Of a stretch of 64,000 nt of DNA, positions 1 to 64,000 are shown piece by piece. The position numbers and the translations under genes are program-made. Each line of letters starts with the position of its first letter. Within the stretch, counting starts at the first letter, position 1. Below the pieces are notes generated by a model that had not been told where the DNA came from, made no database searches, and worked only from the letters and a program-made list of their open reading frames with translations. The stretch is from a virus. The DNA is taken from IMG/VR virus record IMGVR_UViG_3300042890_001842, positions 1-64,000 of that record, one strand, 5' to 3'.

Positions 1-77
1 TCAACGATTAACCTATCAATGCCAACAGGCAAAATGTACACAAAAGTAATTGACCGCATGGGAAAGGTAACAATTAA

Positions 78-269
78 ATGATGACACGAAAAGACTATGT
101 AGCAACCGCAGAAATTCTAAAGTATGCTAGCGATAAATCGCACCCCGCTTTATTTTCTAAAATCGTAAATGATTTTGCTGAAATGTTTGCGAAAGATAAT
201 CCACGATTTGATGTAACGAGATTTCATGAAGCGAGTGGATACAATGTTCCAAAATTCACTTCGAGATAA
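78..269 (+). CDS. hypothetical early protein
   Basis: ORF with RBS GAAAGG upstream. Confidence 0.7.
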   Translation: MMTRKDYVATAEILKYASDKSHPALFSKIVNDFAEMFAKDNPRFDVTRFHEASGYNVPKFTSR

Positions 270-381
270 AGTAAAGCGAATTCAGGAGTTGCGGAGATCA
301 AATGCCGCAACCCCTGTACGCAATAAGAAAAAATATTCAAGAAAAACAAAACATAAGCGGCGTGTCGATTTGACAGATTGA
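244..381 (+). CDS. small basic protein with ArfA-like tail (MFQNSLRDKVKRIQELRRSNAATPVRNKKKYSRKTKHKRRVDLTD)
   Basis: Hand translation, below ORF-track cutoff; K-Y-x-R-K-x-K-H-K motif. Confidence 0.5.
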   Translation: MFQNSLRDKVKRIQELRRSNAATPVRNKKKYSRKTKHKRRVDLTD

Positions 382-447
382 TCAGCTGCCCGCAATAGTG
401 TGGGGGCATAGAGGCTTTTAAGTCAAGCACCAAAACTCCCTGAAAAT

Positions 448-463
448 TGTGAGGTTTATCACA
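448..463. promoter_or_regulatory. CRP/GlxR-type site TGTGA-N6-TCACA
   Basis: tgtga ggttta tcaca, perfect consensus. Confidence 0.7.
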
Positions 464-500
464 AAATAAATCTGCGACACGCCGAAGGTGAATTAGTAAA

Positions 501-522
501 TGTCAGTAGGCCATGCTAAAAT
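501..522 (+). promoter_or_regulatory. early promoter TGTCAG-N10-TAAAAT (PafBC-type)
   Basis: One of nine copies with the same spacing. Confidence 0.8.
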
Positions 523-551
523 ACTCTTATTCCAACAACGAAAGGTATCAA

Positions 552-755
552 ATGAAAATCGAACACAACCTAAAGTTTGTAACAGAGTTTGCAGACAATC
601 ACCCAGTAACAGCACAAATGCTAAACATGCCTGAACCTATGCGTGTATTGCTATTAGAGTCAATGCTAAAAGAATTACTTGCACCACGCTTGCAACCTCT
701 ATTAGATGAAATCAATGCAGGTGGGTCATACGCAATTCTAAAGGTGGCTGAATAA
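552..755 (+). CDS. hypothetical protein (start MKIEHN)
   Basis: RBS ACGAAAGG before ATG at 552. Confidence 0.75.
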   Translation: MKIEHNLKFVTEFADNHPVTAQMLNMPEPMRVLLLESMLKELLAPRLQPLLDEINAGGSYAILKVAE

Positions 756-1030
756 TGGGATACACAACAGCATTAGCACTTGCAGATGACCTATCATTAG
801 AGGCAGGGTTAGCCTATCACTTACAGGCTAATCATTACCCACCCGTTCCCGTTGCTATGGTGCAACCTTGCATAGATGCTATTGATGCATACTATGATGA
901 GGACTATGGTCGTGAAGTATCTTTACCTGAAGGTATCTCATGGCGTGGGCAGGTAACTGCACCAGCACATGCAATAATTGATGCACACCACTTAGATGCT
1001 TGGCTAGTAAGCGAGGACTACGATGAGTAA
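755..1030 (+). CDS. hypothetical protein
   Basis: Coupled by TAATG overlap; HLxxNHYPPVP motif. Confidence 0.75.
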   Translation: MGYTTALALADDLSLEAGLAYHLQANHYPPVPVAMVQPCIDAIDAYYDEDYGREVSLPEGISWRGQVTAPAHAIIDAHHLDAWLVSEDYDE

Positions 1031-1163
1031 TCTTTATTCTATCTTATCTACTTGGTATCCTGAAGGAGACTTCAACGAAGCTGAATTGTGGGATGCTATC
1101 GCTGAAAACGAAGGCGTTGATGTAAATGAGATCATGGATGGCGATCTAACAGACTACCTGTGA
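1023..1163 (+). CDS. small acidic hypothetical protein (46 aa)
   Basis: Hand translation MSNLYSILSTWYPEGDFNEAELWDAIAENEGVDVNEIMDGDLTDYL; overlaps upstream stop. Confidence 0.6.
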   Translation: MSNLYSILSTWYPEGDFNEAELWDAIAENEGVDVNEIMDGDLTDYL

Positions 1164-1224
1164 TGTATCTCACACGACACTCCCCTCAGAAATGAGGGGA
1201 AATGTCAGTGGGCTATTGTATAAT
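1159..1224 (+). promoter_or_regulatory. CRP-type site, hairpin and TGTCAG-N10-TATAAT promoter
   Basis: tgtga tgtatc tcaca at 1159-1174; hairpin 1181-1200; tgtcag at 1203; tataat at 1219. Confidence 0.8.
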
Positions 1225-1254
1225 ACTACCAACAACAAAACGAAAGGAAACAAA

Positions 1255-1404
1255 ATGACAACACTAGAAATCGGACAGACATACACCACTTCAACAAGCG
1301 GTGTAACAGGAACAATCGTGGCGGTAGATAATCACCCAAGCGGTGTAAATCGTGTCTTGCTTGATGTCAATGGCAAAGAGCGTTGGACAAGCGTTCCAAA
1401 CTAA
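1255..1404 (+). CDS. hypothetical protein (start MTTLEIG)
   Basis: RBS CGAAAGGA upstream. Confidence 0.7.
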   Translation: MTTLEIGQTYTTSTSGVTGTIVAVDNHPSGVNRVLLDVNGKERWTSVPN

Positions 1405-1419
1405 TTCCTGATAAGGAAA

Positions 1420-1448
1420 AGTCCTGAGCATGACTACTAAAACTGCTC
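1420..1448 (+). ncRNA. putative H-type pseudoknot, copy 1
   Basis: agtc-ctgagcat-gact-actaaaac-tgctc. Confidence 0.55.
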
Positions 1449-1454
1449 ACAATT

Positions 1455-1476
1455 TGTCAGACCCCTATGCTATACT
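1455..1476 (+). promoter_or_regulatory. TGTCAG-N10-TATACT promoter
   Basis: Motif followed by an (AACC)4 leader and RBS. Confidence 0.8.
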
Positions 1477-1511
1477 AACCAACCAACCAACCAAACGAAA
1501 GAGGAAAATAA

Positions 1512-1937
1512 ATGGCTAGAAACGGAAAATCTATTAGCGTGAAAATCGCTACACCAAAGGTAATCAAGGCACTAGAAACACGCCTTGCTGAATTAGAAAA
1601 GAACTACGCTACACAGGGCGAGAACGAAGCAAAGTATCAGAAAGCCCGTGATAAGTGGCAAAAAGAAATTGGCAAGTGGGCTATGTCTAACTTCTCAAAG
1701 GCTGAGAACCTTCGTACAAACTATCGTAATTGGAACAAAACTCTCAATGTAGATTTTGACCTTACAGTAAATGAGAGCGACTTCCCTAAAGAACCTGAAA
1801 AGGATTTTGAGACAATTCACCAGCACACATACAATGAGCAGAAAGAGGAAATCACGAACGCAATTCGTATCCTCAAGATGACAGATGAGGAAACAGTAAA
1901 TACCTCAACCTATAACGCTATTGCTCGTTATCTGTAA
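1512..1937 (+). CDS. hypothetical coiled-coil protein
   Basis: 141-aa ORF with strong RBS. Confidence 0.8.
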   Translation: MARNGKSISVKIATPKVIKALETRLAELEKNYATQGENEAKYQKARDKWQKEIGKWAMSNFSKAENLRTNYRNWNKTLNVDFDLTVNESDFPKEPEKDFETIHQHTYNEQKEEITNAIRILKMTDEETVNTSTYNAIARYL

Positions 1938-1947
1938 ATAAATAGTG

Positions 1948-1984
1948 GGAGGGCTAGACACACTCTAGCCCTCCATGCTATAAT
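1948..1984 (+). promoter_or_regulatory. hairpin overlapping a TAGACA-18-TATAAT promoter
   Basis: Inverted repeat ggagggctag/ctagccctcc; extended -10 TGcTATAAT. Confidence 0.6.
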
Positions 1985-2011
1985 TCGTATCCCTACTAAC
2001 AAAGGAACAAA

Positions 2012-2269
2012 ATGAAAAATCGTTATCGTATCGAAATCTATGATGATGTAAAAGCAAATGATTTGACTATTTATTCTGAGTCAAATGTAGATAAAGAATA
2101 CTTAACTGAAATGGTATTCTCTAACTTAAGACAATTCTCTGGAAACATTCGTGCATACGTATATGACAATGTAAAGAAAAAGAAAACCACTGCACTGATT
2201 CTACCAATGGAATTGTTAGCTAAATATAGAAATTACAAACTTACTTCTGATGAAATACTAATGAATTAA
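2012..2269 (+). CDS. hypothetical protein
   Basis: ORF with RBS AAAGGA. Confidence 0.7.
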   Translation: MKNRYRIEIYDDVKANDLTIYSESNVDKEYLTEMVFSNLRQFSGNIRAYVYDNVKKKKTTALILPMELLAKYRNYKLTSDEILMN

Positions 2270-2328
2270 TAATTATGAGGCGGGATCCGTGCCCGCCTCA
2301 TATTATTTTGGCCCGCAAAGGTAAGGGG

Positions 2329-2358
2329 TTATCCACAGCTTTAAGAGAGTTATCCACA
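2329..2358. promoter_or_regulatory. two DnaA boxes (TTATCCACA)
   Basis: Perfect boxes at 2329-2337 and 2350-2358. Confidence 0.65.
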
Positions 2359-2370
2359 ATCCCCGAAATT

Positions 2371-2446
2371 TGTGAGATTGATCACACGAGACAATTCGGA
2401 CAAATGACTAACAAGACTAGTAAATGTCAGTCCCCTATGTTATACT
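2371..2446 (+). promoter_or_regulatory. CRP-type site and TGTCAG-N10-TATACT promoter
   Basis: tgtga gattga tcaca at 2371-2386; tgtcag at 2425; tatact at 2441. Confidence 0.8.
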
Positions 2447-2478
2447 CAATCCAACAACCAATCGAAAGGAAATAAATT

Positions 2479-3483
2479 ATGGCTCACAATCTAGAAGTCG
2501 AAAACGGCGAAGTTGCTTTTGCGCTACGTGGAAAACCAGCATGGCACAATTTAGCAAATCGCATCTTTACACAAGATGAAGAAGTAACTACACAAACAAT
2601 GCTTGAAGAGGCAAAGTTAGCAAATTGGAATGTTCGTCTATCTCCAATCGCTGAGCACATTCCAGAATCATGGAATGATGTTTCTACTGCATCTCTTGTA
2701 TTGCGTGACAATCCATTCAATGGCGGAACTGATGTTCTTGCAACTGTTGGAAAGCGTTATAAGCCTGTGCAGAATGAAGAATTGTTTGCATTCGCTGATG
2801 CAATTCATGATGCAAACGCTGACTGTCGCTGGGAATCTGCTGGTTCTCTAAAGCAGGGCAAAGTTGTATTTGGTACTGTTGATATTCCTCGCACAATGGT
2901 GCTTGACCCTAGCGGTGCTAATGATGAAACTAAGTTGTATCTAATTGTTTGGACATCTCATGACGGGTCTGTTGCTGTTCAGGCTGCTGTTACTCCTGTT
3001 CGTGTTGTATGCCAAAACACTTTGAATCTTGCAATGCGTAATGCAAAGCAATCTTTCAAGATTCGCCACACGCAATCTGTTGAAGGTCGCATTCAAGTTG
3101 CTCGTGAGACTCTTGGTCTTGCTCTTGGATACTTTGATGAATTTGAGAAGGAAGCGCAAGCACTCTACACTCAATCAATTACTGATTCAGAATTCTCAAA
3201 GTTGATTCAAACAATCTACCCAAAGCCTGAGAAGGATTCAAAGGGTGCTTTGAAGAAGTGGGAAAACAAAGTCGTTTTGCTTGATGACCTTTACCACAAT
3301 TCACCAACGAATGCTAATATCAAGGGAACAAAGTGGGGCGCATTCAACGCTCTAACTGAACGCCTAGATTATTATCGTTCAGGACGTGGCAATTCTGAAT
3401 CACTCATGGCTGGTGCATCAGGATTTGACCCTGTTCTAACTGCTGAGAAAAACAAAATCAAGAAATTGGTTTCTGCTTTCTAA
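2479..3483 (+). CDS. DUF932 family (phage/plasmid TIGR03299-like) protein
   Basis: Motifs AWH, YKPVQN, AGSL.G, SHDGS, TPVRVVCQNTL, IRHT, GT.WGAFNA. Confidence 0.9.
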   Translation: MAHNLEVENGEVAFALRGKPAWHNLANRIFTQDEEVTTQTMLEEAKLANWNVRLSPIAEHIPESWNDVSTASLVLRDNPFNGGTDVLATVGKRYKPVQNEELFAFADAIHDANADCRWESAGSLKQGKVVFGTVDIPRTMVLDPSGANDETKLYLIVWTSHDGSVAVQAAVTPVRVVCQNTLNLAMRNAKQSFKIRHTQSVEGRIQVARETLGLALGYFDEFEKEAQALYTQSITDSEFSKLIQTIYPKPEKDSKGALKKWENKVVLLDDLYHNSPTNANIKGTKWGAFNALTERLDYYRSGRGNSESLMAGASGFDPVLTAEKNKIKKLVSAF

Positions 3484-3489
3484 ATAAAA

Positions 3490-3517
3490 AAATCCTGAGC
3501 ATGATTTAAAACTGCTC
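3490..3517 (+). ncRNA. putative H-type pseudoknot, copy 2
   Basis: aaatc-ctgagcat-gattt-aaaac-tgctc. Confidence 0.55.
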
Positions 3518-3521
3518 TCTT

Positions 3522-3595
3522 GGTTCCATAGATTAATTGGTTAGATCGCCACCCTGTCACGGTGGAGGCTACGGGTTCAAGTCCCGTTGGAATCG
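3522..3595 (+). tRNA. tRNA-Asp (GTC)
   Basis: Acceptor ggttcca/tggaatc; anticodon arm ccacc-ctGTCac-ggtgg; T-loop ttcaagt. Confidence 0.9.
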
Positions 3596-3596
3596 C

Positions 3597-3728
3597 ATGG
3601 ATAAAAAAAATTACGCTCTCGCTGCATATAGAAAAGTTAAACGTGCAGAAAAATTAAAAAAGATCAAAGAGCTTGAAGAATATAATAATAAATGCGGGCC
3701 AGTAACAATAACTAAAATAAAAAAATAA
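3597..3728 (+). CDS. small basic hypothetical protein
   Basis: ATG directly after the tRNA; the track's earlier start overlaps the tRNA. Confidence 0.4.
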   Translation: MDKKNYALAAYRKVKRAEKLKKIKELEEYNNKCGPVTITKIKK

Positions 3729-3756
3729 ATACCCGCAGAGGTAAAAGCCAAAAAAT

Positions 3757-3821
3757 TGTGTTACGAGTCACAAATAAAATCCCTGAAACCCCTTGAAAAT
3801 GTCAGTGGCATCCGCTACAAT
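3757..3821 (+). promoter_or_regulatory. CRP-like site and TGTCAG-N10-TACAAT promoter (leaderless)
   Basis: tgtgt tacgag tcaca at 3757; tgtcag at 3800; tacaat at 3816; ATG at 3828. Confidence 0.75.
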
Positions 3822-3827
3822 ACTCAC

Positions 3828-4445
3828 ATGACCAACGAACTAATATCAAGTAAATATACATTTGTCTGCGATCCAGGTGAATGTGATTCTTTAATTGAAC
3901 TAACATCATCAGATGGTTTTGGATTTCCATCTGGTGTGACAAGGCTCACATGTCCTTGTGGAAGAGAAACCACATTATTGTCAGTGGAGCATGCTACAAT
4001 ACAACCAACAACAACGGAAGAGGTAAAAATGGAAACAACTACAGATAATCACTACATGACACGAGAGTTTCTTGAGTCAGAGTTAGTTAAAAATAAGGCA
4101 CGTATCGCACAATTAGAGGAGCAGGTCCAACGTGTAACCCAGCGTGATTACGCAACTGCAGGAACTCTAAATAAGTTACGTGATGACATGAAGGTATTTA
4201 CCTTGGAAGGTCTTGATGATGATTCTATTTCAGAATATCAGGCAGAAGAGATTGCAAGCATTTGCGGGTTCGAACTAACTAATGAGTTTGAGTTGACTGT
4301 AACAGTACAGTATTCAGTTACAGTTAATGCTCGTGACGAGGAATCTGCTATCAATGCAATTCATGAGACAGATTTCGATACTGTGTCATATGATGACCCA
4401 ATTACATATATGTCTTCATCTGTTGATTCAGTAGAGGTGGACTAA
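3828..4445 (+). CDS. hypothetical protein with N-terminal Cys-rich ribbon; nested second start at 4029
   Basis: CDPGEC...CPCG; internal RBS GGAAGAGG before METTT. Confidence 0.75.
   Translation: MTNELISSKYTFVCDPGECDSLIELTSSDGFGFPSGVTRLTCPCGRETTLLSVEHATIQPTTTEEVKMETTTDNHYMTREFLESELVKNKARIAQLEEQVQRVTQRDYATAGTLNKLRDDMKVFTLEGLDDDSISEYQAEEIASICGFELTNEFELTVTVQYSVTVNARDEESAINAIHETDFDTVSYDDPITYMSSSVDSVEVD
3935..4000 (+). promoter_or_regulatory. intragenic CRP-type site and TGTCAG-N10-TACAAT promoter
   Basis: tgtga caaggc tcaca at 3935-3950; tgtcag at 3979; tacaat at 3995. Confidence 0.75.
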
Positions 4446-4648
4446 TGTATTTTGAGTTAACCGCTCCAAACCAGTCAGCCCTTCACAGGGCTTACTGGGA
4501 TGCGGAGGTAATTGGATTGGACCCTAAGTTGATTGGTTCATTGACTTTCAATATTGGAACTGGTAGCATTGAGAAAGTAAGTCGCATTCGTGACAAGCAT
4601 AACTTAACTGAAAGCTATGTCTCAGACTATGAGCCAACAGGATATTAG
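4445..4648 (+). CDS. hypothetical protein
   Basis: Translationally coupled ORF. Confidence 0.7.
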   Translation: MYFELTAPNQSALHRAYWDAEVIGLDPKLIGSLTFNIGTGSIEKVSRIRDKHNLTESYVSDYEPTGY

Positions 4649-4657
4649 GAGGATAAA

Positions 4658-4813
4658 ATGGATTATCAAGATGGATTTGAAGACGGTGTAAAATTTGCTC
4701 GTGATGTTATTATTAATAACATTAGACTATGGGCAGAGACTTCAGATGATGGTCCCGCCTTCGATGAAATTGCAGACCGTATTGAATTTGGAAAGGTAGA
4801 CTATGACCTCTGA
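4658..4813 (+). CDS. small hypothetical protein (MDYQDGFEDG...)
   Basis: Hand translation; RBS AGGAGG. Confidence 0.65.
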   Translation: MDYQDGFEDGVKFARDVIINNIRLWAETSDDGPAFDEIADRIEFGKVDYDL

Positions 4814-5012
4814 AGATCTAACTAGATGGATTGGCTGTGATCAATGCGGTACAGCCCAAGCTTTATATTTAGTTAAACTAGTAGAAGGTGAGTTATTCTT
4901 TTGTGGCCACCACTACAACGCAAGCAAACGGGGCCTTGACAAGGTCGCATATGAAATAGTAGAATTGAACAAGAAAGAAGAAGTACCACAACTAACAGAA
5001 ATGGCGGAATAA
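4803..5012 (+). CDS. small Zn-binding protein of an actinobacterial type
   Basis: CDQCG.AQA...GELFFCGHH. Confidence 0.7.
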   Translation: MTSEDLTRWIGCDQCGTAQALYLVKLVEGELFFCGHHYNASKRGLDKVAYEIVELNKKEEVPQLTEMAE

Positions 5013-5014
5013 CA

Positions 5015-5419
5015 ATGGGAGATAGAGCAAACTTCGTATTCGTACAACCAAGCGGAGAAACAATTGTATTGTACTCACACTGGGGTGGACATCAAATGCT
5101 AGCAAATTTAGCAGAGGCAGTAGCCAAGGCACAACCACGCTGGTCTGACCCTTCATATGCAACACGCATTGCTATCAGTCAAATGATTGGTGATGGCTGG
5201 GCATTTGAAACAGGCTGGGGTTTAAATGTTAACTCAATTGGAGACAACGAGCACAAGATTCCAGTAATCGACTGGGGGCAGATGACGTTTAGTCTACACG
5301 AGGAAGACTCATTCCATAATCTTGATAACAAGGTTCGTGGCATGAAGAATGAAGCAATCTTTACTCAGGACCTGCGTTCGTTTGTAGAGAAATACTCTGA
5401 CGTTCCAATCCTAGTTTAA
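5015..5419 (+). CDS. hypothetical phage protein
   Basis: MGDRAN...LYSHWGG. Confidence 0.75.
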   Translation: MGDRANFVFVQPSGETIVLYSHWGGHQMLANLAEAVAKAQPRWSDPSYATRIAISQMIGDGWAFETGWGLNVNSIGDNEHKIPVIDWGQMTFSLHEEDSFHNLDNKVRGMKNEAIFTQDLRSFVEKYSDVPILV

Positions 5420-5522
5420 TTAATTAAAGGTGCCTCTATAGTCATCCAATGCGTTATGGCCAGGGGTTAAATAAAGCAGAGTTCTTTTACTTTCGTTGGT
5501 GATTCTCTAGCAGCCTTATGTA

Positions 5523-5556
5523 AAGCCCCAGCTCTGCCCCTGCAGCTGGGGTTTTT
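5523..5556 (+). terminator. intrinsic terminator
   Basis: Stem ccccagct/agctgggg followed by TTTTT. Confidence 0.7.
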
Positions 5557-5576
5557 ATATTGGCCCGCAAGAACTG

Positions 5577-5606
5577 AGGATAGCATAGACTATTTACGAG
5601 AGTCAA
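5577..5606 (-). promoter_or_regulatory. leftward sigma-A-like promoter TTGACT-18-TATCCT
   Basis: Reverse complement of aggata...agtcaa with TG extension. Confidence 0.45.
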
Positions 5607-5626
5607 TATATTTTCCTGAAATTTTG

Positions 5627-5710
5627 TGTGATCTTGACCACAAAGCTTGGAAAATGTGGTGTGGAACACACCAATAAAGTATTCCAAATGTCAGTGGGTC
5701 ATGTTACAAT
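5627..5710 (+). promoter_or_regulatory. two CRP-like sites and TGTCAG-N10-TACAAT promoter
   Basis: Sites at 5627-5642 and 5655-5670; tgtcag at 5689; tacaat at 5705. Confidence 0.75.
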
Positions 5711-5737
5711 TAAGCCATATCAACGAAAGGATATCAA

Positions 5738-6478
5738 ATGCCGAACTGGGTATATAATGGTTTGACTATCGAAGGCAAGCCTGAATCTGTAAAATCTCTT
5801 ATGGAGCAAATGAATAAGCCATTTGTTAAATTGCATGATACTTGGAATTCAACAACTCATCAAATGGAAGTAAAGCAAACTACTTATCCTAATCCTGTAT
5901 TTGCTTTTCATAATATCTATAATCATTTAGATGCTGGTATTACTGATGAGGAATACTTAAAACAACCTGACCATTCCCTCCCACTTGCAGAGGCTATGAA
6001 ATTTCAGGGCAACCATTGGTATGACTTCAATGTCCGTGAATGGGGCACAAAATGGGATGTTGGTGTTCATTCAGATGATAAGTATCCTGATACTACTGTA
6101 GAGGATGCTGTTAATGGTGAGAATCATGTAGTCCATTATAATTTTAATACCGCTTGGTCTCGTCCTATGCCAGCCTTAATTAAACTATCATCTCAATACC
6201 CTGACCTTCTATTTACTTTATCATATGAGGAAGAGACAGGCTGGGGCGGAGAGTTAGAAATTCTTCGTGGCGTAGTTATCTCAGAATCAGAATATGACAA
6301 TATGTGTCGTGACTGTGATGCAACTGACCAAATGGAATACTGCGAGAACGAATGCGGTGAAATCTGTGGCAACTGTAATTGGCTAGGAGAGGCTGACCTA
6401 GAGGCTGTCAAAGAATGTCAGACCCATAGTATATACTTAGAAACCAAAGTACCTGAATATAGAAAGGCGGAAGCATGA
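5738..6478 (+). CDS. DUF1281/YubB ferredoxin-like family protein with C-terminal Cys cluster
   Basis: MPNW.N.L.I.G, WY.....WGTKWD, F.TAWS.P. Confidence 0.8.
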   Translation: MPNWVYNGLTIEGKPESVKSLMEQMNKPFVKLHDTWNSTTHQMEVKQTTYPNPVFAFHNIYNHLDAGITDEEYLKQPDHSLPLAEAMKFQGNHWYDFNVREWGTKWDVGVHSDDKYPDTTVEDAVNGENHVVHYNFNTAWSRPMPALIKLSSQYPDLLFTLSYEEETGWGGELEILRGVVISESEYDNMCRDCDATDQMEYCENECGEICGNCNWLGEADLEAVKECQTHSIYLETKVPEYRKAEA

Positions 6479-6627
6479 GAACTATTGATGAATTAGTTAA
6501 TGAGATGTACATGGACAATGAGGCACATCTTGAATATATGGAGAACATGAACGGTGGGGATTGTGATTGTGGAATCCACACTACATTAAACACAATTGTT
6601 AAATACTGGTGGGATGAGGAGAAATAA
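6475..6627 (+). CDS. small hypothetical protein
   Basis: ATGA overlap; hand-translated 50 aa. Confidence 0.6.
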   Translation: MRTIDELVNEMYMDNEAHLEYMENMNGGDCDCGIHTTLNTIVKYWWDEEK

Positions 6628-6812
6628 TGCTAGGTTATGAAATGGCAGATGTAGATGAAATGATTAACTCAGTGCATGATGCTAAACTATTTTATCTTAG
6701 ATCTCCGTCAGATTTGGTTGACAAGCAACCATTAATTGACGGGTTAGAGAAGACAGTTAGTTTTCTCCAAGGACTATTAGAAGAAGGGCATTTTGATGGA
6801 TATCAAGACTGA
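6627..6812 (+). CDS. hypothetical protein
   Basis: Coupled ORF. Confidence 0.65.
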   Translation: MLGYEMADVDEMINSVHDAKLFYLRSPSDLVDKQPLIDGLEKTVSFLQGLLEEGHFDGYQD

Positions 6813-7008
6813 TTATCTAATTGAATATATGAAGATTCATTTAATTTCAATTGAGCAGGATTTAGAAAATATTGCTCAGGAAATGGAAGAATTAGACCCT
6901 GAATCTAAAGCTTGTAAAGAATTAGATTATGAGTATAACTACTTATCAGGACAGTCTATTGTAACCCGCCATTATTTGTCAGTGGCTAATGATAGAATGT
7001 CATCATGA
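6793..7008 (+). CDS. hypothetical protein
   Basis: ORF in operon. Confidence 0.65.
   Translation: MMDIKTDYLIEYMKIHLISIEQDLENIAQEMEELDPESKACKELDYEYNYLSGQSIVTRHYLSVANDRMSS
6977..6998 (+). promoter_or_regulatory. TGTCAG-N10-TAGAAT promoter (leaderless)
   Basis: ATG at 7005 follows the -10 after a 6-nt gap. Confidence 0.7.
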
Positions 7009-7277
7009 ATATATTAGAACTAGAACCACATCTGCAAAAGCAGGTAGACGCTGGGTCCTCTGGGACCGACATACTGCATGGGCACCTAAAGGTTCTCATG
7101 TTGGACGCAGAACGCCAATTAGAATTGGCACAATCGGCAGAAGATATATCTGGAGAAGCAATGGATTCCATGGAGCGGAAATACTGGGAAGGCGTCCTAG
7201 ACGCTTATGGAGATATATACGCAATGACATATGCATTAGCATTTGCTATAGATGACAGGAGTAAAAACAATGGCTGA
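7005..7277 (+). CDS. hypothetical protein
   Basis: ORF with phage-like composition. Confidence 0.7.
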   Translation: MNILELEPHLQKQVDAGSSGTDILHGHLKVLMLDAERQLELAQSAEDISGEAMDSMERKYWEGVLDAYGDIYAMTYALAFAIDDRSKNNG

Positions 7278-7623
7278 ATTAGATCTATTAGAAAAGACAC
7301 GTATGCAAGATGTACATAGAGATATTAATATAATCATTGATAAGATAACTAAACTTGGTGTCTTCCCTCCCCTGGTTTGGGTATGGTCATGGGATGTTGC
7401 TATGTCTATCTATACAGACATTCAGGAAGGTGGCGACCCTGACCTATGTGTATCTAAAGATGAAGATGAGATGTGGGAACTATTCTACACTCAGGCGGAC
7501 AAGAACGGGTTCACACTAGAGTACGGCGCAGAAGACCTATATGAGGCTGTCAGAGATTGGATGATTGACGAAGAGGTCGTAGAATACTATAATGAGGAGG
7601 AGGACGAAGATGAAGATGAGTGA
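7270..7623 (+). CDS. acidic hypothetical protein
   Basis: RBS AGGAG before MAELD. Confidence 0.7.
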   Translation: MAELDLLEKTRMQDVHRDINIIIDKITKLGVFPPLVWVWSWDVAMSIYTDIQEGGDPDLCVSKDEDEMWELFYTQADKNGFTLEYGAEDLYEAVRDWMIDEEVVEYYNEEEDEDEDE

Positions 7624-7753
7624 TGAATTTATCAATGATCAACTAAACAAAGCACAAAAGCTTTTGTGGGGTGGTAGCGAAACAGAGAACATCGAAGCAC
7701 ACAACATCATTGCTAAACTAATTAAAGACAGGATGCCTAATGACGAAGTTTAA
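7610..7753 (+). CDS. small hypothetical protein
   Basis: Hand translation; RBS GGAGG; fills the gap between neighbours. Confidence 0.55.
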   Translation: MKMSDEFINDQLNKAQKLLWGGSETENIEAHNIIAKLIKDRMPNDEV

Positions 7754-7976
7754 AGTATTTGGAGACATGCTCTTCACATTCTTCATGGATGTAGAAGCAG
7801 ATTCGCCTGATGAGGCATGGGACATTGCTAATAAGGCAGAGACTCATGAATGGACTCAGATTCTAGAAGACAAGACAGTTGAGGTCCACTTCGTTGAAGA
7901 AGTTGAAACTGAACTTGAAGACGGGTATCCGTCAATGAATAATGAAATAATCATAACTGAAGGACAAGATTCCTAA
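7740..7976 (+). CDS. acidic hypothetical protein
   Basis: VEA.S..EA motif. Confidence 0.65.
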   Translation: MTKFKVFGDMLFTFFMDVEADSPDEAWDIANKAETHEWTQILEDKTVEVHFVEEVETELEDGYPSMNNEIIITEGQDS

Positions 7977-8065
7977 AGGCGGTGGGCCTGCAGGAGGGGT
8001 ATTTACAAATTCCCTAAATTCGTATATAATATACATAACAACTCGATCTAGAAAGGATCAAACAA

Positions 8066-8212
8066 ATGGCAACAAAGCGTGAATATCTAGCAAGCAAGGG
8101 CATTACTGTAGGAAAGCGTGGACGTTTTTCATCAGCAGCAAAGCAAGCTCTTTCTGAGGCAGAAAAGCAAGGCGTGAAGTTTACTACAGAGGCACCTACC
8201 TCAAAGAAGTAA
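8066..8212 (+). CDS. Lsr2-like DNA-binding peptide (48 aa)
   Basis: MATKREYLASKGITVGKRGRFS resembles the Lsr2 C-terminal R.WA...G..V..RGR motif; own TTTACA-17-TATAAT promoter and RBS GAAAGGA. Confidence 0.7.
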   Translation: MATKREYLASKGITVGKRGRFSSAAKQALSEAEKQGVKFTTEAPTSKK

Positions 8213-8241
8213 TACAACTTAATAACGGAGGGCTGGCTAAA

Positions 8242-8263
8242 TGTCAGCCCTTCGTGATATAAT
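8242..8263 (+). promoter_or_regulatory. TGTCAG-N10-TATAAT promoter inside a hairpin
   Basis: Ninth copy of the motif. Confidence 0.75.
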
Positions 8264-8286
8264 GGCGGTTCTACGAAAGGCGGAAT

Positions 8287-8505
8287 ATGAGAAAACGAAC
8301 CAAAGTAGATAAAGTAATAGACCAACTGGAAGAAATCCTAAATGACTTCCATTTCCACCCAGCACTAATGGCAAATATAATCACAACTACATATCCACCC
8401 TATACACAACAAAAACTAATTGAACTAATCAAGTATATCGAACGGTATCACAATGAGGAAATCCAATTAGATAAAACATGTGGAACCCAACAATACAGTA
8501 AATAA
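8287..8505 (+). CDS. hypothetical protein
   Basis: RBS ACGAAAGGCGG. Confidence 0.7.
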   Translation: MRKRTKVDKVIDQLEEILNDFHFHPALMANIITTTYPPYTQQKLIELIKYIERYHNEEIQLDKTCGTQQYSK

Positions 8506-8517
8506 CTAAATAGGCAT

Positions 8518-8560
8518 AAAGGCAGATTGATGTTTAAATAAACATTGATTTGCCTTTTTT
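8518..8560 (+). terminator. intrinsic terminator
   Basis: aaaggcagattgatgttt/aaacattgatttgcc followed by a T run. Confidence 0.7.
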
Positions 8561-9035
8561 GCTGCCCAAAAGCTGTGCGAATACGGGCAAGAATTCCTAT
8601 TTACGAGGACATATAAAAAATCCCTGAAATTTCTAGAACTTTCTGCCAAAATGTGCACAAAATAATGTAGAATTAATCTAATATAGATCTAAATGGATCA
8701 AAATTTGTCGTGAATTTCGCTAATTTAGAGGGGGCAAATTAGCGTATTTACGAGAGCTCTTGACAAATCCTGGAACATATGGTGGCATATAATGCTATTG
8801 ACAATATCGAATACATATGCATAGTTATCCACAAGTTTATCCACAACATTATGACATGCCTGTGGATAACGCTCAATTACTCAGTATATATCTAAATAAA
8901 TATACAGTAGTAATTACTCTAGAATTAATAGTAAATATTCTCCACAATACTCCACTTTACTCCACTATAAAAGCCTTGTAAGGCTCATAGAAGGCAGATA
9001 TATGGGAGGGGGATGTAGGGATATGGGAGGGGGAA
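8561..9035. other. candidate replication origin at the strand switch
   Basis: DnaA boxes at 8825, 8837 and 8861 (inverted); near-box at 8938; AT-rich tract; no ORF in track. Confidence 0.55.
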
Positions 9036-9287
9036 TTAAGAAATTTTACTGTATCTCTCAGGGTCTGAGAGGATTGTAGCTAATAGGCCAACTGGAATAT
9101 CGTGTCCTAATTTGATGTGTTCTCTGATATGAACTATTAAATGTCCATCATCGTAGATCTTCTCAGACATTGAAAATAATGAGTATTCATCTTGAGGTTC
9201 ATTAAGCCAACATGCTGCACACTCTATATGTCCTTCTATACTGGGGTATATGTATATATCGCTATTGGTGAATCTGCTATATGCCAT
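9036..9287 (-). CDS. hypothetical protein
   Basis: MAYSRF..SDIYIY; CxxC and HxxxH. Confidence 0.7.
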   Translation of the reverse strand: MAYSRFTNSDIYIYPSIEGHIECAACWLNEPQDEYSLFSMSEKIYDDGHLIVHIREHIKLGHDIPVGLLATILSDPERYSKIS

Positions 9288-9302
9288 TGGTTCCCGCCTT
9301 TT

Positions 9303-9464
9303 TTATTCCCAGGCTCCGTATGCGTACTCATGGCTAGTTAGGGATGTCATCCTTGAATAGCCACATGGACATGGTGGTACTTTATGTATCTTGTCTTCTG
9401 GCAAGGATGTCTCTATAGACATTAAAGTCTGACATTTTGGACATTTGAACATGTACTTAGACAT
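9303..9464 (-). CDS. small Zn-ribbon protein
   Basis: Hand translation with CPKC...CPCG. Confidence 0.55.
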   Translation of the reverse strand: MSKYMFKCPKCQTLMSIETSLPEDKIHKVPPCPCGYSRMTSLTSHEYAYGAWE

Positions 9465-9548
9465 GGTCTGGTTCTTGATCTACTTCTTCTTTAAAGTCTA
9501 GAAAGCCATCCAGATCCATGTAAGCTTCTAAATTATCTAAAAATGCCA

Positions 9549-10118
9549 TTACTTTGACTCCCAATATTCATTGCTATATGTAAATCCTACAATAGCATAT
9601 CTTGCTGATCCTAATACATCTTTAACTCCATGGCTATATTCCTCTGTTCCAGGAAATACAATTATGGTTCCCCGCTTTGGTTTAAACTCTATTGGCTTAT
9701 TCTTAAATATCAGTTCCCCGCCTTGGAAATCATCATTTAAGTATATAACAAATCCAGATGTAATCCATCGCTCTGGCGTATCTGGATTATTCTCAAAGTG
9801 AAAGATAAAAGCCTGTCTGCCACAACCACAACCATCTATCAGACATGGCTCATTTGGAACATATTTGCTTATTCCAGGGCTGTAGCTATACTTCTGGTTA
9901 TCATTATCTAAAAGTAATCTAATCTTCTTCTCAATTGGATCAAAATAATCCTTTGCTCCATTGATTAAAACACCAGTGAGTATGTTCTGGTGTGGATCAT
10001 TTCTTACTAGCTTCCAATCAATCTCTTGATTTAGAACCGCATCCATTTCTTCTTCAGAAAGGAAATTATCAATAAAATATATATTTGGATCTATTTGAGT
10101 TTTTCTCAAAGTCGACAT
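9549..10118 (-). CDS. 2OG-Fe(II) oxygenase (prolyl-hydroxylase-like)
   Basis: IYLNDDFQGGEL.F, HGV, R motifs. Confidence 0.85.
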   Translation of the reverse strand: MSTLRKTQIDPNIYFIDNFLSEEEMDAVLNQEIDWKLVRNDPHQNILTGVLINGAKDYFDPIEKKIRLLLDNDNQKYSYSPGISKYVPNEPCLIDGCGCGRQAFIFHFENNPDTPERWITSGFVIYLNDDFQGGELIFKNKPIEFKPKRGTIIVFPGTEEYSHGVKDVLGSARYAIVGFTYSNEYWESK

Positions 10119-10126
10119 ATTTATAT

Positions 10127-10321
10127 TTATTCTGCTGTTGGTTCTGTTGGTTCTTCTGCCATATATGGGTTACTTGGTTGAGGAAGAGTATCTTTATTCT
10201 CTTCTGTAACCAAAGTAAGCTCTGGGGTACCTTCGCATTTTAGGCATGTAGGAACAATGCCTTCTTCGATTACCTCAAGTGTATTGTTGCCACAAACTAA
10301 GCAGCGATATGTAAGTTCCAT
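10127..10321 (-). CDS. Zn-ribbon protein
   Basis: CxxC...CxxC. Confidence 0.6.
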   Translation of the reverse strand: MELTYRCLVCGNNTLEVIEEGIVPTCLKCEGTPELTLVTEENKDTLPQPSNPYMAEEPTEPTAE

Positions 10322-10354
10322 TAAATTGCCTCCATTTTTGTTAACTTCATTGTC

Positions 10355-10618
10355 TTATTGTACCATTTCTTCATTTTCATCCCGCAACAGGCCATGTGAC
10401 CAAAGCTCTGTCATGGTTGTATATCCTACATCATCAAATAGGTAGGTATTGTCCTTTAAAGTCCAACCCCTCCATAATCCATCCTCTTCACACCATGTAA
10501 GATTAGTCGAAGGCTCTTTGATAGCCCTATCTACTGCATCATAGAAATGTACCTCTTCAAAGATAGCCTCTCTGAGAGAGGTGAATCTAAATATACGATT
10601 AACTAACCAATCAATCAT
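10355..10618 (-). CDS. hypothetical protein
   Basis: ORF in operon. Confidence 0.6.
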   Translation of the reverse strand: MIDWLVNRIFRFTSLREAIFEEVHFYDAVDRAIKEPSTNLTWCEEDGLWRGWTLKDNTYLFDDVGYTTMTELWSHGLLRDENEEMVQ

Positions 10619-10923
10619 GCTAACTCCTTCTCAATAGCCTTAATAGTTGGGCAGGGATACATTTGACTAAATCCATTACCAGAACATTCTTGACATTGTT
10701 CTTCCCATAATTCATCTTCTTCCCCGTCATATGCGCCTGTAAATGCCATAACTGGCTTATGCAGCCCAACAGCTGAATAAAGAGCTGATAAACCCATGCA
10801 AGTCAAACATTGATTACATACTTTTGGCTCATTTAAACTATGAACATGTTCAAAGTCTATATTCTCATCACATGATACGATCTTGATTCTATTTACTCTT
10901 TCAAGTAATTCATAATGTTTCAT
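10615..10923 (-). CDS. Zn-binding hypothetical protein (paralog of next ORF)
   Basis: LHKP..CxxC..YPCxTI..IEKEL. Confidence 0.65.
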   Translation of the reverse strand: MKHYELLERVNRIKIVSCDENIDFEHVHSLNEPKVCNQCLTCMGLSALYSAVGLHKPVMAFTGAYDGEEDELWEEQCQECSGNGFSQMYPCPTIKAIEKELA

Positions 10924-11126
10924 TGCAATTCCTTCTCAATAATCTCAATAGTTCTGCATGGATACATATGACCACAACCTTCGCATCCCTTTAAATCTTT
11001 GATCTCCCATGGCAAATCCATAGGCTTATGCAATTTAACTATATCCCAAAGAATCTCCCAAGATTTACTTTTATATGAATCATGCCATTCTGCTTCTACT
11101 TTTTTATATAGCTCATCATATGTCAT
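10920..11126 (-). CDS. Zn-binding hypothetical protein
   Basis: LHKP..CxxC..YPCxTI..IEKEL. Confidence 0.65.
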   Translation of the reverse strand: MTYDELYKKVEAEWHDSYKSKSWEILWDIVKLHKPMDLPWEIKDLKGCEGCGHMYPCRTIEIIEKELQ

Positions 11127-11303
11127 CTGATAGCTTTTCTAGTAGTTCCGCATTTTCATTAAATATCTTCTCTAACAACAATTTAAGACGCATTGATCTG
11201 TCTGACATAGCATGTTCTTCTAGATCAAATTCTTCGTCAAATTCATTTGAATTCATGTCTCTTCTTTCCGCCGCACTTTTTGCTTCACTAATTGGGGCCA
11301 ATA

Positions 11304-11528
11304 TTATATAGTATTGACTTTATCTTTAGACCAATGAATATATGATCTAATATAAACAGCTGCATATGCTAATGCGCTGAATATGAATCCGTATTGTTTT
11401 GTTGTCAATGCATATGCTATCCACAATGTTTCATTGAATAGGAGTACAAGCCATCCCCATATCGTTTTGCGACCAACAAAGTATATGCCAGCCACACCAA
11501 TGATTGCAAGTACCCATGACCACATCAC
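11304..11528 (-). CDS. small membrane protein, PnuC-like
   Basis: Three hydrophobic segments; K.IWGW motif. Confidence 0.6.
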   Translation of the reverse strand: MMWSWVLAIIGVAGIYFVGRKTIWGWLVLLFNETLWIAYALTTKQYGFIFSALAYAAVYIRSYIHWSKDKVNTI

Positions 11529-11628
11529 TTATTTTCTCTCCACTCATTATCTTTACGGCTGGCGCCCATCATGAATGCTATAAATAAAATTGTGCATAAG
11601 GTGTAGCCAGCAACGAATAAAGCCATCT

Positions 11629-11823
11629 TCACTTAATTCTAACCCTTGTCCATAGACGCTCATGGATGTAATATCCTAAAGCTTCCCAGCCGATGTAAAT
11701 TAGAGCACCAAGGCTTGCATACTCCCACTCACGAGTAAATAGGTAGATTACACCAGCAACTCCTACAAGATGAAATGTTTCCCAACTTGCAGTCTTAAGT
11801 AATGTTCTTTTTGTTGATTCCAT
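11629..11823 (-). CDS. DUF2061-like membrane protein
   Basis: MES.KRTLLKT.SW...YYIHERLW. Confidence 0.75.
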   Translation of the reverse strand: MESTKRTLLKTASWETFHLVGVAGVIYLFTREWEYASLGALIYIGWEALGYYIHERLWTRVRIK

Positions 11824-11952
11824 TTTTTCTCCATCTATGATGAAAGACCTACTTGCAAATGATCTTTGCAAACAGATATAACACCTTCTTCTGAATAGTC
11901 CCAGTAAACACCATGTTCTGGGCAATAGTAACACATAGCTGTGTCTTCCTTT

Positions 11953-12441
11953 TTACTCATCAAGATCTAAGTCCAAAGTAATTAGTTTTTCCGTTTTATA
12001 GAATCCAAGTTCCGCTCTCTTTAGATAATCAAGTGCTCTGGTCAAAGACTCAATGTCATCTCCCAGCATGCCAATAGCATTATTACATACCTGGCATAGC
12101 CATCCCCTAAACTCATTAGTCTTATGACAATGGTCTAAAGACAGGTTAGCAGTAGTCTTTCCACAGTTATCGCATGGAGTTCCGATTGGTCTCTTTGATC
12201 CATAAACTTTCTTTAAGCTTTTCTCGCCAAGCCTTTCGTTTTTGTTGCAAGGCCTACACATATTTTTTCTATAAACTTTCTTAACAGATCTAGTAGTCAT
12301 CTCAAAGTCTTGAATGTTTTTTTCTTCAAGGCATATTCTACAGACACGAGTCTTGCTTGTGTCTTCGTATGGGCCATCGACTTCTTTATGATCCTGAATA
12401 GAATCAGGTTCGAATAAAAATGTTGGCATAACTACCTCCAA
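11953..12441 (-). CDS. endonuclease VII-like nuclease
   Basis: CxxC..LDHCH.T..FRGWLC..CN.AIG.LGD. Confidence 0.85.
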   Translation of the reverse strand: MEVVMPTFLFEPDSIQDHKEVDGPYEDTSKTRVCRICLEEKNIQDFEMTTRSVKKVYRKNMCRPCNKNERLGEKSLKKVYGSKRPIGTPCDNCGKTTANLSLDHCHKTNEFRGWLCQVCNNAIGMLGDDIESLTRALDYLKRAELGFYKTEKLITLDLDLDE

Positions 12442-13496
12442 ATCTCTAAGTTGTTTACATCCATTATATCATTTTCTTGAAGAAAAATGTGGTTATTTTT
12501 AAAAATATTTGAGAATTTATTGTAGTCAAAGTATCCTTTACTATTTAAAGATTGAACCTCTATAACTTTAACTGTGTTCTGTGACAGAATAGTATTTAGA
12601 ATATTTGTACCGTTGTACCCAGCTATTTCTGAGGATTCATTTATAATCTTATACTGGTCAATGAATGACATACCCTCAAAAGAAACAATATCAAATCCAT
12701 TCCTCTTAAACATATCTTCAACTATTAACTCATTTTCAAAAATTCTATGAAAATTCTCTTCATCTTGGTTATCTTTAAATAACCTGCTTGCTTGTATTCT
12801 GCTTATATATGTCTTCTTATCTTTAAATTCAATCTTATACTGATGCTTCAAGTTACTCTTAAGCTGATTAATCCCCTCTATAACCCACCTTTTATCAGTG
12901 TATGCCTTTGAGTAGTCTCTACTACCGTCACCAAAGTAATAATCAAGATAAAGTTCTGGGTCTTCCTTGTAAAGTTCAAGAAGGTCTAAGTCATCTCCTA
13001 TAAAAGTAAAACACTTTTCAATCTCTAAATTCATGGTTTGTCCATAAAAAAAGCTTCTGTTGTTATATATTAAACTGATGTCTTTAAAGTATTCAAAATT
13101 GCTTTTATCATCATAAATAAACTGCCTATTGTCAAACCTTTTATTATCAAGAAAAGATAAAAAACTTTGAGGATCAGAATTTACTTGACCAGAACTTAGT
13201 TCTTCATGAATAGGATACTGTACAACGAAAATTTGAACATCTAAGTTATCTATAATAGATTTACTATACTCTGCCAAAGAAACATTGTCCAATAGCATGT
13301 GAAAATACTTATTTGAAAAAAAGATTGGAAGTACATTACCACTTAAAAACTCTTTTTCTTTATTAATTGAGGACTTAGATTTTATCTGTAAATTATCAAA
13401 GACAGCAAAGTAATGATTGTCTATCTTAATTAATGTATGATCTTGAAACTTAAGATCTAAATCTTTTTTGATGTCATCTTTAGAGATATTTCTCAA
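12432..13496 (-). CDS. glycosyltransferase family 61-like (DUF563)
   Basis: YFH...D, YISR, R...NE, E.MSF.DQ, G.NG.N..N. Confidence 0.7.
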   Translation of the reverse strand: MRNISKDDIKKDLDLKFQDHTLIKIDNHYFAVFDNLQIKSKSSINKEKEFLSGNVLPIFFSNKYFHMLLDNVSLAEYSKSIIDNLDVQIFVVQYPIHEELSSGQVNSDPQSFLSFLDNKRFDNRQFIYDDKSNFEYFKDISLIYNNRSFFYGQTMNLEIEKCFTFIGDDLDLLELYKEDPELYLDYYFGDGSRDYSKAYTDKRWVIEGINQLKSNLKHQYKIEFKDKKTYISRIQASRLFKDNQDEENFHRIFENELIVEDMFKRNGFDIVSFEGMSFIDQYKIINESSEIAGYNGTNILNTILSQNTVKVIEVQSLNSKGYFDYNKFSNIFKNNHIFLQENDIMDVNNLEIWR

Positions 13497-13686
13497 AGGC
13501 TGTGCTCCTTTAAATGTCTAGATAATGTGTCATGACCAAAGATTCCCCACCTAAGTTCAATCTCTTTTTTGCATATATCACAAATTACATATCTGCCCAT
13601 CTGTAAAGTATACAATAATTAGCTATAGGCGTCAATAGACATAAATATCCCCACCAATCTATAAAGATAGAAAGGTGGGGAATTAT

Positions 13687-13896
13687 TTATACCTTCTTAG
13701 GTCTTGTCTTCTTTGGTACTATTGAGGTTTCTCTACGAATGCCATGCTTGTTGGTATCTATTTTTGTTGGTGGCCTCTGATTTATACCAGATTTAAATTT
13801 ACCTTGAGTTGGGTTTTTTCTTGTCGCTTCTTGTGATGTAACCGCTCCAGATGGTGAGCTATTTGGAGGAGTATCCATACCTGTTCCGTTACTCAT
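13687..13896 (-). CDS. basic hypothetical protein
   Basis: ORF track. Confidence 0.55.
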   Translation of the reverse strand: MSNGTGMDTPPNSSPSGAVTSQEATRKNPTQGKFKSGINQRPPTKIDTNKHGIRRETSIVPKKTRPKKV

Positions 13897-14044
13897 TAAT
13901 AAATTGTCTTGTCTGCTCAGGAGTTGCAGTCATGTTTAGTGTCAATCCTGCTTCTCCATCTCTTGAAACATCAAGAATGCCTCCAGGAATGCTATCCATT
14001 CCCTTTTCGCTTCCAAATGCTTCGCAACCGCATTCTACGCACAT
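13889..14044 (-). CDS. small protein (MCVECGC...)
   Basis: Hand translation. Confidence 0.55.
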   Translation of the reverse strand: MCVECGCEAFGSEKGMDSIPGGILDVSRDGEAGLTLNMTATPEQTRQFINE

Positions 14045-14046
14045 GA

Positions 14047-14199
14047 TTACTTACCGCCGTTGCCAAGTCCTGAGCCATCTTGTGATGACTTATCTGTTGC
14101 TGGGAAGGCTGCTGCTGGATCTGCTGCGTACTGCTCTCCAATTGTGTGCTGTGCTACTGGCTTTACATCGTTGAATCCAGTTAGATTAATTCCGTCCAT
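14047..14199 (-). CDS. small hypothetical protein
   Basis: Hand translation; RBS AGGAG. Confidence 0.55.
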   Translation of the reverse strand: MDGINLTGFNDVKPVAQHTIGEQYAADPAAAFPATDKSSQDGSGLGNGGK

Positions 14200-14569
14200 T
14201 TTATTTCTCCTATAGGTTGTTTAATTTAGATGGTTCTAGAAGGCCACCTATAAAGATATTATAGCATTTATAAGTCAAAAAGGTGGCCTAAGCCACCCCT
14301 TTGAATATTATATCTTATACTTAGTATGCCAGCAATTTTCGCAAATTACGATATATTTAGTCTCCGTGCTTGTTATTCTGGTTGCTTCGTTTTTGCAATC
14401 CTTAATCTCGCACCGCTCTTTAGATTCCATTACTTTGCGTTATTAGCCTTTACACGGCTATAGCCAGTCTTCTTTTTATTCATAGATCCTGGTGCCTTCC
14501 CCGCTGGATTTTTCCAATTGCTTCTACGGATTTCTAAAGACTTAGCAATCTTGTCATGATGCTTTGCCA

Positions 14570-14809
14570 TTACTTCTTCTTTGTCACTGTCTTCTTTGCT
14601 GGGGCCTTCTTAGCCGTCTTCTTTACTGGAGCCTTCTTTGCTGTCTTCTTAACTGTAGATTTCTTAACTGGCTTCTTCTTAGCAGCAAGATTTTCTTCTG
14701 CTTCTAGTTCTTCAAGCTTCTGATTAATAATCTGCTCAACTACTTTTTGATTTTCCAACAGGCTTGAAGGTTTGAAAAAATTTTTAATGTTATCAATAAT
14801 GTTAGGCAT
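14570..14809 (-). CDS. protein with histone H1-like Lys/Ala-rich tail
   Basis: KKPVKKSTVKKTAKKAPVKK repeats. Confidence 0.7.
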   Translation of the reverse strand: MPNIIDNIKNFFKPSSLLENQKVVEQIINQKLEELEAEENLAAKKKPVKKSTVKKTAKKAPVKKTAKKAPAKKTVTKKK

Positions 14810-14977
14810 TTCTTTTTTTATCCTCTAATCTTTTTATAACGAAACCTAAAACTTCTTCAGGCTTCCAACTTTCTGGTAATTCTAAATTGTATAAATCAGT
14901 AATTAACTGATCAATAATTCTTTTTTCTATATTATGAAAAATATATGATTCCATATTATTAAATATTATATTTAGTA

Positions 14978-15004
14978 TGGTGGGGCGATTTCTCGCCCCA
15001 CCAT
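14978..15004. terminator. hairpin terminator
   Basis: tggtggggcga/tcgccccacca. Confidence 0.65.
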
Positions 15005-15011
15005 AAATAAA

Positions 15012-16175
15012 TTACTTAATCAAAGTAACCTTAGATTTTGGATTCTTAGCATTCCATCTCTTTGCAAGATCATTAAATGACTTCTTTAGAGAAGCAATTG
15101 CTACAGCATTGTCCACCATCAATTTGGTAATCTGTGCATCCTTAGCAGCAAGAGCTGCATCAGTTACTAGCTTAAGAGCAGCAGCCTTATCAACTTCAGC
15201 CTTTACAGCAGCATCTGCTAGCACCTTAGCATCGGCTAGTGCCTTATCTGAAGCAGCCTTAGCAGTTACTGCATCAGCGTTAGCCTTTACAAGAGCAGCC
15301 TCTGCAATTGCCTTATCAGCAAGTGCCTTATCCTTAGCAGCCTTTTCTGCAGCAAGTTCTGATGCAAGATCACGAACTAGAATTTCAGCAAAAGGTGAAA
15401 GTGTTGGTGCAGCCAAACCTGGCACTGCAGCAGAGACAGCATCAGAAGATGTTGTTGCTGCAAATGTAATGAGTGATCGTGTTCCATTTACTGGAAGAGT
15501 TGCCTTGAATGTAGCAACTCCAAAGTCTGAAAGTGTTGCACCAGTTGATACTGTTGCTGTGTCTAGAGTTGCTGTTGAAGCAAATACTGTTGCAGTAATT
15601 GACTTACCAGATACCTTATTACCAAATGCATCTGTTGCTGTTACTGTAATATCCTGCTTTGTTCCAGCAGCACCTGATACAGGCGCAGAAACTGTTAGGT
15701 TATTAATTAGTCCAGCAGAACCCTGGACAAAATATGTGAGCGTTACTGGACCATTTGTAATCACAACTGTTCCAACTGCTGTTGTCTTTGTGTAAACATA
15801 AAATGTTGCTGTTGTTCCAGTTCCAGTTGCAACTGTCAAAGATGATGATCCTGAAGATGCTCCTACTGGTGCAGCAGATGAATGTAGTGCAGACACAATT
15901 GTTGAATTTGTTGAAGTTGCTGTTACGCTTGTTCCAGCAACAACTGTTGCTTCCAACTTGATAACATCAGCGTTATCAATAGTGTTATCTGCTGGTACTG
16001 GACGTACGATTGCAGTTGCTAGCGATGTTCCAGCTGTAGCTGGTGCAGCAAATGCCGTACCGTTCCATGTGGTTGCTACTACTGACATGGTGTTAGCACT
16101 TGCAGGTGTTGTTACCATTGTGCTCAAAGTCATGGCTGCAACCATGGCTAAAGCGATTTTCTTAAATGACTTCAT
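15012..16175 (-). CDS. secreted or surface Ig-like protein with Ala/Lys coiled-coil tail
   Basis: Signal peptide MKSFKKIALA..ASA; VTATDAFGNKV Big-like motif. Confidence 0.75.
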   Translation of the reverse strand: MKSFKKIALAMVAAMTLSTMVTTPASANTMSVVATTWNGTAFAAPATAGTSLATAIVRPVPADNTIDNADVIKLEATVVAGTSVTATSTNSTIVSALHSSAAPVGASSGSSSLTVATGTGTTATFYVYTKTTAVGTVVITNGPVTLTYFVQGSAGLINNLTVSAPVSGAAGTKQDITVTATDAFGNKVSGKSITATVFASTATLDTATVSTGATLSDFGVATFKATLPVNGTRSLITFAATTSSDAVSAAVPGLAAPTLSPFAEILVRDLASELAAEKAAKDKALADKAIAEAALVKANADAVTAKAASDKALADAKVLADAAVKAEVDKAAALKLVTDAALAAKDAQITKLMVDNAVAIASLKKSFNDLAKRWNAKNPKSKVTLIK

Positions 16176-16227
16176 TTAATTTATTCTCCTTGTTTCCTCT
16201 GCCTCGAAATGAGCACAGAATTCTATT

Positions 16228-16416
16228 CTATTGTACTATATTTAATTTAACTTGGAAAGAGCATGGATCTCCACCCTCATCCCATTCTTTGGCCTCTTCA
16301 TCTGTAAGAGGTGGTCCATCGTGTGTATTACAAAATACATCAGAAACCCATCCTCTTTCATAGCCGTTCTTAATCCATATTTCAAACTCTAAAAAATCTG
16401 AGTCGTCTAGATCCAT
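16228..16416 (-). CDS. hypothetical protein
   Basis: GW....FC.THDG.P. Confidence 0.6.
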   Translation of the reverse strand: MDLDDSDFLEFEIWIKNGYERGWVSDVFCNTHDGPPLTDEEAKEWDEGGDPCSFQVKLNIVQ

Positions 16417-16733
16417 TCCTGAATCTCCTTGATCATCACGTGTTTAGGCTTTGCTCCAATAACTCTTTTTACTGGTTCACCATTTTTAAATAAAATAGTG
16501 GTAGGTAAGCTTGTTACTTCATACTGCAAAGTCTTTTTTGGATTTTCATCCACATTTATCTTACCAAGCCAAACACCAGTTTCAACAGAAACTTCTTCTA
16601 TAACTGGGCTAAACATTTTGCATGGCCTGCACCATTCAGCCCAAAAGTCTATCATAATAATCTTATGACTTGATATTACTTCTGAGAAGTTTTCGTCTGT
16701 TACTATCACAATGCCTCCACATGAGTTGGCCAA
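16407..16733 (-). CDS. trxA: thioredoxin
   Basis: DFWAEWCRPC active site; exact start uncertain. Confidence 0.9.
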   Translation of the reverse strand: MANSCGGIVIVTDENFSEVISSHKIIMIDFWAEWCRPCKMFSPVIEEVSVETGVWLGKINVDENPKKTLQYEVTSLPTTILFKNGEPVKRVIGAKPKHVMIKEIQEWI

Positions 16734-17182
16734 TAGTAGTTACACTGCTCACAGCATGTATAACCAATCTCTTTATAATCTGCAAAATCACTATAAAACC
16801 AATAGTGATCAGGATCCTTTTCAAACAATCTACCCTTGTGAGTATAATGAACCTGCTCTTCTCCAAGCCACCACGGTTTATTTGACTCAAGTCCTAGGAA
16901 GTTTTCTTTATATATCTCATCAAATTGGATGTGCGTGGTATTCTTATATCCACGTAGAACTATATCCCTTATGATGGATTCATTGTACAGGAACAACCAA
17001 TCTTCATGTCCCCGCCACATTTTAACTGCTGGATGATTCTTCCATGCACCTGTTTCGTACATGCCAGCCAATGATTTTAGAATTTGTAGGTTCTCAACGC
17101 TCTGCTTAATCAAACGCTTTCGGTCAAGATTTTTAGCTGTAATATTAAAGTCTGCTTCTGGTAGAAATGTTTGCATTGTCAT
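16706..17182 (-). CDS. MSMEG_6728 / pyrimidine-dimer glycosylase-like protein
   Basis: MQTFLP..F...LD.KRL.KQ.VE.LQI; W.NHPAV.MW.G. Confidence 0.8.
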   Translation of the reverse strand: MTMQTFLPEADFNITAKNLDRKRLIKQSVENLQILKSLAGMYETGAWKNHPAVKMWRGHEDWLFLYNESIIRDIVLRGYKNTTHIQFDEIYKENFLGLESNKPWWLGEEQVHYTHKGRLFEKDPDHYWFYSDFADYKEIGYTCCEQCNYYWPTHVEAL

Positions 17183-17215
17183 ATTCTACTAAATTGATGA
17201 CTGGGAGTCAATAGG

Positions 17216-17425
17216 CTAGTTGTCTTTTAATTCTTCAGCAGCAGCGTTAAATTTTTCCATAAACTTCTGAATAACGAAGAACGATGTCTCTCCTGCATTT
17301 TTTGACATGGCACGGAATGCCATTTCATTCTTTTCTTCTTCAGGCATAGCTTTAATCCAATGGTTATAAAGATCTACTGAAATCTCTTCTATGATTGATT
17401 CAAGTATAGTTAATTGTTTAGTCAT
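17216..17425 (-). CDS. hypothetical protein
   Basis: ORF; likely start MTKQL. Confidence 0.6.
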   Translation of the reverse strand: MTKQLTILESIIEEISVDLYNHWIKAMPEEEKNEMAFRAMSKNAGETSFFVIQKFMEKFNAAAEELKDN

Positions 17426-17624
17426 TATTATCCGCCTTTTTTTGATACCACTTGCCAGCATCTAAATTAATTTCTGAGGCTGCTTTGCTAAGGTCTTCTC
17501 TTTCTAGCATTAAAGAAAGTGACATTGAGAGGTATTGAACCTCATATGACAACCTAACCATTTCTAACTCAAGAAGTCTAAGTCTTTCAGATTTACGCAA
17601 TTTAGTATTCGCCCTTCGTATCAA
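17418..17624 (-). CDS. hypothetical protein
   Basis: ORF; start uncertain. Confidence 0.5.
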   Translation of the reverse strand: MIRRANTKLRKSERLRLLELEMVRLSYEVQYLSMSLSLMLEREDLSKAASEINLDAGKWYQKKADNND

Positions 17625-17949
17625 TAGGAGTTGGGGCAGTGGCTAAACTTCCACAACTTGAGCATTCCATATCAAGAAAATATGTTGCTATTTCAAAATT
17701 ATCAAAAATAACTTTTACATTAAAAATATTACATCCACATGGACATATGTGCGTTGGTGTTCCACGAAGATCCATTGACTTGTCATAGTTTTTTGGTTTA
17801 AGGTCAACTATGTTTTTTGAGCCCTCTTCTTCATCATCTTCATATTCATCATTGATAACAAGGATTCTATTTCTTTCAAGTAGATCTTTGGCTACTCCTA
17901 AAGTAAGTAATCCAAACATGAGAGCAGAAAGACGTGAAAACCATTTCAT
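17602..17949 (-). CDS. membrane-anchored Zn-ribbon protein
   Basis: N-terminal hydrophobic segment; HICPCGC...CSSCG. Confidence 0.7.
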   Translation of the reverse strand: MKWFSRLSALMFGLLTLGVAKDLLERNRILVINDEYEDDEEEGSKNIVDLKPKNYDKSMDLRGTPTHICPCGCNIFNVKVIFDNFEIATYFLDMECSSCGSLATAPTPIDTKGEY

Positions 17950-17963
17950 AAACTTATTATACT

Positions 17964-18530
17964 CTACACTTCTATTATTGTAAAGGGGCCTCTTACGCTC
18001 ATTATGAACTTGGCCGAAGCTTCTAGGGCTGTTTTAACACGAGTTCTTGGTGTCTTTATATTCTTTGTTGAAAAAAGTGATCCAAGTGCTACTTGCTGTC
18101 CGCTTCCTTCTGCAAGATAATCGACATCAGCCTCTGCAATATGAAAGTCGTAGTCCATTGTAAATATTCTACCAGTTCCAGCAACTGCTATTAAGAATAC
18201 TCCGCCTTCATCACCCTCATCTGTTGCTGTGCCAAATTTTCCGTAACCGTTTTCTTGAAATGTTTGCTTAATTGATTCTACAAACTTTGTACGCATAAAC
18301 TTATCTAAGTTTTTAAAACCAGCAGTTGGTTTGTATACTGGTGGTACCCATATGTACTGCAAGATCTGACCCATTCTAAATGAGTCAGTAAATCCTATTC
18401 CGTATTGACCAACCTTAAATACTTTTGGTGCAGTTATTTGTAATATGAGTCCGCTTTTTTCATCTGATGCTGCAGAGTCTCCACCAAGAAAGACTTTGTT
18501 TCCAGCAGATAAAGCAACTATACATGTCAT
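17964..18530 (-). CDS. HslV/proteasome-beta-like Ntn peptidase
   Basis: N-terminal MTCIV, GDS, K, GSG...ALG. Confidence 0.8.
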   Translation of the reverse strand: MTCIVALSAGNKVFLGGDSAASDEKSGLILQITAPKVFKVGQYGIGFTDSFRMGQILQYIWVPPVYKPTAGFKNLDKFMRTKFVESIKQTFQENGYGKFGTATDEGDEGGVFLIAVAGTGRIFTMDYDFHIAEADVDYLAEGSGQQVALGSLFSTKNIKTPRTRVKTALEASAKFIMSVRGPFTIIEV

Positions 18531-18549
18531 ATAGTCTATTGTACTATTT

Positions 18550-18858
18550 TTAATATTCTGTGTCTATTTCGCTTAATTCAACCATATTTAGCTGGACTAG
18601 GGCATTTTCCAGCTCAGACTTAATTTCAATTAGTTCTTGTATAGCATTATAGTACTTGTCTTTCCACTCAGTAAGCTCTTTTTCTAATCTATATAAATCT
18701 AATTTAAGATCTTTAATTTCTAACTTAAGGTGGTCCTGCTCTCTTTCAGACTGTCTTACCTTTTCTTTCTTACTGTCGTTAATTCCAGAAATTATTGCTG
18801 TTCCCATGCCGCTCAAAATAGCTGCTGCGATTGCCAAAATTACTGCGGTATAATCCAT
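18550..18858 (-). CDS. membrane-anchored coiled-coil protein
   Basis: N-terminal TM segment plus heptads. Confidence 0.7.
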   Translation of the reverse strand: MDYTAVILAIAAAILSGMGTAIISGINDSKKEKVRQSEREQDHLKLEIKDLKLDLYRLEKELTEWKDKYYNAIQELIEIKSELENALVQLNMVELSEIDTEY

Positions 18859-18887
18859 GATAAATTAATTATACCTTATAATGTATC

Positions 18888-19124
18888 CTAAATTAATAAC
18901 TCAGAAGCGGAAATATCTTTACCAATATATCTCCTTTTTATAATAAACTCTTTAACAAATTCAGATCCATGAGATCTTGCTGCTAATACAATAACCCATC
19001 GTGGCTCAAACTTAGAAGTAATGCAAGTCTCGCACATCAATAAGTTGATGGGTAGCAGAGAAGACTTTTTAGCATTTAGCTTATTCTTTGTTTTGTTACA
19101 TGAGTAGCAAAGTATTTTTTCCAT
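18888..19124 (-). CDS. Zn-finger hypothetical protein
   Basis: CYSC...CETC. Confidence 0.65.
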   Translation of the reverse strand: MEKILCYSCNKTKNKLNAKKSSLLPINLLMCETCITSKFEPRWVIVLAARSHGSEFVKEFIIKRRYIGKDISASELLI

Positions 19125-19321
19125 TAATCATTTTCCTCAAAGTGCATTATTGTAATTTCATCTAGTACGATGAAATCTTCATTGTTCATCATTTCTTCAT
19201 ATTCAACATCATCAATTAAGTACCTAACGGTGGAGGTGTATAGACCCATTTGATCTACAGTTCCGTGTATTTTTTCGTTTGGAACATATACTATATATAT
19301 CGTTTCAGGATATTCTATCAC
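19124..19321 (-). CDS. hypothetical protein
   Basis: Coupled ORF. Confidence 0.6.
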   Translation of the reverse strand: MIEYPETIYIVYVPNEKIHGTVDQMGLYTSTVRYLIDDVEYEEMMNNEDFIVLDEITIMHFEEND

Positions 19322-19622
19322 TAGGCTTTCCCTCCAGTTCGCATCTTACTCCGTAGGACTCAATAATCTTCTTTACCATTTCGACATACTCTATAACCTT
19401 CATTTTTGCTGTTCCGTCGTATTGTCTAAAATTATCTTCATACAGTCTAATTGCTATAAATTCTGGATACTGAACAATATTCATCTTGAAATCGTTTACT
19501 GGCTTCTTAAGCTCTCTAATCTTGTTAGCCATCTCTTTATTATAAAATACTGGCTTGTTGGGTTCACCAGTCCATTGATTTATTCCATACTTAAAATGGT
19601 CTTTGTTTTTATCAATAAACAC
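19305..19622 (-). CDS. hypothetical protein
   Basis: ORF in operon. Confidence 0.65.
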   Translation of the reverse strand: MFIDKNKDHFKYGINQWTGEPNKPVFYNKEMANKIRELKKPVNDFKMNIVQYPEFIAIRLYEDNFRQYDGTAKMKVIEYVEMVKKIIESYGVRCELEGKPSDRIS

Positions 19623-19950
19623 CTTTACCCCTTAATCTTTTCCAAACTTCCGTCTCTTTATGTAAATTCTTTGTCTTGTCTATGGAACCAGAAGTTAGAT
19701 AAACTCCACCCCAAACACCATATTCAGAATTATTTACACCAGACTCATAACATATTTTAATGACTGGGCAAGATAGACATGCCTCGTCAATGCTTTTTGA
19801 TATAGTTGAATCTGTTTCATATTTATCATAAAATAAATTAGTATTCATTCCACGACATACGGCCAGATTAAACCAATCAAAATCATCTTTATCTATACCA
19901 AGATCATTTAAAATATTTGACATATTTTTTAGGAAGCTCCCATACTCCAA
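19612..19950 (-). CDS. whiB: WhiB family Fe-S transcription factor
   Basis: W...A.C.G...LF...C.SCPV...C...GVWGG; likely start MSNIL. Confidence 0.9.
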   Translation of the reverse strand: MEYGSFLKNMSNILNDLGIDKDDFDWFNLAVCRGMNTNLFYDKYETDSTISKSIDEACLSCPVIKICYESGVNNSEYGVWGGVYLTSGSIDKTKNLHKETEVWKRLRGKGVY

Positions 19951-20164
19951 TACTGTTTACAGATATTTTTTCTGACATTCCCCAAGAATTGTTTTTAAAT
20001 AAACCTTTAATGCTTGTGTATCCTGATGGATCTTTTTTCCATATAATTAGATCATAGTTCTCCCAGTACGGAGATATGTCTTTTGCTCTCTTGATAAAGA
20101 GATTTACACCTAATTCGTTAAGCTTTAGCATGCCATCCTTAATGACTAAACCGCAGCATCCCAC
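19904..20164 (-). CDS. hypothetical protein
   Basis: ORF; likely start MLKLN. Confidence 0.6.
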   Translation of the reverse strand: MGCCGLVIKDGMLKLNELGVNLFIKRAKDISPYWENYDLIIWKKDPSGYTSIKGLFKNNSWGMSEKISVNSIGVWELPKKYVKYFK

Positions 20165-20205
20165 TACTATAAATTATACAGGAGATACTACGGCTGTGTC
20201 AATGC

Positions 20206-21072
20206 TTATTTGATAAAAGTTCCGTTCCATACGGACTTTTTTACTGGCTCTTCCTTATCCTTTTCATCATAGGACTTTTCAATTGGTACGCAGTTTGGAA
20301 CCATTCTTCCATTCTTATCTTTCATGCCCTCTTGCTTATATCCAGTCCAGCATGCTTTGGTTAGATTATCCCACTTATCCTCTTCTTCGTTATCTGATTC
20401 ATACTCTTCGCCATTTTCATCTTTTGACTTTGTTACTGGCCAATTTACTTCATTTTTCATTGGATCTCCTACTGGAGCTGGGTTTGAAGAATTTGAATCC
20501 TCAACTTCCATTTCTTCAGAATTGGACTCTTCTTCATCCTCTTCCTCTGGAACCTCCAACATTGATTCAATAGCTTCCGTTAAATGCTCAATAATTGCAT
20601 ACATTTGTTCACGTGTTACTTCTGGGCGTAGAGCCTTTGTAATCTCTTCATCATCTGGAATTTCAATTACCTTATCAATTGGATTTACTGCATCATCAAG
20701 GATATCCTTAATTTCATCAAACATTTCTTGTTGTGAGTATGACTTCTTCATATTTTTCTCTCTCTCTACAATTTTTCTTGACCATGAAAATCCTGCATCT
20801 CCACCCCATGCCAACCACATAATCTTTCCGTTGGAAGGACTTTCAGAGTTGTCCCAATCTTTACCTTTTTTATCTACCTCATGGCGAGAAAAATAAGAAT
20901 ACATACGCTTAACTGTAGATAAGCTTAGAGTCTCTCCTCTTGACAACTGACCTGCTCTTGTCCAGCCTACTGCTGTTCCAGCGCCTTTTGCTTTACCCTG
21001 CTCCTTAAGCTTAATAGCTCTACGAGCAGCAGACTGCATTCCTGATGTTGGTTTGTATCCTTCTTTAGCCAT
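20206..21072 (-). CDS. phage head-associated/morphogenesis-like protein
   Basis: AARRA..GTAVG..RA.QL..LS.STVKRM.SYFSRH...W.AWGGD domain and CW.GY...G.K...VPNCVP motif, both typical of phage head-region genes. Confidence 0.65.
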   Translation of the reverse strand: MAKEGYKPTSGMQSAARRAIKLKEQGKAKGAGTAVGWTRAGQLSRGETLSLSTVKRMYSYFSRHEVDKKGKDWDNSESPSNGKIMWLAWGGDAGFSWSRKIVEREKNMKKSYSQQEMFDEIKDILDDAVNPIDKVIEIPDDEEITKALRPEVTREQMYAIIEHLTEAIESMLEVPEEEDEEESNSEEMEVEDSNSSNPAPVGDPMKNEVNWPVTKSKDENGEEYESDNEEEDKWDNLTKACWTGYKQEGMKDKNGRMVPNCVPIEKSYDEKDKEEPVKKSVWNGTFIK

Positions 21073-21220
21073 TTGATTTCTCCTTAACGCTAATTACTTT
21101 AACATTTTTGACTTCATCATCTACGCCAAAAATATCGTTAGCGTAGTCAATAGCATCTTCAGAAGAAAATGCTTCTACTTCAGCATTAATTTCTATCTTG
21201 ACGCTATAAATATTCATTTA

Positions 21221-21820
21221 CTATTTACCGCAGGTTGGGCAAACACCATTAGATGCTACTATTGGCTTAGCTGCTCCTCCAGATTTAAACTTAGGGCGAC
21301 CAAATCCTACAATAGAAACCATTACTCCCGCTTTGTTTTTCTTATAAGCACGTAATTGTTTGCATGTTTCTCCGCCATTTCTTTGGCTTCCCTTTTTATT
21401 TGAAGATGTATTTCCTTCGATACACCAAACTGTTCCATCTTCGTTGTCCTCAATAACAATTCCTACATGAGAAACTCTATCGACGCCATCTGAAGGGAAA
21501 TCAAAATAGGCGATATCTCCTGGCTCTGGATCTGCAATGTCTCCATCGATCCATGCATTAGCTTTTTTAAATGCCGTTACTCCTGCTGGAGTGTAAACTG
21601 TATTTGGAATCTTTACGCCACTTTCGTTCCCAACCCAATTAACGAAACTTCCGCACCATGGTTGGAAGTTAGCTTTTGTATAAGCACCGTACTTTGTTTC
21701 GTTATCTTTAGGACCTTCAATGTATCCTACTTGAGACTTGGCAACTTGAATTAATCTAGCAGCTGTTCCTTTTGGAGCTTTTGCAGATTCTGCTGGAACT
21801 GGAAAGTTATCTGTTGTCAT
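21221..21820 (-). CDS. CHAP-domain endolysin
   Basis: PWCGSFV, PGDI.F, HVGIV, IEGNT. Confidence 0.85.
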   Translation of the reverse strand: MTTDNFPVPAESAKAPKGTAARLIQVAKSQVGYIEGPKDNETKYGAYTKANFQPWCGSFVNWVGNESGVKIPNTVYTPAGVTAFKKANAWIDGDIADPEPGDIAYFDFPSDGVDRVSHVGIVIEDNEDGTVWCIEGNTSSNKKGSQRNGGETCKQLRAYKKNKAGVMVSIVGFGRPKFKSGGAAKPIVASNGVCPTCGK

Positions 21821-22230
21821 TATTCTTTATCCCAATCTGTATCAACTGGTTGTTCTGCTGGCATTGCACCATCTGGCTTTGCTGCCAAACGTGCCTGTGT
21901 TGCATCAATTTCTGCTTCAAGCTTTTTGTCTGCTTGTGTGTTCTTTGCATCCATTTCTTTATTAGCCAACTGTGCTGACATAATATCTTTAGCACCAGAT
22001 TGACCAATCAATAATCCTGCAAGTGTTCCTGTAATAAATGTAGCAACTGATCCAAGAACATTAAAGAACATCTTGTCGTTCTCAGATTGTGCTCCTACTG
22101 GTTGTGTAACAAACAAAAGACCATATAGAATTCCTAGTGATGTGCACAACAAAATTGTTCCAAGTGTAATGCCAAGAATAAACTTTAGTCTAGCATCTAA
22201 GTCTTGTGGTGTTAATTTTTCTTTAGCCAT
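21820..22230 (-). CDS. two-TM membrane protein (holin candidate)
   Basis: Two TM helices; adjacent to endolysin. Confidence 0.6.
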   Translation of the reverse strand: MAKEKLTPQDLDARLKFILGITLGTILLCTSLGILYGLLFVTQPVGAQSENDKMFFNVLGSVATFITGTLAGLLIGQSGAKDIMSAQLANKEMDAKNTQADKKLEAEIDATQARLAAKPDGAMPAEQPVDTDWDKE

Positions 22231-22450
22231 TATTTACCTTTGTCTTTTGGTACTCATCCCATGTCGTTTGTCCTACTAGATCTCTGGAGCATGTACCAGT
22301 TGTTTCGCAAATTGGAGGATTACATTCTTTTAATTCCCAATTTTCTGGATCTTGGCAGGCATAACGAAAGCTTCCATCATAACCACACGATGTAATTGTG
22401 AGGGCTAGCATTAAGCTAGCTAATGAGGCACCTATTTTTCTCATATACAT
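22223..22450 (-). CDS. Cys-rich lipoprotein
   Basis: Lipobox-like ITSC; RYACQDP.NW..C.PP.C..G.C. Confidence 0.7.
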   Translation of the reverse strand: MYMRKIGASLASLMLALTITSCGYDGSFRYACQDPENWELKECNPPICETTGTCSRDLVGQTTWDEYQKTKVNNG

Positions 22451-22460
22451 ATTATATCAT

Positions 22461-22655
22461 TTACTCTTCTTTTCTCAATGGTATGGTTATTAGCCAAATA
22501 GCGGTAGCTACCATGGTAGCTAATCCTACAATTTGCTGTGCCGTTCCAGTAAGAGTTAGCCAGGCAATAAAAAATCCAAGAAGTGTCCAAACCTGTGCAA
22601 TACTTTCTTTTACTGCCTCCCAGATCCAATTTAAGAATCCTTTAATTATCTTCAT
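22461..22655 (-). CDS. small two-TM membrane protein
   Basis: Hydrophobic ORF. Confidence 0.65.
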   Translation of the reverse strand: MKIIKGFLNWIWEAVKESIAQVWTLLGFFIAWLTLTGTAQQIVGLATMVATAIWLITIPLRKEE

Positions 22656-24700
22656 TATATCCTCCTAGTCATGGCTGCTGCCACAATATTTCCTGCAATT
22701 ATCACTGGAATTACTACTTCCTGTGCTTTTTCTCTTTGATCATCTGTCATATCTTTACCCCACTCTGATGGGCTAAATACTTTTTCAAAGTCTATATCCA
22801 ATATAGCGCCTATTGGATCTGCCAAAAATGCCTCTGTTTGTACCTCTGTAGTGGCATCTGCTAATGTGTAAGGCATGGTTGCTCCTTCGGAAGCTGCCTC
22901 TCTGTCTTTAAATTCCACAAATGCAGTTGCTAATTCGGGATTAGATTTCATTGCTTCTGCAATTACTGCGACCTCAGATGACTTAATTCCAAGATCTTCT
23001 GCAACTTCAGCCTTTGCTTCATTTGTTAGTGCACTTAATGTTTGACTAACTGCAGCAATTTGTTCTTTAGAAAGTACAACTAGTTTATTATCTTTGCTTG
23101 TTAGATTAGCTATAACTCCAGAAAGATCTTCTGAAGTTCCCTCGCCTTTTTCTGGGATAAGTGCTGCTAATTCTTCATCTTTAATCTCAACATTGTCGGT
23201 TGGTTCTGGTGTTGGCTCAACCACTGGCTCTTCAGTTGGCTCTGGTTCTGGTGTTGGGTCTACAGTAGGTTCAGGTGTAGGTTCAGGTGTAGGTTCGGGT
23301 GTAGGATCTTCTGTAGGCTCTTCTGTAGGCTCAGGAGTTGGTTCTTCTGTTGGCTCTTCAGTTGGCTCTGGGCTTGGTTCAGGTGAAGGCTCAGGACTTG
23401 GGTCCTCAGTTGGTTCTGGATCTGGTGTGGTGTCAGGGGAAGGTTCTGGTGTTGGTTCTGGTGTTGGTTGATTTGCTGCTGCTTGTGCTAAAGCACTAGC
23501 TATCTCTCTGGCCTTTTGTTCTTCATAGTAACGCCATGCGTTATCAATAGAACTATTTAAATCACTAATAGATTGATCGTATGTAGTTTGTGAATTTATT
23601 TTATTTTCATTTGCATGTGTAAGGTTTTGATTTGCAAGTGTGAGGTTTTGATTTGCAAGTGTGAGGTTTGATTGTGAGGTTTGTAAGACTTGAAGTTCTT
23701 GATTATAAATAAATAGTTTATCGTTATAAACTTCTTGTGCTGATTGCTGTGAAGCTACAGCAATATTATAAGCATTAATTTGCTCTTGAGTTGCTCCAGA
23801 TCCAGAAGAAAATGTATTAAGATCACAGCTAAATCCTACACCCCATCCACCAGTATAATCACATCCAGCGCCAGTCCAACCTCCAGGAATTGCCCATCCA
23901 AGATGATATGAACCTGGACCTCCGCCGTTGTACCACCATATTTCTACATTTAAAGTTTTATTTTGACTAACATCATATATTGGAGAAAATGGACTCCAAG
24001 TAGCTCCTTGCTCACGCCAGTTATTTACTGCAAGATTTCCATCTACATACATTTTAAAACCATCATCTGTATATCCTGCAAAATATGTAGATGTCCAATG
24101 TGATGGTACTGTAATTCGTCCAGTAAATTTAACTATAATATTTTCATACCTATTTCCACAAACTGGAAGCTGCATAGAATTTGAATTCCATGTGCCACTA
24201 CATAAAACTTCATCTGGAGTAGCGCCAGCCTGCGTTCTAACTAAGCTATATACAGTATATTGAAGTCCTTCACCACCAGCACTTTGAATATTATATTGTG
24301 CTGTTTGAAGGTTTATATTTGCTATACCAAGGGCATCCTGAGCATTATTTTTATTAGTTAAAGCTAAATCTACTGTGACAGTTTGTCCATCTACTGTTGA
24401 TTGTGCTAAATTCTTTTGTGCTAAAGCTTCTGTTTCTGCTTCCACCGCATCATCGTATGCAATTGAGGCGCTATCCCTTAATTCTTTTGCAGCAACAGTT
24501 GCTTCATATTTATTTTCCGCAATATCTATTAAGGATATAAAATCGTCCTTATAATTTAAATTGTCTACACTATTGTTTAATTTTTGTATTTCTTGAGCAG
24601 CTAAGCTTAATGGATCATCGCTATGTGCTGGGGTTATGAAAAGCCAACCAAAGCCTAAAATAGCTGTTAGCGTTAATCTCCATGCTTTAGTCCTAGTCAA
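22655..24700 (-). CDS. surface protein: signal peptide, PA14-like domain, Pro/Glu/Thr stalk, C-terminal anchor
   Basis: FTG.I.VP...TDDGF..YVDG...NNW.EQ...WYNGGG. Confidence 0.8.
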   Translation of the reverse strand: MTRTKAWRLTLTAILGFGWLFITPAHSDDPLSLAAQEIQKLNNSVDNLNYKDDFISLIDIAENKYEATVAAKELRDSASIAYDDAVEAETEALAQKNLAQSTVDGQTVTVDLALTNKNNAQDALGIANINLQTAQYNIQSAGGEGLQYTVYSLVRTQAGATPDEVLCSGTWNSNSMQLPVCGNRYENIIVKFTGRITVPSHWTSTYFAGYTDDGFKMYVDGNLAVNNWREQGATWSPFSPIYDVSQNKTLNVEIWWYNGGGPGSYHLGWAIPGGWTGAGCDYTGGWGVGFSCDLNTFSSGSGATQEQINAYNIAVASQQSAQEVYNDKLFIYNQELQVLQTSQSNLTLANQNLTLANQNLTHANENKINSQTTYDQSISDLNSSIDNAWRYYEEQKAREIASALAQAAANQPTPEPTPEPSPDTTPDPEPTEDPSPEPSPEPSPEPTEEPTEEPTPEPTEEPTEDPTPEPTPEPTPEPTVDPTPEPEPTEEPVVEPTPEPTDNVEIKDEELAALIPEKGEGTSEDLSGVIANLTSKDNKLVVLSKEQIAAVSQTLSALTNEAKAEVAEDLGIKSSEVAVIAEAMKSNPELATAFVEFKDREAASEGATMPYTLADATTEVQTEAFLADPIGAILDIDFEKVFSPSEWGKDMTDDQREKAQEVVIPVIIAGNIVAAAMTRRI
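23198..23468 (-). repeat. PEPT/EEPT low-complexity coding repeat
   Basis: Visible roughly 12-bp periodicity. Confidence 0.85.
23622..23670 (-). repeat. 21-bp tandem coding repeat (NLTLANQ)
   Basis: ggttttgatttgcaagtgtga twice plus a partial copy. Confidence 0.8.
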
Positions 24701-24751
24701 CTATAACTCCTAAACAAACAGTTTGTTTACTTAGTTAATTATAACATGAAA

Positions 24752-25798
24752 CTATTTAGAACCTATTTCGCTAATCTTAGCTTTAGAAAACTTAAGCATT
24801 TTTGCACCTAGCGGAGAGTATCCTAAGTCTGCTGCTTTTTTGCCACAAGTATTTGCCATATAATCAAAAAACTTTTTTACAGATTCGTTATGTAAAGATT
24901 TTTCTTTGGACGCTATGCCATATGTAAATGTAGATATGGGATAAGCAAGCTTGTTAACAGTCTTATAGTTTACTTTAACTATACCCTTTTCGTCCATTGA
25001 AAAATCGCTTAAGAATACTGATGCTGCAGAAACTGTAGGCTGCATGTACCTTCCAGATTCATTTTGTATTGATGCCATTTTAAGGCCTCTTGCATATGAT
25101 ATTTCGTTATATCCAATAGAACCATTTGTTTGCGTCAAAACCATAGCCACTCCGTAGGATCCAGAAGCACTCATCATAAATGGATTACTACTTATTGATC
25201 CAGGAAATGATGAAGAGAAGTTTTTGTTGCCAGCCTTTGCCCATATACTTGGGGCAACGACATTTAAATAAGATGTAAATACTTCTGATGTTCCAGATCC
25301 ATCTACCCTGTAAGCAACTCTTATTGGGGTAGAAGGTATTTTAGGTTCTTTACCACCAATTAAATTTTCTTTTAAAATTTGAGGGTCATTCCATTTTGTT
25401 ATTTTTCCAGAAAATATTTTGGCCAATGTATCTGTACTCATCTTTATAGTTACTTTATATCCGTCTAGTCTATAAATTATTCCTATTGGACCAGCAACCA
25501 AAGGAACGTAAACAAATTCTTTTGTTGGTCTAACTTCTGATCCAGAGTACGGGACATCTGACATTGCAAAATTTGCTATACCATTTGAAAACATATTTTT
25601 TCCAGCTCCAGAACCATTTGGAGAATATGTTACAGAATCTCCACCAGACTTTACAAACTCAACTCTACATCTATCTATAAAGTTGGCAGCAAAAGTAGAT
25701 CCAGATCCAGTAATAGGTTCTGCGTTTGATGTGTTAATTAAAAAAACATTAGACAATAAGACTAATGTTGCTGTGACTACAATCAGTTTTAGTTTCAT
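24752..25798 (-). CDS. pstS: phosphate ABC transporter substrate-binding protein
   Basis: GSGSTF, GSGAG, FAMSD, IFSGKITKWNDP, R.DGSGTS, YPI. Confidence 0.95.
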   Translation of the reverse strand: MKLKLIVVTATLVLLSNVFLINTSNAEPITGSGSTFAANFIDRCRVEFVKSGGDSVTYSPNGSGAGKNMFSNGIANFAMSDVPYSGSEVRPTKEFVYVPLVAGPIGIIYRLDGYKVTIKMSTDTLAKIFSGKITKWNDPQILKENLIGGKEPKIPSTPIRVAYRVDGSGTSEVFTSYLNVVAPSIWAKAGNKNFSSSFPGSISSNPFMMSASGSYGVAMVLTQTNGSIGYNEISYARGLKMASIQNESGRYMQPTVSAASVFLSDFSMDEKGIVKVNYKTVNKLAYPISTFTYGIASKEKSLHNESVKKFFDYMANTCGKKAADLGYSPLGAKMLKFSKAKISEIGSK

Positions 25799-25837
25799 AT
25801 ATCAATAATACATCACATAATACTAAAATCATATATA

Positions 25838-25870
25838 AAATGGTTAACTAAGAATTAAATGCAAGTGAAC
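25838..25870 (-). promoter_or_regulatory. PHO-box-like 11-bp direct repeats
   Basis: GTTCACttgca / TTTAATtctta / GTTAACcattt upstream of pstS. Confidence 0.55.
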
Positions 25871-25874
25871 TTTA

Positions 25875-26063
25875 TTATTTAGGATTATCAGTTTTATAAA
25901 ATCCGTTACCTTTAAATTGTATACCAAATGATGTGAAATGTCTTACCATATCTGATTCACATTCGACGCATGTGTAACCTGGGTCCTCATCTGTTATAGG
26001 TCTGTGCACTGACATTGTTGCGTGTGCATCATCGTATGAGCATTTGTATTCGTATACTGGCAT
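25875..26063 (-). CDS. FmdB-family Zn-ribbon protein
   Basis: MP.YEYKC...C..C...FKG.GFY.TD. Confidence 0.85.
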   Translation of the reverse strand: MPVYEYKCSYDDAHATMSVHRPITDEDPGYTCVECESDMVRHFTSFGIQFKGNGFYKTDNPK

Positions 26064-26650
26064 TAAAAATCAACCTTTTCCATCATAGACTCATCAACAT
26101 CGCATGTTATATTGATTACAACTGAAAACCTTAAGTTGTTATTTTTTGGATACTCCCAATTATGGAATATATCCCCATCAAAAAATAAAGCATGTCCAGC
26201 TTTTGGGGTAAATGATTTAAATGTCTCTAGTCCCTTTGGATCTATAACATCTCCAGTGTATCTTTGTCTAAACAAGTTGGTGCTTCCGTCTGAATCATTT
26301 GCGTAATACACAAAATTATAATTTTTCTTAACTCTTCTTAAATCTACATGTGGCTCCATTGGCCTATTATCTGTAGATTTAAAAGTAAGGTTTGCTCTAC
26401 TTCTTAGTATTTCATTTATTACTACTTTGTTTTTATCTGCAAACTTTTTTATTAAAAAATTAACAACATCAGAATTCAGATTGCTATTTAGCATTATGCC
26501 AGTATCAGAAAAAGTATCATCTGTTAGACCAGTTACTCCGTCTTTTGCCGTTCTTATGGACGGATGAAAAACATATGGAAGGGTGAATAGATATGAATTT
26601 ACATAATCCATATCTGTTTTATTTAAGAAATTGTTTGTATATAAGTACAT
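26063..26650 (-). CDS. 2OG-Fe(II) oxygenase
   Basis: PHVD, YY.NDSDG.T, FDG..H, R. Confidence 0.8.
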   Translation of the reverse strand: MYLYTNNFLNKTDMDYVNSYLFTLPYVFHPSIRTAKDGVTGLTDDTFSDTGIMLNSNLNSDVVNFLIKKFADKNKVVINEILRSRANLTFKSTDNRPMEPHVDLRRVKKNYNFVYYANDSDGSTNLFRQRYTGDVIDPKGLETFKSFTPKAGHALFFDGDIFHNWEYPKNNNLRFSVVINITCDVDESMMEKVDF

Positions 26651-26656
26651 ACTAAG

Positions 26657-27061
26657 CTACTTAATATTTTTTCTTGCTCTAGCCAAAGCATCAAAATCTT
26701 TTACTTTGGTTTCCCCCATATATCCCCATGCGTGGCCATCTGCAATCATTTTTTCATTTAATGATATTGATGCCCCGTCAAGGAATACCCAACCTAAAAT
26801 GCGACCATATTTTTCGGACGAGTCCATTTTTTCTGTTTTAATTACAATTGATTTGGCAGAATCAATTTCATTCTTTAGATAAGCTTTCGCTTCTAGGCCA
26901 AGCGCTTTTTCGATCTTGTCAGTTGTTCTGCTCTCTGGAGTATCAATTCCAGCAAGCCTAACTCTTGAGCTAAAAGAAATATCAAATCCGAGGTCAATGT
27001 CTACATCGATTGTGTCTCCATCTACAACTTTAGTAACTTTCTTAACATAATACTCAAACAT
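26657..27061 (-). CDS. thermonuclease (SNase-like)
   Basis: VVDGDTID, VRLAGIDTPE, KYGRIL. Confidence 0.9.
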   Translation of the reverse strand: MFEYYVKKVTKVVDGDTIDVDIDLGFDISFSSRVRLAGIDTPESRTTDKIEKALGLEAKAYLKNEIDSAKSIVIKTEKMDSSEKYGRILGWVFLDGASISLNEKMIADGHAWGYMGETKVKDFDALARARKNIK

Positions 27062-27080
27062 GATTCTCCTTAATATTTAG

Positions 27081-27108
27081 GAGCAGTTTTTAGACTTGCT
27101 CAGGTCTA
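27081..27108 (-). ncRNA. putative H-type pseudoknot, copy 3
   Basis: tagac-ctgagcaa-gtcta-aaaac-tgctc on the - strand. Confidence 0.55.
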
Positions 27109-27148
27109 CCCTACGGTAGCCACGAATGGCCCGTAGATTTATTATACA

Positions 27149-27559
27149 CTACTTGATTTTAATTGTTCTAGGCTTTTTATCCTCTGGAACGATGCGGTCT
27201 ACATTGATACGCAACATTCCGTCTTGGAATTCAGCACCAACTACTTCCATATATTCACCCAATGCAAATGATCTAGTAAACTTTCTTGCAGCAATTCCCT
27301 TATGTAGGAATTGATCTTCTCTTTCTCCAATTTCACCCTTAATAATAAGAGTTCCATTGTCTACAGAAACATCAACATCTTTTTTGGAAAATCCAGCAAC
27401 TGCAAGTTCAACCTGATAAGAATCCTCATCTAGTTTAATTACATTGTATGGTGGATAGGATTGATTTGCTGAGTGTACATGGTTTAAACGATTTAACGTA
27501 TGGTTAAATCCAATAAAAAAAGGGTCATTAAAAATGGCCCATGGGTCGTTCATCATCAT
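27149..27559 (-). CDS. small heat-shock protein (Hsp20/IbpA family)
   Basis: YPPYN, LAVAGF, LHKGIA.R.F.R.F.L, DGML. Confidence 0.95.
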   Translation of the reverse strand: MMMNDPWAIFNDPFFIGFNHTLNRLNHVHSANQSYPPYNVIKLDEDSYQVELAVAGFSKKDVDVSVDNGTLIIKGEIGEREDQFLHKGIAARKFTRSFALGEYMEVVGAEFQDGMLRINVDRIVPEDKKPRTIKIK

Positions 27560-27648
27560 AATTTGCTCCTTTTAAGCGAGTTAATTTATAGGCCCCGTTA
27601 AGCAGCCTACGATATATATTATATCAAAACAATATAAAACTTGCAATC

Positions 27649-28314
27649 TTAAAATTTTTGACTGCGTATGTGGTTTATTTCTATTTGATTAATATTAACG
27701 TGTGGTGGCAAAGACGCAACCCATCTAATAGCCTCAGCCATATCATCAGCAGTAATAGCTATTTCTCTTTTTTCAATTTGAGTATCTATGGTTCCTGGGC
27801 AGATCTCAGTAATCTTAATATTAAACTCTGGGTACTCAAGTCTCATCGTATCTATTAGCCCACGCTCTCCCCTTTTTGCATTAGTGTAGTTACCTCCAGA
27901 ACGATAAGGATATTTGCCAGACAAAGATGTAACAAAAACTATAGTAGGGGATTCAGACTTTTTCATATTTGGAACAAAAAGTTGGGACATATACATTGGT
28001 GCAACAACATTAATTGAGTAAGCTATATGAAAATTTTCTGGCTTTTCATTTATTAATGATGTGGGGCTAGAACCTCCACCTGCGTTATGTACAAGTAGGT
28101 CCAAAGATATATCTTTATATTTATTATGAAAAGCTTTTATTCCATCCATATCTGTTATGTCTAGCTGGAATAGTTCTAGGTTTTCTGACTCAATCTTTTT
28201 TAATTCTTGCATATTTCTAGAAACTGCTATCACACGATATCCATTATCAAGTAAACATTTTGCCGTCGCATAACCTACACCTTTACTTGATCCAGTCACT
28301 ATTGCTGTTTTCAA
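27649..28314 (-). CDS. SDR family oxidoreductase (YdfG-like)
   Basis: TGSSKGVG, NAGG, YxxxK. Confidence 0.9.
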   Translation of the reverse strand: MKTAIVTGSSKGVGYATAKCLLDNGYRVIAVSRNMQELKKIESENLELFQLDITDMDGIKAFHNKYKDISLDLLVHNAGGGSSPTSLINEKPENFHIAYSINVVAPMYMSQLFVPNMKKSESPTIVFVTSLSGKYPYRSGGNYTNAKRGERGLIDTMRLEYPEFNIKITEICPGTIDTQIEKREIAITADDMAEAIRWVASLPPHVNINQIEINHIRSQKF

Positions 28315-28316
28315 TT

Positions 28317-29159
28317 TTAAAATCCTAACTCTAATAGGATGCTGTCACATTTTGACAAGAACCCTTCAACATTCTTTTGATTTTCTTTATGTAGTGGAAC
28401 CATTGATAAAAATAAAGATGCCTCATAAACTCTTAATAAGTTAAGCGATACATCAATTTCATTTAAATAGTCTAAGAATACATTCTTTATTGCATCGTCA
28501 TTGTAGTTTGAATTGTACAAAATATTTTCATATCCTCCAAGAATACTATGACTTAGCTTTGCTAAATCATAATACTCGTCCATATAGATATCCTTAAAAG
28601 AATTTGCTCCTCTTGGATCGATAAACTTTATAATATTAAATTCTTTTATCCATAATATATTAGAAAGACAAAGATCTCCATGTGATATAGTTTTATTCCA
28701 TACTTTTCTTTCATTCCTATAATATTTATAGGCCATAAATAATCTATCTAGCAACTCGCTATGCATAGAATTTAGTCTATTTTTTGTTTTATGTATAACT
28801 AAATACTCTGACTCAAGCATGCAATCAGATTCTTCTAAGTATATGATACTGCATTCTTCTTTAAATTTTTTTACAAGGTCAAACATTTTTTTAAAAGAAG
28901 TTAAATCAACCTCACCATTTGCAAGCATCTCTCCAATATTTTTTTTATTAATTTTTTCCATTTCATAGCTTGCAGAAATTTCATCAAACTTTAAGTTATA
29001 GGGCTGTACAAACCACCTTTGTAGACTTTTTGGCAGCATGTAGTAGAAATTATATTCTGATCTTAGTTTGTCTACATTTTCAGAGTACTTAGTTAAAGTT
29101 ATATCATTGCTTATAATCTTATTAAAGTATCTTGAGTTGTAGTGATCTGTATTATAAAT
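28317..29159 (-). CDS. APH/choline-kinase-like phosphotransferase (capsule-locus type)
   Basis: HGDLC.SNIL, FIDPRG, YDLAKL.HS..GGY; frame stays open 40 codons upstream of the track's ATG to an ATT behind AGGAG. Confidence 0.75.
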   Translation of the reverse strand: MYNTDHYNSRYFNKIISNDITLTKYSENVDKLRSEYNFYYMLPKSLQRWFVQPYNLKFDEISASYEMEKINKKNIGEMLANGEVDLTSFKKMFDLVKKFKEECSIIYLEESDCMLESEYLVIHKTKNRLNSMHSELLDRLFMAYKYYRNERKVWNKTISHGDLCLSNILWIKEFNIIKFIDPRGANSFKDIYMDEYYDLAKLSHSILGGYENILYNSNYNDDAIKNVFLDYLNEIDVSLNLLRVYEASLFLSMVPLHKENQKNVEGFLSKCDSILLELGF

Positions 29160-29167
29160 TTTTGCTC

Positions 29168-29482
29168 CTAGTTATTATTATCTACGTCTGGCATTTCGGT
29201 TAAAATACCTTTTTCTTTTGCTATTCTTCTGCCTTCTTCGCTTAAAGTTAAAGTGGCTTCAAGATTTTCATCATACTCTACCTCAATATAATCTTGAGTA
29301 TATAGTTCCATTAAAGTTTTCTCTATATAATCAGTATGAGACTCCCATAATTCTGGCGCTAATTCCTGTGCAGAATCATTTATTGCAAATATTAGCTCTC
29401 CGTTTTCATCTACGCCAGCTATCTCTATTACACCTATTTCCATGTAATATTCTAGCCTATCGTTATACTCACTATCTTCCAT
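29168..29482 (-). CDS. acidic hypothetical protein
   Basis: Start MEDSE after AGGAG. Confidence 0.7.
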   Translation of the reverse strand: MEDSEYNDRLEYYMEIGVIEIAGVDENGELIFAINDSAQELAPELWESHTDYIEKTLMELYTQDYIEVEYDENLEATLTLSEEGRRIAKEKGILTEMPDVDNNN

Positions 29483-29493
29483 TTTGCTCCTTG

Positions 29494-29567
29494 TGCAATA
29501 GGTAGGACTCGAACCTACGACGACCAAATTATGAGTTTGGGGCTCTAACCGACTGAGCTACTATTGC
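29494..29567 (-). tRNA. tRNA with CAT anticodon (elongator Met or Ile2)
   Basis: Acceptor gcaatag/ctattgc; ccaaa-ctCATaa-tttgg; T-loop ttcgagt. Confidence 0.9.
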
Positions 29568-29825
29568 CTTAGCATATTGTAGTGTACCGTCGTCGTTCTT
29601 GTCAATAGTATCTTCAACTATCTGTTGTACATACTCAGAAAAATGTTTTCTTGTACTGCCAGATGGCCTTGATCCTATCGATATCCAAATATTTCTATAC
29701 TCAATTACATTTGAAAATGTTGTGGGGCACAATTTAATTCCATGATATTCTTTTAGTACCGTTGGAAGCGGAACATGCTTTCCACAACACTTACATTCTT
29801 TTGCAAGCTCTTGATATCTACTCAT
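29529..29825 (-). CDS. Zn-binding hypothetical protein overlapping the tRNA
   Basis: CKCCG..CPT; stop codon lies in the tRNA anticodon loop. Confidence 0.6.
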   Translation of the reverse strand: MSRYQELAKECKCCGKHVPLPTVLKEYHGIKLCPTTFSNVIEYRNIWISIGSRPSGSTRKHFSEYVQQIVEDTIDKNDDGTLQYAKAIVAQSVRAPNS

Positions 29826-31612
29826 ACTATTTCCATTCCATTTAATACATCAGACAAGTCTTTTGGCATTCTTGGTGGTCTGATTAGATTTAACCTTGTA
29901 ACATCTTCATTATTTCTTTCTTCACGCCTCATTGAGTCATAGGTATGAATATCTATTTCATCATTATTAGACTTCCTAGTTTTGCTTATTGCATTATATA
30001 TAGATCCGCAAACGGCATCAGCTAAGTCTTTTGAACCTTTTCTAGGGTGATCCACCTTGTCACGCATAATTTTTAACTGCAGTAATTCATCAACTAAAAG
30101 TTTTATATTTGGACCGTTTAATCTTTCTTCTAAGACAATCATAGCCATGTCATCATAATGCTTCTTTGCAACTGAAAGTGTCTCTGTATTAATACCGTAC
30201 TGTTTTAACTGTTGCATCATATCATGAGAATTCCAGCGGTCAAATGTGCATAGTCTTATATTAAATCCAGCTGATCTAAGTGACAATATGTAGTCTCTTA
30301 CTTCTGTAAAATCTACAGACTTGTCTGCGGTTGGAGTCCAGTATCTAACTGCATCAACTTCAACAATTGGTGCTGGCTGTGAGTAAGCGTCTGTTACTTT
30401 GACATTAACAAATTTACTAACATGAGACATTGCTACTGCACAATGGTCATGCTTTTGTGCAAGGTCAACATGTATAAAGTATTCTTTTTCTGGGTCTGGA
30501 ACGAACCAGTTTTCCAATCTTCCAAAATCATCTATTGCCAAAGACATGTTGCTAAAAGCCTTTTCAATCTTTTCACGAGACTTAAAGAATGCATCAACAG
30601 CTTCTGGTGGCATACATGCAAATCTACTTAATGCGTCAGGCATATTCTTATAAAATTCAACTTTAAAGTCTTCAATTTTTTTAGTAGGATTAACATCCCA
30701 AGTCGGCCTCTTTAAAGCATACACCTTTGGAATCTTATAAGATATGATGTTATCTTCTTCCCACTCAACTGTAACTTCGTTGCCATCAGTTCCATCTGGA
30801 AGATCGTCAACCATCTTCAGAGTTTTACTCTGCAAGATTGTTTCTTTTTCCGCAATGACTGAGTCATAAAATTTTTGAATTGGATCATTTTTAAAACGAG
30901 GAAAAGATAGCAAAATAATCTTTCCGTAATCTGGAAAACGGGATATAACAGAGCCACGATACATGTCGTATATGGCATCAGCAGTTTTTGCTTGATCATG
31001 ACCTGTAGTATTCTCAGTAGCAAAACCAGAAATTTCGTCAAGGATGACTGCGATTACGTTGTAACCCTCAAATGCTTCACGTTCTGAGTGACCAGAGTAT
31101 ACGTTTACATTCTTATCAAATCTAATCTCTGACGCCTTTGGGTCATATTTTCCTATGAACCATGGTGATCTTTCAATTCTTGTCTTAAAGCCTTTAAAGA
31201 AAACGTTATTTGCCTGCTGTGCGTTAACAGCAATATTGATAATATCAATTGTATCTCCAGGAGGCTTTCCATAATAAGTTGCAGGGTCTTTTAAGCACAA
31301 TAGTAAATATACTATATATGAAACTGAGATAGTAGATGTGTAATCTTTTCCTGAACCCTTTCCTAGCTGTGCAATTATTTCTGTGCAGGTCTGTTTGTAT
31401 CTAAGACTTCCTTCTTTTTCTCCAAAAAGTTTGATAAGAGTAGACTCTTTATATATCTGAGAACCTTTTTCAATTAATGTATATTGATGCTCTGAAAGTG
31501 GTGGTAGACCAAGATAGTCTGGGCTGGTTACAAATGTTTGTAGATCAACTGGACGCTCTTCAAATTCTTCGCCATCAAGAATATCAATAAGATCATTAAA
31601 ATTAAGATCCAC
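29822..31612 (-). CDS. terminase large subunit
   Basis: Walker A GKGSGKD, Walker B VILDE, nuclease residues HVDLA, FDRW, DHP..GSKD.ADA. Confidence 0.9.
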   Translation of the reverse strand: MDLNFNDLIDILDGEEFEERPVDLQTFVTSPDYLGLPPLSEHQYTLIEKGSQIYKESTLIKLFGEKEGSLRYKQTCTEIIAQLGKGSGKDYTSTISVSYIVYLLLCLKDPATYYGKPPGDTIDIINIAVNAQQANNVFFKGFKTRIERSPWFIGKYDPKASEIRFDKNVNVYSGHSEREAFEGYNVIAVILDEISGFATENTTGHDQAKTADAIYDMYRGSVISRFPDYGKIILLSFPRFKNDPIQKFYDSVIAEKETILQSKTLKMVDDLPDGTDGNEVTVEWEEDNIISYKIPKVYALKRPTWDVNPTKKIEDFKVEFYKNMPDALSRFACMPPEAVDAFFKSREKIEKAFSNMSLAIDDFGRLENWFVPDPEKEYFIHVDLAQKHDHCAVAMSHVSKFVNVKVTDAYSQPAPIVEVDAVRYWTPTADKSVDFTEVRDYILSLRSAGFNIRLCTFDRWNSHDMMQQLKQYGINTETLSVAKKHYDDMAMIVLEERLNGPNIKLLVDELLQLKIMRDKVDHPRKGSKDLADAVCGSIYNAISKTRKSNNDEIDIHTYDSMRREERNNEDVTRLNLIRPPRMPKDLSDVLNGMEIV

Positions 31613-31724
31613 TATTTATCTTCTTCTTGTGAGCATAAGCAATTGCCACATTCACAATTGCTATTTAAAGGTAGTATTTCTCTTCCCATGTTATCAGTCT
31701 TTTTTATTTTTTCAGATGACATAA

Positions 31725-32261
31725 TTAAACCGCTGGATCTTCTTCGCTAATTAAAACTGGCTCGACTATGCCAGTTATTTGAGATAATCTTTTTGCAACC
31801 TCTATTTTACACTTTGGGCATGATGCAGTTACTTCTTTTAATATCTTGACAAGGATTTCTTGCTTCCGCTCTGTTTCAGCAACTTGGCTTGCTATCTCTT
31901 GATTATCTAGAAGTCCAACCTCTTGAAGCATTCCAATTCTTTTGCCTTCAATATCTGCAATTAGTTTTAATGCCGTGGACTTTACGTTTAATTGCCCAGC
32001 TTGATCTGCATCTTCTACAGTTTTCCAGGCTTCTTTAATAAGCATCGCATAGTGTTGGTCAGCCCCAGAGATAGCCTCCTTAGCCCTCTCACGAGAGCCA
32101 GAATCGTTTCTAACAACCTGCTTCCACTCATCTATGTGTTCAAGTACTTCAGCCCTCTTGAAGCCTGTTAGAGAGGCGATCTGGGTTGGGCTATTTCCTT
32201 TAAGTAGTTCTTCAACTACCTTGTTCATGCGATCAAAATGATCAGCTAATTCGATATCCAT
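31725..32261 (-). CDS. HTH protein, terminase small subunit candidate
   Basis: N-terminal HTH; upstream of terminase large subunit. Confidence 0.55.
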   Translation of the reverse strand: MDIELADHFDRMNKVVEELLKGNSPTQIASLTGFKRAEVLEHIDEWKQVVRNDSGSRERAKEAISGADQHYAMLIKEAWKTVEDADQAGQLNVKSTALKLIADIEGKRIGMLQEVGLLDNQEIASQVAETERKQEILVKILKEVTASCPKCKIEVAKRLSQITGIVEPVLISEEDPAV

Positions 32262-32294
32262 ATAAATACATTATAATCTTAGTTGACTAAAAAA

Positions 32295-32630
32295 TCAAAT
32301 GGCTTTTGCTTTTGCAATCTTTAGTAGGACTAAATATCCTATTAAATCGTCAATATCATTATCACCAGGATAATCTGTGCCCTTCATTAATCTATTCAGT
32401 TTGTCATCAATACGGACATGAAGCTGCTCTCTTGGTCCCGCCTTTGAAAATATACGCACAGGATCAAGGGCTGAATTCCCATAGGAAATATTCTTTTTTA
32501 TTAGCATCTCTGCAATATCTAAACATTCTCTAATTATTGAATTTCCAGAAGGAGCCTCTGTTGCTATTAGTTGCAAGTCTGTTACCCATGTTTGATAGTT
32601 ATCTTTATTAGGATAGTCTGTAGCCGCCAT
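32295..32630 (-). CDS. nucleotide-modification-associated domain 1 (DUF1599-like)
   Basis: KKN.SYGNS...RIDDKL.R...DLIGY. Confidence 0.75.
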   Translation of the reverse strand: MAATDYPNKDNYQTWVTDLQLIATEAPSGNSIIRECLDIAEMLIKKNISYGNSALDPVRIFSKAGPREQLHVRIDDKLNRLMKGTDYPGDNDIDDLIGYLVLLKIAKAKAI

Positions 32631-33286
32631 TATTTCATCTCCTTGTACAATAGTTTAAGTCCTTCGAAAGTTCCAATATCCATATATTGTCCTCCAGGTA
32701 ATACTGATCTTACATCAAGACCTTTATCTACCCAATCTTGTATTTGTAAGCCTACGTGTGCAAGAGCTGGATCTATATCTTTAGATAAATTTCTTAACAA
32801 CATTGTTCCCCACATAAATGGGTAATCACAGTCTGAAACTTTGTCTCTAGACCCAATAACCTTATTTCCGTCTAATTGAATCTGACCTACTCTGCCTTTA
32901 ATTTCTTCGTGACAATCCCATGTACCAAGAACAATATCTCCATCAGATTCTATCATTTTCTTATAGATATTACTAGTACATCCAACCATATAAGTATCTG
33001 GAAGACCAATTAATAAAGTATCGCTATCTCCGCCAGCTAAAAGTTTAACTGCATCTGACATCGTTGAAGGCTCTTTAACAATAATCTTCACATCCATATC
33101 CATACTTTGAACCATTGGAACCCATGCTGCTCTTGTGGCAACTCTAACCTCATCACATACTTCAAGCATTTGATTAACATGCCATTTTAAAATTGAGCTA
33201 TCGTTAGATATTGGCAATGCAAATTTTGCTATCCCACCAATTCTTGTAGCTTTACCAGACGCTGGAAGTACTCCTATAATTGACAT
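32630..33286 (-). CDS. sugar-phosphate nucleotidyltransferase
   Basis: PASGKATR..K..LP; DIGT. Confidence 0.8.
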   Translation of the reverse strand: MSIIGVLPASGKATRIGGIAKFALPISNDSSILKWHVNQMLEVCDEVRVATRAAWVPMVQSMDMDVKIIVKEPSTMSDAVKLLAGGDSDTLLIGLPDTYMVGCTSNIYKKMIESDGDIVLGTWDCHEEIKGRVGQIQLDGNKVIGSRDKVSDCDYPFMWGTMLLRNLSKDIDPALAHVGLQIQDWVDKGLDVRSVLPGGQYMDIGTFEGLKLLYKEMK

Positions 33287-33296
33287 TGTAATTCTC

Positions 33297-34724
33297 CTAC
33301 TGAACTTGTGATTCGTATTGTGTATCTATGGCAAGAGGGTTCTTGACATTCGGAGGCAAAGTATATACATTGAATATACCCTTTTCCCCTTTTCTAAATA
33401 TAAACCAATCTGTTGGGTGGTCCATTCCTATATCTTCAACATACTTGCACAACTTTTTAGCACCTTGTTTCGAAATAACATATCCAAGTGTAGACCAGTC
33501 TTGATAAGCTTTTGAGATATTATCACTTAAAGCATAAGATGCATTGAATCTTGAGTGCTGGTTACTGTCTACATATATGCTAAAGACATCATAATTTTTA
33601 GGTAAACTATTCATAGATATTTGATACTTATTATTAAACGATTCATCTACAATAATATCGTCTTCAAAAACCACAAGCTCATTTAAATCACTTGAGCATA
33701 AGTATTTCCATGCCATGTAGTGGCTTCCAAAATTTCCTATCTCTCCTAATTTAAATCCATCCCAAGCAAATTTAAACTCTGGGTTTTCTTTTTTAAATAG
33801 TTCTATCTCTCCATCTTTTTTTGCATTTAAAGATTTAATAGATACCTTATTGCCACCTACAATTTGATCTAGAACATCCCTATTATTTTTTCTAGAATCA
33901 TCTATGTATATTGTATGATAGTTGACAGGATACGTTTTTTTTAATAGATCAGGGTTAGATTTATAGAAAGACTCTACAGACATACAGTCTTCTAAATGTT
34001 GCATTCTTCCATAAATCTTGCTAGCAATAGATCTTAATTCCTTATCATGCATTTCATATTTTTCAGAAAAATCATAAAAGTGGTCTAATATCAAGGACAA
34101 TTCTTGAGATGCTACTGAATGGTCGTAGCTGCTTCCAGCTGGATGATTTAAAACATACTTTCTATCTCTTAGGATTAACTTATTGCTATTTATAATATCA
34201 GAACACCAGATCATATCCATGCCCCACCCACTAGTTAGCGTACTCATATCAACTTTACTGGAAAGGTATTCAAAGTATTGTTCAAGCAAGTCTACAACAT
34301 TTCTGTTTAGAAATACTGCTATGCCATCAGTTTGAATAGATACATTTAATCCAGTATCAAATTCTGACTCTTTTATCTTACAAGAATTCTCACTCCATGG
34401 CTCATTTGTTAAGTGGGGAGCATAGGCCCAAACATCATACATTGAAGTTACTTGTTGAGCTCTATTTATAAACTTCATCCAATTATCTGATGATACGTCT
34501 CCGCATAGCCAAAACATGTATTCATATGATCTATCAAAATCTTTAACTGCAGCATACAGTTGTCTATAAAATCTAATGTCTCCGACATTCATCCAGTTTT
34601 CACGAGGGTATGATCCAGAATTTATAACCTTATGAGGAATATTATTTGTAGTAAATATATCTTCTATTTGAAGAACATTGTTCTCTACTCTATCCCAACT
34701 TACAATATATGTAAAAAAATTCAT
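33297..34724 (-). CDS. two-domain glycosyltransferase (GT-A-like plus GT25-like)
   Basis: GWGMD in N-domain; GEIG.F.SH..W, FEDD, GYVIS..GA.KL, P.DW in C-domain. Confidence 0.75.
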   Translation of the reverse strand: MNFFTYIVSWDRVENNVLQIEDIFTTNNIPHKVINSGSYPRENWMNVGDIRFYRQLYAAVKDFDRSYEYMFWLCGDVSSDNWMKFINRAQQVTSMYDVWAYAPHLTNEPWSENSCKIKESEFDTGLNVSIQTDGIAVFLNRNVVDLLEQYFEYLSSKVDMSTLTSGWGMDMIWCSDIINSNKLILRDRKYVLNHPAGSSYDHSVASQELSLILDHFYDFSEKYEMHDKELRSIASKIYGRMQHLEDCMSVESFYKSNPDLLKKTYPVNYHTIYIDDSRKNNRDVLDQIVGGNKVSIKSLNAKKDGEIELFKKENPEFKFAWDGFKLGEIGNFGSHYMAWKYLCSSDLNELVVFEDDIIVDESFNNKYQISMNSLPKNYDVFSIYVDSNQHSRFNASYALSDNISKAYQDWSTLGYVISKQGAKKLCKYVEDIGMDHPTDWFIFRKGEKGIFNVYTLPPNVKNPLAIDTQYESQVQ

Positions 34725-34861
34725 TTAATAATACCAACCTCTTTTAGGCATCTATATATAGTCATAACTGAAACACGGCATTCAGTTGCTATCTCTTCCA
34801 TTGTTTTTCTTTGAACAACATATCTACGATAAAGCCAGTCCTTATTCTTATACAGCTTCAT
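34721..34861 (-). CDS. small HTH protein
   Basis: Hand translation MKLYKNKDWLYRRYVVQRKTMEEIATECRVSVMTIYRCLKEVGIIK. Confidence 0.7.
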   Translation of the reverse strand: MKLYKNKDWLYRRYVVQRKTMEEIATECRVSVMTIYRCLKEVGIIK

Positions 34862-35424
34862 CGCTCAGTTAAAACCTTATTTGCATAATGAGCAATTCCA
34901 AATGAGTCTGCTACATCAAAATCATTTAAAGACAACTTATATTTATTATTAAAGTAATCCACTGTTCTTTGCTTTCTCATATTTCTAATTTGATTCTTAT
35001 ACCAAGAGTCTGCGTAGCCTGGGTTGGCTAATCTTATTGCAGACTTCTCATCTTTCGTCGGATTTTTGTTGCCAATATACGCCTGCCAAGCGGTAGGGCT
35101 AATTGTAATAACCTTAGCACCAGTAGACATAAGCTCAGCAATAACAACTCCATAGACATATGATAATTTTATCACAGCATCTGGTGATCTGACAAGTACT
35201 GCTCCTTCAACAACAATATAATCTGCTTTTAATTCAGTTAACATTGCATTCATTTTAACCTTAGCGTCATAAATTTTTGCATATATATCAGATCCAACTA
35301 ACTCAACTTTACCCCATTTAATCGGAATATCATTTTCCATAAGGCAAAATGCTACTGAGTTAGTGGATGCGTCTATGCCAAGAACTCTATGTGCCTTGGT
35401 CTTAACAAGCTCAGCTAACTTCAT
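34858..35424 (-). CDS. ruvC: RuvC-like Holliday junction resolvase
   Basis: LGIDAS, VVE, D.ADS.GIA. Confidence 0.8.
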   Translation of the reverse strand: MKLAELVKTKAHRVLGIDASTNSVAFCLMENDIPIKWGKVELVGSDIYAKIYDAKVKMNAMLTELKADYIVVEGAVLVRSPDAVIKLSYVYGVVIAELMSTGAKVITISPTAWQAYIGNKNPTKDEKSAIRLANPGYADSWYKNQIRNMRKQRTVDYFNNKYKLSLNDFDVADSFGIAHYANKVLTER

Positions 35425-35689
35425 CTATCATCCCTAATAATCTATAATTGTTTTCAGAATTTATTTTCTTTGTGCATTGTGAGCATAAGTCAGATTCATT
35501 ATATCTACTCAACTGAGATTTGCATTTCTTACATAGTCGAGCAAGACCATTTCTAATAGCCTTCTTTTCATAATACTTCTGCATAATACGACGATTTGTT
35601 GCAACTCTGCAACATTCATCACAGCAATACTTTTGATTATGAGTCTTTGACTCAAATTCTTTTGCACACTCTGTATTAGCGCATATCAT
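35411..35689 (-). CDS. Zn-finger protein
   Basis: Several CxxC; QKYC...C. Confidence 0.7.
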   Translation of the reverse strand: MICANTECAKEFESKTHNQKYCCDECCRVATNRRIMQKYYEKKAIRNGLARLCKKCKSQLSRYNESDLCSQCTKKINSENNYRLLGMIDEVS

Positions 35690-36477
35690 TACTTTGTCAT
35701 CTCATATAACTCAATTTGTACTGTGCCCACTGGAGTGTCTTTGCTGTAGCATTCCTTTTTGATTGGACAGTATGTGCATGGCATTTTAGACTTAGATGCT
35801 CCTGCTGGACGCATTGGTAGATCTCCGTCTTTAAAATTGTCATAAACTTCCTGCATCCACAAAAATGCATCCTCAATAATCTTTTTATTTGTCTCATTCA
35901 TTGAGACTGGAATTATAAGGATCTCCTGTGTGTTCTTGTTCTCATACAAGAAGAATCCTTCTTTAGCATTCTTGAGCTTCATATATGTAAGTAGCTGGAG
36001 CATATGGTTAGTTGAGGATTTCATTTCAGACTGTCTTGTATCCCATACCTCTTGCTTAGCCGTCTTAATTTCTCCAATTACAGTCTCGCCATCATATTCC
36101 ATAATAAGGTCAATGAATCCTCTGATTGGTGGATACTCATTAATAATCTCCTCTTCTTCTGCTCTCCACTCTGGCATAGTTTTAATTAGATTTTGCAATC
36201 TCTCATGAGCTTGAGTTCCCTGTGCCATATTAGCAACAGCAATAGCATCATTATCATCAATAAAAACTGCACCAGAAAAAGCCATGTACCAGTATCTTGG
36301 GCATTTGCCATGACCATAACCAAGTGAGCTTGGGCTAAACGACCTCTTTGTCATTTCTCCGTCTGCACGTTTTGTATTTCTGTATGCCTCATCAAGAAGC
36401 TCAGCAAATTTTTCTGGGTCAAAGAACTTTCCAGTATGCTTTTTAAATTTAAGATTTCTTACTATATCTCTACCCAT
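35689..36477 (-). CDS. Cas4-like PD-(D/E)XK exonuclease
   Basis: SPS..CPR, GT..HE, G.ID, EIKT, Q...Y, C..CP...C. Confidence 0.85.
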   Translation of the reverse strand: MGRDIVRNLKFKKHTGKFFDPEKFAELLDEAYRNTKRADGEMTKRSFSPSSLGYGHGKCPRYWYMAFSGAVFIDDNDAIAVANMAQGTQAHERLQNLIKTMPEWRAEEEEIINEYPPIRGFIDLIMEYDGETVIGEIKTAKQEVWDTRQSEMKSSTNHMLQLLTYMKLKNAKEGFFLYENKNTQEILIIPVSMNETNKKIIEDAFLWMQEVYDNFKDGDLPMRPAGASKSKMPCTYCPIKKECYSKDTPVGTVQIELYEMTK

Positions 36478-36815
36478 TATGAATTATACCTAACGACATA
36501 CTTAAGTGCATCTACAAGTTTGTCTATGGACTCTTTTACTGAATAATAAATGTTCTTTTTATTGTTGTTTGCAGTTCCAGCCTTGTCTTTTGCAATAGTT
36601 GAATATACTGATGCAAGTATAGCAAACTTAGTTGACATTGCTTGAAGTTCCATAATAAGCATTGGCGCTTTTGCAGAAGGAACATCTGGGTTCATTAGTA
36701 GCTTAACTACAATCGCCAGAGTTTTATCAAGATGTTCGTCTTTCATAAAATCATGTAAATCATTAAACTCTGTAATGTCGCTTATTAACTCTAGAGTATT
36801 TTTATCTTGTGTCAT
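36477..36815 (-). CDS. hypothetical protein
   Basis: ORF; likely start MTQDK. Confidence 0.65.
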   Translation of the reverse strand: MTQDKNTLELISDITEFNDLHDFMKDEHLDKTLAIVVKLLMNPDVPSAKAPMLIMELQAMSTKFAILASVYSTIAKDKAGTANNNKKNIYYSVKESIDKLVDALKYVVRYNS

Positions 36816-36973
36816 GAAATAATCCTTTGCACTAATCCATATCCCATCCATAATCCAAATATACCCATCAATCCAGCAAATACAGGAGGTGCTGGAACTG
36901 GGAGTCTAAAAATGCTGAATACCGCACCAACTCCCATACCAGTAATAGTTGTTAAAAATACTTCTTTAATCAT
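36812..36973 (-). CDS. XapX/DUF1427-like small membrane protein
   Basis: Hand translation containing G..VG..FS..LPVPAPP..AG..GI.G. Confidence 0.75.
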   Translation of the reverse strand: MIKEVFLTTITGMGVGAVFSIFRLPVPAPPVFAGLMGIFGLWMGYGLVQRIIS

Positions 36974-37274
36974 GATTCTCCTCATAAAACTGGATCAGTT
37001 CTTCTAAAACTGCCCACTCAATAATTCCAAGACGGACCTTAGAATCTTCACCTATAATAATCTTTAAAGCTGGATGCATGTCTCTGCTTACTTTAAAAGT
37101 GTCTGTGCATATTTTTGACCAAACATCTTTGTTTAAAGTAAATGATCTACCAGCTTCTTTGTAATCTACTAAAAACTGTTTCCACTTTGCATCTCCTTTT
37201 TGATAATCTCCACGCCCACTATTTTTTTGAGCCTTGGCATTATCTCTTTTTACTTCTGATCTCTCTGACATCAA
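36966..37274 (-). CDS. PD-(D/E)XK resolvase-like nuclease
   Basis: NSG.G..KGD...DYK. Confidence 0.6.
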   Translation of the reverse strand: MMSERSEVKRDNAKAQKNSGRGDYQKGDAKWKQFLVDYKEAGRSFTLNKDVWSKICTDTFKVSRDMHPALKIIIGEDSKVRLGIIEWAVLEELIQFYEENHD

Positions 37275-37474
37275 TTTACCTGTACAGAATTATCATGACC
37301 ATTATCACATTTCCAAGTTAATAATAGTCTGTCGGGATCCCACCACCCACCATCCACATCAAGCTCACATTTGCCACAAGGACGAATGCCGTTGAGCTTT
37401 TCCAATGTGGAATGTACTTGCTCAACTACTTCTTCTTTTTTTAAAAACTCATTCAGATCTGGCACGTATCTCAC
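37271..37474 (-). CDS. Zn-binding hypothetical protein
   Basis: CGKC...C..GH. Confidence 0.6.
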   Translation of the reverse strand: MRYVPDLNEFLKKEEVVEQVHSTLEKLNGIRPCGKCELDVDGGWWDPDRLLLTWKCDNGHDNSVQVN

Positions 37475-38456
37475 CTATCAATTTACCAACTACTTCTTTG
37501 TTAGAACGAAGATAATCTACAGCTTTAGCTCTACCTTGAAATCTTTCTTCACCAATAGTATACCAAGCTCCGCCCTTTTGAACAATTCCCATCATCTCTG
37601 CAACATCAAGTGTTTCTCCAACAGTATCTACACCAAGAGCTTCCCCTTGGTAATAAAAGTCGTACTGTCCTGATAGATTTGGGGGGCCAAGCTTGTTGTA
37701 ATCAATAATCCAGTTAACTGGCCTTCCAACCCTTTGTTCAATAATCTTGTCGCCAACTTTAATACCAGCCTTGATAGCATTAGCCTCAGCTTCAGACGAC
37801 CAAAGTTTAATGACTGTAGAAGAAAAGAACTTGACTGCCATGCCACCTGTTGGTATGTGACTAGCATGCATAGATCCAAATTGATTTCGTTGTTGTGAGA
37901 TGAGTACAAGTAATGTGTTTTTGTTTGCATAGTTTAACATCTTGACTGCGTGGGTCATATCCTTTGCTTCAGCGCCGATCTGCTTGGTATCTTGCAGATC
38001 CTTCATTTCATTTCCATCTTTTTCAAAATATATTCCTGGCAAAAGAGCTGAGATGGAATCTACTACAATAAGGTCTACTCCAGCTTCCATTAGCTTTACG
38101 CCAACGTCAACCATATCGTTTACTGTTTTTGCAGAAGAGTATATTAGCGCCTCTGAATCTACGCCAAGTTCTTCTGCCCACTTCTGATCGTATGATGCTT
38201 CTGCATCAATCCAAGCACATGTCTTTCCTTCTTGTTGTGCCAAAGCAATCATCTGTAGACAGAAAGATGACTTTCCAGCAGACTTATTGCCCCAAACAAG
38301 CACTTGTCTTCCATAACCAAGACCACCCTTTAATGCCATATTTAAGCCAATGCTTGGTGTTGCTTGCTTATCAACTTTTACATCTTGTGCTGATTGAACT
38401 CTTGCTCTTGTTTTAGGATCTAATTTAGCTAATATATCGTCTAATGCTATTGTCAT
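37449..38456 (-). CDS. recA: RecA recombinase
   Basis: GNKSAGKS, WIDAE, VVDSI.AL, GG.A.KF.S, GAWY. Confidence 0.95.
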   Translation of the reverse strand: MTIALDDILAKLDPKTRARVQSAQDVKVDKQATPSIGLNMALKGGLGYGRQVLVWGNKSAGKSSFCLQMIALAQQEGKTCAWIDAEASYDQKWAEELGVDSEALIYSSAKTVNDMVDVGVKLMEAGVDLIVVDSISALLPGIYFEKDGNEMKDLQDTKQIGAEAKDMTHAVKMLNYANKNTLLVLISQQRNQFGSMHASHIPTGGMAVKFFSSTVIKLWSSEAEANAIKAGIKVGDKIIEQRVGRPVNWIIDYNKLGPPNLSGQYDFYYQGEALGVDTVGETLDVAEMMGIVQKGGAWYTIGEERFQGRAKAVDYLRSNKEVVGKLIGEIRARSE

Positions 38457-38488
38457 TTTACTCTTTCTTCTCTATAGTATTATATCAT

Positions 38489-38836
38489 TTAGAATAGGTT
38501 GCCGTGAAGGGCTGGGCGTAACTTATTTTTTTCTATTTTGTTATTTAAAATTTCATCTAAACTATGAGTAACTGTTTCTTCATTTCTCATTGCTGCATAT
38601 ACATCTAGAAGCCTGATAATAACATCTGCCATTTCTTCTACAACTTCTTGAGACCCTTTGTTTTTACGGATAGCTTCCAAAACCTCAGTAACTTCCGAAT
38701 GTACGAGAGCCAATTTATTACCAATCTTGTCATGTGTATATTCGCCATGCCAAAATCCTTTTTCAATAGCAGTCTCATGTAGTACTGCAGATAATGCGTC
38801 TAAACCGTATTCAGTAACAATTTGATTACTATTCAT
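38489..38836 (-). CDS. MazG-like NTP pyrophosphohydrolase
   Basis: HSEVTE.LEA.RK...EEMADVIIR.LD. Confidence 0.85.
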   Translation of the reverse strand: MNSNQIVTEYGLDALSAVLHETAIEKGFWHGEYTHDKIGNKLALVHSEVTEVLEAIRKNKGSQEVVEEMADVIIRLLDVYAAMRNEETVTHSLDEILNNKIEKNKLRPALHGNLF

Positions 38837-39017
38837 CTTTATTCCTTAAGCTAAACTTAAACGTCAAATTTTGATCGTCATAGTCAACAACTAACTCTTT
38901 ATCTTCATTTTTTGCATTTATAAATTTATCTGTTTTAACTTCAAGTGTTCCATATTCTTCAAGCAATGCAACCAATATCTTATTTAAAGATAAAGATTGG
39001 ATAATTTCTTCTGTCAT
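38829..39017 (-). CDS. hypothetical protein
   Basis: Coupled ORF. Confidence 0.6.
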   Translation of the reverse strand: MTEEIIQSLSLNKILVALLEEYGTLEVKTDKFINAKNEDKELVVDYDDQNLTFKFSLRNKDE

Positions 39018-42000
39018 TTTATCTCCTTAATCATAAAAGTCCCGTCATCTAGTTTAGATAAAACTGGGTTACAAACCATTCCATCTCTCATTTTTGCTAG
39101 AGTTATTTTATACATAGTCGGAAATGCAATTGCTCTGACTAAATTCTTATCTTTATCCGTCATTACAATATGAGACATAGTCTTTCCAGCCTTTGTTTGA
39201 TACGGCGTAAAGTTAATAACCATCTTTTCATTTTCATCTATATCGTATTGTTTCCTATATAGAAAATCTACAAATATATCTTTTGAGTCAGGGGTTACAT
39301 CATTTACATCAACGTATCTAGCTATTCTGTTATCTCCAACCAATATAAAGTACATCTTGCCAGACTCAATCTTTGTCTGTTCATGATCGAATAATCCAAT
39401 GCTGCCCGTCTCGTCAACCAACTCGACACGAGCCCAACCCTTTCCACGCTTAATACTCTTAACCATACCAAACATTACAAAGGATCCAATTGGATCAAAT
39501 TGATCAATTGTTAAAGCTTGAGCCTTAATTCTTGGAGGAATATTCTTTAACTCAAAAGAAGGTATACCAAGAAACTCATAATAGTTTTCTTTTTCTTTAC
39601 CCGTTCTTAAGTTATCTTCAAATGCTGCTCCGCCAATTGCATTCAATGAGCTTATTGCTCTGCTGTTAATACCACTACCTTTTTTTGAAGCCTTATCTAC
39701 AAAGTCTTTATATGTCTTGTATGGCCTATTCTCAATAATCTTATTAGCAATGCTATCTGAAATGTATTTGATTTCTGCTAGCCCAAACATTAAAGAGTCT
39801 TTTTGTAAAGAGAAATATACCTCTGACTCATTTATATGTGGAAGCTTAACCTTTAATCCAAGTCTTTTTGCCTCAATCAGATATTCTGTTCTTGTGTCTT
39901 TGTCTCCTTCGTTTTTGAGCGCTGCGAAAATAAACTCCAAAGGATAATGTAACTTAAGCCAAGCGGTATAATAAGAAAGCATAGAGTAAGCAACAGCGTG
40001 AGACCTATTGAACGAGTATCCAGCATGTGCCTCAAAGTCGTGCCAAAGTCTTTCTGCTTGCTTTTTTGAAATATGCTTTGAAGCACCTTCGACAAACTTA
40101 TCTTTGAACTGATCGAATTCTTTTGCATCTTTCTTCTTTCCAATGATCTTTCTAACCTTGTCTGCCTCAGACCAAGTCATTCCACCCAAGTGTACGCATG
40201 CCTGCATAACCTGTTCCTGATAAATAATCACACCATAAGTATTTTTTGTAAATGGCTGCATTATAGGATGAACATACTCTGTAGCCTCTTTGCCATTCTT
40301 TCTATTGATGTATGAAGCACCTACTGTATTCATGGCTCCTGGACGTACTAGGGCATTTGAAACAACAAGGTCTTCAAATTCATTTGCGCCCATCTTTATC
40401 AATAGGTTTGTATATGGCGTTGCTTCGGCTTGAAATACACCTTTAGTATAACCATCGCTCAACATCTTAAATACGTTTGCATCATTAAAGTTTATCTTAG
40501 CAAGTTCTATCTTCTTGCCCGTTCTTTTATTTACGGAAGCAATTGTATCTGAAATTACAGAAAGGCACTTAAGGCCTAGAGCATCAAGCTTGATCAGTCC
40601 AATATCAGCAACAGTGTCCATATCATATGCTATAACTGGGATTCTACCAGAAGCCTTATCTTCACGATCTTCTCTTGTTTCAACAGGGCCATAGTTTCTT
40701 AAGTCATCCTTTGCAACAATTACTCCAGCTGCGTGGATTCCAGTGCTTCTAATCTTTCCACGTAGTCTTTCAGCAAGCCATGTTACTTCTGGATACTTAA
40801 GTCTAAACTCTTTTGTATTTGGTGAAGATACGTATTCCTCAAATGTGTCAACAGATTTTAATGCATGATTAACTTCTCCAAGAGGAATCATAAAGGCACG
40901 AGCAGCATCTCTAATAACTCCCTTATCTTTAAAATAAGTAAAGGTAGAAATAGAGGCAACATATTTAAATTTCTTTTTTAAATATTCCTTTACCTCTTTA
41001 CGACGACGGTCTTCAAAGTCTGTATCGATATCAGGAAAGTCATTTCTATCTGGGTTGATAAATCGGAAAAACAGTAAGTCATACTCAATTGGATCTACAT
41101 CTGTAATTCCTAATGAATAACAAGTTAATGATCCAGCAGCAGAACCACGTCCTGGACCAACCATAATATTATTTTCTTTAGCCCAATTGATCATGTCTGC
41201 TACGATAAGAAAGTAGGAAGCAAAGTTCTTGTCCTTGATTACAGAAAGCTCTTCTTCTAAACGATTGATATATACTTCGTCTAAATCTTTGCCTATCTTC
41301 TTTAGTCCAGCATAAGACAACTCTCTCAACTTGTCATCCGCATCAGTCTTTGGTACTGGAAGTAGGTCTAAGTTTTTATGAAGATCATAATCCTTAATCT
41401 TGTCTGCCACCTCTAAAGTGTTATCAAATATATCTGTTCTATTTATTCCAGAGGTCTTAAAGTCTGCTTCAATTTCTTCACGAGTTTGCATAAACAAATT
41501 CATGCCCTTGAATGTCATTCTACGATCAGGATAAAGATAATCAAATCTATCAGACATATCATTCATTTGTCTAGACATGTCAAAGTCTGCATCCTTGTTC
41601 ATCTTAGGATTAGTAGAGATAATCAACAAAGCCTCTTCTAAAAGCCTATCCTCTTCTTTTGCATAATGCATATCGCTTGTAGCAATTGGCTTTATCTCAA
41701 GCTCGTCTGCTAGTTCTAAAAGAGATGAGTTTATTTCTGGCGGGTTATGAGATTGTACTTCAACATAAAAATCATCTTGAAAGATTTTCTTAAAATCTTT
41801 GAGCATAAGTCGTGCTTCAGACAGATCTCCTTTACTAATAGCCTTGCTAACAAGTCCATTAAGACATCCAGACAATACAATAATGCCTTCTGCATATTCC
41901 TTTAAAACCTCTCTATCAATTCTTGGCTTTGAGTAAAAGCCTTCTGTCCATGCTATCTCTTGCAGCTTATGGATATTGCTTAAACCCTTTTTGTTTTTTG

Positions 42001-42283
42001 CCAACAAAATAATATGGTTGTAAGCCTGAATACTCTTATCTTTAAATGATGACCTATCAAATCTATCAGTTGGAGAAATATATGCCTCTACCCCAAGGAT
42101 TGGCTTAATGCCATGCTCTTTACAAGCAATTTGCATATCACGATGAGATGACAATGTTCCATGATCTGTAATTGCAATTGCTGACATGCCTAGGGCTTTT
42201 GCCTGCTTTGCAATCTCGTCTGGTGAGTTCAAGCCATCCATCATTGAATAATGAGAATGTACGTGTAAATGTATAAAGTTCAT
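39014..42283 (-). CDS. dnaE: DNA polymerase III alpha subunit
   Basis: HLHVHS.YS..DG, TDHG, GRGSAAGS, PDIDTD, HAAG, Y.FNRSHA. Confidence 0.97.
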   Translation of the reverse strand: MNFIHLHVHSHYSMMDGLNSPDEIAKQAKALGMSAIAITDHGTLSSHRDMQIACKEHGIKPILGVEAYISPTDRFDRSSFKDKSIQAYNHIILLAKNKKGLSNIHKLQEIAWTEGFYSKPRIDREVLKEYAEGIIVLSGCLNGLVSKAISKGDLSEARLMLKDFKKIFQDDFYVEVQSHNPPEINSSLLELADELEIKPIATSDMHYAKEEDRLLEEALLIISTNPKMNKDADFDMSRQMNDMSDRFDYLYPDRRMTFKGMNLFMQTREEIEADFKTSGINRTDIFDNTLEVADKIKDYDLHKNLDLLPVPKTDADDKLRELSYAGLKKIGKDLDEVYINRLEEELSVIKDKNFASYFLIVADMINWAKENNIMVGPGRGSAAGSLTCYSLGITDVDPIEYDLLFFRFINPDRNDFPDIDTDFEDRRRKEVKEYLKKKFKYVASISTFTYFKDKGVIRDAARAFMIPLGEVNHALKSVDTFEEYVSSPNTKEFRLKYPEVTWLAERLRGKIRSTGIHAAGVIVAKDDLRNYGPVETREDREDKASGRIPVIAYDMDTVADIGLIKLDALGLKCLSVISDTIASVNKRTGKKIELAKINFNDANVFKMLSDGYTKGVFQAEATPYTNLLIKMGANEFEDLVVSNALVRPGAMNTVGASYINRKNGKEATEYVHPIMQPFTKNTYGVIIYQEQVMQACVHLGGMTWSEADKVRKIIGKKKDAKEFDQFKDKFVEGASKHISKKQAERLWHDFEAHAGYSFNRSHAVAYSMLSYYTAWLKLHYPLEFIFAALKNEGDKDTRTEYLIEAKRLGLKVKLPHINESEVYFSLQKDSLMFGLAEIKYISDSIANKIIENRPYKTYKDFVDKASKKGSGINSRAISSLNAIGGAAFEDNLRTGKEKENYYEFLGIPSFELKNIPPRIKAQALTIDQFDPIGSFVMFGMVKSIKRGKGWARVELVDETGSIGLFDHEQTKIESGKMYFILVGDNRIARYVDVNDVTPDSKDIFVDFLYRKQYDIDENEKMVINFTPYQTKAGKTMSHIVMTDKDKNLVRAIAFPTMYKITLAKMRDGMVCNPVLSKLDDGTFMIKEIK

Positions 42284-42296
42284 AACCGCCTTTGAA

Positions 42297-42318
42297 ATGG
42301 GGGCCCGTAGGCCCCCAT
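42297..42318. terminator. hairpin between SSB and dnaE
   Basis: atgggggcc-cgta-ggcccccat. Confidence 0.65.
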
Positions 42319-42322
42319 CATA

Positions 42323-42994
42323 TTACCAATCTAAGCTGCTACTTGAAGCAGAAGACTCTTCTGTGTTGCTAGTTTCTCCAGTATAAAAAGCTTCTTGCTC
42401 TGCATACGGTACGTGACGAACTGCTGTCTTTTCTAAATCAAATAGTTCTAGACCAGAAAAATCAAATGGTGTTTCATCCTTTGCTAACGGAATAATTGTG
42501 TAACTGGTATCAGTCTTAGATCCGTTTCGCTTGATTCTCCACATAAGATTAGTAATGCTTCCAATCTCACCAGCATATTCAATTAGTGTAGGTGTAATTG
42601 TTTTACCGCTTGTTCCTTGAGAAAGAATTGCTACATATGGCTCTTCTTTTCCGTCATCAACAAGAACATTAATGTAAAGGCGTGTACGTGCCTTCCATCC
42701 TGCCTTTGGGTCCTTGCGATGCTGTTCATTAGCCCAGTCACGACCTTCTGTTTCCATAGTGTCTAGAGCCTTACGACGATAGTCTGCAGGATTAGTATGT
42801 TCCAATGCGATAAATCCACAGCCAAGCTTATCGTTATAATTTGGTGAATCTGGGTCTAGTTCTTGGAGGAATCGAATCTTTACGCTCTCTCCATCTTCAA
42901 CCTTTAGCCAACGTGCTTTGTTTTCATCCCCACCGCTGTAGGTAGGCTTATCTAGTGCTTTGTTTAAGTCTTTTAGACCTTTTACTATACTCAT
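42323..42994 (-). CDS. single-stranded DNA-binding protein (gp32-like)
   Basis: K..DGES..IRFL; R.G..TDT.Y; acidic/Ser tail; position in replication block. Confidence 0.7.
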   Translation of the reverse strand: MSIVKGLKDLNKALDKPTYSGGDENKARWLKVEDGESVKIRFLQELDPDSPNYNDKLGCGFIALEHTNPADYRRKALDTMETEGRDWANEQHRKDPKAGWKARTRLYINVLVDDGKEEPYVAILSQGTSGKTITPTLIEYAGEIGSITNLMWRIKRNGSKTDTSYTIIPLAKDETPFDFSGLELFDLEKTAVRHVPYAEQEAFYTGETSNTEESSASSSSLDW

Positions 42995-43045
42995 ATTATC
43001 TCCTTATATATTTGACGGTATAAATCCGTCTGTTCTTTTATTATA

Positions 43046-44044
43046 TCACGAGTTCCAAGATCTGTATTCTATATCAGATACAGAGTTTTTGATACAGGCT
43101 TTAATCTCTTCATCAGTCATATCGCCTACATCTTTTGCATCATGTGGGTATATCTTACCATATTCGTAAGAAGCCCACAAGATGTCCTTATTTTTTAGTC
43201 TAGAAGCAATGCTTAATCCAAGCTCTCTTCCAGCTAAATCTGAGTCTGTCATTATAGTAATCCTATTAAAATATCTATTTAACAGGAATATGTTTTCTTT
43301 AGACAGGTGTCCTCCAAGTGTAGCAACTACATTTGGAAATCCCGCCTGATGTACACGTATCGCATCAAAGCTAGACTCAACAATGATTACATGTTCACCA
43401 ATTCTTTTAGCCCTATGTATATTGAACATAGTCTTATTCTTTGGCAAGTTTGTGCTATTCTTAAATACTTTTTCTTTTATTGATCTCCCAACAAGACCTA
43501 CTGGCATTCCATCTGGACTATGTACTGGAACAATGACCATGCCCATTTTGTTTGAATATCCCAACTTAAAATGTTTCATAGATTCTTCATTGATTCCACG
43601 AGATACAAAATAATCTTTAGCTTCTTGAGATCCACCAAGCTCAACGTATAGGTTGTCTAAAGTTTGCTGTGGAAACTCTTGAAAGTCTGGCTTTTCTTCA
43701 AGTACTGAGTTTAGGGTATCTTCAAACATGTCATCTGCACTTGGTTTTTTTGAAAGTATAAACCTTAAAGTTTCAAACTCATTTTTACCTAATATCTTCT
43801 TTACTAATTCTTTTATGCCACCAGCTTCTCCACATGAAGGGTTAAAGCATATCCATGCTCCAGTTTCTTCACTAATATAAAAGCATGCAGTATGTGTATT
43901 ATTGTGAAATGGGCAGTACAAGATGATGTTGTTATTAGACTCACCAACAATATTAAGGCCTAAGCCTTTTACTACTGCCTTGATTTGTCTAGGGGGATAG
44001 AGCGAGGTATCAGCTTGTTTTGAGATATTCCCTCTGTCTGCCAT
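43046..44044 (-). CDS. dnaG: DNA primase
   Basis: CPFH Zn finger; TOPRIM VE..FD, DSD.AG, KD.GD. Confidence 0.9.
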   Translation of the reverse strand: MADRGNISKQADTSLYPPRQIKAVVKGLGLNIVGESNNNIILYCPFHNNTHTACFYISEETGAWICFNPSCGEAGGIKELVKKILGKNEFETLRFILSKKPSADDMFEDTLNSVLEEKPDFQEFPQQTLDNLYVELGGSQEAKDYFVSRGINEESMKHFKLGYSNKMGMVIVPVHSPDGMPVGLVGRSIKEKVFKNSTNLPKNKTMFNIHRAKRIGEHVIIVESSFDAIRVHQAGFPNVVATLGGHLSKENIFLLNRYFNRITIMTDSDLAGRELGLSIASRLKNKDILWASYEYGKIYPHDAKDVGDMTDEEIKACIKNSVSDIEYRSWNS

Positions 44045-44271
44045 GACTTCTTCTTTCCTACATATACACCATGGATAGTCATTATGAATTTCCATGTCTC
44101 GCCTGTGAATTCTACCGAAAAGGCTGGGTCTATGTCAAGTACTCTGACATATCCCTTCCCTCTCATATCTTGAACTAGCAAATTCTCATACTGTGGTCTT
44201 AAACTAATTAACTGTGCATTGTCATAAAACTTTACATCAATTTGGAATCTTTTAATTTTTCGATGAGTCAC
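43972..44271 (-). CDS. hypothetical protein
   Basis: ORF between helicase and primase. Confidence 0.65.
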   Translation of the reverse strand: MTHRKIKRFQIDVKFYDNAQLISLRPQYENLLVQDMRGKGYVRVLDIDPAFSVEFTGETWKFIMTIHGVYVGKKKSWQTEGISQNKLIPRSIPLDKSRQ

Positions 44272-45502
44272 TGTTTAGCTCTGGCAAATTCTCATATATT
44301 GGAGTGATAACTCCACGATTAATATCCCAATCAAGATAAAAATCAAACTCTGAGCCGTGACGATTCTTTCTGCTAACTACCTCAATCATATTTGTATTGG
44401 TATACTTATGAATCGCAATAGCCATATCAGCATCATACTCAATTGCTTTAGACCAAGCAACTTGAGACAACATTGGAGGAGCATCTTGATCTGAGATATC
44501 ATCCATTGTTGCAGCAGTAATATCAATAACTGGAATACCATTTGTCATTGCAAGCATTTTAAACTCACGAGAGATATTCATATTACGTTCAGTTGCACCT
44601 TGGCTTCTCTTTGTATCTGAAAACAGCTGGTGGTAATCTAGAATAACTAAATCTGGCTTATGCTGATCAATCTTTGCCTGAACAGTATTAGCACTCACCT
44701 CACCCATACCCTCATTTGAAACTAAAATGAATCCGTTTTTATTCTCAAATTTTTTATTACCCCAAGATCTTAAGCTGTCAATATTTACATCTCCCTTTGC
44801 AAAATCACTTGCTTTGAATAAGCCAGAGCCCATCATTGTATAAATACGGTTACGCATATCTTCAGGTGACATTTCAAGCGATATAATCATTGGCTTGAAG
44901 CCTTGTTCCCATGCCTTACATGCAAGGTAAGATGTAAACCACGTCTTACCACGACCTGGCCAACCAATAGCAACAATTAAATGTCCTGGAGCCATACCTG
45001 TAGGATATGCTTTATCAATAGCATCAAACCCAGTTAGAATTCCTGGGCTTCCGCCCATTACTGCAGATCTTTCTTTAACTGACTTAAAGTGTTGTTCTGC
45101 TAAATCAATATCTGTAACATCAACATCTCTTACAGCATTTGTAAACTTTGAAAGACTAACTAGCTTACCTTGCAAATCTACAAGAACTCTTGCAGCAGCA
45201 TCTTCTTTTAACGCTGATCCAGATTGAATTAATATACTCTTTAGTTTATTTGAGATATATTCATTCTTCAAGGTATCTAAATAATATCCAGTCTCTGCAC
45301 TTGTCTTAGCTGGCTCAAAGTCCTTGAATCTTTCCATAAGAATTCCTACATCTGGAACTGCTTTAAACTTATAATAGTAAGACTTTAGTCCATCCCATAC
45401 GTCTCTATGGGAAACAAATAGCTCATCTACATTCTCTGCCAACAAAGTACTGATGTCTTTGTTGTGACATACTGCTGAGATTAATGTTGCTTCTGTATTC
45501 AT
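44252..45502 (-). CDS. dnaB: replicative DnaB-like helicase
   Basis: GWPGRGKT, SLEM, LDY.QL, IEYDAD, KNRHG. Confidence 0.92.
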   Translation of the reverse strand: MNTEATLISAVCHNKDISTLLAENVDELFVSHRDVWDGLKSYYYKFKAVPDVGILMERFKDFEPAKTSAETGYYLDTLKNEYISNKLKSILIQSGSALKEDAAARVLVDLQGKLVSLSKFTNAVRDVDVTDIDLAEQHFKSVKERSAVMGGSPGILTGFDAIDKAYPTGMAPGHLIVAIGWPGRGKTWFTSYLACKAWEQGFKPMIISLEMSPEDMRNRIYTMMGSGLFKASDFAKGDVNIDSLRSWGNKKFENKNGFILVSNEGMGEVSANTVQAKIDQHKPDLVILDYHQLFSDTKRSQGATERNMNISREFKMLAMTNGIPVIDITAATMDDISDQDAPPMLSQVAWSKAIEYDADMAIAIHKYTNTNMIEVVSRKNRHGSEFDFYLDWDINRGVITPIYENLPELNSDSSKN

Positions 45503-45822
45503 TATTCTCCGCTCTCAACTAATTTCTTAGTAGCTTCTCGCAATTTGCGCCGCCTTTCTTCATCTTTAGCCTGTGCTTCCATCATTCCAGCCATTCTATC
45601 AAAGTTGTTAAAGAAGAAGTTAAGTGGGTGTCCAGCTTTAGATACTCCAAAATAATAATGTAACAGCTTAGAGGCTTCTTCAAATCCTACGCTATCAATA
45701 ACATCTTGCATGGCCCACTTCTCACGAAACTTATTTATTGTCACAGCCTTGTTGTATTTCTCTTTGTATAAGTTCTGATACAGAGTAAGCAGCACATATG
45801 GGTCTTTATTTTTTACGGCCAT
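45502..45822 (-). CDS. hypothetical protein
   Basis: Coupled to dnaB. Confidence 0.65.
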   Translation of the reverse strand: MAVKNKDPYVLLTLYQNLYKEKYNKAVTINKFREKWAMQDVIDSVGFEEASKLLHYYFGVSKAGHPLNFFFNNFDRMAGMMEAQAKDEERRRKLREATKKLVESGE

Positions 45823-46042
45823 TGAGCTCTTCTTCTACTTCACGAGTTTTTTGAATTAGCTTATCTTCAACAAACTTATATACACGTTCTGTAGCAGATT
45901 CAACATTCTCACCATTCCTGATAGAGTCTTCTACGCCAATCCCTATTTTAATACTTTCATAGTTACCTAAATTTCGTGTAAAAGATAAATCCACTTTAAC
46001 ACGAGTAGGTTCATTGGTTACAACATATGATTCTGACATCAT
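45806..46042 (-). CDS. hypothetical protein
   Basis: T.NLGNYES.K motif. Confidence 0.65.
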   Translation of the reverse strand: MMSESYVVTNEPTRVKVDLSFTRNLGNYESIKIGIGVEDSIRNGENVESATERVYKFVEDKLIQKTREVEEELNGRKK

Positions 46043-46521
46043 TCCGCCTTCCATACTGGTATAAACTTGCCTTCAGAACTCTTAGTATACAATATAACAT
46101 TATTTTTGAGAAGAGCCTTGAGTTCATTTCTTGAAGGCAATTCTTTTGAGTATCCTGAATCTAATATAAATTCATGCAAATCTAATATATCAGATTCACT
46201 AAACATAAATTTAGACCATGTGCTTTCTGGATTTCCGATTGGGTATACTCTTTGAGGAACTTTTATCTTTCCATCTAAAATATAATCCTCTAAAGTAACC
46301 TTATGCCTATCAAGAATTTTTGCTACCTCTGAAGTTGAGTATGCGTTCTCCATATTCTTCTTTACTTGAGAATATGGGTACAGCACTCTTTTTCTATCTG
46401 GGTAACACCAAGCTATCAATTCATCTTTTGATCTGTTGCTTCTTAGTACTTTATGGATTTTACCATTTAAGAAGAAATAGACAAACTTTTTTGATATTGG
46501 TTTTCTCTGTTTTCTAGCCAT
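46039..46521 (-). CDS. MerR-like HTH DNA-binding protein
   Basis: YSTSEVAKIL.RH..TL..Y. Confidence 0.7.
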   Translation of the reverse strand: MARKQRKPISKKFVYFFLNGKIHKVLRSNRSKDELIAWCYPDRKRVLYPYSQVKKNMENAYSTSEVAKILDRHKVTLEDYILDGKIKVPQRVYPIGNPESTWSKFMFSESDILDLHEFILDSGYSKELPSRNELKALLKNNVILYTKSSEGKFIPVWKAE

Positions 46522-46655
46522 TTACCCAACCTATTCGTATCTTTATTTAACATCCACCTTTTGCCACATAGTATACAAAAAAGCTCAATATGAAGTTTTT
46601 GAGAAAAAACTCTATCTACAAACACTCTTCCATTACATCTCTTACATGTCATCAT
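46467..46655 (-). CDS. Zn-ribbon protein
   Basis: CKRCNG...CILCG. Confidence 0.65.
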   Translation of the reverse strand: MMTCKRCNGRVFVDRVFSQKLHIELFCILCGKRWMLNKDTNRLGKWLENRENQYQKSLSISS

Positions 46656-47452
46656 ACTTGAAAAAACTTTCCATCCACGACGCATGAGTAGTCTGAAGAC
46701 ACATGAATCATTTGAATATGTGGGTAATCATTTACAATATGGGCAATAGCAAATCCCTTTTGCCAGTCATGGTGCTGAGTATACTTCATTCCTGGACCCT
46801 TCTCATCGCACATGTGACCAATCTCATATCCACGAAGAGTTTCACCTTCACCACCGTTCCTAAGCTCATATGTAACCATGTGTGAAGCAATTCTATGTGA
46901 GTGTCCTCTAATTAAAGATACCTGCAAGTCTTCCATGTCTTTGCGTACAGAGCCTGTTGCTGAAATTGAAATTCCATGATGTACGTGAACATCTCCAAAT
47001 CTTTGCTTAGGCAGTGAATCGTAGTATATGTATTCATATCCCAATGAGTCTAGGCTCCATAATGATTCTGGAGTAACCTCTTTTAAATAATCTGGAAGCT
47101 TGGCGTCCATGTAATTAAATATTCTAACATCATGATTTCCTAGCGCTGAAAACAATTGTGCATCTGGAAGCATGTCACGAGTCTTTGTATAAAATTCTCT
47201 TGCTCCTTTAGCCTCGTGTCTCATCATAGGAACAATTAAATCTTTGCTGTCTGTCTTGTGTAAATTTAGAAACTCTGCAGACCGACCCTCTGTATACTTG
47301 CTGTAGCAAGCTTGGTCGTCGGTATCGCCAAGATAGTCTACTACATCTGGCTTAAACCATTTCATTACTTTAAACCAAAGCTCAATCATTTTATCGTCTT
47401 GATACGGGAACTGCTGATCAGATGACAGCATCCATTTTAAATCGTTGCTCAT
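46652..47452 (-). CDS. metallophosphoesterase
   Basis: SD.Q, GD..D, GNHD, HG, GHSH. Confidence 0.85.
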   Translation of the reverse strand: MSNDLKWMLSSDQQFPYQDDKMIELWFKVMKWFKPDVVDYLGDTDDQACYSKYTEGRSAEFLNLHKTDSKDLIVPMMRHEAKGAREFYTKTRDMLPDAQLFSALGNHDVRIFNYMDAKLPDYLKEVTPESLWSLDSLGYEYIYYDSLPKQRFGDVHVHHGISISATGSVRKDMEDLQVSLIRGHSHRIASHMVTYELRNGGEGETLRGYEIGHMCDEKGPGMKYTQHHDWQKGFAIAHIVNDYPHIQMIHVSSDYSCVVDGKFFQV

Positions 47453-47534
47453 TTAATTCCTTATGATAAAAAAGTCACGGATACGTGACTTTGATGTTAC
47501 AGTAATTGTAACATATAATTATTGGTTGTCAATA

Positions 47535-47987
47535 CTACGCTATTGTTGGTTTTGCTACTGCAAAGTAGTGAACTTGTACGTTAAATGATCTTGATGTTGT
47601 GTATGCTGCACCGTCTGCTTTATTTACGCCAGCTACTCTGTTTACCATTAACTTAAAGCCTTGTCGATTTGCACTTTGAATATAATGAACTAAGTCCATG
47701 TCTTCGCTTCCACACTGAAGGGTAACAATTACAGAATATGGATCATTAGACAAAGGCTTATCAAATGAAACATCAATTGGCACCGCTTTTCCAGAAAATG
47801 TAATTGGAAATGATTTCGATACCCCAGTAGTCATAACTGAAGCAACTACATCTCCAGCAATATCTGCTCCACTTGGCAACTTTAATGCTTTTGCATTTAC
47901 CTCATTAATAAATGTAACCAGCTTCTGTAACTTTGTTGCATCTATTGGCTCCCCCTCATTAAATTGAAGGCTATACTCTTGTGTCAT
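47535..47987 (-). CDS. tail-associated hypothetical protein
   Basis: V.F..P....P..V.VT; YFAV; next to tail genes. Confidence 0.55.
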   Translation of the reverse strand: MTQEYSLQFNEGEPIDATKLQKLVTFINEVNAKALKLPSGADIAGDVVASVMTTGVSKSFPITFSGKAVPIDVSFDKPLSNDPYSVIVTLQCGSEDMDLVHYIQSANRQGFKLMVNRVAGVNKADGAAYTTSRSFNVQVHYFAVAKPTIA

Positions 47988-48397
47988 AAATTTTCTCCTA
48001 ATAAATGCATTTCTGATTCTTCACTACCTACTTCAATAACCTTAGATCTGTCTAGACCATAATTATCAAATACGTCTGGGCTGGTAATGTGACGTCTTTT
48101 ATTCTGTGATATTAAATATATTTTACCATCTGATATATCCTTTATCAAAGTGCCATCACGAAACCCAAGCTTGCCAACAACTTTATACTTTGACAATGCT
48201 GATTCTGCAGCATCAACTGTTGTAAAAGACCATGAGCTTGCAGCCCTATTTGAAATAAGCCTGTAAAGCTTTCCATCTTTAACCCAGTAAGTATTCTTAT
48301 CTGTTTTTACAGCAATTCCAGAAGGAAAGCTAGTTGATTTTACTATTAAGCTCTTCTTTGTATTCTTGAATAGCTTGTTCACGCTGTCCCTTTTCAT
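47984..48397 (-). CDS. hypothetical protein
   Basis: DGTLIK....GKIYLI..KRRHI. Confidence 0.65.
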   Translation of the reverse strand: MKRDSVNKLFKNTKKSLIVKSTSFPSGIAVKTDKNTYWVKDGKLYRLISNRAASSWSFTTVDAAESALSKYKVVGKLGFRDGTLIKDISDGKIYLISQNKRRHITSPDVFDNYGLDRSKVIEVGSEESEMHLLGENL

Positions 48398-48512
48398 TTA
48401 TTAGCTCTGTAACCTCTGCACGAAGTACTGCTATCTGTGTCTCATAATTTGAAACAAGTTCACCAATTCTTTGTTGGAGTGCTGTTACAATAAGTTCAAT
48501 CTTTTCTGTCAC
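48330..48512 (-). CDS. coiled-coil hypothetical protein
   Basis: ORF track. Confidence 0.6.
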   Translation of the reverse strand: MTEKIELIVTALQQRIGELVSNYETQIAVLRAEVTELINEKGQREQAIQEYKEELNSKIN

Positions 48513-48727
48513 TCAGGTAGCCCTTCTATTTCATTCATCAAAGCATCTATTTGAGCTTGACGAGTTGCAACTTCAGCATTTATTTCTGAAATTTTTGTTG
48601 CATTAGGAACAGCTACAGCATTTTCAACAATTAGCTGAACTTCTGACGAATACTTATTATAAGTTAGTTGACGAATCTGTCCTCTTATAATATCTATCTT
48701 TTCTGCTCTTGTTAGGTCATATATCAT
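48509..48727 (-). CDS. small coiled-coil protein (paralog of next ORF)
   Basis: YDLT..EK..II. Confidence 0.65.
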   Translation of the reverse strand: MIYDLTRAEKIDIIRGQIRQLTYNKYSSEVQLIVENAVAVPNATKISEINAEVATRQAQIDALMNEIEGLPE

Positions 48728-48782
48728 TTTATTCCTCCTTTCATATTATAGCATAAACATTAAAAATTTTGTATACCCTATT

Positions 48783-48998
48783 TTAATCAATTTCATTTAA
48801 TTTTATCGACAACGCCTCTATTCTTAGGCTACAGTCATTTATTTGATTTTGAAGATCCGTAATTATTGATTCTTTTGGATTAGAAACAGAAGATTCTTCA
48901 ATCATTAAAAGCTCAATATTGAATTTATGATTAGATAGACGCTTTAGGCTGCTACCTATAATTTCCTTTTTTTCATCATTTGTTAGATCATATGTCAT
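48783..48998 (-). CDS. small coiled-coil protein
   Basis: YDLT..EK..II. Confidence 0.65.
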   Translation of the reverse strand: MTYDLTNDEKKEIIGSSLKRLSNHKFNIELLMIEESSVSNPKESIITDLQNQINDCSLRIEALSIKLNEID

Positions 48999-49015
48999 TT
49001 TTTACTCCTTTCATT

Positions 49016-52000
49016 TTATGTATAGGATGTCTCACTTGGAACCCATGCTGAATAAGCTGAGGATAGTCCACCAGTATTAGCTCTTACTCTTACTCTAGCA
49101 TAGTTATTAGGAGATGCATATGGAGTAGTAAGCTGGTAAGAACCGTTAACAGTGGTAGACTGTGTATACGGTCCAGCCACAGTGGAAACTCCATTAGTAA
49201 AGCCAGTAGCACTTTGTGCAGTATAGAATTCTATTGTAAATGTACTAGCTCCAGGATGAGACCATCCTACAGCTCCAATTCCACTAAATGTAACATTTGT
49301 TGGAGTAGCTGGCGCAGTTCCACCAAAGGTTGGGAAGTAAGGGAAGTAAGGTGGGAAGAATGGGAAGAACGGTGGGAAGAATGGGAAGAATGGATTAACA
49401 GCTGGACTTCCAGTATTTGCAGTAATAATTGTTGTTTGTCCAATATCATAATCTACTACACCAGTTGATGTTCTTATTGGATTTGGAGCAAGAAACATGT
49501 TTGCAGTAGCTCTTGGTGTATATCCTCCAGGAAGGCTAGTTGGGCCAGTTGTATTAAAATTGACACGGTATCTGCTATTATTAGATAGTGTAATTGGATA
49601 ACTAGTTACAGCAGATCCACCACTAAGATAGGCAAAATTATTAGCTGCAGTAACAGCCATATTTATAATAAAAATATCAGCATACTGTTGTCCTGGATAA
49701 AACTTTGCTTCATATTCCATTACATTTGTTGTAATTCCATACTGATGTCCTCTCCATCTTACAACATATGAAGATGAATCTCCAAAATAATGAAGTGAGG
49801 TTTGCTGCAGATCTCTTGGCATTACGGCAAGGACTAATCCAGTTGTATTAGTTACTGAATCACTATCATTTCCAGTTACTTCAGTAGATGTTCCCAAACT
49901 TATATAACCATTGGTAGATACGCTTATTCTATTACCAAGTGCAAATGTGTATGATGGGGTTGTCCATATAGCAGCAAAATTTGTATTTTGAGTAGGGGTA
50001 TAAGTTTGACCAGGTTGTCTTGTAGCAACTAATTCTCCAACTGCAGGAGTTCTCCAAAAAGAAAATTGAAAACCTGCTCTGGTTCCAGGATCTGGTGCTG
50101 TATGAGCTGTTCCTGAAACAAATGGACCTGTTGTTTGAATCCCATTAGTTCCTCCAGCAGCATCCCAAGTTATACTATAAGATAAAAGTGTTGTTATTTC
50201 ATTAGTAATAACAACTTGATTTGGTAATACTCCGTTTGACCATGTAACTTCTGCACGTATTTTATAACCAATATCTGCAGCTTGAACTGTATATGTTGTG
50301 CCATTTGTTTGAACTATTGTACCACCAGCAAAAGTACCACCACTAGTGCCTCCGTCGTTTCTTCTCCAAACCCAAGTAGCTGTCGTAGCAGGGTTTCCAG
50401 TAGCATCTGTCTTTGAAAGAGTAAGATTAGATGATTGTGCACCTGTTCCAGAAATTGAGGCTGAACCTCCAGAAGGTGCTGTAGCAGTATAAGTAACAAA
50501 TGTGCTAGACCAATTTGTAAATGTATTTAATGTGGCATTTCCATTTAAAGTTGTATTTCCTAAATTTTGATTTGAAGACCTAAGCCAAAAATTCCAAGAT
50601 CCTGGTGAAGTGACAGGCAAAGATTCAAAAATGCTTCCAAGACTTGTTGATGCTGCATCGTAATACGTAGTATTTGCTGGAGCAAATCCTGATTGATTCC
50701 AGTATAACTGATAATACGGACCTGTGCCAGTGGCAGAAAATGTAACATTAAAAATTTGTGTTCCTGAATTATATGTAACTCCAGATGGAGTTGGTATTGA
50801 GCCAAGAAGTGGATTTACGGTAACAGTTGTTGTTGACTGTACATTTCCAGGTTGAGCTGTTATAGTAATAGTTTTTGATCCAGTTGTAGCATAAGTATGT
50901 GCTCTACTTTGAGAAATAGTATTACCTGAAAATGAAGAATATGTTTCCGCGCTTGTGCCATCTCCCCAGTTTATTGTATATTGAGTAGGGTATCCAGATA
51001 TTGAAAAATTGTAGGTTTTAGAAACGGTGGCCTGAACAAGAGGTGGAGAAACTCCATCAACACTAATAGCTCCTATTGAAACTGCAGGATCAACATTTGT
51101 ATTAAGGTCTCCCCAGGTTGCAAATGCTTCTACTCCTGGGTCTGTTCCATTTTTTGCAGTTACTCTACATCTTACTTTAGTGGCATAAGTTGATGATGTA
51201 GGAATAACAAATATATTTGAAGTGTTCCCAGACTCCGTCATGTTCCTATACCCGCTAAGAACTCCAGCGTCCTCATAATATTGCCATTGATATGAATATA
51301 CAGTACTAGCATTTACATTTGTCCAAGTTCCAGTGCTACATGTAAGCTGTACTCCTCTTGGCGCATATCCTCTACTGTTTAATGGTGTAACTGTAGGAGC
51401 AATTGTATTGACTGGTAATACTCCTGTTGTTTGAAATGTTACGTTCCTTACTTGAAGTGTTGGGTTCGTAGATGTTTTCCAACCATCATTTGCTACCACT
51501 TCAATTCTTCCGTAATAAGTAGTATTTGTAGATAGGCCAGGACTGTCAGTTACTGTATAAACTCTAGTATTTACTGAGGGTATTGTTATTGGAGAAATTA
51601 CATCAGGGCCAGTTGTGCTACCAGACCTTATTTTTAAAGTTTGACTATGTATATAAGTAGAATCAGTTATTCCTCCAACGGACCAAGTAAAAGTAACATC
51701 GTTATCCGTTACGTTTGAAGTTGTTAATGAATCAACTGTATGTGATACTTTAGATAATCTAGCTGCGCTTACTATTGGAAAATTATAAATAGGAGAGTTT
51801 ATATCTGAGGGGTCGGTATCTACTCTTATTCTTCCTCCAATATAATATCCTCCTTTTGCATCATCGTCAGTAACTGTGTAGGTAATTCCTGTAGATGCGT
51901 TTGAAGTATTGCCATAAAAAATAGTTGGTCCAGAAACTATTTCCCAATTTGCAATGCTGGTTTCAAGATTAATACTTCTAACTATCTGCATAGTATATTT

Positions 52001-52345
52001 TGTATTAGCATCTCCAGTTGTATTTGTGTAACTTCCTCTAGTAAGAGTAACTACATTTCCGCCTTTAAATAAAGACGCTTCAATTGCAGAATCAGGTTCT
52101 GTATTTGTTGCATTTCTTAAAGTTGGGAGAGTGCTAACTTCTGGACGAGGGATTGCACTATGTACTTTTCTCCACTCTGGAATTCCATCATTGCTGTATC
52201 CATTGGCATCATATCGCCAAATTGATTTTACTGTTTGCCATTTAGCCGCTATAGAATTATTAAATCTGTAAAAATTTCTTACAGCTCTCCATTCTGGAGT
52301 TCCATCATTTGCATATCCGTTGCTATCGTATCTATAGATTGGCAT
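49016..52345 (-). CDS. tail fiber/adhesin with Ig, PKD and FN3-like domains and PFFP repeat
   Basis: PKD motif WGDG...H.Y...G; P.NT.AP....GTW..YQW; Thr/Ser-rich. Confidence 0.75.
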   Translation of the reverse strand: MPIYRYDSNGYANDGTPEWRAVRNFYRFNNSIAAKWQTVKSIWRYDANGYSNDGIPEWRKVHSAIPRPEVSTLPTLRNATNTEPDSAIEASLFKGGNVVTLTRGSYTNTTGDANTKYTMQIVRSINLETSIANWEIVSGPTIFYGNTSNASTGITYTVTDDDAKGGYYIGGRIRVDTDPSDINSPIYNFPIVSAARLSKVSHTVDSLTTSNVTDNDVTFTWSVGGITDSTYIHSQTLKIRSGSTTGPDVISPITIPSVNTRVYTVTDSPGLSTNTTYYGRIEVVANDGWKTSTNPTLQVRNVTFQTTGVLPVNTIAPTVTPLNSRGYAPRGVQLTCSTGTWTNVNASTVYSYQWQYYEDAGVLSGYRNMTESGNTSNIFVIPTSSTYATKVRCRVTAKNGTDPGVEAFATWGDLNTNVDPAVSIGAISVDGVSPPLVQATVSKTYNFSISGYPTQYTINWGDGTSAETYSSFSGNTISQSRAHTYATTGSKTITITAQPGNVQSTTTVTVNPLLGSIPTPSGVTYNSGTQIFNVTFSATGTGPYYQLYWNQSGFAPANTTYYDAASTSLGSIFESLPVTSPGSWNFWLRSSNQNLGNTTLNGNATLNTFTNWSSTFVTYTATAPSGGSASISGTGAQSSNLTLSKTDATGNPATTATWVWRRNDGGTSGGTFAGGTIVQTNGTTYTVQAADIGYKIRAEVTWSNGVLPNQVVITNEITTLLSYSITWDAAGGTNGIQTTGPFVSGTAHTAPDPGTRAGFQFSFWRTPAVGELVATRQPGQTYTPTQNTNFAAIWTTPSYTFALGNRISVSTNGYISLGTSTEVTGNDSDSVTNTTGLVLAVMPRDLQQTSLHYFGDSSSYVVRWRGHQYGITTNVMEYEAKFYPGQQYADIFIINMAVTAANNFAYLSGGSAVTSYPITLSNNSRYRVNFNTTGPTSLPGGYTPRATANMFLAPNPIRTSTGVVDYDIGQTTIITANTGSPAVNPFFPFFPPFFPFFPPYFPYFPTFGGTAPATPTNVTFSGIGAVGWSHPGASTFTIEFYTAQSATGFTNGVSTVAGPYTQSTTVNGSYQLTTPYASPNNYARVRVRANTGGLSSAYSAWVPSETSYT

Positions 52346-52355
52346 AGTTATCTAA

Positions 52356-55300
52356 TTATACTAAACTCATGTATAAATCACCAGTAGAAAAATTCCCTGG
52401 ATTTGTAGATGTATATCTTGGAACACCACCAACAAAACCTTGTGTTGATCCTGGGTTAGCGGCATTAAATGCATATCTTGAAGTAATTGTTGAGTTTGGA
52501 GTAGTGCTGCCTCCGTACCAAATTGCTCTACCTGTAACTATTTTTCCATCTGGAATACCGCCAACAACTGCTGGATTAATAATTCTAGTAACTGTTGGGT
52601 CTCCAGCAGTACCATCATCTCCTCCAGTTGTGTCTGCAAGAACAAGATTTGTTCCAGATATAGTTGTCGTACCTCCAGTTGGATTTGAAATGCTTAAATT
52701 TGTGCCATTATATAATAATGCTCCTTTTCCAAATTTAAAGTTTCCAGTGTCATAAATATAATCTGTTGTTGATCCAATATATAATCCATTTAGACCTGTG
52801 CCGCCTGCTGCCTGTCCGAAGGACATGGTTCCTCCGCCTGTAACTGTAATCTTTCCAACAATGTTAGCATTAGTTGCAGTTAAAGCTCCGTCTGCAGTAA
52901 CTCTAAATGCTGCTGAGCTTCTTGTAGCAAATGCTTGTTGTCCAGACCACAAAACAACATCGCTTGCAGAAGTTGGAACTGTCATTCCAGTGCTGTACGC
53001 CAATGAAGATATTGTAGTAGAAATAGCAATATAGTTAGATGATGAGTTTAAATCTATTACAGATCCGCTAGTGCTTTTATTTAGACCAGTTGATGAAATT
53101 GTCCATCCGCCAATAAATCCAGTTTTAAACATTGCAACACCATTTCTAGTTAATGCAAAGTTTGCTGTACCAAAAGCAGCTTGAGTAGCCTCTGTTCCAG
53201 TAAGTCCAGAAGTTGCTGCATCAGAATTTGGATATGCGCCAATTCCTCCAGCATTGAAAATCATTCTATCGCCAGATAATACTGTTGGAATTGCAGCATT
53301 TGATATGTACAAAGATGCTGAATCTATATTTATGTTACCAATTTTGCCACTACTTGCAGTAATCTTACCAGTTATATCAGCACTTGTAGCAGTTAATTTT
53401 CCATCTTGTGTTACCTTAAATAATCCACTGCCTGCGTTTATGAAATCTGCCGTTGTTCCAGAACCAACAAGAGATATATTGCTTGCTCTTACGGATCCAT
53501 CTGGTTTTACCCAGAATGGAGCAACATCTGCTCCTCCACTTGTTGTACTGCCTGCCCAAAATGTATGGTTTCCAGTTGAAGATATTCCAGCATACAGATT
53601 GCCTGTTGCTCCAGTTCCTCTTTGTAATTTTGAAGAATCAACTGTCCATCCGCCAATGCTTGCAGATATTGTTGTAATTCTTCCAGTTGCAGCATCAATT
53701 ATAGTATTGTTTCCAAATGTTAAACCTTTAGTATTTAATATATATCCAGCGGAAACGTTTAATAGAGCACCTGATTGTGCAGTTTGTTGTGCTTGAACTG
53801 GAATTGTATTAGTTGATGTTTGTGGATTTGCAACAATAGTAGATGCTGTTGTTCCAGTCTGTGTAATGAATGTTCCGTTAAATGCTGAAGAGTTAGCTCC
53901 AGTTAAACCAGATACAGTTATTACAACTCCAGTTCCTAATCCATGTGCTGCTGATGTGGTGTATGTAGCCTGACCTGATGCACCACTATATGCGGTAACT
54001 GTAGGAGTAATTTCTGTTCCGCTATATACAGAGCCATCAGTTACTTTAACGTTGCCTTGAAAATTACCACTTCGTGCATTTATTGCACCCGTTACAGTTA
54101 ATGCATTTCCGTTCCAAGTTACAGTATTATTTGCAGCACCTACAGAAAATAATCCATTTGAAAACCAATAATTATTTGTACCTATATATATACCATCTAA
54201 AGATCCTGCTGTTGTTGGATTTACAGGAACATTAACAGGATTTACGCCTTTACCTATTAACATTGTTCCGCTATTTACTTTTACTGCTCCCTTAAAATCT
54301 CCATCAAAAGCATTTATAGTTCCATTAACTGTCAAAGTTGATCCGTCAAAGTATAGTCTATCTCTTAAAGAAAATTTTCCATTAGTATCTAGATAAAAAG
54401 GAGTTCCTGGATTTGTTCCAGCATCTGCATATGTACCAACTCCACTATAGAATTTAAATGGGTTGGCAGAAAGACCTGTTCCAGTAGCATCAATTTTAAT
54501 AGCAGTATTTGAAGTTGATGTAGCTGATCCTGCCACTGGTGCTGTCGCTGATGTGTTGGCTGTAAGTCCAGTACCAGAAGCAAGAACTGTAAATGTATTT
54601 GAAGTTACAGATTGTATTGACCTATCAGTTATATTAAATCCTAATGGAGTTAAGAATCTAGCAGTTACTAATGTCCCTGCAGCAAAACCATGATTTCCAG
54701 AAGTTGTATAAGTAATATTTGTTGCTGTTCCGTCAACAACTGCATTTATTACTACTGCAGATCTTGCTCCTACTGTAATAACATTATTTGAAAGAAGTCC
54801 ACCAGCATTTATCTGATCTCCTGTTATTTCTCCTCCCCTAATTACGTTTGCACGAACTGCGCCTGGGGCGATATCTCCATTATCTACTTTTAATGTTACT
54901 GCAGATCCTTCTGTTCCTAATGTAGCCGCTTCTCCGTCTGCATCTGTAGCTCTTATTCTTACGTAATATGTTGTGCCATATGTTAAAGGAGTTTGTGTTC
55001 CTGGCAATGTATCTATAATTGCAAAAGTTCCTGTAACTCTTAAGGCTAAGTTAGCTGGAACTACAGATGTTATAGGGCTTGTTGACAGATAAACTTCATA
55101 ATTTACTGGATCTGCGTTTGAAATTGCTGTCCATTTAACTTCTAGGGCACCATACAAAGGATTTACAATTGCTGCTGGTGATGAGGCTGGAGGATTTCCG
55201 TCAGATGTGCCAACACCAGTAACAGAAACTGTCGATGAAGTTCTTGCTGTGCTAGATACACCATTAGAATCTTCAGCATAAACGTTTACATAATATGAAC

Positions 55301-57320
55301 CAGCAGCAAGTCCGCCAAACGACATATTTGTACTAAATGAATATTCTGTAGAAACTAAAACATTTGGAGTTCCAGTTCTATATAATTCAACCTTGTATCT
55401 AGATATCGGTGCTCTTATTACAGATGGTGCTGTCCATGAAGCAACGGCTCCTGCTGTAGAAGCAGTTAGGGTAGCGGTTGCTGGAGGGTCTACTGCTAAT
55501 GATCCAGTAGTAAAATTAACATCAGTAGAGTATGCGCTAGTATTATTTGCTGCATCTACTGATGCAACTGAAATATTGTATGTGGTTGAAGGGTTTAAGT
55601 CAAAGATTGTATGCGTTGTACTTGTTGATACATATTTAACCAATTCTGTTGTGTATACAGATGATGCGCTTGGTTTATATCTTAAACGATATTCTTTTGT
55701 GTCACTTCCAGCTGACTGTGTTATGGTAGCCACTGCTTGATACTTTGATCCAGAAAGTGTTGGAGTTGCAACAGTCACTGTTGGTACTGGCGGTGGGGTT
55801 GTATCTAGGGTTACTGGATTTTGAGCTATCGTGGTTAATTCATTTGAATACAGTGATAAATCTCCGCAATCATTTGAAAATGCTAATCTAACATATATAG
55901 TTGTATATGTTGTATCTGCAACGTATACAGGAGTTACTCCAGATCCGCCAATCTCTGCAGCTGTTGGAGTTGTTGTTGGTTGTCCACTTGGATTTCCCCA
56001 GCTAGTTGCCCTCTTGTAAACTTTTGCATGTGTTGCTCCTGTTGGCAAAGTAAATTTAATGCTGAATCCGTCAGCCAATGCAGTTATATCAGATGCGCTT
56101 ATCGTTGGTGTGACTCCAGATAGTGCACTAGTTCTTGTTGGTGTTGAAAAAGCTGTACCAGTATTGATATTGTCAGCTTTATCTGCTGATTTCCAAGTTC
56201 CAGTAAATGATGTGTAAGCACATGAGCCAAATCTATTATATATATCAAGTGCAGATAATGTTAGTTTGCCTGCTACTAAATCACTTCTCCATACAAAGAA
56301 TGTTCTTGTTGTAGTTACAGAATTTAGGACTCCAGTTAAATCAATTAAAAATCTTACGCTGTCATCACCAGTTGCAAATGTTGGAGTTAGTTCTAATGAT
56401 GCACCATTCCATGCTGAAGCAACTGAAACTACATTTGGCGGAGGAGTGACATCTATAGCATCAAAAATAGGATCAATTGGAGTAACTGAAACTGCATTAC
56501 TGTAACCTGTTTGTTGACCATTTGTGCTAACAAAATAAGCTCTCACCCATCTTTTTTGAGCAGTTGCTGGAACTAATACTGGATTATCTGTAGACTTTTT
56601 AACAAAAGCCCAGCCAGTTGTCGGAGCAGTCAAACTGTTACTTACCACTTCTTCTATATATATTGCTTCGCAAAGCGTCATATCTTGAGCATTCCAAGAC
56701 ACTAAGTATGAAAAGTCATCTCCTACTACAGTTATAACTGGCGGATCAAGTGGGTTTGGTGCAACATCTGAAGTTATTGTAACTGGGTCGCTCTCAGTTT
56801 TATTTAAAGTATCTATTGCAATTACTGTAACTGTAAATTGGCTCCTAAAAAATCCACCAAACTTCGCTTTATTATCTGCGCTTGTAAGTGTCCAAACTTG
56901 TGAACTTCCAGTTTTATTTATTCCAGTATGATAGAAATCTATTGGATTTGCACCATTTGTTATTGGTGTAAGTCTTATTAAATACTTATCTACGCCAGTA
57001 TTGTTATTAGTTCCGTTATTTAATGTTGTATCATGATTAAATCTTACATGCAGTGTACCAGTTTTTTTACCAGTATCGTCAAGCCAAGTTCCAGTCAAAT
57101 TTGTTACTGGTGAAGGCTTGGCTGCAGACTTTGACAAATACTCATATGTTGCAGACCAATTGTCTCCAACCAAATCATTTAACTTTTGATCTTCAAAAAT
57201 CCATTGAAATTGAAATTTATATGGTGTTCCAACTTTTAACGGGCTAATATCAATAAAAATATATTCATTATTTTTATCTGGCTCACTTGGATTAAACTTT
57301 AAATCTTGTGGTCCTGCCAT
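52356..57320 (-). CDS. large tail protein with FN3 repeats (central fiber/host specificity)
   Basis: D.TPP, Y.V.V.A.D..N.S repeats; IGGW.I, F.V..DG motifs. Confidence 0.8.
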   Translation of the reverse strand: MAGPQDLKFNPSEPDKNNEYIFIDISPLKVGTPYKFQFQWIFEDQKLNDLVGDNWSATYEYLSKSAAKPSPVTNLTGTWLDDTGKKTGTLHVRFNHDTTLNNGTNNNTGVDKYLIRLTPITNGANPIDFYHTGINKTGSSQVWTLTSADNKAKFGGFFRSQFTVTVIAIDTLNKTESDPVTITSDVAPNPLDPPVITVVGDDFSYLVSWNAQDMTLCEAIYIEEVVSNSLTAPTTGWAFVKKSTDNPVLVPATAQKRWVRAYFVSTNGQQTGYSNAVSVTPIDPIFDAIDVTPPPNVVSVASAWNGASLELTPTFATGDDSVRFLIDLTGVLNSVTTTRTFFVWRSDLVAGKLTLSALDIYNRFGSCAYTSFTGTWKSADKADNINTGTAFSTPTRTSALSGVTPTISASDITALADGFSIKFTLPTGATHAKVYKRATSWGNPSGQPTTTPTAAEIGGSGVTPVYVADTTYTTIYVRLAFSNDCGDLSLYSNELTTIAQNPVTLDTTPPPVPTVTVATPTLSGSKYQAVATITQSAGSDTKEYRLRYKPSASSVYTTELVKYVSTSTTHTIFDLNPSTTYNISVASVDAANNTSAYSTDVNFTTGSLAVDPPATATLTASTAGAVASWTAPSVIRAPISRYKVELYRTGTPNVLVSTEYSFSTNMSFGGLAAGSYYVNVYAEDSNGVSSTARTSSTVSVTGVGTSDGNPPASSPAAIVNPLYGALEVKWTAISNADPVNYEVYLSTSPITSVVPANLALRVTGTFAIIDTLPGTQTPLTYGTTYYVRIRATDADGEAATLGTEGSAVTLKVDNGDIAPGAVRANVIRGGEITGDQINAGGLLSNNVITVGARSAVVINAVVDGTATNITYTTSGNHGFAAGTLVTARFLTPLGFNITDRSIQSVTSNTFTVLASGTGLTANTSATAPVAGSATSTSNTAIKIDATGTGLSANPFKFYSGVGTYADAGTNPGTPFYLDTNGKFSLRDRLYFDGSTLTVNGTINAFDGDFKGAVKVNSGTMLIGKGVNPVNVPVNPTTAGSLDGIYIGTNNYWFSNGLFSVGAANNTVTWNGNALTVTGAINARSGNFQGNVKVTDGSVYSGTEITPTVTAYSGASGQATYTTSAAHGLGTGVVITVSGLTGANSSAFNGTFITQTGTTASTIVANPQTSTNTIPVQAQQTAQSGALLNVSAGYILNTKGLTFGNNTIIDAATGRITTISASIGGWTVDSSKLQRGTGATGNLYAGISSTGNHTFWAGSTTSGGADVAPFWVKPDGSVRASNISLVGSGTTADFINAGSGLFKVTQDGKLTATSADITGKITASSGKIGNINIDSASLYISNAAIPTVLSGDRMIFNAGGIGAYPNSDAATSGLTGTEATQAAFGTANFALTRNGVAMFKTGFIGGWTISSTGLNKSTSGSVIDLNSSSNYIAISTTISSLAYSTGMTVPTSASDVVLWSGQQAFATRSSAAFRVTADGALTATNANIVGKITVTGGGTMSFGQAAGGTGLNGLYIGSTTDYIYDTGNFKFGKGALLYNGTNLSISNPTGGTTTISGTNLVLADTTGGDDGTAGDPTVTRIINPAVVGGIPDGKIVTGRAIWYGGSTTPNSTITSRYAFNAANPGSTQGFVGGVPRYTSTNPGNFSTGDLYMSLV

Positions 57321-58195
57321 CAGAAGTTAATACCCAACTTGTATTCTATATCTAATGGCCTTCCAGATAGCTTTACTATCTCAGATACAGTTGATCTTGC
57401 AATAATTCCAAATGTTGGATCAAAACTATCTTCATCATTAATTCTAATTCCATCAAAGTAAACTGTTGTTGCTCCGCCTGCCTTTGCAGCAACAAATACA
57501 GAAACTTTTGAAATCAGTTGTCCAGGACTATTTACTGAAGTCATAGTTGATAAATTTCTAACTAAAATTTTATTTCCTGTGCCAGAATCAATATCTGCGC
57601 CGTCAAATGAAACTTGATAGTATGAAGTATCTGAAGAATAGAATCTGACATTGATATAGTCTAGATTCAGGTCAGCTTGATTTATTGCAAGCGTTAGACT
57701 GTCATTTCCACTGTATCCAGAAATATCTATAAAAGGAATTGACGATTTAAATTCTTTTGTTGTATTGGCTGTACATGTTACCTGTACCATAGATACTCCA
57801 ATTCTTGGAGTTGGGGTTGATACTAATGCAGGATTTGCGCTTGATGAATCTGTCCATAACAAATTATCTTCAAAGTCTGCTATAAATTGGCTATCGTAAT
57901 TATTTACAGATGTTCTAGAACTTGGGTACAATCCAATCTCTCTAATCACGCCAGCGACATCTTGAGGAATTGTAGTTTTATAAACAACAGAATATGTAGT
58001 GTTCCCGCCAACTGTTTGAATATCGATTCCGCCAAATGAAACTGGTAGGCGGTAGAATTCAAATCCTAACCTTGTATCATTTCCACTTACGTTTGGAGTT
58101 GTAGAGTCAATGCCTATTGCAATACTCTGCTTATTAAATGAGTTCATTCCAGCAATACAGGAAGTTAAAAACCTTTTACCAAATTTAGTTATCAT
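57320..58195 (-). CDS. minor tail/baseplate protein
   Basis: MIT..G; I.EIGLY; tail context. Confidence 0.6.
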   Translation of the reverse strand: MITKFGKRFLTSCIAGMNSFNKQSIAIGIDSTTPNVSGNDTRLGFEFYRLPVSFGGIDIQTVGGNTTYSVVYKTTIPQDVAGVIREIGLYPSSRTSVNNYDSQFIADFEDNLLWTDSSSANPALVSTPTPRIGVSMVQVTCTANTTKEFKSSIPFIDISGYSGNDSLTLAINQADLNLDYINVRFYSSDTSYYQVSFDGADIDSGTGNKILVRNLSTMTSVNSPGQLISKVSVFVAAKAGGATTVYFDGIRINDEDSFDPTFGIIARSTVSEIVKLSGRPLDIEYKLGINF

Positions 58196-58548
58196 TGTGG
58201 GATTCTACCTCTTATTCCTTTTATTACTGAATCAGTTCTATCAATAATCTTTAATTTTAACTTAATTGTAGCAGGAACTGTGGAGTAGTCAAATTCTTCT
58301 GATACTATTGATATATCTGAAAGCTGTGGTAGATACTTAGAAATTGATGGATCTTCTTCTCCACCATCATCTCCACCGTCAGATCCTCCAGGCAATCCAT
58401 TAAACGAAAATGCCGCTCTTCCAAGGCTGTTGCTGTACCTTAATTCGGTTGGATCTATTGTTGATGTTCTTGGATCTCCATAGGTAGCAAAAAGAGGAGG
58501 GTTCTTGTCTACCTCATTTTTAGATATTTTTTTCTTATCCGTTGCCAT
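58192..58548 (-). CDS. hypothetical tail-region protein
   Basis: ORF in tail block. Confidence 0.6.
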   Translation of the reverse strand: MATDKKKISKNEVDKNPPLFATYGDPRTSTIDPTELRYSNSLGRAAFSFNGLPGGSDGGDDGGEEDPSISKYLPQLSDISIVSEEFDYSTVPATIKLKLKIIDRTDSVIKGIRGRIPQ

Positions 58549-58564
58549 TTTTTTATTATACCAT

Positions 58565-59797
58565 TTAAGCCACTATAGATCTAGCGGTTATGGTAGTCTC
58601 CAATCCATCATTCCATGAATGACTGATACTAGTAATAACAAATTTTTGATTTGGGTCTATTTCATTAAAAGAGTGGCTTACAGTTATAATATCATAAATA
58701 GAAAGTAGCGGGTTCCCAAAAACTTCTATTTCAAGAACAGTATTATTTTTGCTCCATTGAGATTTAATAAAGTTGGAAAGCTCTATGGCATCACTTTGGT
58801 CTTGTAGCCATTCTGAAGTAAATGTTATGGGCTCTTGAGAAGCATATTTATTTATTTGATCATCTTGATATACTATGCCAGCCGTTTTAATTAAATTATT
58901 GCCGATTACATTTATCTGTGTTCCCAGTGAAGAGTCAACAAGCGTAGACATTCCAGAATTATTAATTAGATACAACTCAGTTTCAAATGGCATTAAGTTA
59001 GCATATAATACCTTTACGCTTGAATTTAAATTTTCGTATGTAAATTTAGGAATTGATGGTGCGGTGTCATATCGCTTTTTGACATATCTAATTTCTCTTG
59101 CGATAGACCCAAATTCTTCAATGTACTTTTCTTTAGTTGCAGCAGCCACTCTCTCAATGCCATTTGCAAAAAATTCACCATAAGCCAAACTTATAATGCT
59201 TTTTGAAAATTGAGATTCATAAATATCTGTTAAAGATGGGGAATTAAATTCTTTTGCTGTAATTTTGAGTGCGTATGCATAATCAAAATATGCAGATCCA
59301 AGATTTGCAAACAATGACATTCTTGAGCTCTTGGCTATAACTGAACTGCTATCTATTGCTTGAATTAAAAATCCATTTACGTATGCATTTATAGTTACTA
59401 CACTGCCAGTATGTCTTGCAAATATATCGATCTTGTAAGACTTTCCCTCTTGTATTCCAATAGTATCTTTTTGTAAATTTATATTGTCATTAAAAACTTT
59501 TACTACTGCTCCATTAACAACTTTTATAATTCTAAATTCATCTCCATACAAGCCAGCAGTTTGTGATGTTTTTGCTCTAACAAAATATCCAGTATTTGAT
59601 GTAGCGTTTGTAAAAATGCCCACTCCACCTGACTGTCTTGTTGTTGATGCTTTTGGCTGAAAGTACATTGTTGTTCCAAATGAAAAGTACTGGCCAGTTA
59701 TATCTATACCAGTATCCTTAACAGCCCCAGAAAAACTATTTGGACTTGTTGAGTTTGATGTTGTAACTAAAAATGATTTAGAAAGATTAGATGGCAT
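58565..59797 (-). CDS. minor tail protein
   Basis: C-terminal GNP.L...D.I.V hub-like motif; likely start MPSNL. Confidence 0.65.
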   Translation of the reverse strand: MPSNLSKSFLVTTSNSTSPNSFSGAVKDTGIDITGQYFSFGTTMYFQPKASTTRQSGGVGIFTNATSNTGYFVRAKTSQTAGLYGDEFRIIKVVNGAVVKVFNDNINLQKDTIGIQEGKSYKIDIFARHTGSVVTINAYVNGFLIQAIDSSSVIAKSSRMSLFANLGSAYFDYAYALKITAKEFNSPSLTDIYESQFSKSIISLAYGEFFANGIERVAAATKEKYIEEFGSIAREIRYVKKRYDTAPSIPKFTYENLNSSVKVLYANLMPFETELYLINNSGMSTLVDSSLGTQINVIGNNLIKTAGIVYQDDQINKYASQEPITFTSEWLQDQSDAIELSNFIKSQWSKNNTVLEIEVFGNPLLSIYDIITVSHSFNEIDPNQKFVITSISHSWNDGLETTITARSIVA

Positions 59798-61820
59798 AGA
59801 GTCCCTCCCGATAATCATTTCCTCCAAAAGATCCAGATCCTGAATTAGTAGAGACTACATTGCTTGTATTTAATATTCCATCAGTAAAAGGTATCCATCC
59901 ATTTGGAACTCCAGTTTGTACATAATGTGTTGCTAGCTCTGTACCAAATTTTGCTCTAGCTTTAATTCTATATTTTTCAGTTGGGATGAACCCAACTAGT
60001 GATCCTAATACAGCTGCTGATCCTCTATACTTAGCAAAATCTGCTGGTCCAGTGATATCTACCTGAACTCTTGATCCACCAGTTATAGGCTGATATTCAT
60101 ACTGAATGGCGTCATACTCTATAACTTCTTCATCAATCAGCAGGTATCCAGAAAAACTTTGCAATGCTTCAATTGTTCTATCTTCTGCAGGCTTTATAGA
60201 AATTACTGCAAGGCTAACATATCCACCTGCTCCAGTTGAGCTAAGTAATGTTTCTTTTAAAGCTGCTGATGAGAAGGAAGTTTTATCTACATCTACTATA
60301 GACTTATTACTTTGCTCATAACCAGCAACATAAGCACTATTATAAAATACTTTAATATTATTTGAAGATGCTATATTGTCTGCTCTTAAAGAAATTATAT
60401 TTGGCAAGCTACTTCCACTAGCAGTATTTCTAAATGTCCAGTCTTTAGTCAATGAGGCTTTTTTGGTAAATATAAAATCTCTACTGTAAAATTGCAATAC
60501 ATTGTTTTCATCAAATAATGCTGACATCTGAGTATCTGAACATAACTCTTGTATAGCTGACCATACTGTTTTTGTACCGTCGCTCCACCACCATCTAAAA
60601 GATATTACAGATTTGTCTGCATCTGCCAGATTAAAATTATATGTTGTAAATCCTATTGAATCCAATATTCTTCTTATTACTGCAGTAGCTGAATAGTCGT
60701 CACAAAGAATATCTGGGCATATGGTTTCTTGTAAAAACTTAGCTGCATCTAATGCAAAAAATTCAAGCTCTCCATTCTCGCCTATCTTCCAGTTGTCTAA
60801 ATAATAAGATCCTTGAAGTACTTTAAAATATGTTCCATTTGAATCAGAAAGATTACCAGCAGCATCATATATTTTATAAAAAGGTTTAACCTCTGCCTTT
60901 TTAGACATATAAATATATGCATTATTTATTGCAATGCTTTCTTGAAAATTATAATTTCTAAACAATATGTTTGCATTTCCGTATGAATTAAGCTCCATGT
61001 CTAATGAATTTGCTGTTGCTAATCCAATTGGAAGGATATCGTTTGTTTCTGAGGATGCTTCTTTTTGTATTCCAAAAGATACAATTCTGTCAGTTAAATC
61101 TTTTATCCAGTGTGGAGCAACTTCAATCAATCCGATATACTTATCTCCGCCTGGATTTGTAGCAGTTACCCTTAAGTTATTTACTGTTACTTGAGAATTA
61201 TAGTTAATGCTTGACTCAGTAGTTGTCCAAGTAGTGCCGTTATAATAAATAGCAACAATACCATTCGAGTCTATTGTTTTTGTCATACCAGATGTTACAT
61301 CTGTACCATTAATAAATATAGACCAAGAGCTTGGTGTGCAATGTGATAATTCAAATTTTAAAACAATTTTATTTGCTGGCACGGCCTTGTTCTCGTATGA
61401 GATTGGCGATGTGCCATCATAATATCTAATAGATACATCAAGGTTTGTATTCTTCTGTGTAACATAATATTTATAATTTGTATTTTTTGATGGAGAGTAA
61501 GTCCTATATGTTACTGGAGTCTGTGTTGTGTATGTAGTGTTTCTTGGATTATTATAAGTACCAGTCAGTAGGTCTCCAATTATTCCATACTTAATTCCAA
61601 ATTTTTCTGGTCTGAATGGCTTTACAACTGAATCCAGCGGAAACAATAATTTAAATGGCTGAGCTCCGTCTGGAGATGTATAGTAATTAGCTCCAGTAAA
61701 ATCATTTTCAGAAAATGATACTAACGTGTTACAATTTATATCAAGAGTTGCGCCAAGTCCAATATTAATACTTGTGCTTTGATCAAACTTATTAGTAACT
61801 TGTGAAGGTGCCTGTATCAT
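59787..61820 (-). CDS. minor tail/baseplate hub protein
   Basis: Follows the distal tail gene; FDE..VLQF..R; likely start MIQAP. Confidence 0.65.
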   Translation of the reverse strand: MIQAPSQVTNKFDQSTSINIGLGATLDINCNTLVSFSENDFTGANYYTSPDGAQPFKLLFPLDSVVKPFRPEKFGIKYGIIGDLLTGTYNNPRNTTYTTQTPVTYRTYSPSKNTNYKYYVTQKNTNLDVSIRYYDGTSPISYENKAVPANKIVLKFELSHCTPSSWSIFINGTDVTSGMTKTIDSNGIVAIYYNGTTWTTTESSINYNSQVTVNNLRVTATNPGGDKYIGLIEVAPHWIKDLTDRIVSFGIQKEASSETNDILPIGLATANSLDMELNSYGNANILFRNYNFQESIAINNAYIYMSKKAEVKPFYKIYDAAGNLSDSNGTYFKVLQGSYYLDNWKIGENGELEFFALDAAKFLQETICPDILCDDYSATAVIRRILDSIGFTTYNFNLADADKSVISFRWWWSDGTKTVWSAIQELCSDTQMSALFDENNVLQFYSRDFIFTKKASLTKDWTFRNTASGSSLPNIISLRADNIASSNNIKVFYNSAYVAGYEQSNKSIVDVDKTSFSSAALKETLLSSTGAGGYVSLAVISIKPAEDRTIEALQSFSGYLLIDEEVIEYDAIQYEYQPITGGSRVQVDITGPADFAKYRGSAAVLGSLVGFIPTEKYRIKARAKFGTELATHYVQTGVPNGWIPFTDGILNTSNVVSTNSGSGSFGGNDYREGLYAI

Positions 61821-62266
61821 TATACCTCTTCCAAAGTTATAGATACATTCCACAATTCTTGAGGCGTATCCCCAGTGTTCATTTTAGCATTTCTTCTTAT
61901 AATTTCAAAACTACATGATGTAAAAATCATAGTCAAATTTTCAGCATTAGCTGTATTGCCATATTTTACAGTAACTGGAAATGACGCCTTTCCAGTTGCA
62001 CCTTCATAAAAATCTTTAATGTCTCTAGCTCCATAGAATCCATCTACAGTATATGTTGCTCTTGAAGGAAGTGCATCCCAAGATACACTAATTTCTTTCT
62101 TGTCTGCAATAAAAAACTTTCTCATTGTTCCGTTAGACATTCTTTGTGTCTTTTCAATTCTATTAATAGATATAGAAACTGGTGAACGGTTATGCTCTGA
62201 TAGGCTAAATCCGCCAACTGTTATAAGGGCTCCTACTGGCAATGTTATTGGGTATGATGTTGGCAT
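61820..62266 (-). CDS. distal tail protein-like
   Basis: Directly after tape measure; R..NG..R...W..L...W.VS..LEEV. Confidence 0.7.
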   Translation of the reverse strand: MPTSYPITLPVGALITVGGFSLSEHNRSPVSISINRIEKTQRMSNGTMRKFFIADKKEISVSWDALPSRATYTVDGFYGARDIKDFYEGATGKASFPVTVKYGNTANAENLTMIFTSCSFEIIRRNAKMNTGDTPQELWNVSITLEEV

Positions 62267-64000
62267 TATTTACTCCTATTGTATCCGATTCTCTTTAATT
62301 CTTTTACTTCAAGGTCAACAATGTATCTTCCGATTTCTTCCTTTGTAAGACTTTGAGGTATGTTATATGTATTCTGCATAACAACATTGCTTCCAAATAT
62401 TGGAGCCTGTCCTCCGCTAGCCATAGATACTCTATTTGATGTTCTGCTTGGAACAGAGTACTTTGTTGCTAATCCTCCCATTGCCATTCCATTAATTTTA
62501 TCAAGCAATGGTACTCCAACATTTTGAACTGATTGAGCTCTTATTACATACTCTCCACTTGAAAGCATTGCTGGTATGGAATCAGAAGTTCCGCTTCCTG
62601 GACCTCTTATAATACCACCCATGGCTTTACCCTGCGCTCTTGTCTCCCATGAGTTTGGATCCATATTTCCTTGTGGACCGTAGATCTTATACTTAACTCC
62701 CTTGTATTCAAGAAAGTCTCCAGGTTTTAATCCTTTATCTTGAATTAATTGCTTTCCGCCCTTTGTGCTTAGGGTACCTCTTTCGTTTAATTCGTAAGAT
62801 CTAAATCCAGCACCACTATTAACTTTAAGAGGATTATTAGCTCCGTATTGAGGTGCACCTTCTTTACTCATGTCCAACTTCTTGCCATTTATATAAATGT
62901 CGCCAGTTGTACTAATTCCTTCTTTAGACAAAGCCTCTGAAAGACCCTTGTCCAGTCCACTCAAAAGATTCATTGCAGTTGTAGCGATATCTTCTGGTCC
63001 CAATTTTCCGTTAACAACATCTGGAAGTCTGGCAGTTCCTACTGGCAATCCAGCCTTTTGAACCGCATTAATAAAATCAGCAGCAAGACCCTTAAACTCA
63101 GCAGTTGTTTTAAACTTTGCTAAATCATCTTTATTGGCAAGTAGTGCAAGCTTAAGTCTAGACATTGCACCATTTACGCCATCAATTTCTGTTTTTTGTT
63201 TTGCAATTTTTGAAGTTAGTGCGTCTAAGCTTTCTCCAGCAAGTGCTGCTTTGTCAGCTAACTTTTCATTTTTATTTTGAATAGCTTCTCTTTGTGCTTC
63301 TAAAGGCTTGACCTGTTTATCTCTGTCAGCATCGATCTTATTCATTGCAAGAGTAGTTTGTCTACCAGATACAAGCTCACGCATTCTTAATTGTGCTTGT
63401 GCGGCAGCTTGCATATCTCCAGTTGCTATATTTTGCTGATATTCTAATTGAGCTTTTTGTAACTCAAGTTGATAATTTTCTCCTGCTGCTTGATCTTGCA
63501 ACGCTTTCTTTCTTGCATCAGCCTCTTCATTAATTTTTTTAATCTTTTTATCAATTGCTCTTATTGCATCACGATCTTTAATCTGTTCAGCTACCGTCTG
63601 TCCCTTGGTAGCCTTAAGCAATTCTTTTTGTCTTGCTGTAAGTTTATCTAGGTTTTCATACTGCTTTTTTAATAGCCCCGTTTTATTTGTTTCAACTACA
63701 GCTTTTTGAACTGCAACTGATAGCTTGTATAATTGATCTACTTGATCAGTATTTAACTGTGTTAAATCTCCAGCAAATCCAGCAGCTTGAATTCTTAACT
63801 TTTGCCAAATGCTTAATATGGTATCTGAAGATGTAGCAAACTTCTTAACTTCTGGGTTTTGCTTAATTAGGTTTTGTAAAACAGCATCTCCAATTGGTTT
63901 CTGTTCTTTAACCTTAGCATTAATCATAGAGATCTGCTTATTCTCTGCTTCGTATAAACTTAACTTTTGAGTCTTTCCAGTCTTATCTTTTTTAGCAGCT
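62266..64000 (-). CDS. tape measure protein, C-terminal part (5' end outside the window)
   Basis: Helical Ala/Lys/Gln-rich; GG.I.GPGSGTSDSIPAMLS.GEYV. Confidence 0.85.
   Translation of the reverse strand, partial: AAKKDKTGKTQKLSLYEAENKQISMINAKVKEQKPIGDAVLQNLIKQNPEVKKFATSSDTILSIWQKLRIQAAGFAGDLTQLNTDQVDQLYKLSVAVQKAVVETNKTGLLKKQYENLDKLTARQKELLKATKGQTVAEQIKDRDAIRAIDKKIKKINEEADARKKALQDQAAGENYQLELQKAQLEYQQNIATGDMQAAAQAQLRMRELVSGRQTTLAMNKIDADRDKQVKPLEAQREAIQNKNEKLADKAALAGESLDALTSKIAKQKTEIDGVNGAMSRLKLALLANKDDLAKFKTTAEFKGLAADFINAVQKAGLPVGTARLPDVVNGKLGPEDIATTAMNLLSGLDKGLSEALSKEGISTTGDIYINGKKLDMSKEGAPQYGANNPLKVNSGAGFRSYELNERGTLSTKGGKQLIQDKGLKPGDFLEYKGVKYKIYGPQGNMDPNSWETRAQGKAMGGIIRGPGSGTSDSIPAMLSSGEYVIRAQSVQNVGVPLLDKINGMAMGGLATKYSVPSRTSNRVSMASGGQAPIFGSNVVMQNTYNIPQSLTKEEIGRYIVDLEVKELKRIGYNRSK

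What the first reader, a model, noticed from the sequence alone, without database searches (positions are those of the whole stretch)
448..5670. Helically phased CRP/GlxR palindromes upstream of the same promoters
Seen: perfect TGTGA-N6-TCACA at 448, 1159, 2371 and 3935, and near-perfect copies at 3757, 5627 and 5655. Distances from site centre to the start of the -10 are 61.5, 52.5, 62.5, 52.5, 51.5, 70.5 and 42.5 nt, roughly 10-bp steps. Established: this is the CRP consensus, shared by actinobacterial Crp/GlxR. Inference: early transcription integrates host cAMP or carbon state with the damage-type element, a two-input gate that could act as a lysis-versus-dormancy sensor in oligotrophic hosts.
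Basis: partly seen in the sequence, partly recalled or inferred. Interest (0 to 1): 0.8.

Follow-up and report, generated by a model that had tools for sequence, protein, structure and literature searches.

The report
Phased CRP-type boxes on phage promoters
An uncultured 109-kb lake phage of actinobacteria places a 16-base palindrome, identical to the binding site of cAMP-receptor-type (Crp/GlxR) regulators, whole turns of the DNA helix upstream of about half of its early promoters, so a host global regulator probably helps switch these genes on, although no binding has been tested.

Summary
The window has 4 perfect TGTGA-N6-TCACA sites where 0.13 are expected. The 108.7-kb unique genome has 8 perfect and 6 one-mismatch sites, and 13 of these 14 lie in one 9.2-kb block of small + strand genes (p about 1e-13).

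In 80 related IMG/VR loci chosen by gene homology, 60% of 800 distinct promoter contexts carry a site with at most one mismatch. Distances fall at about 42, 52, 62 and 72 nt (Rayleigh R 0.96 at 10 bp). The arms are nearly invariant while flanks drift, and mismatches avoid the G2/G4 positions that CRP contacts.

No CRP-like or other clear helix-turn-helix (HTH) regulator was found in the phage. A candidate host order of streamlined freshwater actinobacteria has one Crp whose recognition helix is identical to that of M. tuberculosis CRP.

Best reading: host Crp acts as a class-I-like activator on PafBC-type promoters. The cAMP and "lysis-versus-dormancy" parts are unsupported. No class III adenylate cyclase was found in 31 candidate-host genomes, and no tyrosine integrase was found in the phage.

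This scan has already found the same feature in at least 12 related genomes.

The parts
448..463 (.). Perfect CRP-type palindrome TGTGAGGTTTATCACA. Its centre is 61.5 nt before the -10 of the promoter at 501. It lies in the terminal repeat, so a second copy sits at 109190.
501..522 (+). PafBC-type promoter TGTCAG-N10-TAAAAT, followed by an A/C-rich leader, the RBS GAAAGG and the gene 552-755.
1159..1174 (.). Perfect palindrome TGTGATGTATCTCACA, 52.5 nt before the -10. It overlaps the stop codon of ORF 1023-1163.
1203..1224 (+). Promoter TGTCAGTGGGCTATTGTATAAT, ahead of gene 1255-1404.
2371..2386 (.). Perfect palindrome TGTGAGATTGATCACA, 62.5 nt before the -10. In 59 distinct orthologous sequences the left arm is invariant and the right arm nearly so.
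2425..2446 (+). Promoter TGTCAGTCCCCTATGTTATACT, ahead of the DUF932 gene 2479-3483.
3757..3772 (.). One-mismatch palindrome TGTGTTACGAGTCACA (A5 changed to T), 51.5 nt before the -10.
3800..3821 (+). Promoter TGTCAGTGGCATCCGCTACAAT, ahead of ORF 3828-4445.
3935..3950 (.). Perfect palindrome TGTGACAAGGCTCACA inside ORF 3828-4445, 52.5 nt before the -10 of an internal promoter. In 5 of 12 distinct orthologues the right arm is TAACA.
3979..4000 (+). Internal promoter TGTCAGTGGAGCATGCTACAAT inside the same ORF. A leader, an RBS and an in-frame ATG at 4029 follow.
5627..5642 (.). One-mismatch palindrome TGTGATCTTGACCACA, 70.5 nt before the -10. It is the distal member of a tandem pair.
5655..5670 (.). 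Two-mismatch palindrome TGTGGTGTGGAACACA, 42.5 nt before the -10. It is the proximal member of the tandem pair. The pair type (42.5, 69.5/70.5) recurs in relatives.
5689..5710 (+). Promoter TGTCAGTGGGTCATGTTACAAT, ahead of gene 5738-6478 (DUF1281_C/Api92-like by Pfam tally).
1455..1476 (+). Same promoter type with no CRP-type box upstream; there is only a TCACA half-site next to the TGTCAG.
6416..8263 (+). Three more promoters of the same type (6416, 6977, 8242), none with a box of at most one mismatch at activating distance.

Best explanation
The 16-bp palindromes are binding sites for a dimeric CRP-family regulator. The most likely binder is the host's single Crp/GlxR-type protein. Bound 42, 52, 62, 72 or about 83 nt upstream of the -10 hexamer, it would sit at about -54, -64, -74, -84 or -95 if transcription starts 7 nt after the hexamer. 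That puts it on one face of the helix relative to RNA polymerase. It would then help recruit the polymerase, in the manner of class I CRP activation, to promoters that have no -35 hexamer but carry the PafBC-type -26 element TGTCRG. The phage would thereby tie about half of the promoters of its first-expressed small-gene block to a host global regulator.

Shown: the sites, their restriction to this block, their phasing, their conservation, and the pattern of tolerated mismatches. Inferred: which protein binds, that it activates, and what signal it carries.
For: 1. Consensus and enrichment. There are 4 perfect sites in the window against 0.13 expected. The unique genome has 8 perfect and 6 one-mismatch sites, 13 of the 14 within 9.2 kb (p 1.4e-13). 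TGTGA is the only 5-N6-5 inverted repeat that recurs in the block, 8 times against 1 for every other.

2. Coupling to promoters. In 80 loci of relatives picked by gene homology, 480 of 800 distinct promoter contexts have a site with at most one mismatch, against 2 of 800 after shuffling.

3. Phasing. Thirty spacer-unrelated module clusters have modal distances of 41.5-42.5, 51.5-52.5, 61.5-62.5 and 71.5-72.5 nt (Rayleigh R 0.96 at 10 bp, p about 1e-12). Of 661 single sites, 567 are in phase.

4. Selection on the arms. In an alignment anchored on the downstream gene, mean identity is 0.993 for the arms, 0.836 for N6 and 0.767 for the flanks.

5. Contact pattern. One-mismatch sites change T1 (47 times) or A5 (112), and rarely G2 (8), T3 (1) or G4 (9). 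In CAP, R180 and R185 read G2 and G4, and E181 reads the partner of G4 (PMC10187061).

6. Same motif in distant relatives. Twelve loci with under 10% blastn coverage to this genome keep the same motif and the same distances. A host factor would give this; a co-evolving phage repressor and operator pair would not be expected to.

7. No phage candidate. The six-frame search found no HTH_Crp_2, cNMP-binding or HTH_3 domain. None of 34 early ORFs matched a recognisable transcription-factor family.

8. A plausible host protein. The phage is an actinophage. In a candidate host order, 30 of 31 genomes have one Crp of about 230 aa. It matches M. tuberculosis CRP and GlxR at E about 1e-80 and has the identical stretch ASRETVNKALADFA. 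In M. tuberculosis, ChIP enrichment is highest at zero-mismatch sites (PMC4117774).
Against: - No binding or expression data exist, and the host is not identified.
- The candidate order's genome regions sampled have 45-50% G+C against 37% for the phage. The only DNA link is a tRNA-Met at up to 95% identity.
- In five such genomes there is no perfect site, and one-mismatch sites are no commoner than the control. The conserved ones lie inside the EF-Tu and rpoA coding sequences. A host regulon built on this consensus is therefore not visible there.
- The predicted positions are shifted by about 3 bp from the E. coli class I series.
- A class at 57.5 nt (51 distinct contexts) is half a turn out of phase.
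- The coding-embedded site at 3935 loses a critical C in 5 of 12 orthologues.
- About 40% of promoters of the same type have no box.
Confidence: 0.55

Rival explanations
1. A phage-encoded dimeric regulator binds the palindrome. It could be one of the many small early proteins of unknown function, or a protein delivered with the DNA. The match to the CRP consensus would then be convergence or mimicry.
For: The early block encodes about 34 small ORFs, most without any family match. Candidate host genomes show no enrichment of the motif. Phages commonly autoregulate early promoters through repeated operators.
Against: No CRP-type, HTH_3 or other clear HTH domain was found; the only hits are sub-threshold, at 46249-46341(-) and 34751-34840(-), outside the early block. 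The sites lie 42-84 nt upstream of the -10, not over the core promoter. The motif is identical in distantly related contigs. The mismatch pattern equals the CRP contact pattern. A factor needed at the very first promoters would have to enter with the DNA.
Confidence: 0.2
2. Host Crp binds, but the effect is negative or indirect. The sites could repress or pause read-through from upstream promoters. Or they could act as a high-affinity sink that titrates the host's Crp away from its own regulon as phage DNA replicates.
For: GlxR and M. tuberculosis CRP both activate and repress (PMC10187061, PMC4117774). Candidate host genomes have no perfect site, so 8-11 perfect sites per phage genome would outcompete host sites. 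Several modules carry TTGACA-type hexamers upstream of the box. An out-of-phase class at 57.5 nt exists.
Against: Strict whole-turn phasing to the downstream -10 in 30 independent spacer classes is not needed for titration or roadblock. The boxes do not overlap the core promoter they are phased to.
Confidence: 0.15
3. A different host protein, not of the CRP family, recognises TGTGA-N6-TCACA or a larger composite. The composite could include the neighbouring CCTGAAAWTT, GGCGTGTCG or DnaA-box-like words.
For: The intergenic modules are mosaics of several repeated words. The left flank of many boxes is asymmetric.
Against: The flank words are present only in a subset of modules (information content 0.1-0.3 bit), whereas the two arms are symmetric and nearly invariant. 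In the candidate host order the Crp orthologue is the only small cNMP-domain regulator.
Confidence: 0.07
4. There is no function of its own. The palindrome is carried along in duplicated promoter cassettes, or it is an RNA hairpin.
For: The cassettes share leaders and promoter words, so some copies are paralogues. The sequence can form a 5-6 bp hairpin.
Against: Spacers between box and promoter are unrelated among 30 clusters, yet the phase is kept. The arms stay fixed while flanks and N6 drift, and there are no compensatory changes. The hairpins are weak, at -3.9 to -5.8 kcal/mol, and lie upstream of the promoter they accompany.
Confidence: 0.03

Closest known systems
Class I CRP (CAP)-dependent promoters of E. 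coli (lac type; sites centred at -61.5, -71.5, -82.5, -92.5)
   Same: The 16-bp consensus TGTGA-N6-TCACA is the same. A single dimer site lies upstream of the core promoter at distances that differ by whole helical turns. The GTG/CAC core is the most constrained part (PMC10187061).
   Different: The core promoter has no -35 hexamer but a TGTCRG element at -28 to -23. The predicted centres (-54.5, -64.5, -74.5, -84.5, -95.5) are about 3 bp off the E. coli series, and the transcription start site (TSS) is not mapped. The host is an actinobacterium. Activation is untested.
Actinobacterial Crp/GlxR regulons (M. tuberculosis Rv3676, C. glutamicum GlxR)
   Same: The motif is the same. The candidate host Crp has the identical recognition helix. 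In M. tuberculosis, zero-mismatch sites are the strongest ChIP peaks, and upstream sites occur at -62.5, -69.5 and -95.5 (PMC4117774).
   Different: Here the sites are on a virus, at far higher density and perfection than in candidate host genomes. They are coupled to PafBC-type promoters. No class III cyclase was found in the candidate host order.
NtcA-box promoters of T4-like cyanophages
   Same: A phage carries many binding sites for a host CRP-family global regulator (1-16 per genome) and is thought to exploit the host's nutrient-stress signalling (PMC3037559).
   Different: The regulator and motif differ (NtcA, GTA-N8-TAC, class II position). The cyanophage sites are spread over the genome rather than confined to one early block. 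No whole-turn phasing series and no pairing with a second host-regulator element have been described there.
PafBC-dependent (RecA-NDp) promoters of Actinobacteria
   Same: The partner promoters match tGTCgg(N10)tA(N3)T exactly in spacing (PMC8635444). The candidate host order has tandem WYL genes like pafBC.
   Different: Known PafBC promoters are host DNA-damage genes. I know of none described with phased Crp boxes. The phage uses TGTCAG more often than TGTCGG.

Membership tests
CRP/GlxR-type binding site | 16-bp inverted repeat TGTGA-N6-TCACA | tested here: met
   4 perfect sites in the window and 8 in the unique genome.
CRP/GlxR-type binding site | G2 and G4 of each half-site are the base-specific contacts and so the least tolerant positions | tested here: met
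   One-mismatch sites in relatives change T1 47 times, G2 8, T3 1, G4 9 and A5 112. The contacts are as described in PMC10187061.
CRP/GlxR-type binding site | A CRP-family protein with a matching recognition helix is present in the cell | tested here: inconclusive
   None is encoded in the phage. It is present in 30 of 31 genomes of a candidate host order, with a helix identical to that of M. tuberculosis CRP. The host itself is not established.
CRP/GlxR-type binding site | Specific binding by the protein, enhanced by cAMP | not testable with these tools
   This needs EMSA or footprinting. Note that no class III adenylate cyclase domain was found in 31 candidate-host genomes.
Class I CRP-dependent promoter | The site lies upstream of the core promoter on one helix face, at distances differing by whole turns | tested here: met
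   Distance classes are about 42, 52, 62, 72 and 83 nt. Rayleigh R is 0.96 at 10 bp over 30 clusters, and 567 of 661 single sites are in phase.
Class I CRP-dependent promoter | Centres at -61.5, -71.5, -82.5 and -92.5 relative to a mapped start site | tested here: inconclusive
   The predicted centres are -54.5, -64.5, -74.5, -84.5 and -95.5 if the start is 7 nt after the -10. No TSS data exist. The offset from the E. coli series is about 3 bp.
Class I CRP-dependent promoter | Canonical -35/-10 core promoter, with activation through the RNA polymerase alpha C-terminal domain | tested here: not met
   The core is TGTCRG-N10-TAnnnT with no consistent -35 hexamer. The contact with the alpha subunit cannot be tested here.
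PafBC-dependent promoter (partner element) | Consensus tGTCgg(N10)tA(N3)T with invariant spacing | tested here: met
   10 matches in the window and 18 in the genome, all on +, against 0.86 expected. The consensus is from PMC8635444.
PafBC-dependent promoter (partner element) | Dependence on PafBC and ssDNA | not testable with these tools
   Tandem WYL genes are present in 31 of 31 candidate-host genomes.
Phage repressor operator (lambda-like or stoperator-like) | A phage-encoded sequence-specific repressor, with operators overlapping the core promoters | tested here: not met
   No HTH_3 or Crp-type HTH was found and no transcription-factor family among the early ORFs. The sites lie 42-84 nt upstream of the -10.

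The most novel reading that the evidence does not exclude
The first genes of this abundant lake-phage family may be driven by composite promoters that need two host regulators at once. PafBC (the ssDNA and DNA-damage alarm) would act at the -26 element, and Crp would act whole turns upstream. That would make a true AND gate on host state. If the host belongs to the streamlined order that seems to lack a class III adenylate cyclase, Crp there would answer to a signal other than host-made cAMP, or would act without ligand, and the phage would be exploiting that.
Probability: 0.2. Interest if true: 0.8.

Novelty: new variant of a known kind. Interest (0 to 1): 0.55.

Why it matters
If host Crp really acts here, an abundant group of lake phages (over 300 IMG/VR contigs) starts infection through a host global regulator. 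In that case phage success would depend on host physiology in some of the most numerous freshwater bacteria.

The perfect, phased sites also give a ready-made test bed for two questions. One is how actinobacterial Crp activates transcription. The other is whether it can cooperate with sigma-adaptation (PafBC-type) promoters, a combination I did not find in four searches of the paper library on related terms.

The missing cyclase in the candidate host order raises the question of what Crp senses there.

Tried and rejected
- Phage-encoded CRP or another HTH regulator. Six-frame searches for HTH_Crp_2, cNMP_binding and HTH_3 found nothing. HTH_17 and Sigma70_r4 gave only sub-threshold hits outside the early block. 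Pfam and PHROG scans of 34 early ORFs gave DUF932, GP88, DUF7455, DUF1281_C and an Lsr2-like protein, but no transcription factor.\n- RNA hairpin reading. The stems are weak, there is no covariation, and the element lies upstream of its promoter.\n- Same architecture in cultured relatives. The terminal 16 kb of Streptomyces phage EGole has no box and only one promoter match.\n- Host identification through the PstS-like gene. The best genome hits are only 37% identical.\n- Host identification through DNA matches. Only the tRNA-Met matched.\n- A Crp regulon in candidate host genomes. There are no perfect sites and no enrichment at one mismatch. The conserved near-sites are inside the EF-Tu and rpoA coding sequences.\n- Synonymous-site test on the coding-embedded box at 3935. 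My first version was circular, because the sequences had been selected by the motif. The unbiased version shows that the right arm varies, TCACA or TAACA.\n- Fetching the G2 actinophage KU886271. It is not in the collection.\n- A strict host search for TTGTCRGTG-N8-TAnnnT. It was too narrow to be informative.\n- Literature. Searches for Crp/GlxR sites on actinophage promoters found no precedent.

Full report
**1. Observation**

The pattern TGTGA-N6-TCACA occurs perfectly at 448, 1159, 2371 and 3935, and nowhere else in the 64-kb window. The expected count is 0.13, and none of 100 dinucleotide-preserving shuffles reached 4. One-mismatch copies lie at 3757 and 5627, and a two-mismatch copy at 5655. 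At two mismatches the window as a whole is not enriched (26 found, 38.7 expected), so only the sites with at most one mismatch carry weight on their own.

All are on the + strand between 501 and 8263, against 0.86 expected. I recomputed every distance from palindrome centre to the first base of the -10 hexamer. They are exactly as stated: 61.5, 52.5, 62.5, 51.5, 52.5, 70.5 and 42.5.

**2. Genome context**

The window is the first 64 kb of a 112,011-bp IMG/VR virus record. Its ends are an exact 3,269-bp direct repeat, so the unique genome is 108,742 bp. The + strand block of small genes continues across the record's ends.

The unique genome holds 8 perfect palindromes: the four above plus 105233, 105827, 106662 and 108013. 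It holds 6 with one mismatch. Thirteen of these 14 lie within 9.2 kb (105208 through the end to 5642), which gives a binomial p of 1.4e-13. The one outlier, at 46813, is probably chance.

The same block holds all but one of the 18 TGTCAG-type promoter matches. It also holds two TGTCGG variants, at 105581 and 105871, each 52.5 nt from a palindrome. TGTGA is the only 5-N6-5 inverted repeat that recurs in this block, 8 times against 1 for every other.

The phage is an actinophage:
- It encodes a WhiB above the Pfam cut-off. That WhiB is about 50% identical to those of 125-135-kb Streptomyces phages.
- It encodes an Lsr2-like small protein.
- It encodes a DUF932 gene shared with the terminal repeats of Streptomyces phages.

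No tyrosine integrase was found. G+C is about 37%.

**3. Anatomy of the modules**

Each promoter is followed by an A/C-rich leader, the ribosome-binding site GAAAGG and a short gene. The palindrome is one word in a mosaic of repeated words. The other words are:
- GGCGTGTCG, with 8 copies, all in the block;
- TTGACA;
- a GCCCGCA...GGGG hairpin-like element;
- DnaA-box-like TTATCCACA;
- CCTGAAAWTT.

These other words accompany only some boxes. In a logo of 389 distinct sites the flanks carry 0.1-0.3 bit, while the ten arm positions carry 1.3-2.0 bit. Several boxes overlap the last codons of the upstream gene, and the box at 3935 lies inside ORF 3828-4445. About half of the promoters in this genome have no box: 1455, 6416, 6977, 8242, 106033, 107138 and 108414.

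**4. Relatives**

The DUF932 protein finds 310 IMG/VR stretches. The best 80 are at least 91% identical in protein sequence. Because these loci were chosen by a gene and not by the motif, they give an unbiased sample.
- They hold 455 perfect palindromes in 929 kb, and the promoter motif occurs on one strand only.
- Of 800 distinct promoter contexts, 480 have a site with at most one mismatch upstream. After shuffling the figure is 2 of 800.
- I grouped the 305 distinct box-to-promoter modules by shared 8-mers in the spacer, which is a rough de-replication. This gave 30 clusters with modal distances of 41.5-42.5, 51.5-52.5, 61.5-62.5 and 71.5-72.5. Rayleigh R is 0.96 at a 10-bp period (p about 1e-12), and 0.18 at a 7-bp period.
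- With the loci from the pattern scan added, 567 of 661 single sites are in phase. The main exception is a class at 57.5 nt, with 51 contexts. Tandem pairs recur at (42.5, 69.5) and (58.5, 83.5).
- In this genome alone the 13 distances give R 0.76 and p 6e-4.

**5. Selection on the box itself**

I aligned the region upstream of the DUF932 gene, anchored on the gene start. Among 59 distinct sequences, TGTGA is invariant. TCACA is changed in four sequences only (three TCACG, one CCACA). Mean identity is 0.993 for the arms, 0.836 for N6 and 0.767 for 60 flanking columns.

Among one-mismatch sites in the family, the change falls on T1 (47 times) or A5 (112). It falls rarely on G2 (8), T3 (1) or G4 (9). 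This is the pattern expected for CRP. In CAP, R180 and R185 read G2 and G4, and E181 reads the partner of G4 (PMC10187061).

There are no compensatory arm changes, and the RNA hairpins are weak at -3.9 to -5.8 kcal/mol. The constraint is therefore on the sequence and not on a fold.

One counter-example should be noted. At the coding-embedded site 3935, 5 of 12 distinct orthologues have TAACA in the right arm through a synonymous change.

**6. Wider distribution**

I scanned IMG/VR for the composite pattern: box, an 18-48 nt gap, then promoter. Of the 80 loci fetched, 12 have under 10% blastn coverage to this genome and little tblastx similarity. They nevertheless show the same G+C (34-38%), clusters of 2-5 perfect boxes, and the same 52.5 and 62.5 distances. 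Some form divergent promoter pairs, each promoter with its own box.

A motif that stays fixed across diverged phages fits a host factor better than a phage repressor and operator pair, which tends to co-diverge. The terminal 16 kb of the cultured relative Streptomyces phage EGole has none of this.

**7. Who binds**

The phage shows no HTH_Crp_2, cNMP-binding or HTH_3 domain in six frames. It shows only sub-threshold HTH_17 and Sigma70_r4 hits, on the other strand and far from the block. None of the 34 early ORFs matched a transcription-factor family.

The host is unknown. The phage's PstS-like gene found freshwater Actinomycetota MAGs at only 37% identity. One of these MAGs gave me access to its order, which consists of streamlined genomes of 1.2-1.5 Mb.

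In that order:
- 30 of 31 genomes have a single small cNMP-domain protein.
- One such protein (L170:1387-2091) matches M. tuberculosis CRP (3i54, 3mzh) at E 1.5e-80 and GlxR (3r6s, 4cyd) at about 5e-78. It has the identical recognition stretch ASRETVNKALADFA.
- All 31 genomes have tandem WYL genes like pafBC.

So both presumed factors exist in a plausible host lineage. Against this link:
- The regions of those genomes that I sampled have 45-50% G+C.
- The only DNA match to 20 kb of phage sequence is the tRNA-Met, at up to 95% identity.
- Five such genomes have no perfect box, and one-mismatch sites are no commoner than the reversed-pattern control.
- The near-sites that are conserved lie inside the EF-Tu and rpoA coding sequences.

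**8. The cAMP and 'sensor' part**

No class III adenylate cyclase domain (PF00211) was found in any of the 31 genomes searched, while the control search found it in C. glutamicum. If the host belongs to this order, the signal read by Crp is unclear. It might be ligand-free binding, as is partly the case for M. tuberculosis CRP, or another cyclase class, which I did not search for.

The phage shows no tyrosine integrase and no HTH_3-type repressor, so a lysis-lysogeny decision has no support. The AND-gate idea with the PafBC-type element remains conjecture. The promoter does match the published consensus tGTCgg(N10)tA(N3)T exactly, with the -26 element at -28 to -23 (PMC8635444).

**9. Mechanism proposed**

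Host Crp binds the boxes at about -54, -64, -74, -84 or -95. These positions are inferred, assuming a start 7 nt after the -10. From there Crp assists polymerase recruitment to promoters that lack a -35 element, in the manner of class I activation.

Three observations fit direct, geometry-dependent contact: the whole-turn series, the position upstream of the core promoter, and the perfection of the sites. In M. tuberculosis the zero-mismatch sites are the strongest ChIP peaks (PMC4117774).

Three observations keep the sign of the effect and the partner open: the offset of about 3 bp from the E. coli series, the 57.5-nt class, and the box-less promoters.

I put host Crp as activator at 0.55, a phage factor at 0.2, host Crp with a negative or decoy role at 0.15, another host protein at 0.07, and no function at 0.03.

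**10. Comparison and novelty**

The element works like a class I CRP site and looks like an actinobacterial Crp/GlxR site. It is not a member of the canonical class I promoter type, because the core promoter is of the PafBC kind.

The nearest phage precedent is the set of NtcA boxes in T4-like cyanophages, where a host CRP-family regulator is thought to be exploited (PMC3037559). My searches of the paper library found no report of Crp/GlxR boxes on actinophage promoters, or of Crp boxes phased to PafBC-type promoters. I therefore class it as a new variant of a known kind.

The same feature has already been recorded by this scan in another window of this genome and in at least 12 related genomes, with follow-up verdicts like mine. 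I re-tested the claims here rather than relying on those notes.

Noticed in passing
window 8825-8869: Three perfect DnaA boxes (TTATCCACA at 8825 and 8837 on +, 8861 on -) lie within 45 bp, at the point where gene orientation and GC skew switch. Further pairs lie at 2329/2350 and at 107948/107969 in the genome. There are 6 perfect boxes against about 0.8 expected. This could be a replication origin or a DnaA-dependent control site.
   Followed up: partly
window 359, 475; genome 105853, 106003, 106698, 106789, 107899, 107996: The 9-mer GGCGTGTCG occurs 8 times, in both orientations, and only in the early block. It is often part of ACGGCGTGTCG-N-CTTGACA. It may be a second regulator's site.
   Followed up: no
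window 3828-4445: One ORF contains a complete internal cassette in frame: box 3935, promoter 3979, leader, RBS and ATG 4029. The gene could therefore give a long product with a Cys-rich N-terminal part and a short one. In some relatives the N-terminal part is absent.
   Followed up: partly
window 8066-8212: A 48-aa ORF with a KRGR motif probably accounts for the match to PHROG 6269 (Lsr2-like DNA-bridging protein, E 1.8e-9). The tally does not name the matching ORF.
   Followed up: partly
window 19612-19950 (-): WhiB-family protein (Pfam 41 bits), about 50% identical to the WhiB of 125-135-kb Streptomyces phages.
   Followed up: partly
window 24752-25798 (-): PstS-like phosphate-binding protein (PBP_like_2, E 1.5e-41). 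It is an auxiliary gene, only 37% identical at most to any genome hit.
   Followed up: partly
window 29493-29567 (-) and 3522-3596 (+): tRNA-Met and tRNA-Asp genes. The tRNA-Met is up to 95% identical over 61 nt to the tRNA-Met of streamlined freshwater actinobacterial genomes. This is a weak pointer to the host.
   Followed up: partly
window 37449-45502 (-): The phage carries its own replication and recombination set: RecA (37449-38456), Pol III alpha (39014-42283), DnaG-like primase (43046-44095) and DnaB-like helicase (44252-45502).
   Followed up: no
candidate host order (G005-G034): No class III adenylate cyclase domain was found in 31 streamlined actinobacterial genomes, although nearly all keep one Crp with the cAMP-pocket R-T motif that aligns with that of M. 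tuberculosis CRP. What this Crp senses is an open question.
   Followed up: partly
window 1428-1450 and 3494-3516: The element TCCTGAGCATGA...AAACTGCTC is repeated after two genes. It has a short GAGCA/TGCTC stem and may be a terminator-like or RNA element.
   Followed up: no

Follow-up and report, generated by a model that had tools for sequence, protein, structure and literature searches.

The genome of an uncultured 112-kb phage from lake water harbours a strand-specific class of promoters built on the pattern TGTCAG-N10-TANNNT, which would be read, as we consider moderately likely, by the DNA-damage activator PafBC of its actinobacterial host. The window analysed, a stretch of 64,000 nt of this genome, contains ten matches to the pattern, all on the plus strand (expected 0.86), a number that none of 100 shuffles of the window yielded; a preliminary description of the sequence had reported all of them except the one at 6416. 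In the complete record of 112,011 bp the pattern occurs 22 times in forward and never in reverse orientation, whereas reversed-pattern controls give 0 and 1 matches. Four of these 22 are second copies inside an exact terminal repeat of 3,269 bp, and two further sites carry TGTCGG, so that 20 unique sites result, each with a GTC-containing -26 element (TGTCAG or TGTCGG) and with a spacer of n=10 (20 forward, 0 reverse). All of them are confined to one plus-strand arm, either from 99.9 kb to the right end or at 1-8.3 kb. The minus-strand genes show ordinary -35/-10 promoters, and the TGTCAG class is absent from that arm.

The same promoters are conserved in a large lineage, of which 310 related contigs were found using one gene, with no near-identical record among cultured phages by megablast. 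In 80 related lake-phage contigs or loci, sites with the n=10 spacer number 1143 forward versus 5 reverse, as compared to 8 sites with n=9 and 3 with n=11. Upstream of the DUF932 gene, ATGTCAG and TGTTATACT are invariant in all 59 distinct relatives, whereas the intervening spacer varies. Position 5 of the element is A in 94% of the sites, and among 381 distinct phage sites 91-92% have a G or C at positions +7 and +8 after TGTCAG, in DNA of 38% G+C, a preference also seen in the sites of the candidate-host family described below. Chance occurrence, or a repeat that plays no part in transcription, has nothing in its favour beyond the shortness of the motif, and the excess in the window, the strand bias among the relatives, the fixed spacing and the fixed distance to start codons make it a practically negligible explanation.

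The sites are placed as promoters would be (Table 1). Eighteen of the 20 unique ones lie 6-76 nt upstream of a start codon, and each of the ten in the window has a start codon downstream, as had been noted before. A ribosome-binding site (GAAAG/GAGG) follows 23-37 nt past the -10 box at eight of these ten, and the other two show a leaderless ATG 6 nt past it. Leaderless ATGs at 6-7 nt are present at three of the 20 unique sites, as in leaderless actinobacterial mRNAs, which would indirectly place the start of transcription where a sigma-A -10 box predicts it. The earlier remark that most sites lack a good -35 also holds, since no -35 element is conserved (<=0.14 bits at the positions where it would sit) and a sigma-70 scan passes 3800 alone among the ten. 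Upstream of TGTCAG the flank is A-rich, with nothing but A/T conserved, and the idea that the reverse complement CTGACA could be the -35 of a divergent promoter was rejected for this reason. The block of small genes served by these promoters extends leftward across the terminal repeat and reaches about 105.2 kb in the record. Most likely the promoters form one temporal class, presumably an early one.

Table 1. Promoters and associated features in the window (+, plus strand; -, minus strand).
Feature	Position	Strand	Remarks
Promoter, TGTCAG-N10-TAAAAT, extended -10	501..522	+	GAAAGG ribosome-binding site; ATG 552
Promoter, TGTCAGTGG...TATAAT	1203..1224	+	directly 3' of a hairpin; ATG 1255
Promoter, TGTCAG...TGcTATACT	1455..1476	+	ATG 1512, 141-aa product
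Promoter of DUF932 gene (2479-3483)	2425..2446	+	exact motif in 59/59 distinct relatives' upstream regions
Promoter with leaderless ATG 3828, 6 nt past -10	3800..3821	+	sole site with -35-like TTGAAA
Promoter within 3828-4445 reading frame	3979..4000	+	in-frame ATG 4029 with ribosome-binding site, would yield a shorter product
Promoter of 246-aa DUF1281_C/Api92-like gene (5738-6478)	5689..5710	+	
Promoter, tenth site, in 3' end of 5738-6478 gene	6416..6437	+	ATG 6475, 37 nt downstream, with GAAAGG
Promoter with leaderless ATG 7005, 6 nt past -10	6977..6998	+	
Promoter, last of the arm, overlapping a hairpin	8242..8263	+	ATG 8287
CRP-like palindrome TGTGA-N6-TCACA	448..463	.	centre about -73.5 from inferred start
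Further CRP-like sites	1159, 2371, 3757, 3935, 5627		
Ordinary promoter TAGACA-18-TGcTATAAT, without TGTCAG element	1955..1984	+	serves one isolated 85-aa gene, 2012-2269
Ordinary promoter TTTACA-17-TATAAT, without TGTCAG element	8002..8030	+	serves 48-aa basic protein, 8066-8212
Left copy of exact terminal repeat	1..3269	.	contains four of the promoters; ends inside DUF932 gene
Block of about 26 small genes	552..8505	+	nearly all of unknown function; DUF932, DUF1281_C, DUF7455 present
WhiB-family gene	19612..19950	-	PF02467, E 3.9e-10

In actinobacteria, PafBC is known as the master activator of the DNA-damage response that operates independently of LexA. Promoters that depend on it (RecA-NDp, or recA P1-type) are found in Mycobacterium and other Actinobacteria, and are activated through 'sigma adaptation' (PMC8635444, PMC6789036, PMC11804915). 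The PafBC heterodimer, loaded with single-stranded DNA, inserts between region 4 of sigma-A and the DNA, and the helix-turn-helix of PafB reads the GTC of the consensus tGTCgg(N10)tA(N3)T at -23 to -28, where GTC is strictly conserved and contacted by R46 and R50 (PMC8635444). The phage sites share with these promoters the GTC element at -28 to -23, the exact 10-nt spacer to TAnnnT, the lack of a -35, a preference for T and G right after TGTCRG, and the host phylum, so that the match proposed in the preliminary description agrees with the published consensus. They differ in the prevalent A at position 5, the extended -10, the absence of a LexA box, the A-rich upstream flank and the phased CRP-like sites that many of them carry, and also in their distribution, with about 18-20 copies crowded within some 12 kb of a lytic phage genome as opposed to sites scattered before repair genes; their dependence on PafBC is presumptive.

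The extended -10 (TGn), present in about 60-78% of the phage sites and absent from the host PafBC sites sampled, suggests that these promoters might fire partly without an activator. They could then be plain extended -10 promoters of sigma-A, with TGTCAG acting mainly either as a decoy that, multiplied over numerous phage genomes, titrates PafBC and blunts the host damage response, or as a shut-off operator, and the density of the element, about 18-20 in 109 kb of phage sequence versus 4-9 in 0.8-1.9 Mb of candidate host, would fit such a role. However, a decoy would require neither a strictly constant 10-nt register relative to the -10 box nor a single strand, and the sites at 1203, 3800 and 6416, which lack the extended -10, still precede genes, all of which makes this explanation very unlikely.

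As regards the host, the WhiB gene together with a DnaE similar to that of Streptomyces cluster BE phages (57% identical) indicates an actinophage, and the phage G+C of 36-40% points to a low-GC freshwater actinobacterium and not to Mycobacterium; the mycobacterial setting first proposed does not suit a lake-water phage of this composition. Five freshwater actinobacterial genomes were considered as candidate hosts, and all five contain an adjacent pair of WYL genes, as expected for pafBC. In the low-GC genome G001, this pair has its closest counterparts of solved structure in PafB (E 2e-31) and PafC (E 3e-28), both from the RNAP-PafBC complex 7P5X, and its PafB keeps the arginines of the RMFER motif (DNA-reading R46/R50); between Mycobacterium and the candidate hosts, the residues with which PafB reads DNA are conserved. 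The family of G001 is put forward as a candidate host group on the basis of its similar G+C, a best PstS match of 37% identity, a tRNA-Met match of 87-93% identity that was the main result of a DNA search, and phage-like contigs, 72-76% identical in the same search, that had been binned into one genome.

In the candidate hosts, the element sits before recA, a DnaQ-like exonuclease gene (two genomes) and a DUF6504 gene, and at these damage genes it is often followed by a LexA box (TCGAAC-N4-GTTCGA). The composite of the element and a LexA half-site occurs in 20 of the 41 genomes of the G001 family versus 0 controls. On the other hand, the 4-9 elements per candidate host genome do not exceed the reversed-pattern control, which indicates that this is not a general promoter element; genome-wide enrichment being absent, the informative host sites are those before damage genes and the composite ones. 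These data bear on the possibility that PafBC is uninvolved and that TGTCAG is read by another host factor, or through a lineage-specific contact intrinsic to RNA polymerase. Actinobacteria have several WYL regulators each (PMC6789036), a third WYL match accompanies the adjacent pair in G001, in G003 and in G005, and the host of the phage is a matter of candidates only, all of which would leave room for such a reader. The lack of a general promoter role and the nature of the identifiable host targets, DNA-damage genes with LexA boxes in the known setting of PafBC, make it distinctly unlikely. Moreover, no further factor is known to us that would recognise a -26 element with such a spacing.

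The reader could also come from the phage itself, as a protein of no recognisable family that would read TGTCAG and recruit RNA polymerase much as T4 MotA/AsiA does, being either expressed from the small number of ordinary promoters or brought in with the virion; the likeness of TGTCAG to the PafBC element would then be a case of convergence or deliberate mimicry. The two ordinary promoters of the plus strand are compatible with this scheme, as is the fact that most early proteins belong to no known family. One of these promoters serves a single gene isolated by a terminator (a strong hairpin), which is highly conserved and has an 85-aa product. Its structural model is a beta-beta-alpha-beta-beta-alpha sandwich (pLDDT 77.5) with no helix-turn-helix and no significant match among solved structures, showing a weak likeness to the RbcS-type fold (E above 0.1), and on this modelled fold the protein was rejected as the reader. 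A PafBC-like adaptor encoded by the phage outside the window had been offered as an alternative, but the complete record contains neither a WYL domain nor a PafB-like protein when a host PafB is used as query. Furthermore, nearly the whole arm, including the terminal repeat, relies on the element, so that expression would be scant until such a factor was present, and an exact identity to the host element in sequence and spacing would require a coincidence. A reader of phage origin seems, then, unlikely.

The most probable explanation is that 'sigma adaptation' by host PafBC drives this promoter class, aided by the extended -10 and the phased CRP-like sites. From the preliminary description, it retains the promoter class, the consensus, the host phylum and the presence of pafBC in candidate hosts, and leaves aside the mycobacterial host and the adaptor of the phage's own. 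We infer the contact with PafBC, its trigger and its timing as follows. Constitutively present host PafBC would read the TGTCAG sites once loaded with single-stranded DNA, which could arise from the incoming linear genome, host nuclease attack, replication or UV damage, and the gene block would be switched on, with the extended -10 providing basal expression. A second host input may come from the CRP-like sites. Of the 14 TGTGA-N6-TCACA sites of the genome, 13 lie in the promoter arm. Relative to the inferred start they are centred at roughly -64, -74, -84 and -95, similar to the -61.5, -72.5, -82.5 and -92.5 near which class-I CRP promoters have theirs. The complete phage record contains no CRP-type helix-turn-helix, and the candidate host genomes, which are incomplete, gave only sub-threshold matches to a CRP-family protein. 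An early class that requires an alarm ligand would be a risky design, and this weighs against the involvement of PafBC. More tentatively, it is possible that PafBC loaded upon genome entry, nuclease attack or UV damage of surface-water cells fires the whole early block, that the phage copies of the element divert PafBC from the host repair regulon, and that early transcription is run solely by activators of the host, namely PafBC together with a CRP-family protein, with no phage adaptor.

Transcription tied to the DNA-damage signal of the host is also known from phages wired to the LexA/RecA SOS response, which are mostly temperate and respond through relief of repression, whereas the lake phage would respond through activation. 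Neither a tyrosine nor a serine recombinase was found in this phage, which is apparently lytic, and a temperate lifestyle with induction was rejected on these grounds as the reason for the damage wiring. In the middle promoters of T4, a MotA box at -30 acting with AsiA ('sigma appropriation') likewise replaces the -35 by an element located between -35 and -10, and the parallel between both systems, an adaptor that bridges sigma region 4 to DNA, has already been drawn (PMC8635444). However, T4 encodes its own adaptors, whereas none was found in the lake phage, whose element equals a host one.

The closest cultured relatives are Streptomyces cluster BE phages such as Samisti12, which has a syntenic block of small genes near its genome end, including a DUF932 gene whose product is about 50% identical to that of the lake phage. 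In contrast to the TGTCAG class, the early promoters of Samisti12, located in its terminal repeat, are ordinary (TAGACA or TTGACA, 17-18 nt, TAGACT), and the TGTCRG pattern is not enriched there (0 forward, 3 reverse). No enrichment of the element was detected in six cultured actinophages (Samisti12, Francob, Warren, LuckyBarnes, Laurie and Beans), so that no tractable system shows this promoter class yet. In agreement with the preliminary description, no published account of a phage promoter class of the PafBC type was found. If PafBC does read these sites, a widespread lineage of lake phages would exploit the single-stranded DNA alarm, the reverse of anti-phage defence, which related WYL regulators sensing single-stranded DNA are described as controlling. 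In the most abundant freshwater bacteria, the expression of phage genes would also be tied to DNA damage and hence to sunlight, and these promoters would be a second natural case, after T4 MotA/AsiA, in which phage promoters replace the -35 contact, here through a host adaptor.

Only small-share matches to the phage were obtained in RNA libraries, namely two metatranscriptomes of lake water and a pair of wastewater libraries, the latter probably representing DNA. The matches are assembled contigs of relatives, 88-99% alike and without read ends, and one of them runs upstream through a TGTCAG site.

The motif TGTCAG-N10-TANNNT occurs ten times in the 64-kb window, always on the + strand, against 0.86 matches expected, and 0 of 100 shuffled windows reached that number, so that chance as their origin is hardly credible. 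A pattern search of the window found the nine sites of the preliminary description to be real and correctly placed, and added a tenth, overlooked there, which falls within the final 60 nt of a gene and is followed 37 nt on by an ATG with a GAAAGG ribosome-binding site. The whole 112,011-bp record contains 22 forward and 0 reverse matches (reversed-pattern controls, 0 and 1). Four duplicate sites are explained by an exact terminal repeat of 3,269 bp and, once TGTCGG is also allowed, which adds two, the unique sites amount to 20. These are confined to a single arm of small plus-strand genes, which runs from ~105.2 kb, crosses the repeat and reaches 8.3 kb, with the exception of one at 99,973, which is doubtful as a true site. 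The 10-nt spacing between the element and the -10 box is fixed, with 20 forward and 0 reverse sites in the phage itself and 1143 forward and 5 reverse sites in 80 related contigs (1.32 Mb), where spacers of 9 and 11 nt give 8 and 3 forward sites, respectively.

As had been proposed, the sites stand ahead of genes, since a start codon follows 18 of the 20 unique ones. A GAAAG(G)-type ribosome-binding site is found at 15 sites, with the ATG 23-39 nt past the -10 box (76 nt in one case), and at three sites the ATG lies only 6-7 nt past it. Leaderless mRNAs are common in actinobacteria, and this leaderless geometry indicates that the inferred start sits where a sigma-A -10 box predicts it. The logo of 641 distinct sites reads aaaTGTCAG-[T/A]-[G/C]-[C/G]-c....tG.TAtAAT, with at most 0.14 bits at the would-be -35 positions, and a sigma-70 consensus scan flags 1 of the 10 window sites, which bears out the claim that most of them lack a good -35. 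Among relatives of the phage, the exact motif is kept in 59 of 59 distinct regions upstream of DUF932 genes, in which ATGTCAG, TGTTATACT and CGAAAGG are invariant and the spacer between the first two is variable. As far as sequence can tell, the sites form a strand-specific, conserved class of promoters with PafBC architecture. An extended -10 TG is also frequent in the 641 sites (T 62%, G 78%), which counts against reading by PafBC because it could make the promoters activator-independent; TGTCAG would then act as a PafBC sponge or as an operator, an unlikely arrangement.

PafBC, the ssDNA-loaded actinobacterial activator of LexA-independent damage promoters, has the consensus tGTCgg(N10)tA(N3)T, with the 5′ part at -23 to -28 and no -35; the GTC triplet, which PafB reads with residues R46 and R50, is strictly conserved among the recA promoters of actinobacteria, and PafBC is positioned between region 4 of sigma-A and the DNA (PMC8635444). 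The phage encodes a WhiB-family protein (PF02467, E 3.9e-10), a DnaE-type polymerase 57% identical to that of Samisti12 and other Streptomyces cluster BE phages, and a DUF932 protein ~50% identical to its cluster BE counterparts, and it is therefore an actinophage. The mycobacterial framing of the preliminary description does not hold, since a G+C content of 34-40% and the occurrence of relatives in lake-water libraries point to a low-GC freshwater actinobacterium as the host. More precisely, the family of G001, an Actinomycetota bin recovered from a reservoir, is weakly indicated: G001 gives the top genomic match to the phage PstS (37% identity) and has loci of 37-43% G+C, tRNA genes in 115 of 151 G001-family genomes are 87-93% identical to the tRNA-Met of the phage, and one binned member, G085, contains contigs that match the PA14-domain gene region of the phage at 72-76% identity and probably derive from a related phage.

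An adjacent pair of WYL-domain genes, as sought for pafBC in the predicted host, is present in 5 of 5 freshwater actinobacterial genomes taken as candidate hosts. Among solved structures, the G001 pair comes closest to PafB (E 2e-31) and PafC (E 3e-28) in the RNAP-PafBC complex 7P5X, and R46 and R50 are retained within an RMFER stretch. In these candidate hosts, TGTCAG-N10-TAnnnT precedes recA (in G003, another candidate host genome), as well as a DnaQ-like DEDDh exonuclease gene and a DUF6504 gene (both in G001 and G003). The sites in these genomes often run directly into the actinobacterial LexA box TCGAAC-N4-GTTCGA, and the composite TGTCRG-N10-TAnnnT-TCGAAC occurs in 20 of 41 G001-family genomes (21 matches versus 0 in controls). 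Elsewhere in the candidate host genomes the element is rare (4-9 sites each, not above control), so it is not a general promoter feature. Judged from these genomes, the candidate-host clade uses the same element at DNA-damage genes. Sites of the phage and of the candidate host family also agree outside the searched pattern: at the second and third positions past TGTCAG, 91-92% of the 381 distinct phage sites carry G or C, the DNA being 38% G+C, as do 19/21 and 21/21 of the host-family sites.

We lean, without great confidence, towards PafBC sigma adaptation as the driver of this promoter class, in which host PafBC would read the phage sites, single-stranded DNA would be the trigger, and the genes so switched on would be early ones. 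A PafBC-like adaptor encoded by the phage itself, the alternative offered in the preliminary description, was not found, the complete record showing neither a WYL domain nor any match to a host PafB query. CRP-type helix-turn-helix proteins and tyrosine or serine recombinases were likewise missing from the complete record, and these absences suggest that the promoters most likely rely on host factors and that the phage is probably strictly lytic. A host factor other than PafBC is unlikely as the reader. A phage adaptor of an unrecognised kind is fairly unlikely; proteins of unknown fold remain, but the idea gains no support from the isolated 85-aa product. The gene of this protein is the only one set apart by an ordinary promoter and a terminator of its own, and its 697 homologues apparently all belong to this phage lineage. 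The protein models as a small alpha/beta sandwich without a helix-turn-helix or any significant structural match, which leaves it unsupported as a phage-made reader.

A full-text literature search (PafBC with phage or mycobacteriophage, RecA-NDp) shows no such phage promoters, in line with the initial claim of novelty; a 2025 study, cited by another paper, is said to deal with pafBC and mycobacteriophage resistance. Samisti12, the nearest cultured relative, shares with the phage a syntenic block of small genes and the DUF932 gene, there within the terminal repeat, but drives the block from ordinary promoters (TAGACA or TTGACA, 17-18 nt, TAGACT). The element is enriched neither in Samisti12 nor in five other cultured actinophages sharing the DUF932 gene. 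Set against these cultured phages, the -26 element seems to have arisen within the freshwater lineage, on a gene layout that is conserved. Microbacterium phage Warren (MK737944.1), which is in culture, carries two TGTCGGTG-N8-TAnnnT sites on the coding strand, at 23003 and 28515 (control matches, 0), and one of them, 57 nt before the gene for the ssDNA-binding protein (ssb), may be a promoter of the PafBC type.

The minus arm has ordinary promoters (e.g. TTGACA-N17-TACAAT, and many TGnTATAAT), AGGAGG ribosome-binding sites and no TGTCAG element between 9 and 97.8 kb. Two ordinary promoters without the element also lie inside the plus arm. Plus-arm genes are nearly all without known function (families DUF932, DUF1281_C/Api92-like, DUF7455 and GP88). 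They are small, numerous and placed at the end of the genome, which suggests that they would be early, host-takeover genes. Translation signals differ too (500-8500 versus 9000-64000), with A/C-rich leaders (AACAACAA) and CGAAAGG in the plus arm and AGGAGG in the minus arm.

Features of the phage genome (window positions unless marked record)
Feature	Position	Strand	Details
Tenth motif site	6416	+	
Leaderless-type site	3800, ATG 3828	+	
Leaderless-type site	6977, ATG 7005	+	
Leaderless-type site	record 107,138, ATG 107,167	+	gene of Pfam GP88 family
Ordinary promoter, plus arm	1955-1984	+	TAGACA-18-TGcTATAAT
Ordinary promoter, plus arm	8002-8030	+	TTTACA-17-TATAAT
85-aa protein gene	2012-2269		
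Open frame with two promoters	3828-4445		sites 3800 and 3979; in-frame ATG 4029
48-aa basic protein	8066-8212		
CRP-like palindromes	448-463, 1159-1174, 2371-2386, 3757-3772, 3935-3950, 5627-5642		TGTGA-N6-TCACA
CRP-like palindromes	record 105.2-108.0 kb		seven sites, TGTGA-N6-TCACA
DnaA boxes	2329, 2350, 8825, 8837, 8861 (reverse); record 107948 (reverse)		TTATCCACA
8-mer copies	360, 475; record 105564, 105854, 106003, 106699, 106790, 107900, 107996		GCGTGTCG/CGACACGC
Minus arm	record 9-97.8 kb	-	WhiB, PstS, glycosyltransferases, DnaE, DnaB, structural genes
WhiB-family gene	19612-19950	-	
PstS-like and glycosyltransferase genes	24752-25798, 12432-13496, 33297-34724	-	GT61, GT25
PA14-domain gene region	22893-24141		
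tRNA-Met	29493-29567	-	
Terminal repeat	1-3269; record 108743-112011		

The unique genome contains 14 palindromes of the type TGTGA-N6-TCACA (up to one mismatch), 13 of them in the plus arm, and 11 promoters have one. The palindromes are centred at about -64, -74, -84 or -95 relative to the inferred start, one helical turn apart, the same phasing as in class-I CRP promoters, which makes them a putative second input; a search for a candidate host CRP gave sub-threshold matches only, in incomplete genomes. The 8-mer GCGTGTCG (complement CGACACGC), which contains GACAC, is present in 10 copies, nine of them in the plus arm and several 15-30 nt upstream of TGTCAG, and may represent a third regulatory site. 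All six perfect DnaA boxes (TTATCCACA) fall within the plus arm or the non-coding region at 8.5-9.0 kb where gene orientation switches, the one at 2329 being invariant among relatives; they may mark an origin or the use of host DnaA.

One open frame of the plus arm holds two promoters, the first giving a leaderless 205-aa product and the second, inside the frame, preceding an in-frame ATG that has a separate ribosome-binding site (138 aa), so that nested long and short forms may be produced. The 48-aa basic protein, expressed from an ordinary promoter and without a match in a Pfam search, has a GKRGRF stretch resembling the DNA-binding end of Lsr2, a protein that cluster BE phages encode in the syntenic block. 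The terminal repeat probably ends where the assembly wrapped rather than at a physical genome end, since it stops midway through the DUF932 gene; in cluster BE relatives, the true terminal repeats are ~10 kb long and hold the syntenic genes. Besides the PstS-like phosphate-binding protein and several glycosyltransferases, the phage codes in its right arm for a 2OG-Fe oxygenase, GT61 enzymes and a sulfotransferase.

Follow-up and report, generated by a model that had tools for sequence, protein, structure and literature searches.

We describe here a compact H-type RNA pseudoknot of about 28 nt that is located between phage genes, an abundant and strongly covarying structured RNA that is absent from the current RNA family catalogue. 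For both of its helices, compensatory changes were observed across hundreds of independent sequences, and the genomic surroundings suggest a role in end protection or processing. In the consensus, helix P1 (4–5 bp; 4 bp in the main class) is free in sequence except for a C-G closing pair and encloses an 8-nt loop, C-U-R-R-R-Y-R-W (CUGAGCAW, with G as its third nucleotide). L1 consists of CU, P2 of 5 bp (5–6), and L2 of a single nucleotide (U in 83, A in 57, C in 7 and G in 1 of the copies counted), while L3 follows the consensus N-W-A-A-A-C, thus ending in AAAC, and is succeeded by U. Eight nucleotides are invariant and are concentrated in the loops and the junction.

The window, a stretch of 64,000 nt covering positions 1 to 64,000 of the IMG/VR virus record IMGVR_UViG_3300042890_001842, holds exactly three copies, at 1420-1448 (+), 3490-3517 (+) and 27081-27108 (-), as the initial annotation had reported along with their anatomy. 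P1 differs among the three and yet pairs in each, and all are intergenic, on the sense strand and 3' of a stop codon, again in agreement with that annotation; the distance from the stop to P1 is 15, 6 and 40 nt, respectively. Copy 1 consists of P1 (1420-1423/1432-1435, AGUC/GACU), L1 (1424-1425, CU), P2 (1426-1430/1444-1448, GAGCA/UGCUC), L2 (U1431) and L3 (1436-1443, ACUAAAAC), and lies downstream of the TAA stop of a 70-aa ORF (1192..1404, +). The promoter that had been assumed to follow this copy could not be substantiated, as merely an extended -10-like sequence, TGCTATACT, is present at 1468-1476, where a consensus scan made no call. Copy 2 (P1 3490-3494/3503-3507, AAAUC/GAUUU; L1 CU; P2 3497-3501/3513-3517, GAGCA/UGCUC; L2 U; L3 3508-3512, AAAAC) is preceded by the TAA stop of a DUF932/phrog_1221 gene (2479..3483, +). 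The tRNA-Asp(GUC) gene expected behind it is indeed present (3522..3596, +) and begins 4 nt past the copy, which places an RNase P cut site directly behind the pseudoknot; the same order of DUF932/phrog_1221 gene, motif and tRNA-Asp was found again in ~17 other phage loci. Copy 3 on the minus strand (P1 27108-27104/27095-27091, UAGAC/GUCUA; L1 CU; P2 27101-27097/27085-27081, GAGCA/UGCUC; L2 A; L3 AAAAC) lies downstream of an Hsp20-family gene (27149..27559, -), an arrangement encountered in 14 loci. Between the hsp20 stop and copy 3, a 10-bp hairpin with a UUCG tetraloop (27111..27136, -) could be read from the sequence, preceded by the extended -10-like TGTATAAT at 27148-27141, for which the promoter scan likewise made no call. 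Downstream, a gene for a staphylococcal-nuclease-like endonuclease (phrog_452; 26657..27061, -) has its Shine-Dalgarno (SD) sequence and ATG 19 nt after the copy, the predicted ribosome binding site being present as AAGGAG-ATG.

A composite pattern of the motif matched three times in the window versus not once in 100 shuffles. With a covariance model whose seed alignment included copies 2 and 3, these two scored 45.8 and 42.3 bits, and copy 1, which was outside the seed, reached 34.1 bits (E 2.8e-7); the next best site in the window scored 10.9 bits. The whole virus record (112,011 bp) contains one further copy at 110166-110190, identical to copy 1 and explained as its direct-terminal-repeat duplicate, copy 1 itself sitting in the terminal repeat.

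The fold is established by covariation. P1 occurs in 40 versions in which all Watson-Crick pair types are represented, and P2 shows double changes at all five pairs; the covariation score amounted to 0.478 versus 0.145 in shuffles and was exceeded in 0 of 500. Our main scans demanded the C-G closing pair, which is present in every recovered copy, and in a structure-only scan without this requirement it was found in 215 of 250. When complementarity of P2 was not demanded, 36 of 47 non-canonical copies still paired at all five positions, compared with an average of about two of five in shifted controls. In a 2x2 test of P2 across the whole IMG/VR collection, the matched combinations GAGCA/UGCUC and GGACA/UGUCC matched at least 119 and at least 120 loci, whereas the two mismatched combinations matched only 3 and 4; the P2 sequence varies freely between classes. 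One-sided changes in P2 are almost all to G-U, which favors RNA, and the sense strand, as the form in which the structure exists. The structured H-type pseudoknot proposed in the initial annotation, for which covariation in homologs had been named as a check, is therefore borne out for P1 and P2 alike. Its description as a three-copy element is correct for the window, but understates a motif that forms a very large family across phages.

The impression that the sequence belongs to no recognized family also held: Rfam 15 contains no matching family, even at E<=10. At gathering threshold, Rfam 15 identified only two tRNAs in the window, and at E<=10 no match modelling the motif was obtained for the three 3-kb loci or for 61-nt windows around copies 1 and 3; the best low-threshold match, 12.5 bits to DUF3800-II, is unrelated. 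The motif is rare in cellular genomes and was also found inside CRISPR spacers. The hosts of its phages span many bacterial phyla, as would be expected of a host-independent physical device. No protein family accompanies the motif beyond 11% of loci, and the genes preceding it have no relation to each other.

The motif is co-oriented with its flanking genes (upstream 92:9, downstream 87:13), and in long spacers it is found near the upstream stop (61/128) rather than near the next start (15/128). Over 166 independent clusters of upstream proteins, 9 nt is both a hard floor and the mode of the distance from stop to loop, with only three clusters at 0–8 nt; the GGACA class repeats this behavior (none below 9 nt, 15 at exactly 9 nt). 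In 46% of clusters, over 30 nt separate the motif from the closest stop belonging to an ORF of at least 60 aa. The next start codon is never nearer than 15–17 nt, and the SD sequence is located 8–12 nt 3' of P2. A tRNA or a hammerhead ribozyme is often present 2–14 nt past the motif. tRNAs occur 2–13 nt 3' of it in ~22 loci and directly upstream in none, and complete type III hammerheads begin 1–8 nt 3' of it; the DUF2800 RNA is a further neighbor. Extended -10-like motifs (TGnTAnnnT) are enriched about 3-fold 10–40 nt after the motif, not before. At ~7 homologous loci and at copy 3, such a box lies just upstream. We also considered an intrinsic (Rho-independent) terminator, which was rejected: the 4–5 bp of P1 are mostly AU-rich, and P2 is followed by A and then C/U without a U run. 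Among 246 copies, terminator-like sites showed no downstream excess (19 downstream versus 16 upstream).

Our preferred reading, to which we would assign somewhat less than even confidence and whose functional part is untested, is that of a cis-acting, compact triplex pseudoknot, self-contained and mechanically robust, that acts as a roadblock between cistrons, mainly by sealing the upstream message at its 3' end against processive RNases. In this structure, the A-rich L3 (...AAAC) would fill the minor groove of the 4–5 bp P1, and L1 (C-U) would cross the major groove of the 5–6 bp P2; these triplex contacts are inferred, as is resistance to nucleases. At ~5 nt past the stop and at least 17 nt ahead of the start, the knot lies just clear of the footprints of both the ribosome that terminates on the preceding gene and the one that initiates on the following gene, and could thus stay folded during translation of both cistrons. 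Upon cleavage of the transcript further downstream, whether RNase P acts at an adjoining tRNA, an adjoining hammerhead cuts or host endonucleases do so, the knot would remain within a few bases of the new 3' end and would be predicted to halt 3'-to-5' exonucleases before they reach the stop codon, leaving the upstream cistron intact. The same logic is known from the 3'-end module of MALAT1 and MEN-beta, where a triple helix is followed by the tRNA-like mascRNA cut by RNase P, such that a compact structure directly 5' of a cleavage site yields a protected 3' end of the upstream RNA; the fold differs, however, the phage motif involves no poly(A)/U-rich triplex, and its function is inferred from position only. 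The RNase III intercistronic sites of T7 similarly punctuate polycistronic phage messages, but the phage motif has no RNase III-type duplex. We are aware that the direction of protection is an inference resting only on position and abutting cut sites, without RNA-end, half-life or nuclease data. Several observations run against a 3' cap. Coremin, the closest experimentally studied look-alike, blocks 5'-to-3' and not 3'-to-5' enzymes; the -10-like box upstream of ~7 loci and copy 3 would place the knot at a 5' end; convergent gene ends show no enrichment of the motif (13/100); and a cap seems redundant where an intrinsic terminator comes next, as at two loci (L137, L143). A plain GC-rich hairpin would also guard a 3' end, so that the strict conservation of L1 (CU) and L3 (AAAC) may signal something more specific.

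Among known folds, the coremin-type xrRNA and the BWYV-type frameshift pseudoknot come nearest, and the motif meets the full definition of neither. xrRNAs at the start of viral 3' UTRs protect downstream RNA, and the phage motif, likewise directly after a stop codon, might stop RNase J, 5'-end-dependent scanning by RNase E or incoming ribosomes to the benefit of a downstream cistron, tRNA or ncRNA; we regard this as unlikely, yet not negligible. Its core is nearly identical to the coremin motif GUCCGAAGACGUUAAACUAC, in which a 4-bp hairpin with a C-G closing pair and a loop opening with C is joined to a spacer ...UUAAACU, with a loop–spacer pseudoknot in the Watson-Crick variant, and which stalls Xrn1 and ribosomes and stimulates frameshifting (PMC10520033, PMC10321173). 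Stalling of a 5'-3' exoribonuclease one nucleotide ahead of hp1 is among the defining traits of coremin xrRNAs. The resemblance to xrRNA-C/xrRNA-WCC coremins of beny-, cucumo- and other RNA viruses (Dilweg et al., PMC6546385, PMC10520033, PMC10321173) extends to conserved closing and free inner pairs of hp1, the spacer ...UUAAAC-U, loop–spacer pairing into a small H-type pseudoknot, and a placement that is intergenic or directly follows a stop codon. Of 351 phage copies, 102 begin with GUCC, and 22 carry the BNYVV coremin 11-mer GACGUUAAACU verbatim. The copies just 3' of a -10-like box, including copy 3, would also lie at a 5' end. The coremin loop lp1, in contrast, is YGAD (4 nt) or YGNNAD (6 nt) instead of the 8-nt CUGAGCAW, its P2 has three or non-canonical pairs rather than 5–6 canonical ones, and the obligatory downstream hairpin hp2, needed for Xrn1 resistance of coremin, is missing from the phage motif: a hairpin of at least 4 bp starting within 3 nt of the motif end was found in 30 of 338 copies versus 42–62 of 338 at seven control offsets. 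Moreover, the phage motif resides in dsDNA phages of bacteria, hosts without Xrn1, and its own nuclease resistance is untested; promoter-like boxes are enriched 3' of it, not 5', and cleavage at a tRNA 5' end or by a hammerhead 2–8 nt downstream would separate the knot from the RNA supposedly protected. BWYV-type frameshift pseudoknots combine S1, a 2-nt L1, a 1-nt junction and an A-rich L3. The phage motif matches this architecture (PMC10321173) and shares with the luteovirus -1 PRF pseudoknots (BWYV, PLRV, PEMV) its size, an S1 of 4–5 bp, an L1 starting with C, an A-rich 5–8 nt L3 in the S1 minor groove (inferred for the phage motif) and a location ~5–7 nt 3' of the ribosomal A-site codon. 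The ~5–6 nt spacer from stop to P1 corresponds to that of frameshift and read-through stimulators, and in one bacterial gene family a 20-aa ORF terminates at the UGA of the loop itself. An action on ribosomes during or after termination, which could uncouple neighboring cistrons by an obstacle to 70S sliding or re-initiation, or could tune termination or recoding at the upstream stop, is nonetheless improbable in our estimation, as a tRNA comes after copy 2 and the 46% of clusters with a distance above 30 nt imply that fixed spacing is not required. As a luteoviral -1 PRF element the motif was rejected: the A-site codon is a stop rather than part of a slippery heptamer, which such elements have 5–8 nt upstream, there is no overlapping -1 frame or extended ORF through the motif, two of the three frames run into stops at the loop UGA and at U-AA in L3, P2 has 5 instead of 3 bp, and a tRNA or ribozyme often follows.

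The motif could also be a processing site itself. It would then be a self-cleaving ribozyme of very small size, or else a pseudoknot resembling a tRNA acceptor that RNase P or RNase Z cuts, in which P2 stacks on P1, U occupies -1, G occupies +1 and an A follows P2. It unites invariant loop nucleotides, covarying stems, a pseudoknot and occurrence in many phyla, features that serve as criteria for 'biochemically sophisticated' RNAs (Weinberg et al., PMC5737381). Like hammerhead and twister ribozymes, it is dispersed through phages in multiple copies, with hammerheads and the DUF2800 RNA adjoining, and one locus (L122) carries three tandem copies within 170 nt that could release small RNAs. We consider such a role to have little likelihood: we know of no natural self-cleaving ribozyme of ~28 nt, and a second cutter would be redundant beside a hammerhead or RNase P site. 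P2 is followed by A in 71% of copies, but C is found at +2 in only 44% and at +3 in only 37%; ACC(A) occurs in a minority, and CCA is not conserved. In comparison with tRNA-like acceptors of the TYMV type, whose pseudoknotted acceptor helix ends in a 3' ACCA, the motif is internal in DNA and its P2 is variable between classes. The topology is also that of the preQ1-I, SAM-II and fluoride aptamers, and the grouping of the eight invariant nucleotides, as well as a CUCCU overlapping the P2 3' strand of copy 3 that may alternatively pair with the SD AGGAG, would suit a preQ1-I-like mini-aptamer or an operator for a phage or host RNA-binding protein regulating the flanking genes. We think this quite improbable, since Rfam aptamer models gave no match, a conserved expression platform and a co-occurring protein are lacking, and the flanking genes are unrelated. 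The likeness to preQ1-I (RF00522), noted earlier as one of topology, proved to be just that: both are ~30-nt H-type pseudoknots whose P1 is short and whose A-rich tail ends in ...AAAAC-U, and in preQ1-I this tail docks in the minor groove of P1, yet RF00522 did not match at E<=10, the phage P2 contains no SD sequence to be sequestered, queuosine genes are not nearby, and the loop with the ligand-reading C is replaced by the single variable nucleotide of L2. Finally, a short conserved sequence in intergenic DNA might be a promoter, an N4-like single-stranded DNA hairpin promoter, an origin or a recombination site, and covariation alone cannot separate RNA from single-stranded DNA. However, sense-strand G-U wobbles would be A-C mismatches on the opposite strand, and with the strong co-orientation with transcription and a position set by ribosome footprints, a DNA-level element is hardly credible.

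The motif might represent the first RNA class of bacterial viruses to resist both exoribonucleases and helicases, a 28-nt 'firewall' knot that does not depend on the host, is present in phages of most bacterial phyla and is either homologous to coremin or strikingly convergent with it, or, less likely, the smallest natural self-cleaving ribozyme; we offer this as a conjecture that is more doubtful than not. If it were true, plant and fungal RNA viruses (coremin) and phages would share a universal solution for fixing RNA ends. If the roadblock reading holds, one tiny portable module punctuates polycistronic messages and sets their ends in phages whose hosts differ widely. It would fill a gap in phage gene expression, link the RNA biology of bacterial viruses to the xrRNAs and frameshift pseudoknots of eukaryotic RNA viruses and provide synthetic biology with a ready-made 28-nt stabilizer or insulator part. 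Whatever the function, a catalogue entry would annotate many phage and prophage intergenic regions, given the at least 119 and at least 120 loci matched by the two exact P2 patterns alone. The motif is carried by the cultured Mycobacterium phage Labelle, Arthrobacter phage Molivia, Bacillus phage Edson and Synechococcus phage S-EIVl, which makes experimental systems available; in S-EIVl, five of the seven copies lie 4–10 nt past an annotated stop and 19–25 nt ahead of the next start.

All three copies of a compact H-type RNA pseudoknot of about 28 nt that the initial annotation had claimed, at 1420-1448 (+; copy 1), 3490-3517 (+; copy 2, ahead of tRNA-Asp) and 27081-27108 (-; copy 3, ahead of a nuclease gene), proved on direct reading of the sequence to be present at these places and with the anatomy ascribed to them. 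From 5' to 3', each consists of a C-ended P1 strand of 4-5 nt, CU, GAGCA, A or U, a G-started P1' strand, 5-8 nt ending in AAAC, and UGCUC, with GAGCA and UGCUC forming helix P2. The composite pattern matched three times in the window versus not once in 100 dinucleotide-preserving shuffles, and a covariance model, whose seed alignment did not contain copy 1, gave copy 2 a score of 45.8 bits, copy 3 one of 42.3 and copy 1 one of 34.1, the next best site in the 64 kb reaching 10.9 bits. The phage genome, an IMG/VR record of 112,011 bp with direct terminal repeats, contains a fourth copy at 110166-110190, which is copy 1 duplicated in the terminal repeat, and no further ones. From the offset of 108,742 nt between copy 1 and its duplicate, the repeat is inferred to extend up to ~3.27 kb (window 1-3269, genome 108743-112011); copy 2 lies ~220 nt outside it. 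The phage is remotely related to the Streptomyces Samistivirus group, with 57% identity in DnaE, and its DnaE-type polymerase (39014-42283, -) is 57% identical to those of Streptomyces BE-cluster phages; in Streptomyces phage Samisti12, the closest cultured relative by DnaE, no copy of the motif was found. The presence of genes for a PstS-like phosphate-binding protein (pstS, 24752-25798, -) and Hsp20 (hsp20, 27149-27559, -), the DnaE kinship and the low G+C content suggest an aquatic, low-GC actinobacterium as host; a DUF932 gene and a staphylococcal-nuclease-like gene are present as well.

The covariation noted in the initial annotation for P1 of three copies holds up in a far larger set, and covariation establishes both helices. 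An exact-pattern scan of IMG/VR gave at least 149 matches at at least 119 loci; among the 149 matches listed, 101 share one and the same spacing of 23 nt, and three or more contiguous P1 pairs are present in 135 of 148. The sequence of P1 is free: the 148 aligned copies show 40 versions of it, with all Watson-Crick pair types at each of three variable positions. As to P2, a scan that left P2 complementarity open and demanded only CCU...G, AAAC and the P1 hairpin yielded 169 canonical and 47 non-canonical copies, and 36 of the latter retained five out of five P2 pairs (shifted controls averaged ~2 of 5). Fully compensatory changes in both strands were seen in 17 non-canonical copies (GGACA/UGUCC, AGACA/UGUCU, GGGUA/UACCC, GGGCG/CGCCC, AAGCA/UGCUU, AGGCA/UGCCU, AAAUA/UAUUU, GAGUA/UACUC and GGGCA/UGCCC), and single-strand changes were almost exclusively G-U wobbles. 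Formal pair counting revealed double changes at 9 of 10 pairs; the covariation score of 0.478 (0.145 in shuffled data, none of 500 shuffles scoring higher) collapsed once the partner column was slid. When the P2 strands were swapped in a 2x2 design across the whole IMG/VR collection, the matched combinations GAGCA + UGCUC and GGACA + UGUCC were encountered at at least 119 and at least 120 loci, respectively, versus 3 loci for the mismatched GGACA + UGCUC and 4 for GAGCA + UGUCC. The tolerance of wobbles, together with a co-orientation with flanking genes of 92:9, indicates that the fold forms in RNA and on the sense strand; a function at the DNA level is very unlikely. Constant across the copies recovered are the C-G closing pair of P1, the C-U of L1 and the AAAC at the end of L3, with the caveat that all three were demanded by the search patterns; additional copies from a search on structure alone display the same features (C-G closing in 215 of 250). 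L2 is A or U. The two positions 3' of P2 are depleted of G, as expected if P2 must not extend into L1 and P1. Nested folding finds P2 only, as a weak hairpin (-5 to -6 kcal/mol, z-scores -1.3 to -2.5), and thermodynamic prediction is thus blind to the motif.

The initial annotation had recognized no known family, and Rfam 15 indeed returned no match, whether the gathering threshold or E<=10 was applied, even with 61-nt windows. Likewise, we found no description of the motif in the literature on RAGATH motifs, the DUF2800 RNA, phage H-type pseudoknots or the loop sequence. The motif represents a new and abundant family of RNAs whose architecture is of a known kind and whose function is untested; it is widespread and strongly supported in addition to being absent from Rfam 15 and the literature searched, and can be directly tested in cultured phages. 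Carriers among these are Mycobacterium phage Labelle, Arthrobacter phage Molivia (gene order SSB - motif - tRNA-Gly), Bacillus phages Edson and WH1, Paracoccus phage ParMal1 and cyanophage S-EIVl, the site being unannotated and just past a CDS in all of them. Among cellular genomes, occurrences are sporadic and copies are grouped within a few kb; a cellular, non-mobile element was rejected in view of this clustering and of the low yield from further sampling, which gave 2 positives in 400 Patescibacteria and none in 400 Bacillota. Certain exact-pattern matches, in Pseudomonas coding regions and Thalassarchaeaceae, lack P1 and are attributable to chance. Three 'genomic' matches turned out to be CRISPR arrays with repeats of 36-37 nt and a period of 70-76 nt, the whole motif being part of a single spacer in each (motif-bearing loci L201:5037-5599, L235:3030-3863 and L200:5980-6096). 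This implies that spacers from phages carrying the motif were taken up by Cloacimonadota, a cyanobacterium and another bacterium.

The position of the motif is anchored to the stop codon upstream of it. Of 128 cases with a spacer of at least 100 nt, 61 have the motif no more than 20 nt from that stop and 15 have it no more than 40 nt from the start codon that follows. With each upstream protein cluster counted once (n = 166), the interval between the stop and the first base of the loop has a sharp lower limit of 9 nt, composed of ~5 nt of spacer and a 4-nt P1 strand, and this limit is at the same time the mode: the interval is 9 nt in 21 clusters, 10 nt in 11, 11-13 nt in 23 and 0-8 nt in only 3. 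The independently fetched class with P2 GGACA/UGUCC shows the same limit, with 15 members at precisely 9 nt and no shorter interval. The minimum distance to the start codon that follows is 15-17 nt. In S-EIVl, five of seven copies, located in the operon of SSB, DNA polymerase and ThyX, lie 4-10 nt past a stop and 19-25 nt ahead of the next start according to the GenBank gene calls. Footprint and toeprint data have established how far a terminating ribosome reaches downstream and an initiating one upstream; going by this general knowledge, the minimum distances of the motif equal these two reaches, and hence the knot is packed as tightly as possible yet still folded. At one locus (L122:7395-7575), three tandem copies follow a single stop codon within ~170 nt, separated by GC-rich, hairpin-forming spacers of 40-50 nt.

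A tRNA starts 2-13 nt downstream of the motif at ~22 loci, mostly tRNA-Asp and also tRNAs for Arg, Ser, Asn and Gly; none was seen directly upstream at the loci examined for neighbors. Complete type III hammerheads begin 1-8 nt downstream at three loci (L150:7240-7322 (-), L146 and L008); at two others (L175:5432-5592 and L197:5051-5208), the DUF2800 RNA of Rfam follows after 1 nt. L150 features a second hammerhead (RF00008, 50.5 bits) ~200 nt upstream. Extended -10-like boxes are enriched 10-40 nt downstream of the motif and not upstream, for which reason a promoter immediately upstream was rejected. So were a terminator, there being no U tract behind the motif and no enrichment of terminator-like hairpins, and a recoding signal, as no ORF runs on through it. 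When 5,075 ORFs from 238 loci were clustered all against all, no partner protein emerged, as no family occurs in more than 26 loci (<=11%); the flanking genes are mutually unrelated, those upstream ranging from ribonucleotide reductase to head proteins.

By its anatomy, the motif is a minimal, doubly buttressed H-type pseudoknot with a short P1, a 2-nt L1 across a P2 of 5-6 bp, a 1-nt junction and an A-rich L3 over P1; triplex contacts can be inferred by analogy to BWYV-type (luteovirus frameshift) pseudoknots. Minimal pseudoknots buttressed in this manner resist helicases. We argue for a self-contained physical device, considering that it needs no partner protein, occurs in phages of many phyla, accommodates any P1 and several P2 sequences and is so placed that ribosomes need not melt it. 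The most economical reading, tentative as long as functional tests are lacking, is that of a 3' cap for the upstream cistron, based on the RNase P and hammerhead cut sites often present a few bases behind the motif and on the knot hugging the stop rather than the next start. Cleavage downstream by RNase P or a hammerhead would let the upstream cistron end in the knot, and 3'-to-5' exonucleases would then be unable to erode the stop codon.

The main rival, a blocker of 5'-to-3' enzymes and ribosomes, appears less likely to us. It is suggested by the closest studied relative, the coremin xrRNA of plant and fungal RNA viruses, which halts both (PMC10520033, PMC10321173) and whose hairpin-spacer core is almost identical to that of the phage motif. 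However, coremin has an obligatory second hairpin, whereas the phage motif has none and possesses a longer Watson-Crick P2, which places it outside the coremin family. It may work like coremin xrRNA, possibly as a two-way decay 'firewall' between cistrons. Less probable, albeit possible, are a ribosome-directed role, self-cleavage or RNase P/Z processing, and binding of a ligand or of a protein.

Between the hsp20 stop and copy 3 (27111-27148, -), we noted an extended -10-like sequence, TGTATAAT, along with a hairpin of 10 bp that has a 2-nt bulge and is capped by a UUCG tetraloop; should the box act as a promoter, the hairpin and copy 3 would constitute the 5' leader of the nuclease mRNA. At 27066-27083 (-), the SD of the nuclease gene, AGGAG, has a possible pairing partner across an 8-nt loop in a CUCCU that overlaps the P2 3' strand; this alternative, observed solely in copy 3 and its close homologues, would mask the SD when the pseudoknot is unformed.

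The UGA in the pseudoknot loop was rejected as a general in-frame stop, this being true only of one small bacterial micro-ORF family. Its members are conserved stand-alone micro-genes with a strong SD encoding a ~20-aa peptide, M-K-R-F-x-x-P-R-x-A-H-C-x-E-G-C-x-x-x-S, whose UGA stop is the one within the loop (UCC-UGA-GCA); synonymous codon variation shows that they are translated. They were found at genomic loci L126, L156, L171 (e.g., 7521-7600, minus strand), L204, L205, L214, L220, L162, L166, L174 and L137/L143, in MAGs of Aminicenantes, Thermodesulfobacteriota, Spirochaetota and Anaerolineae, frequently where two genes end convergently, and in some cases with a terminator thereafter.
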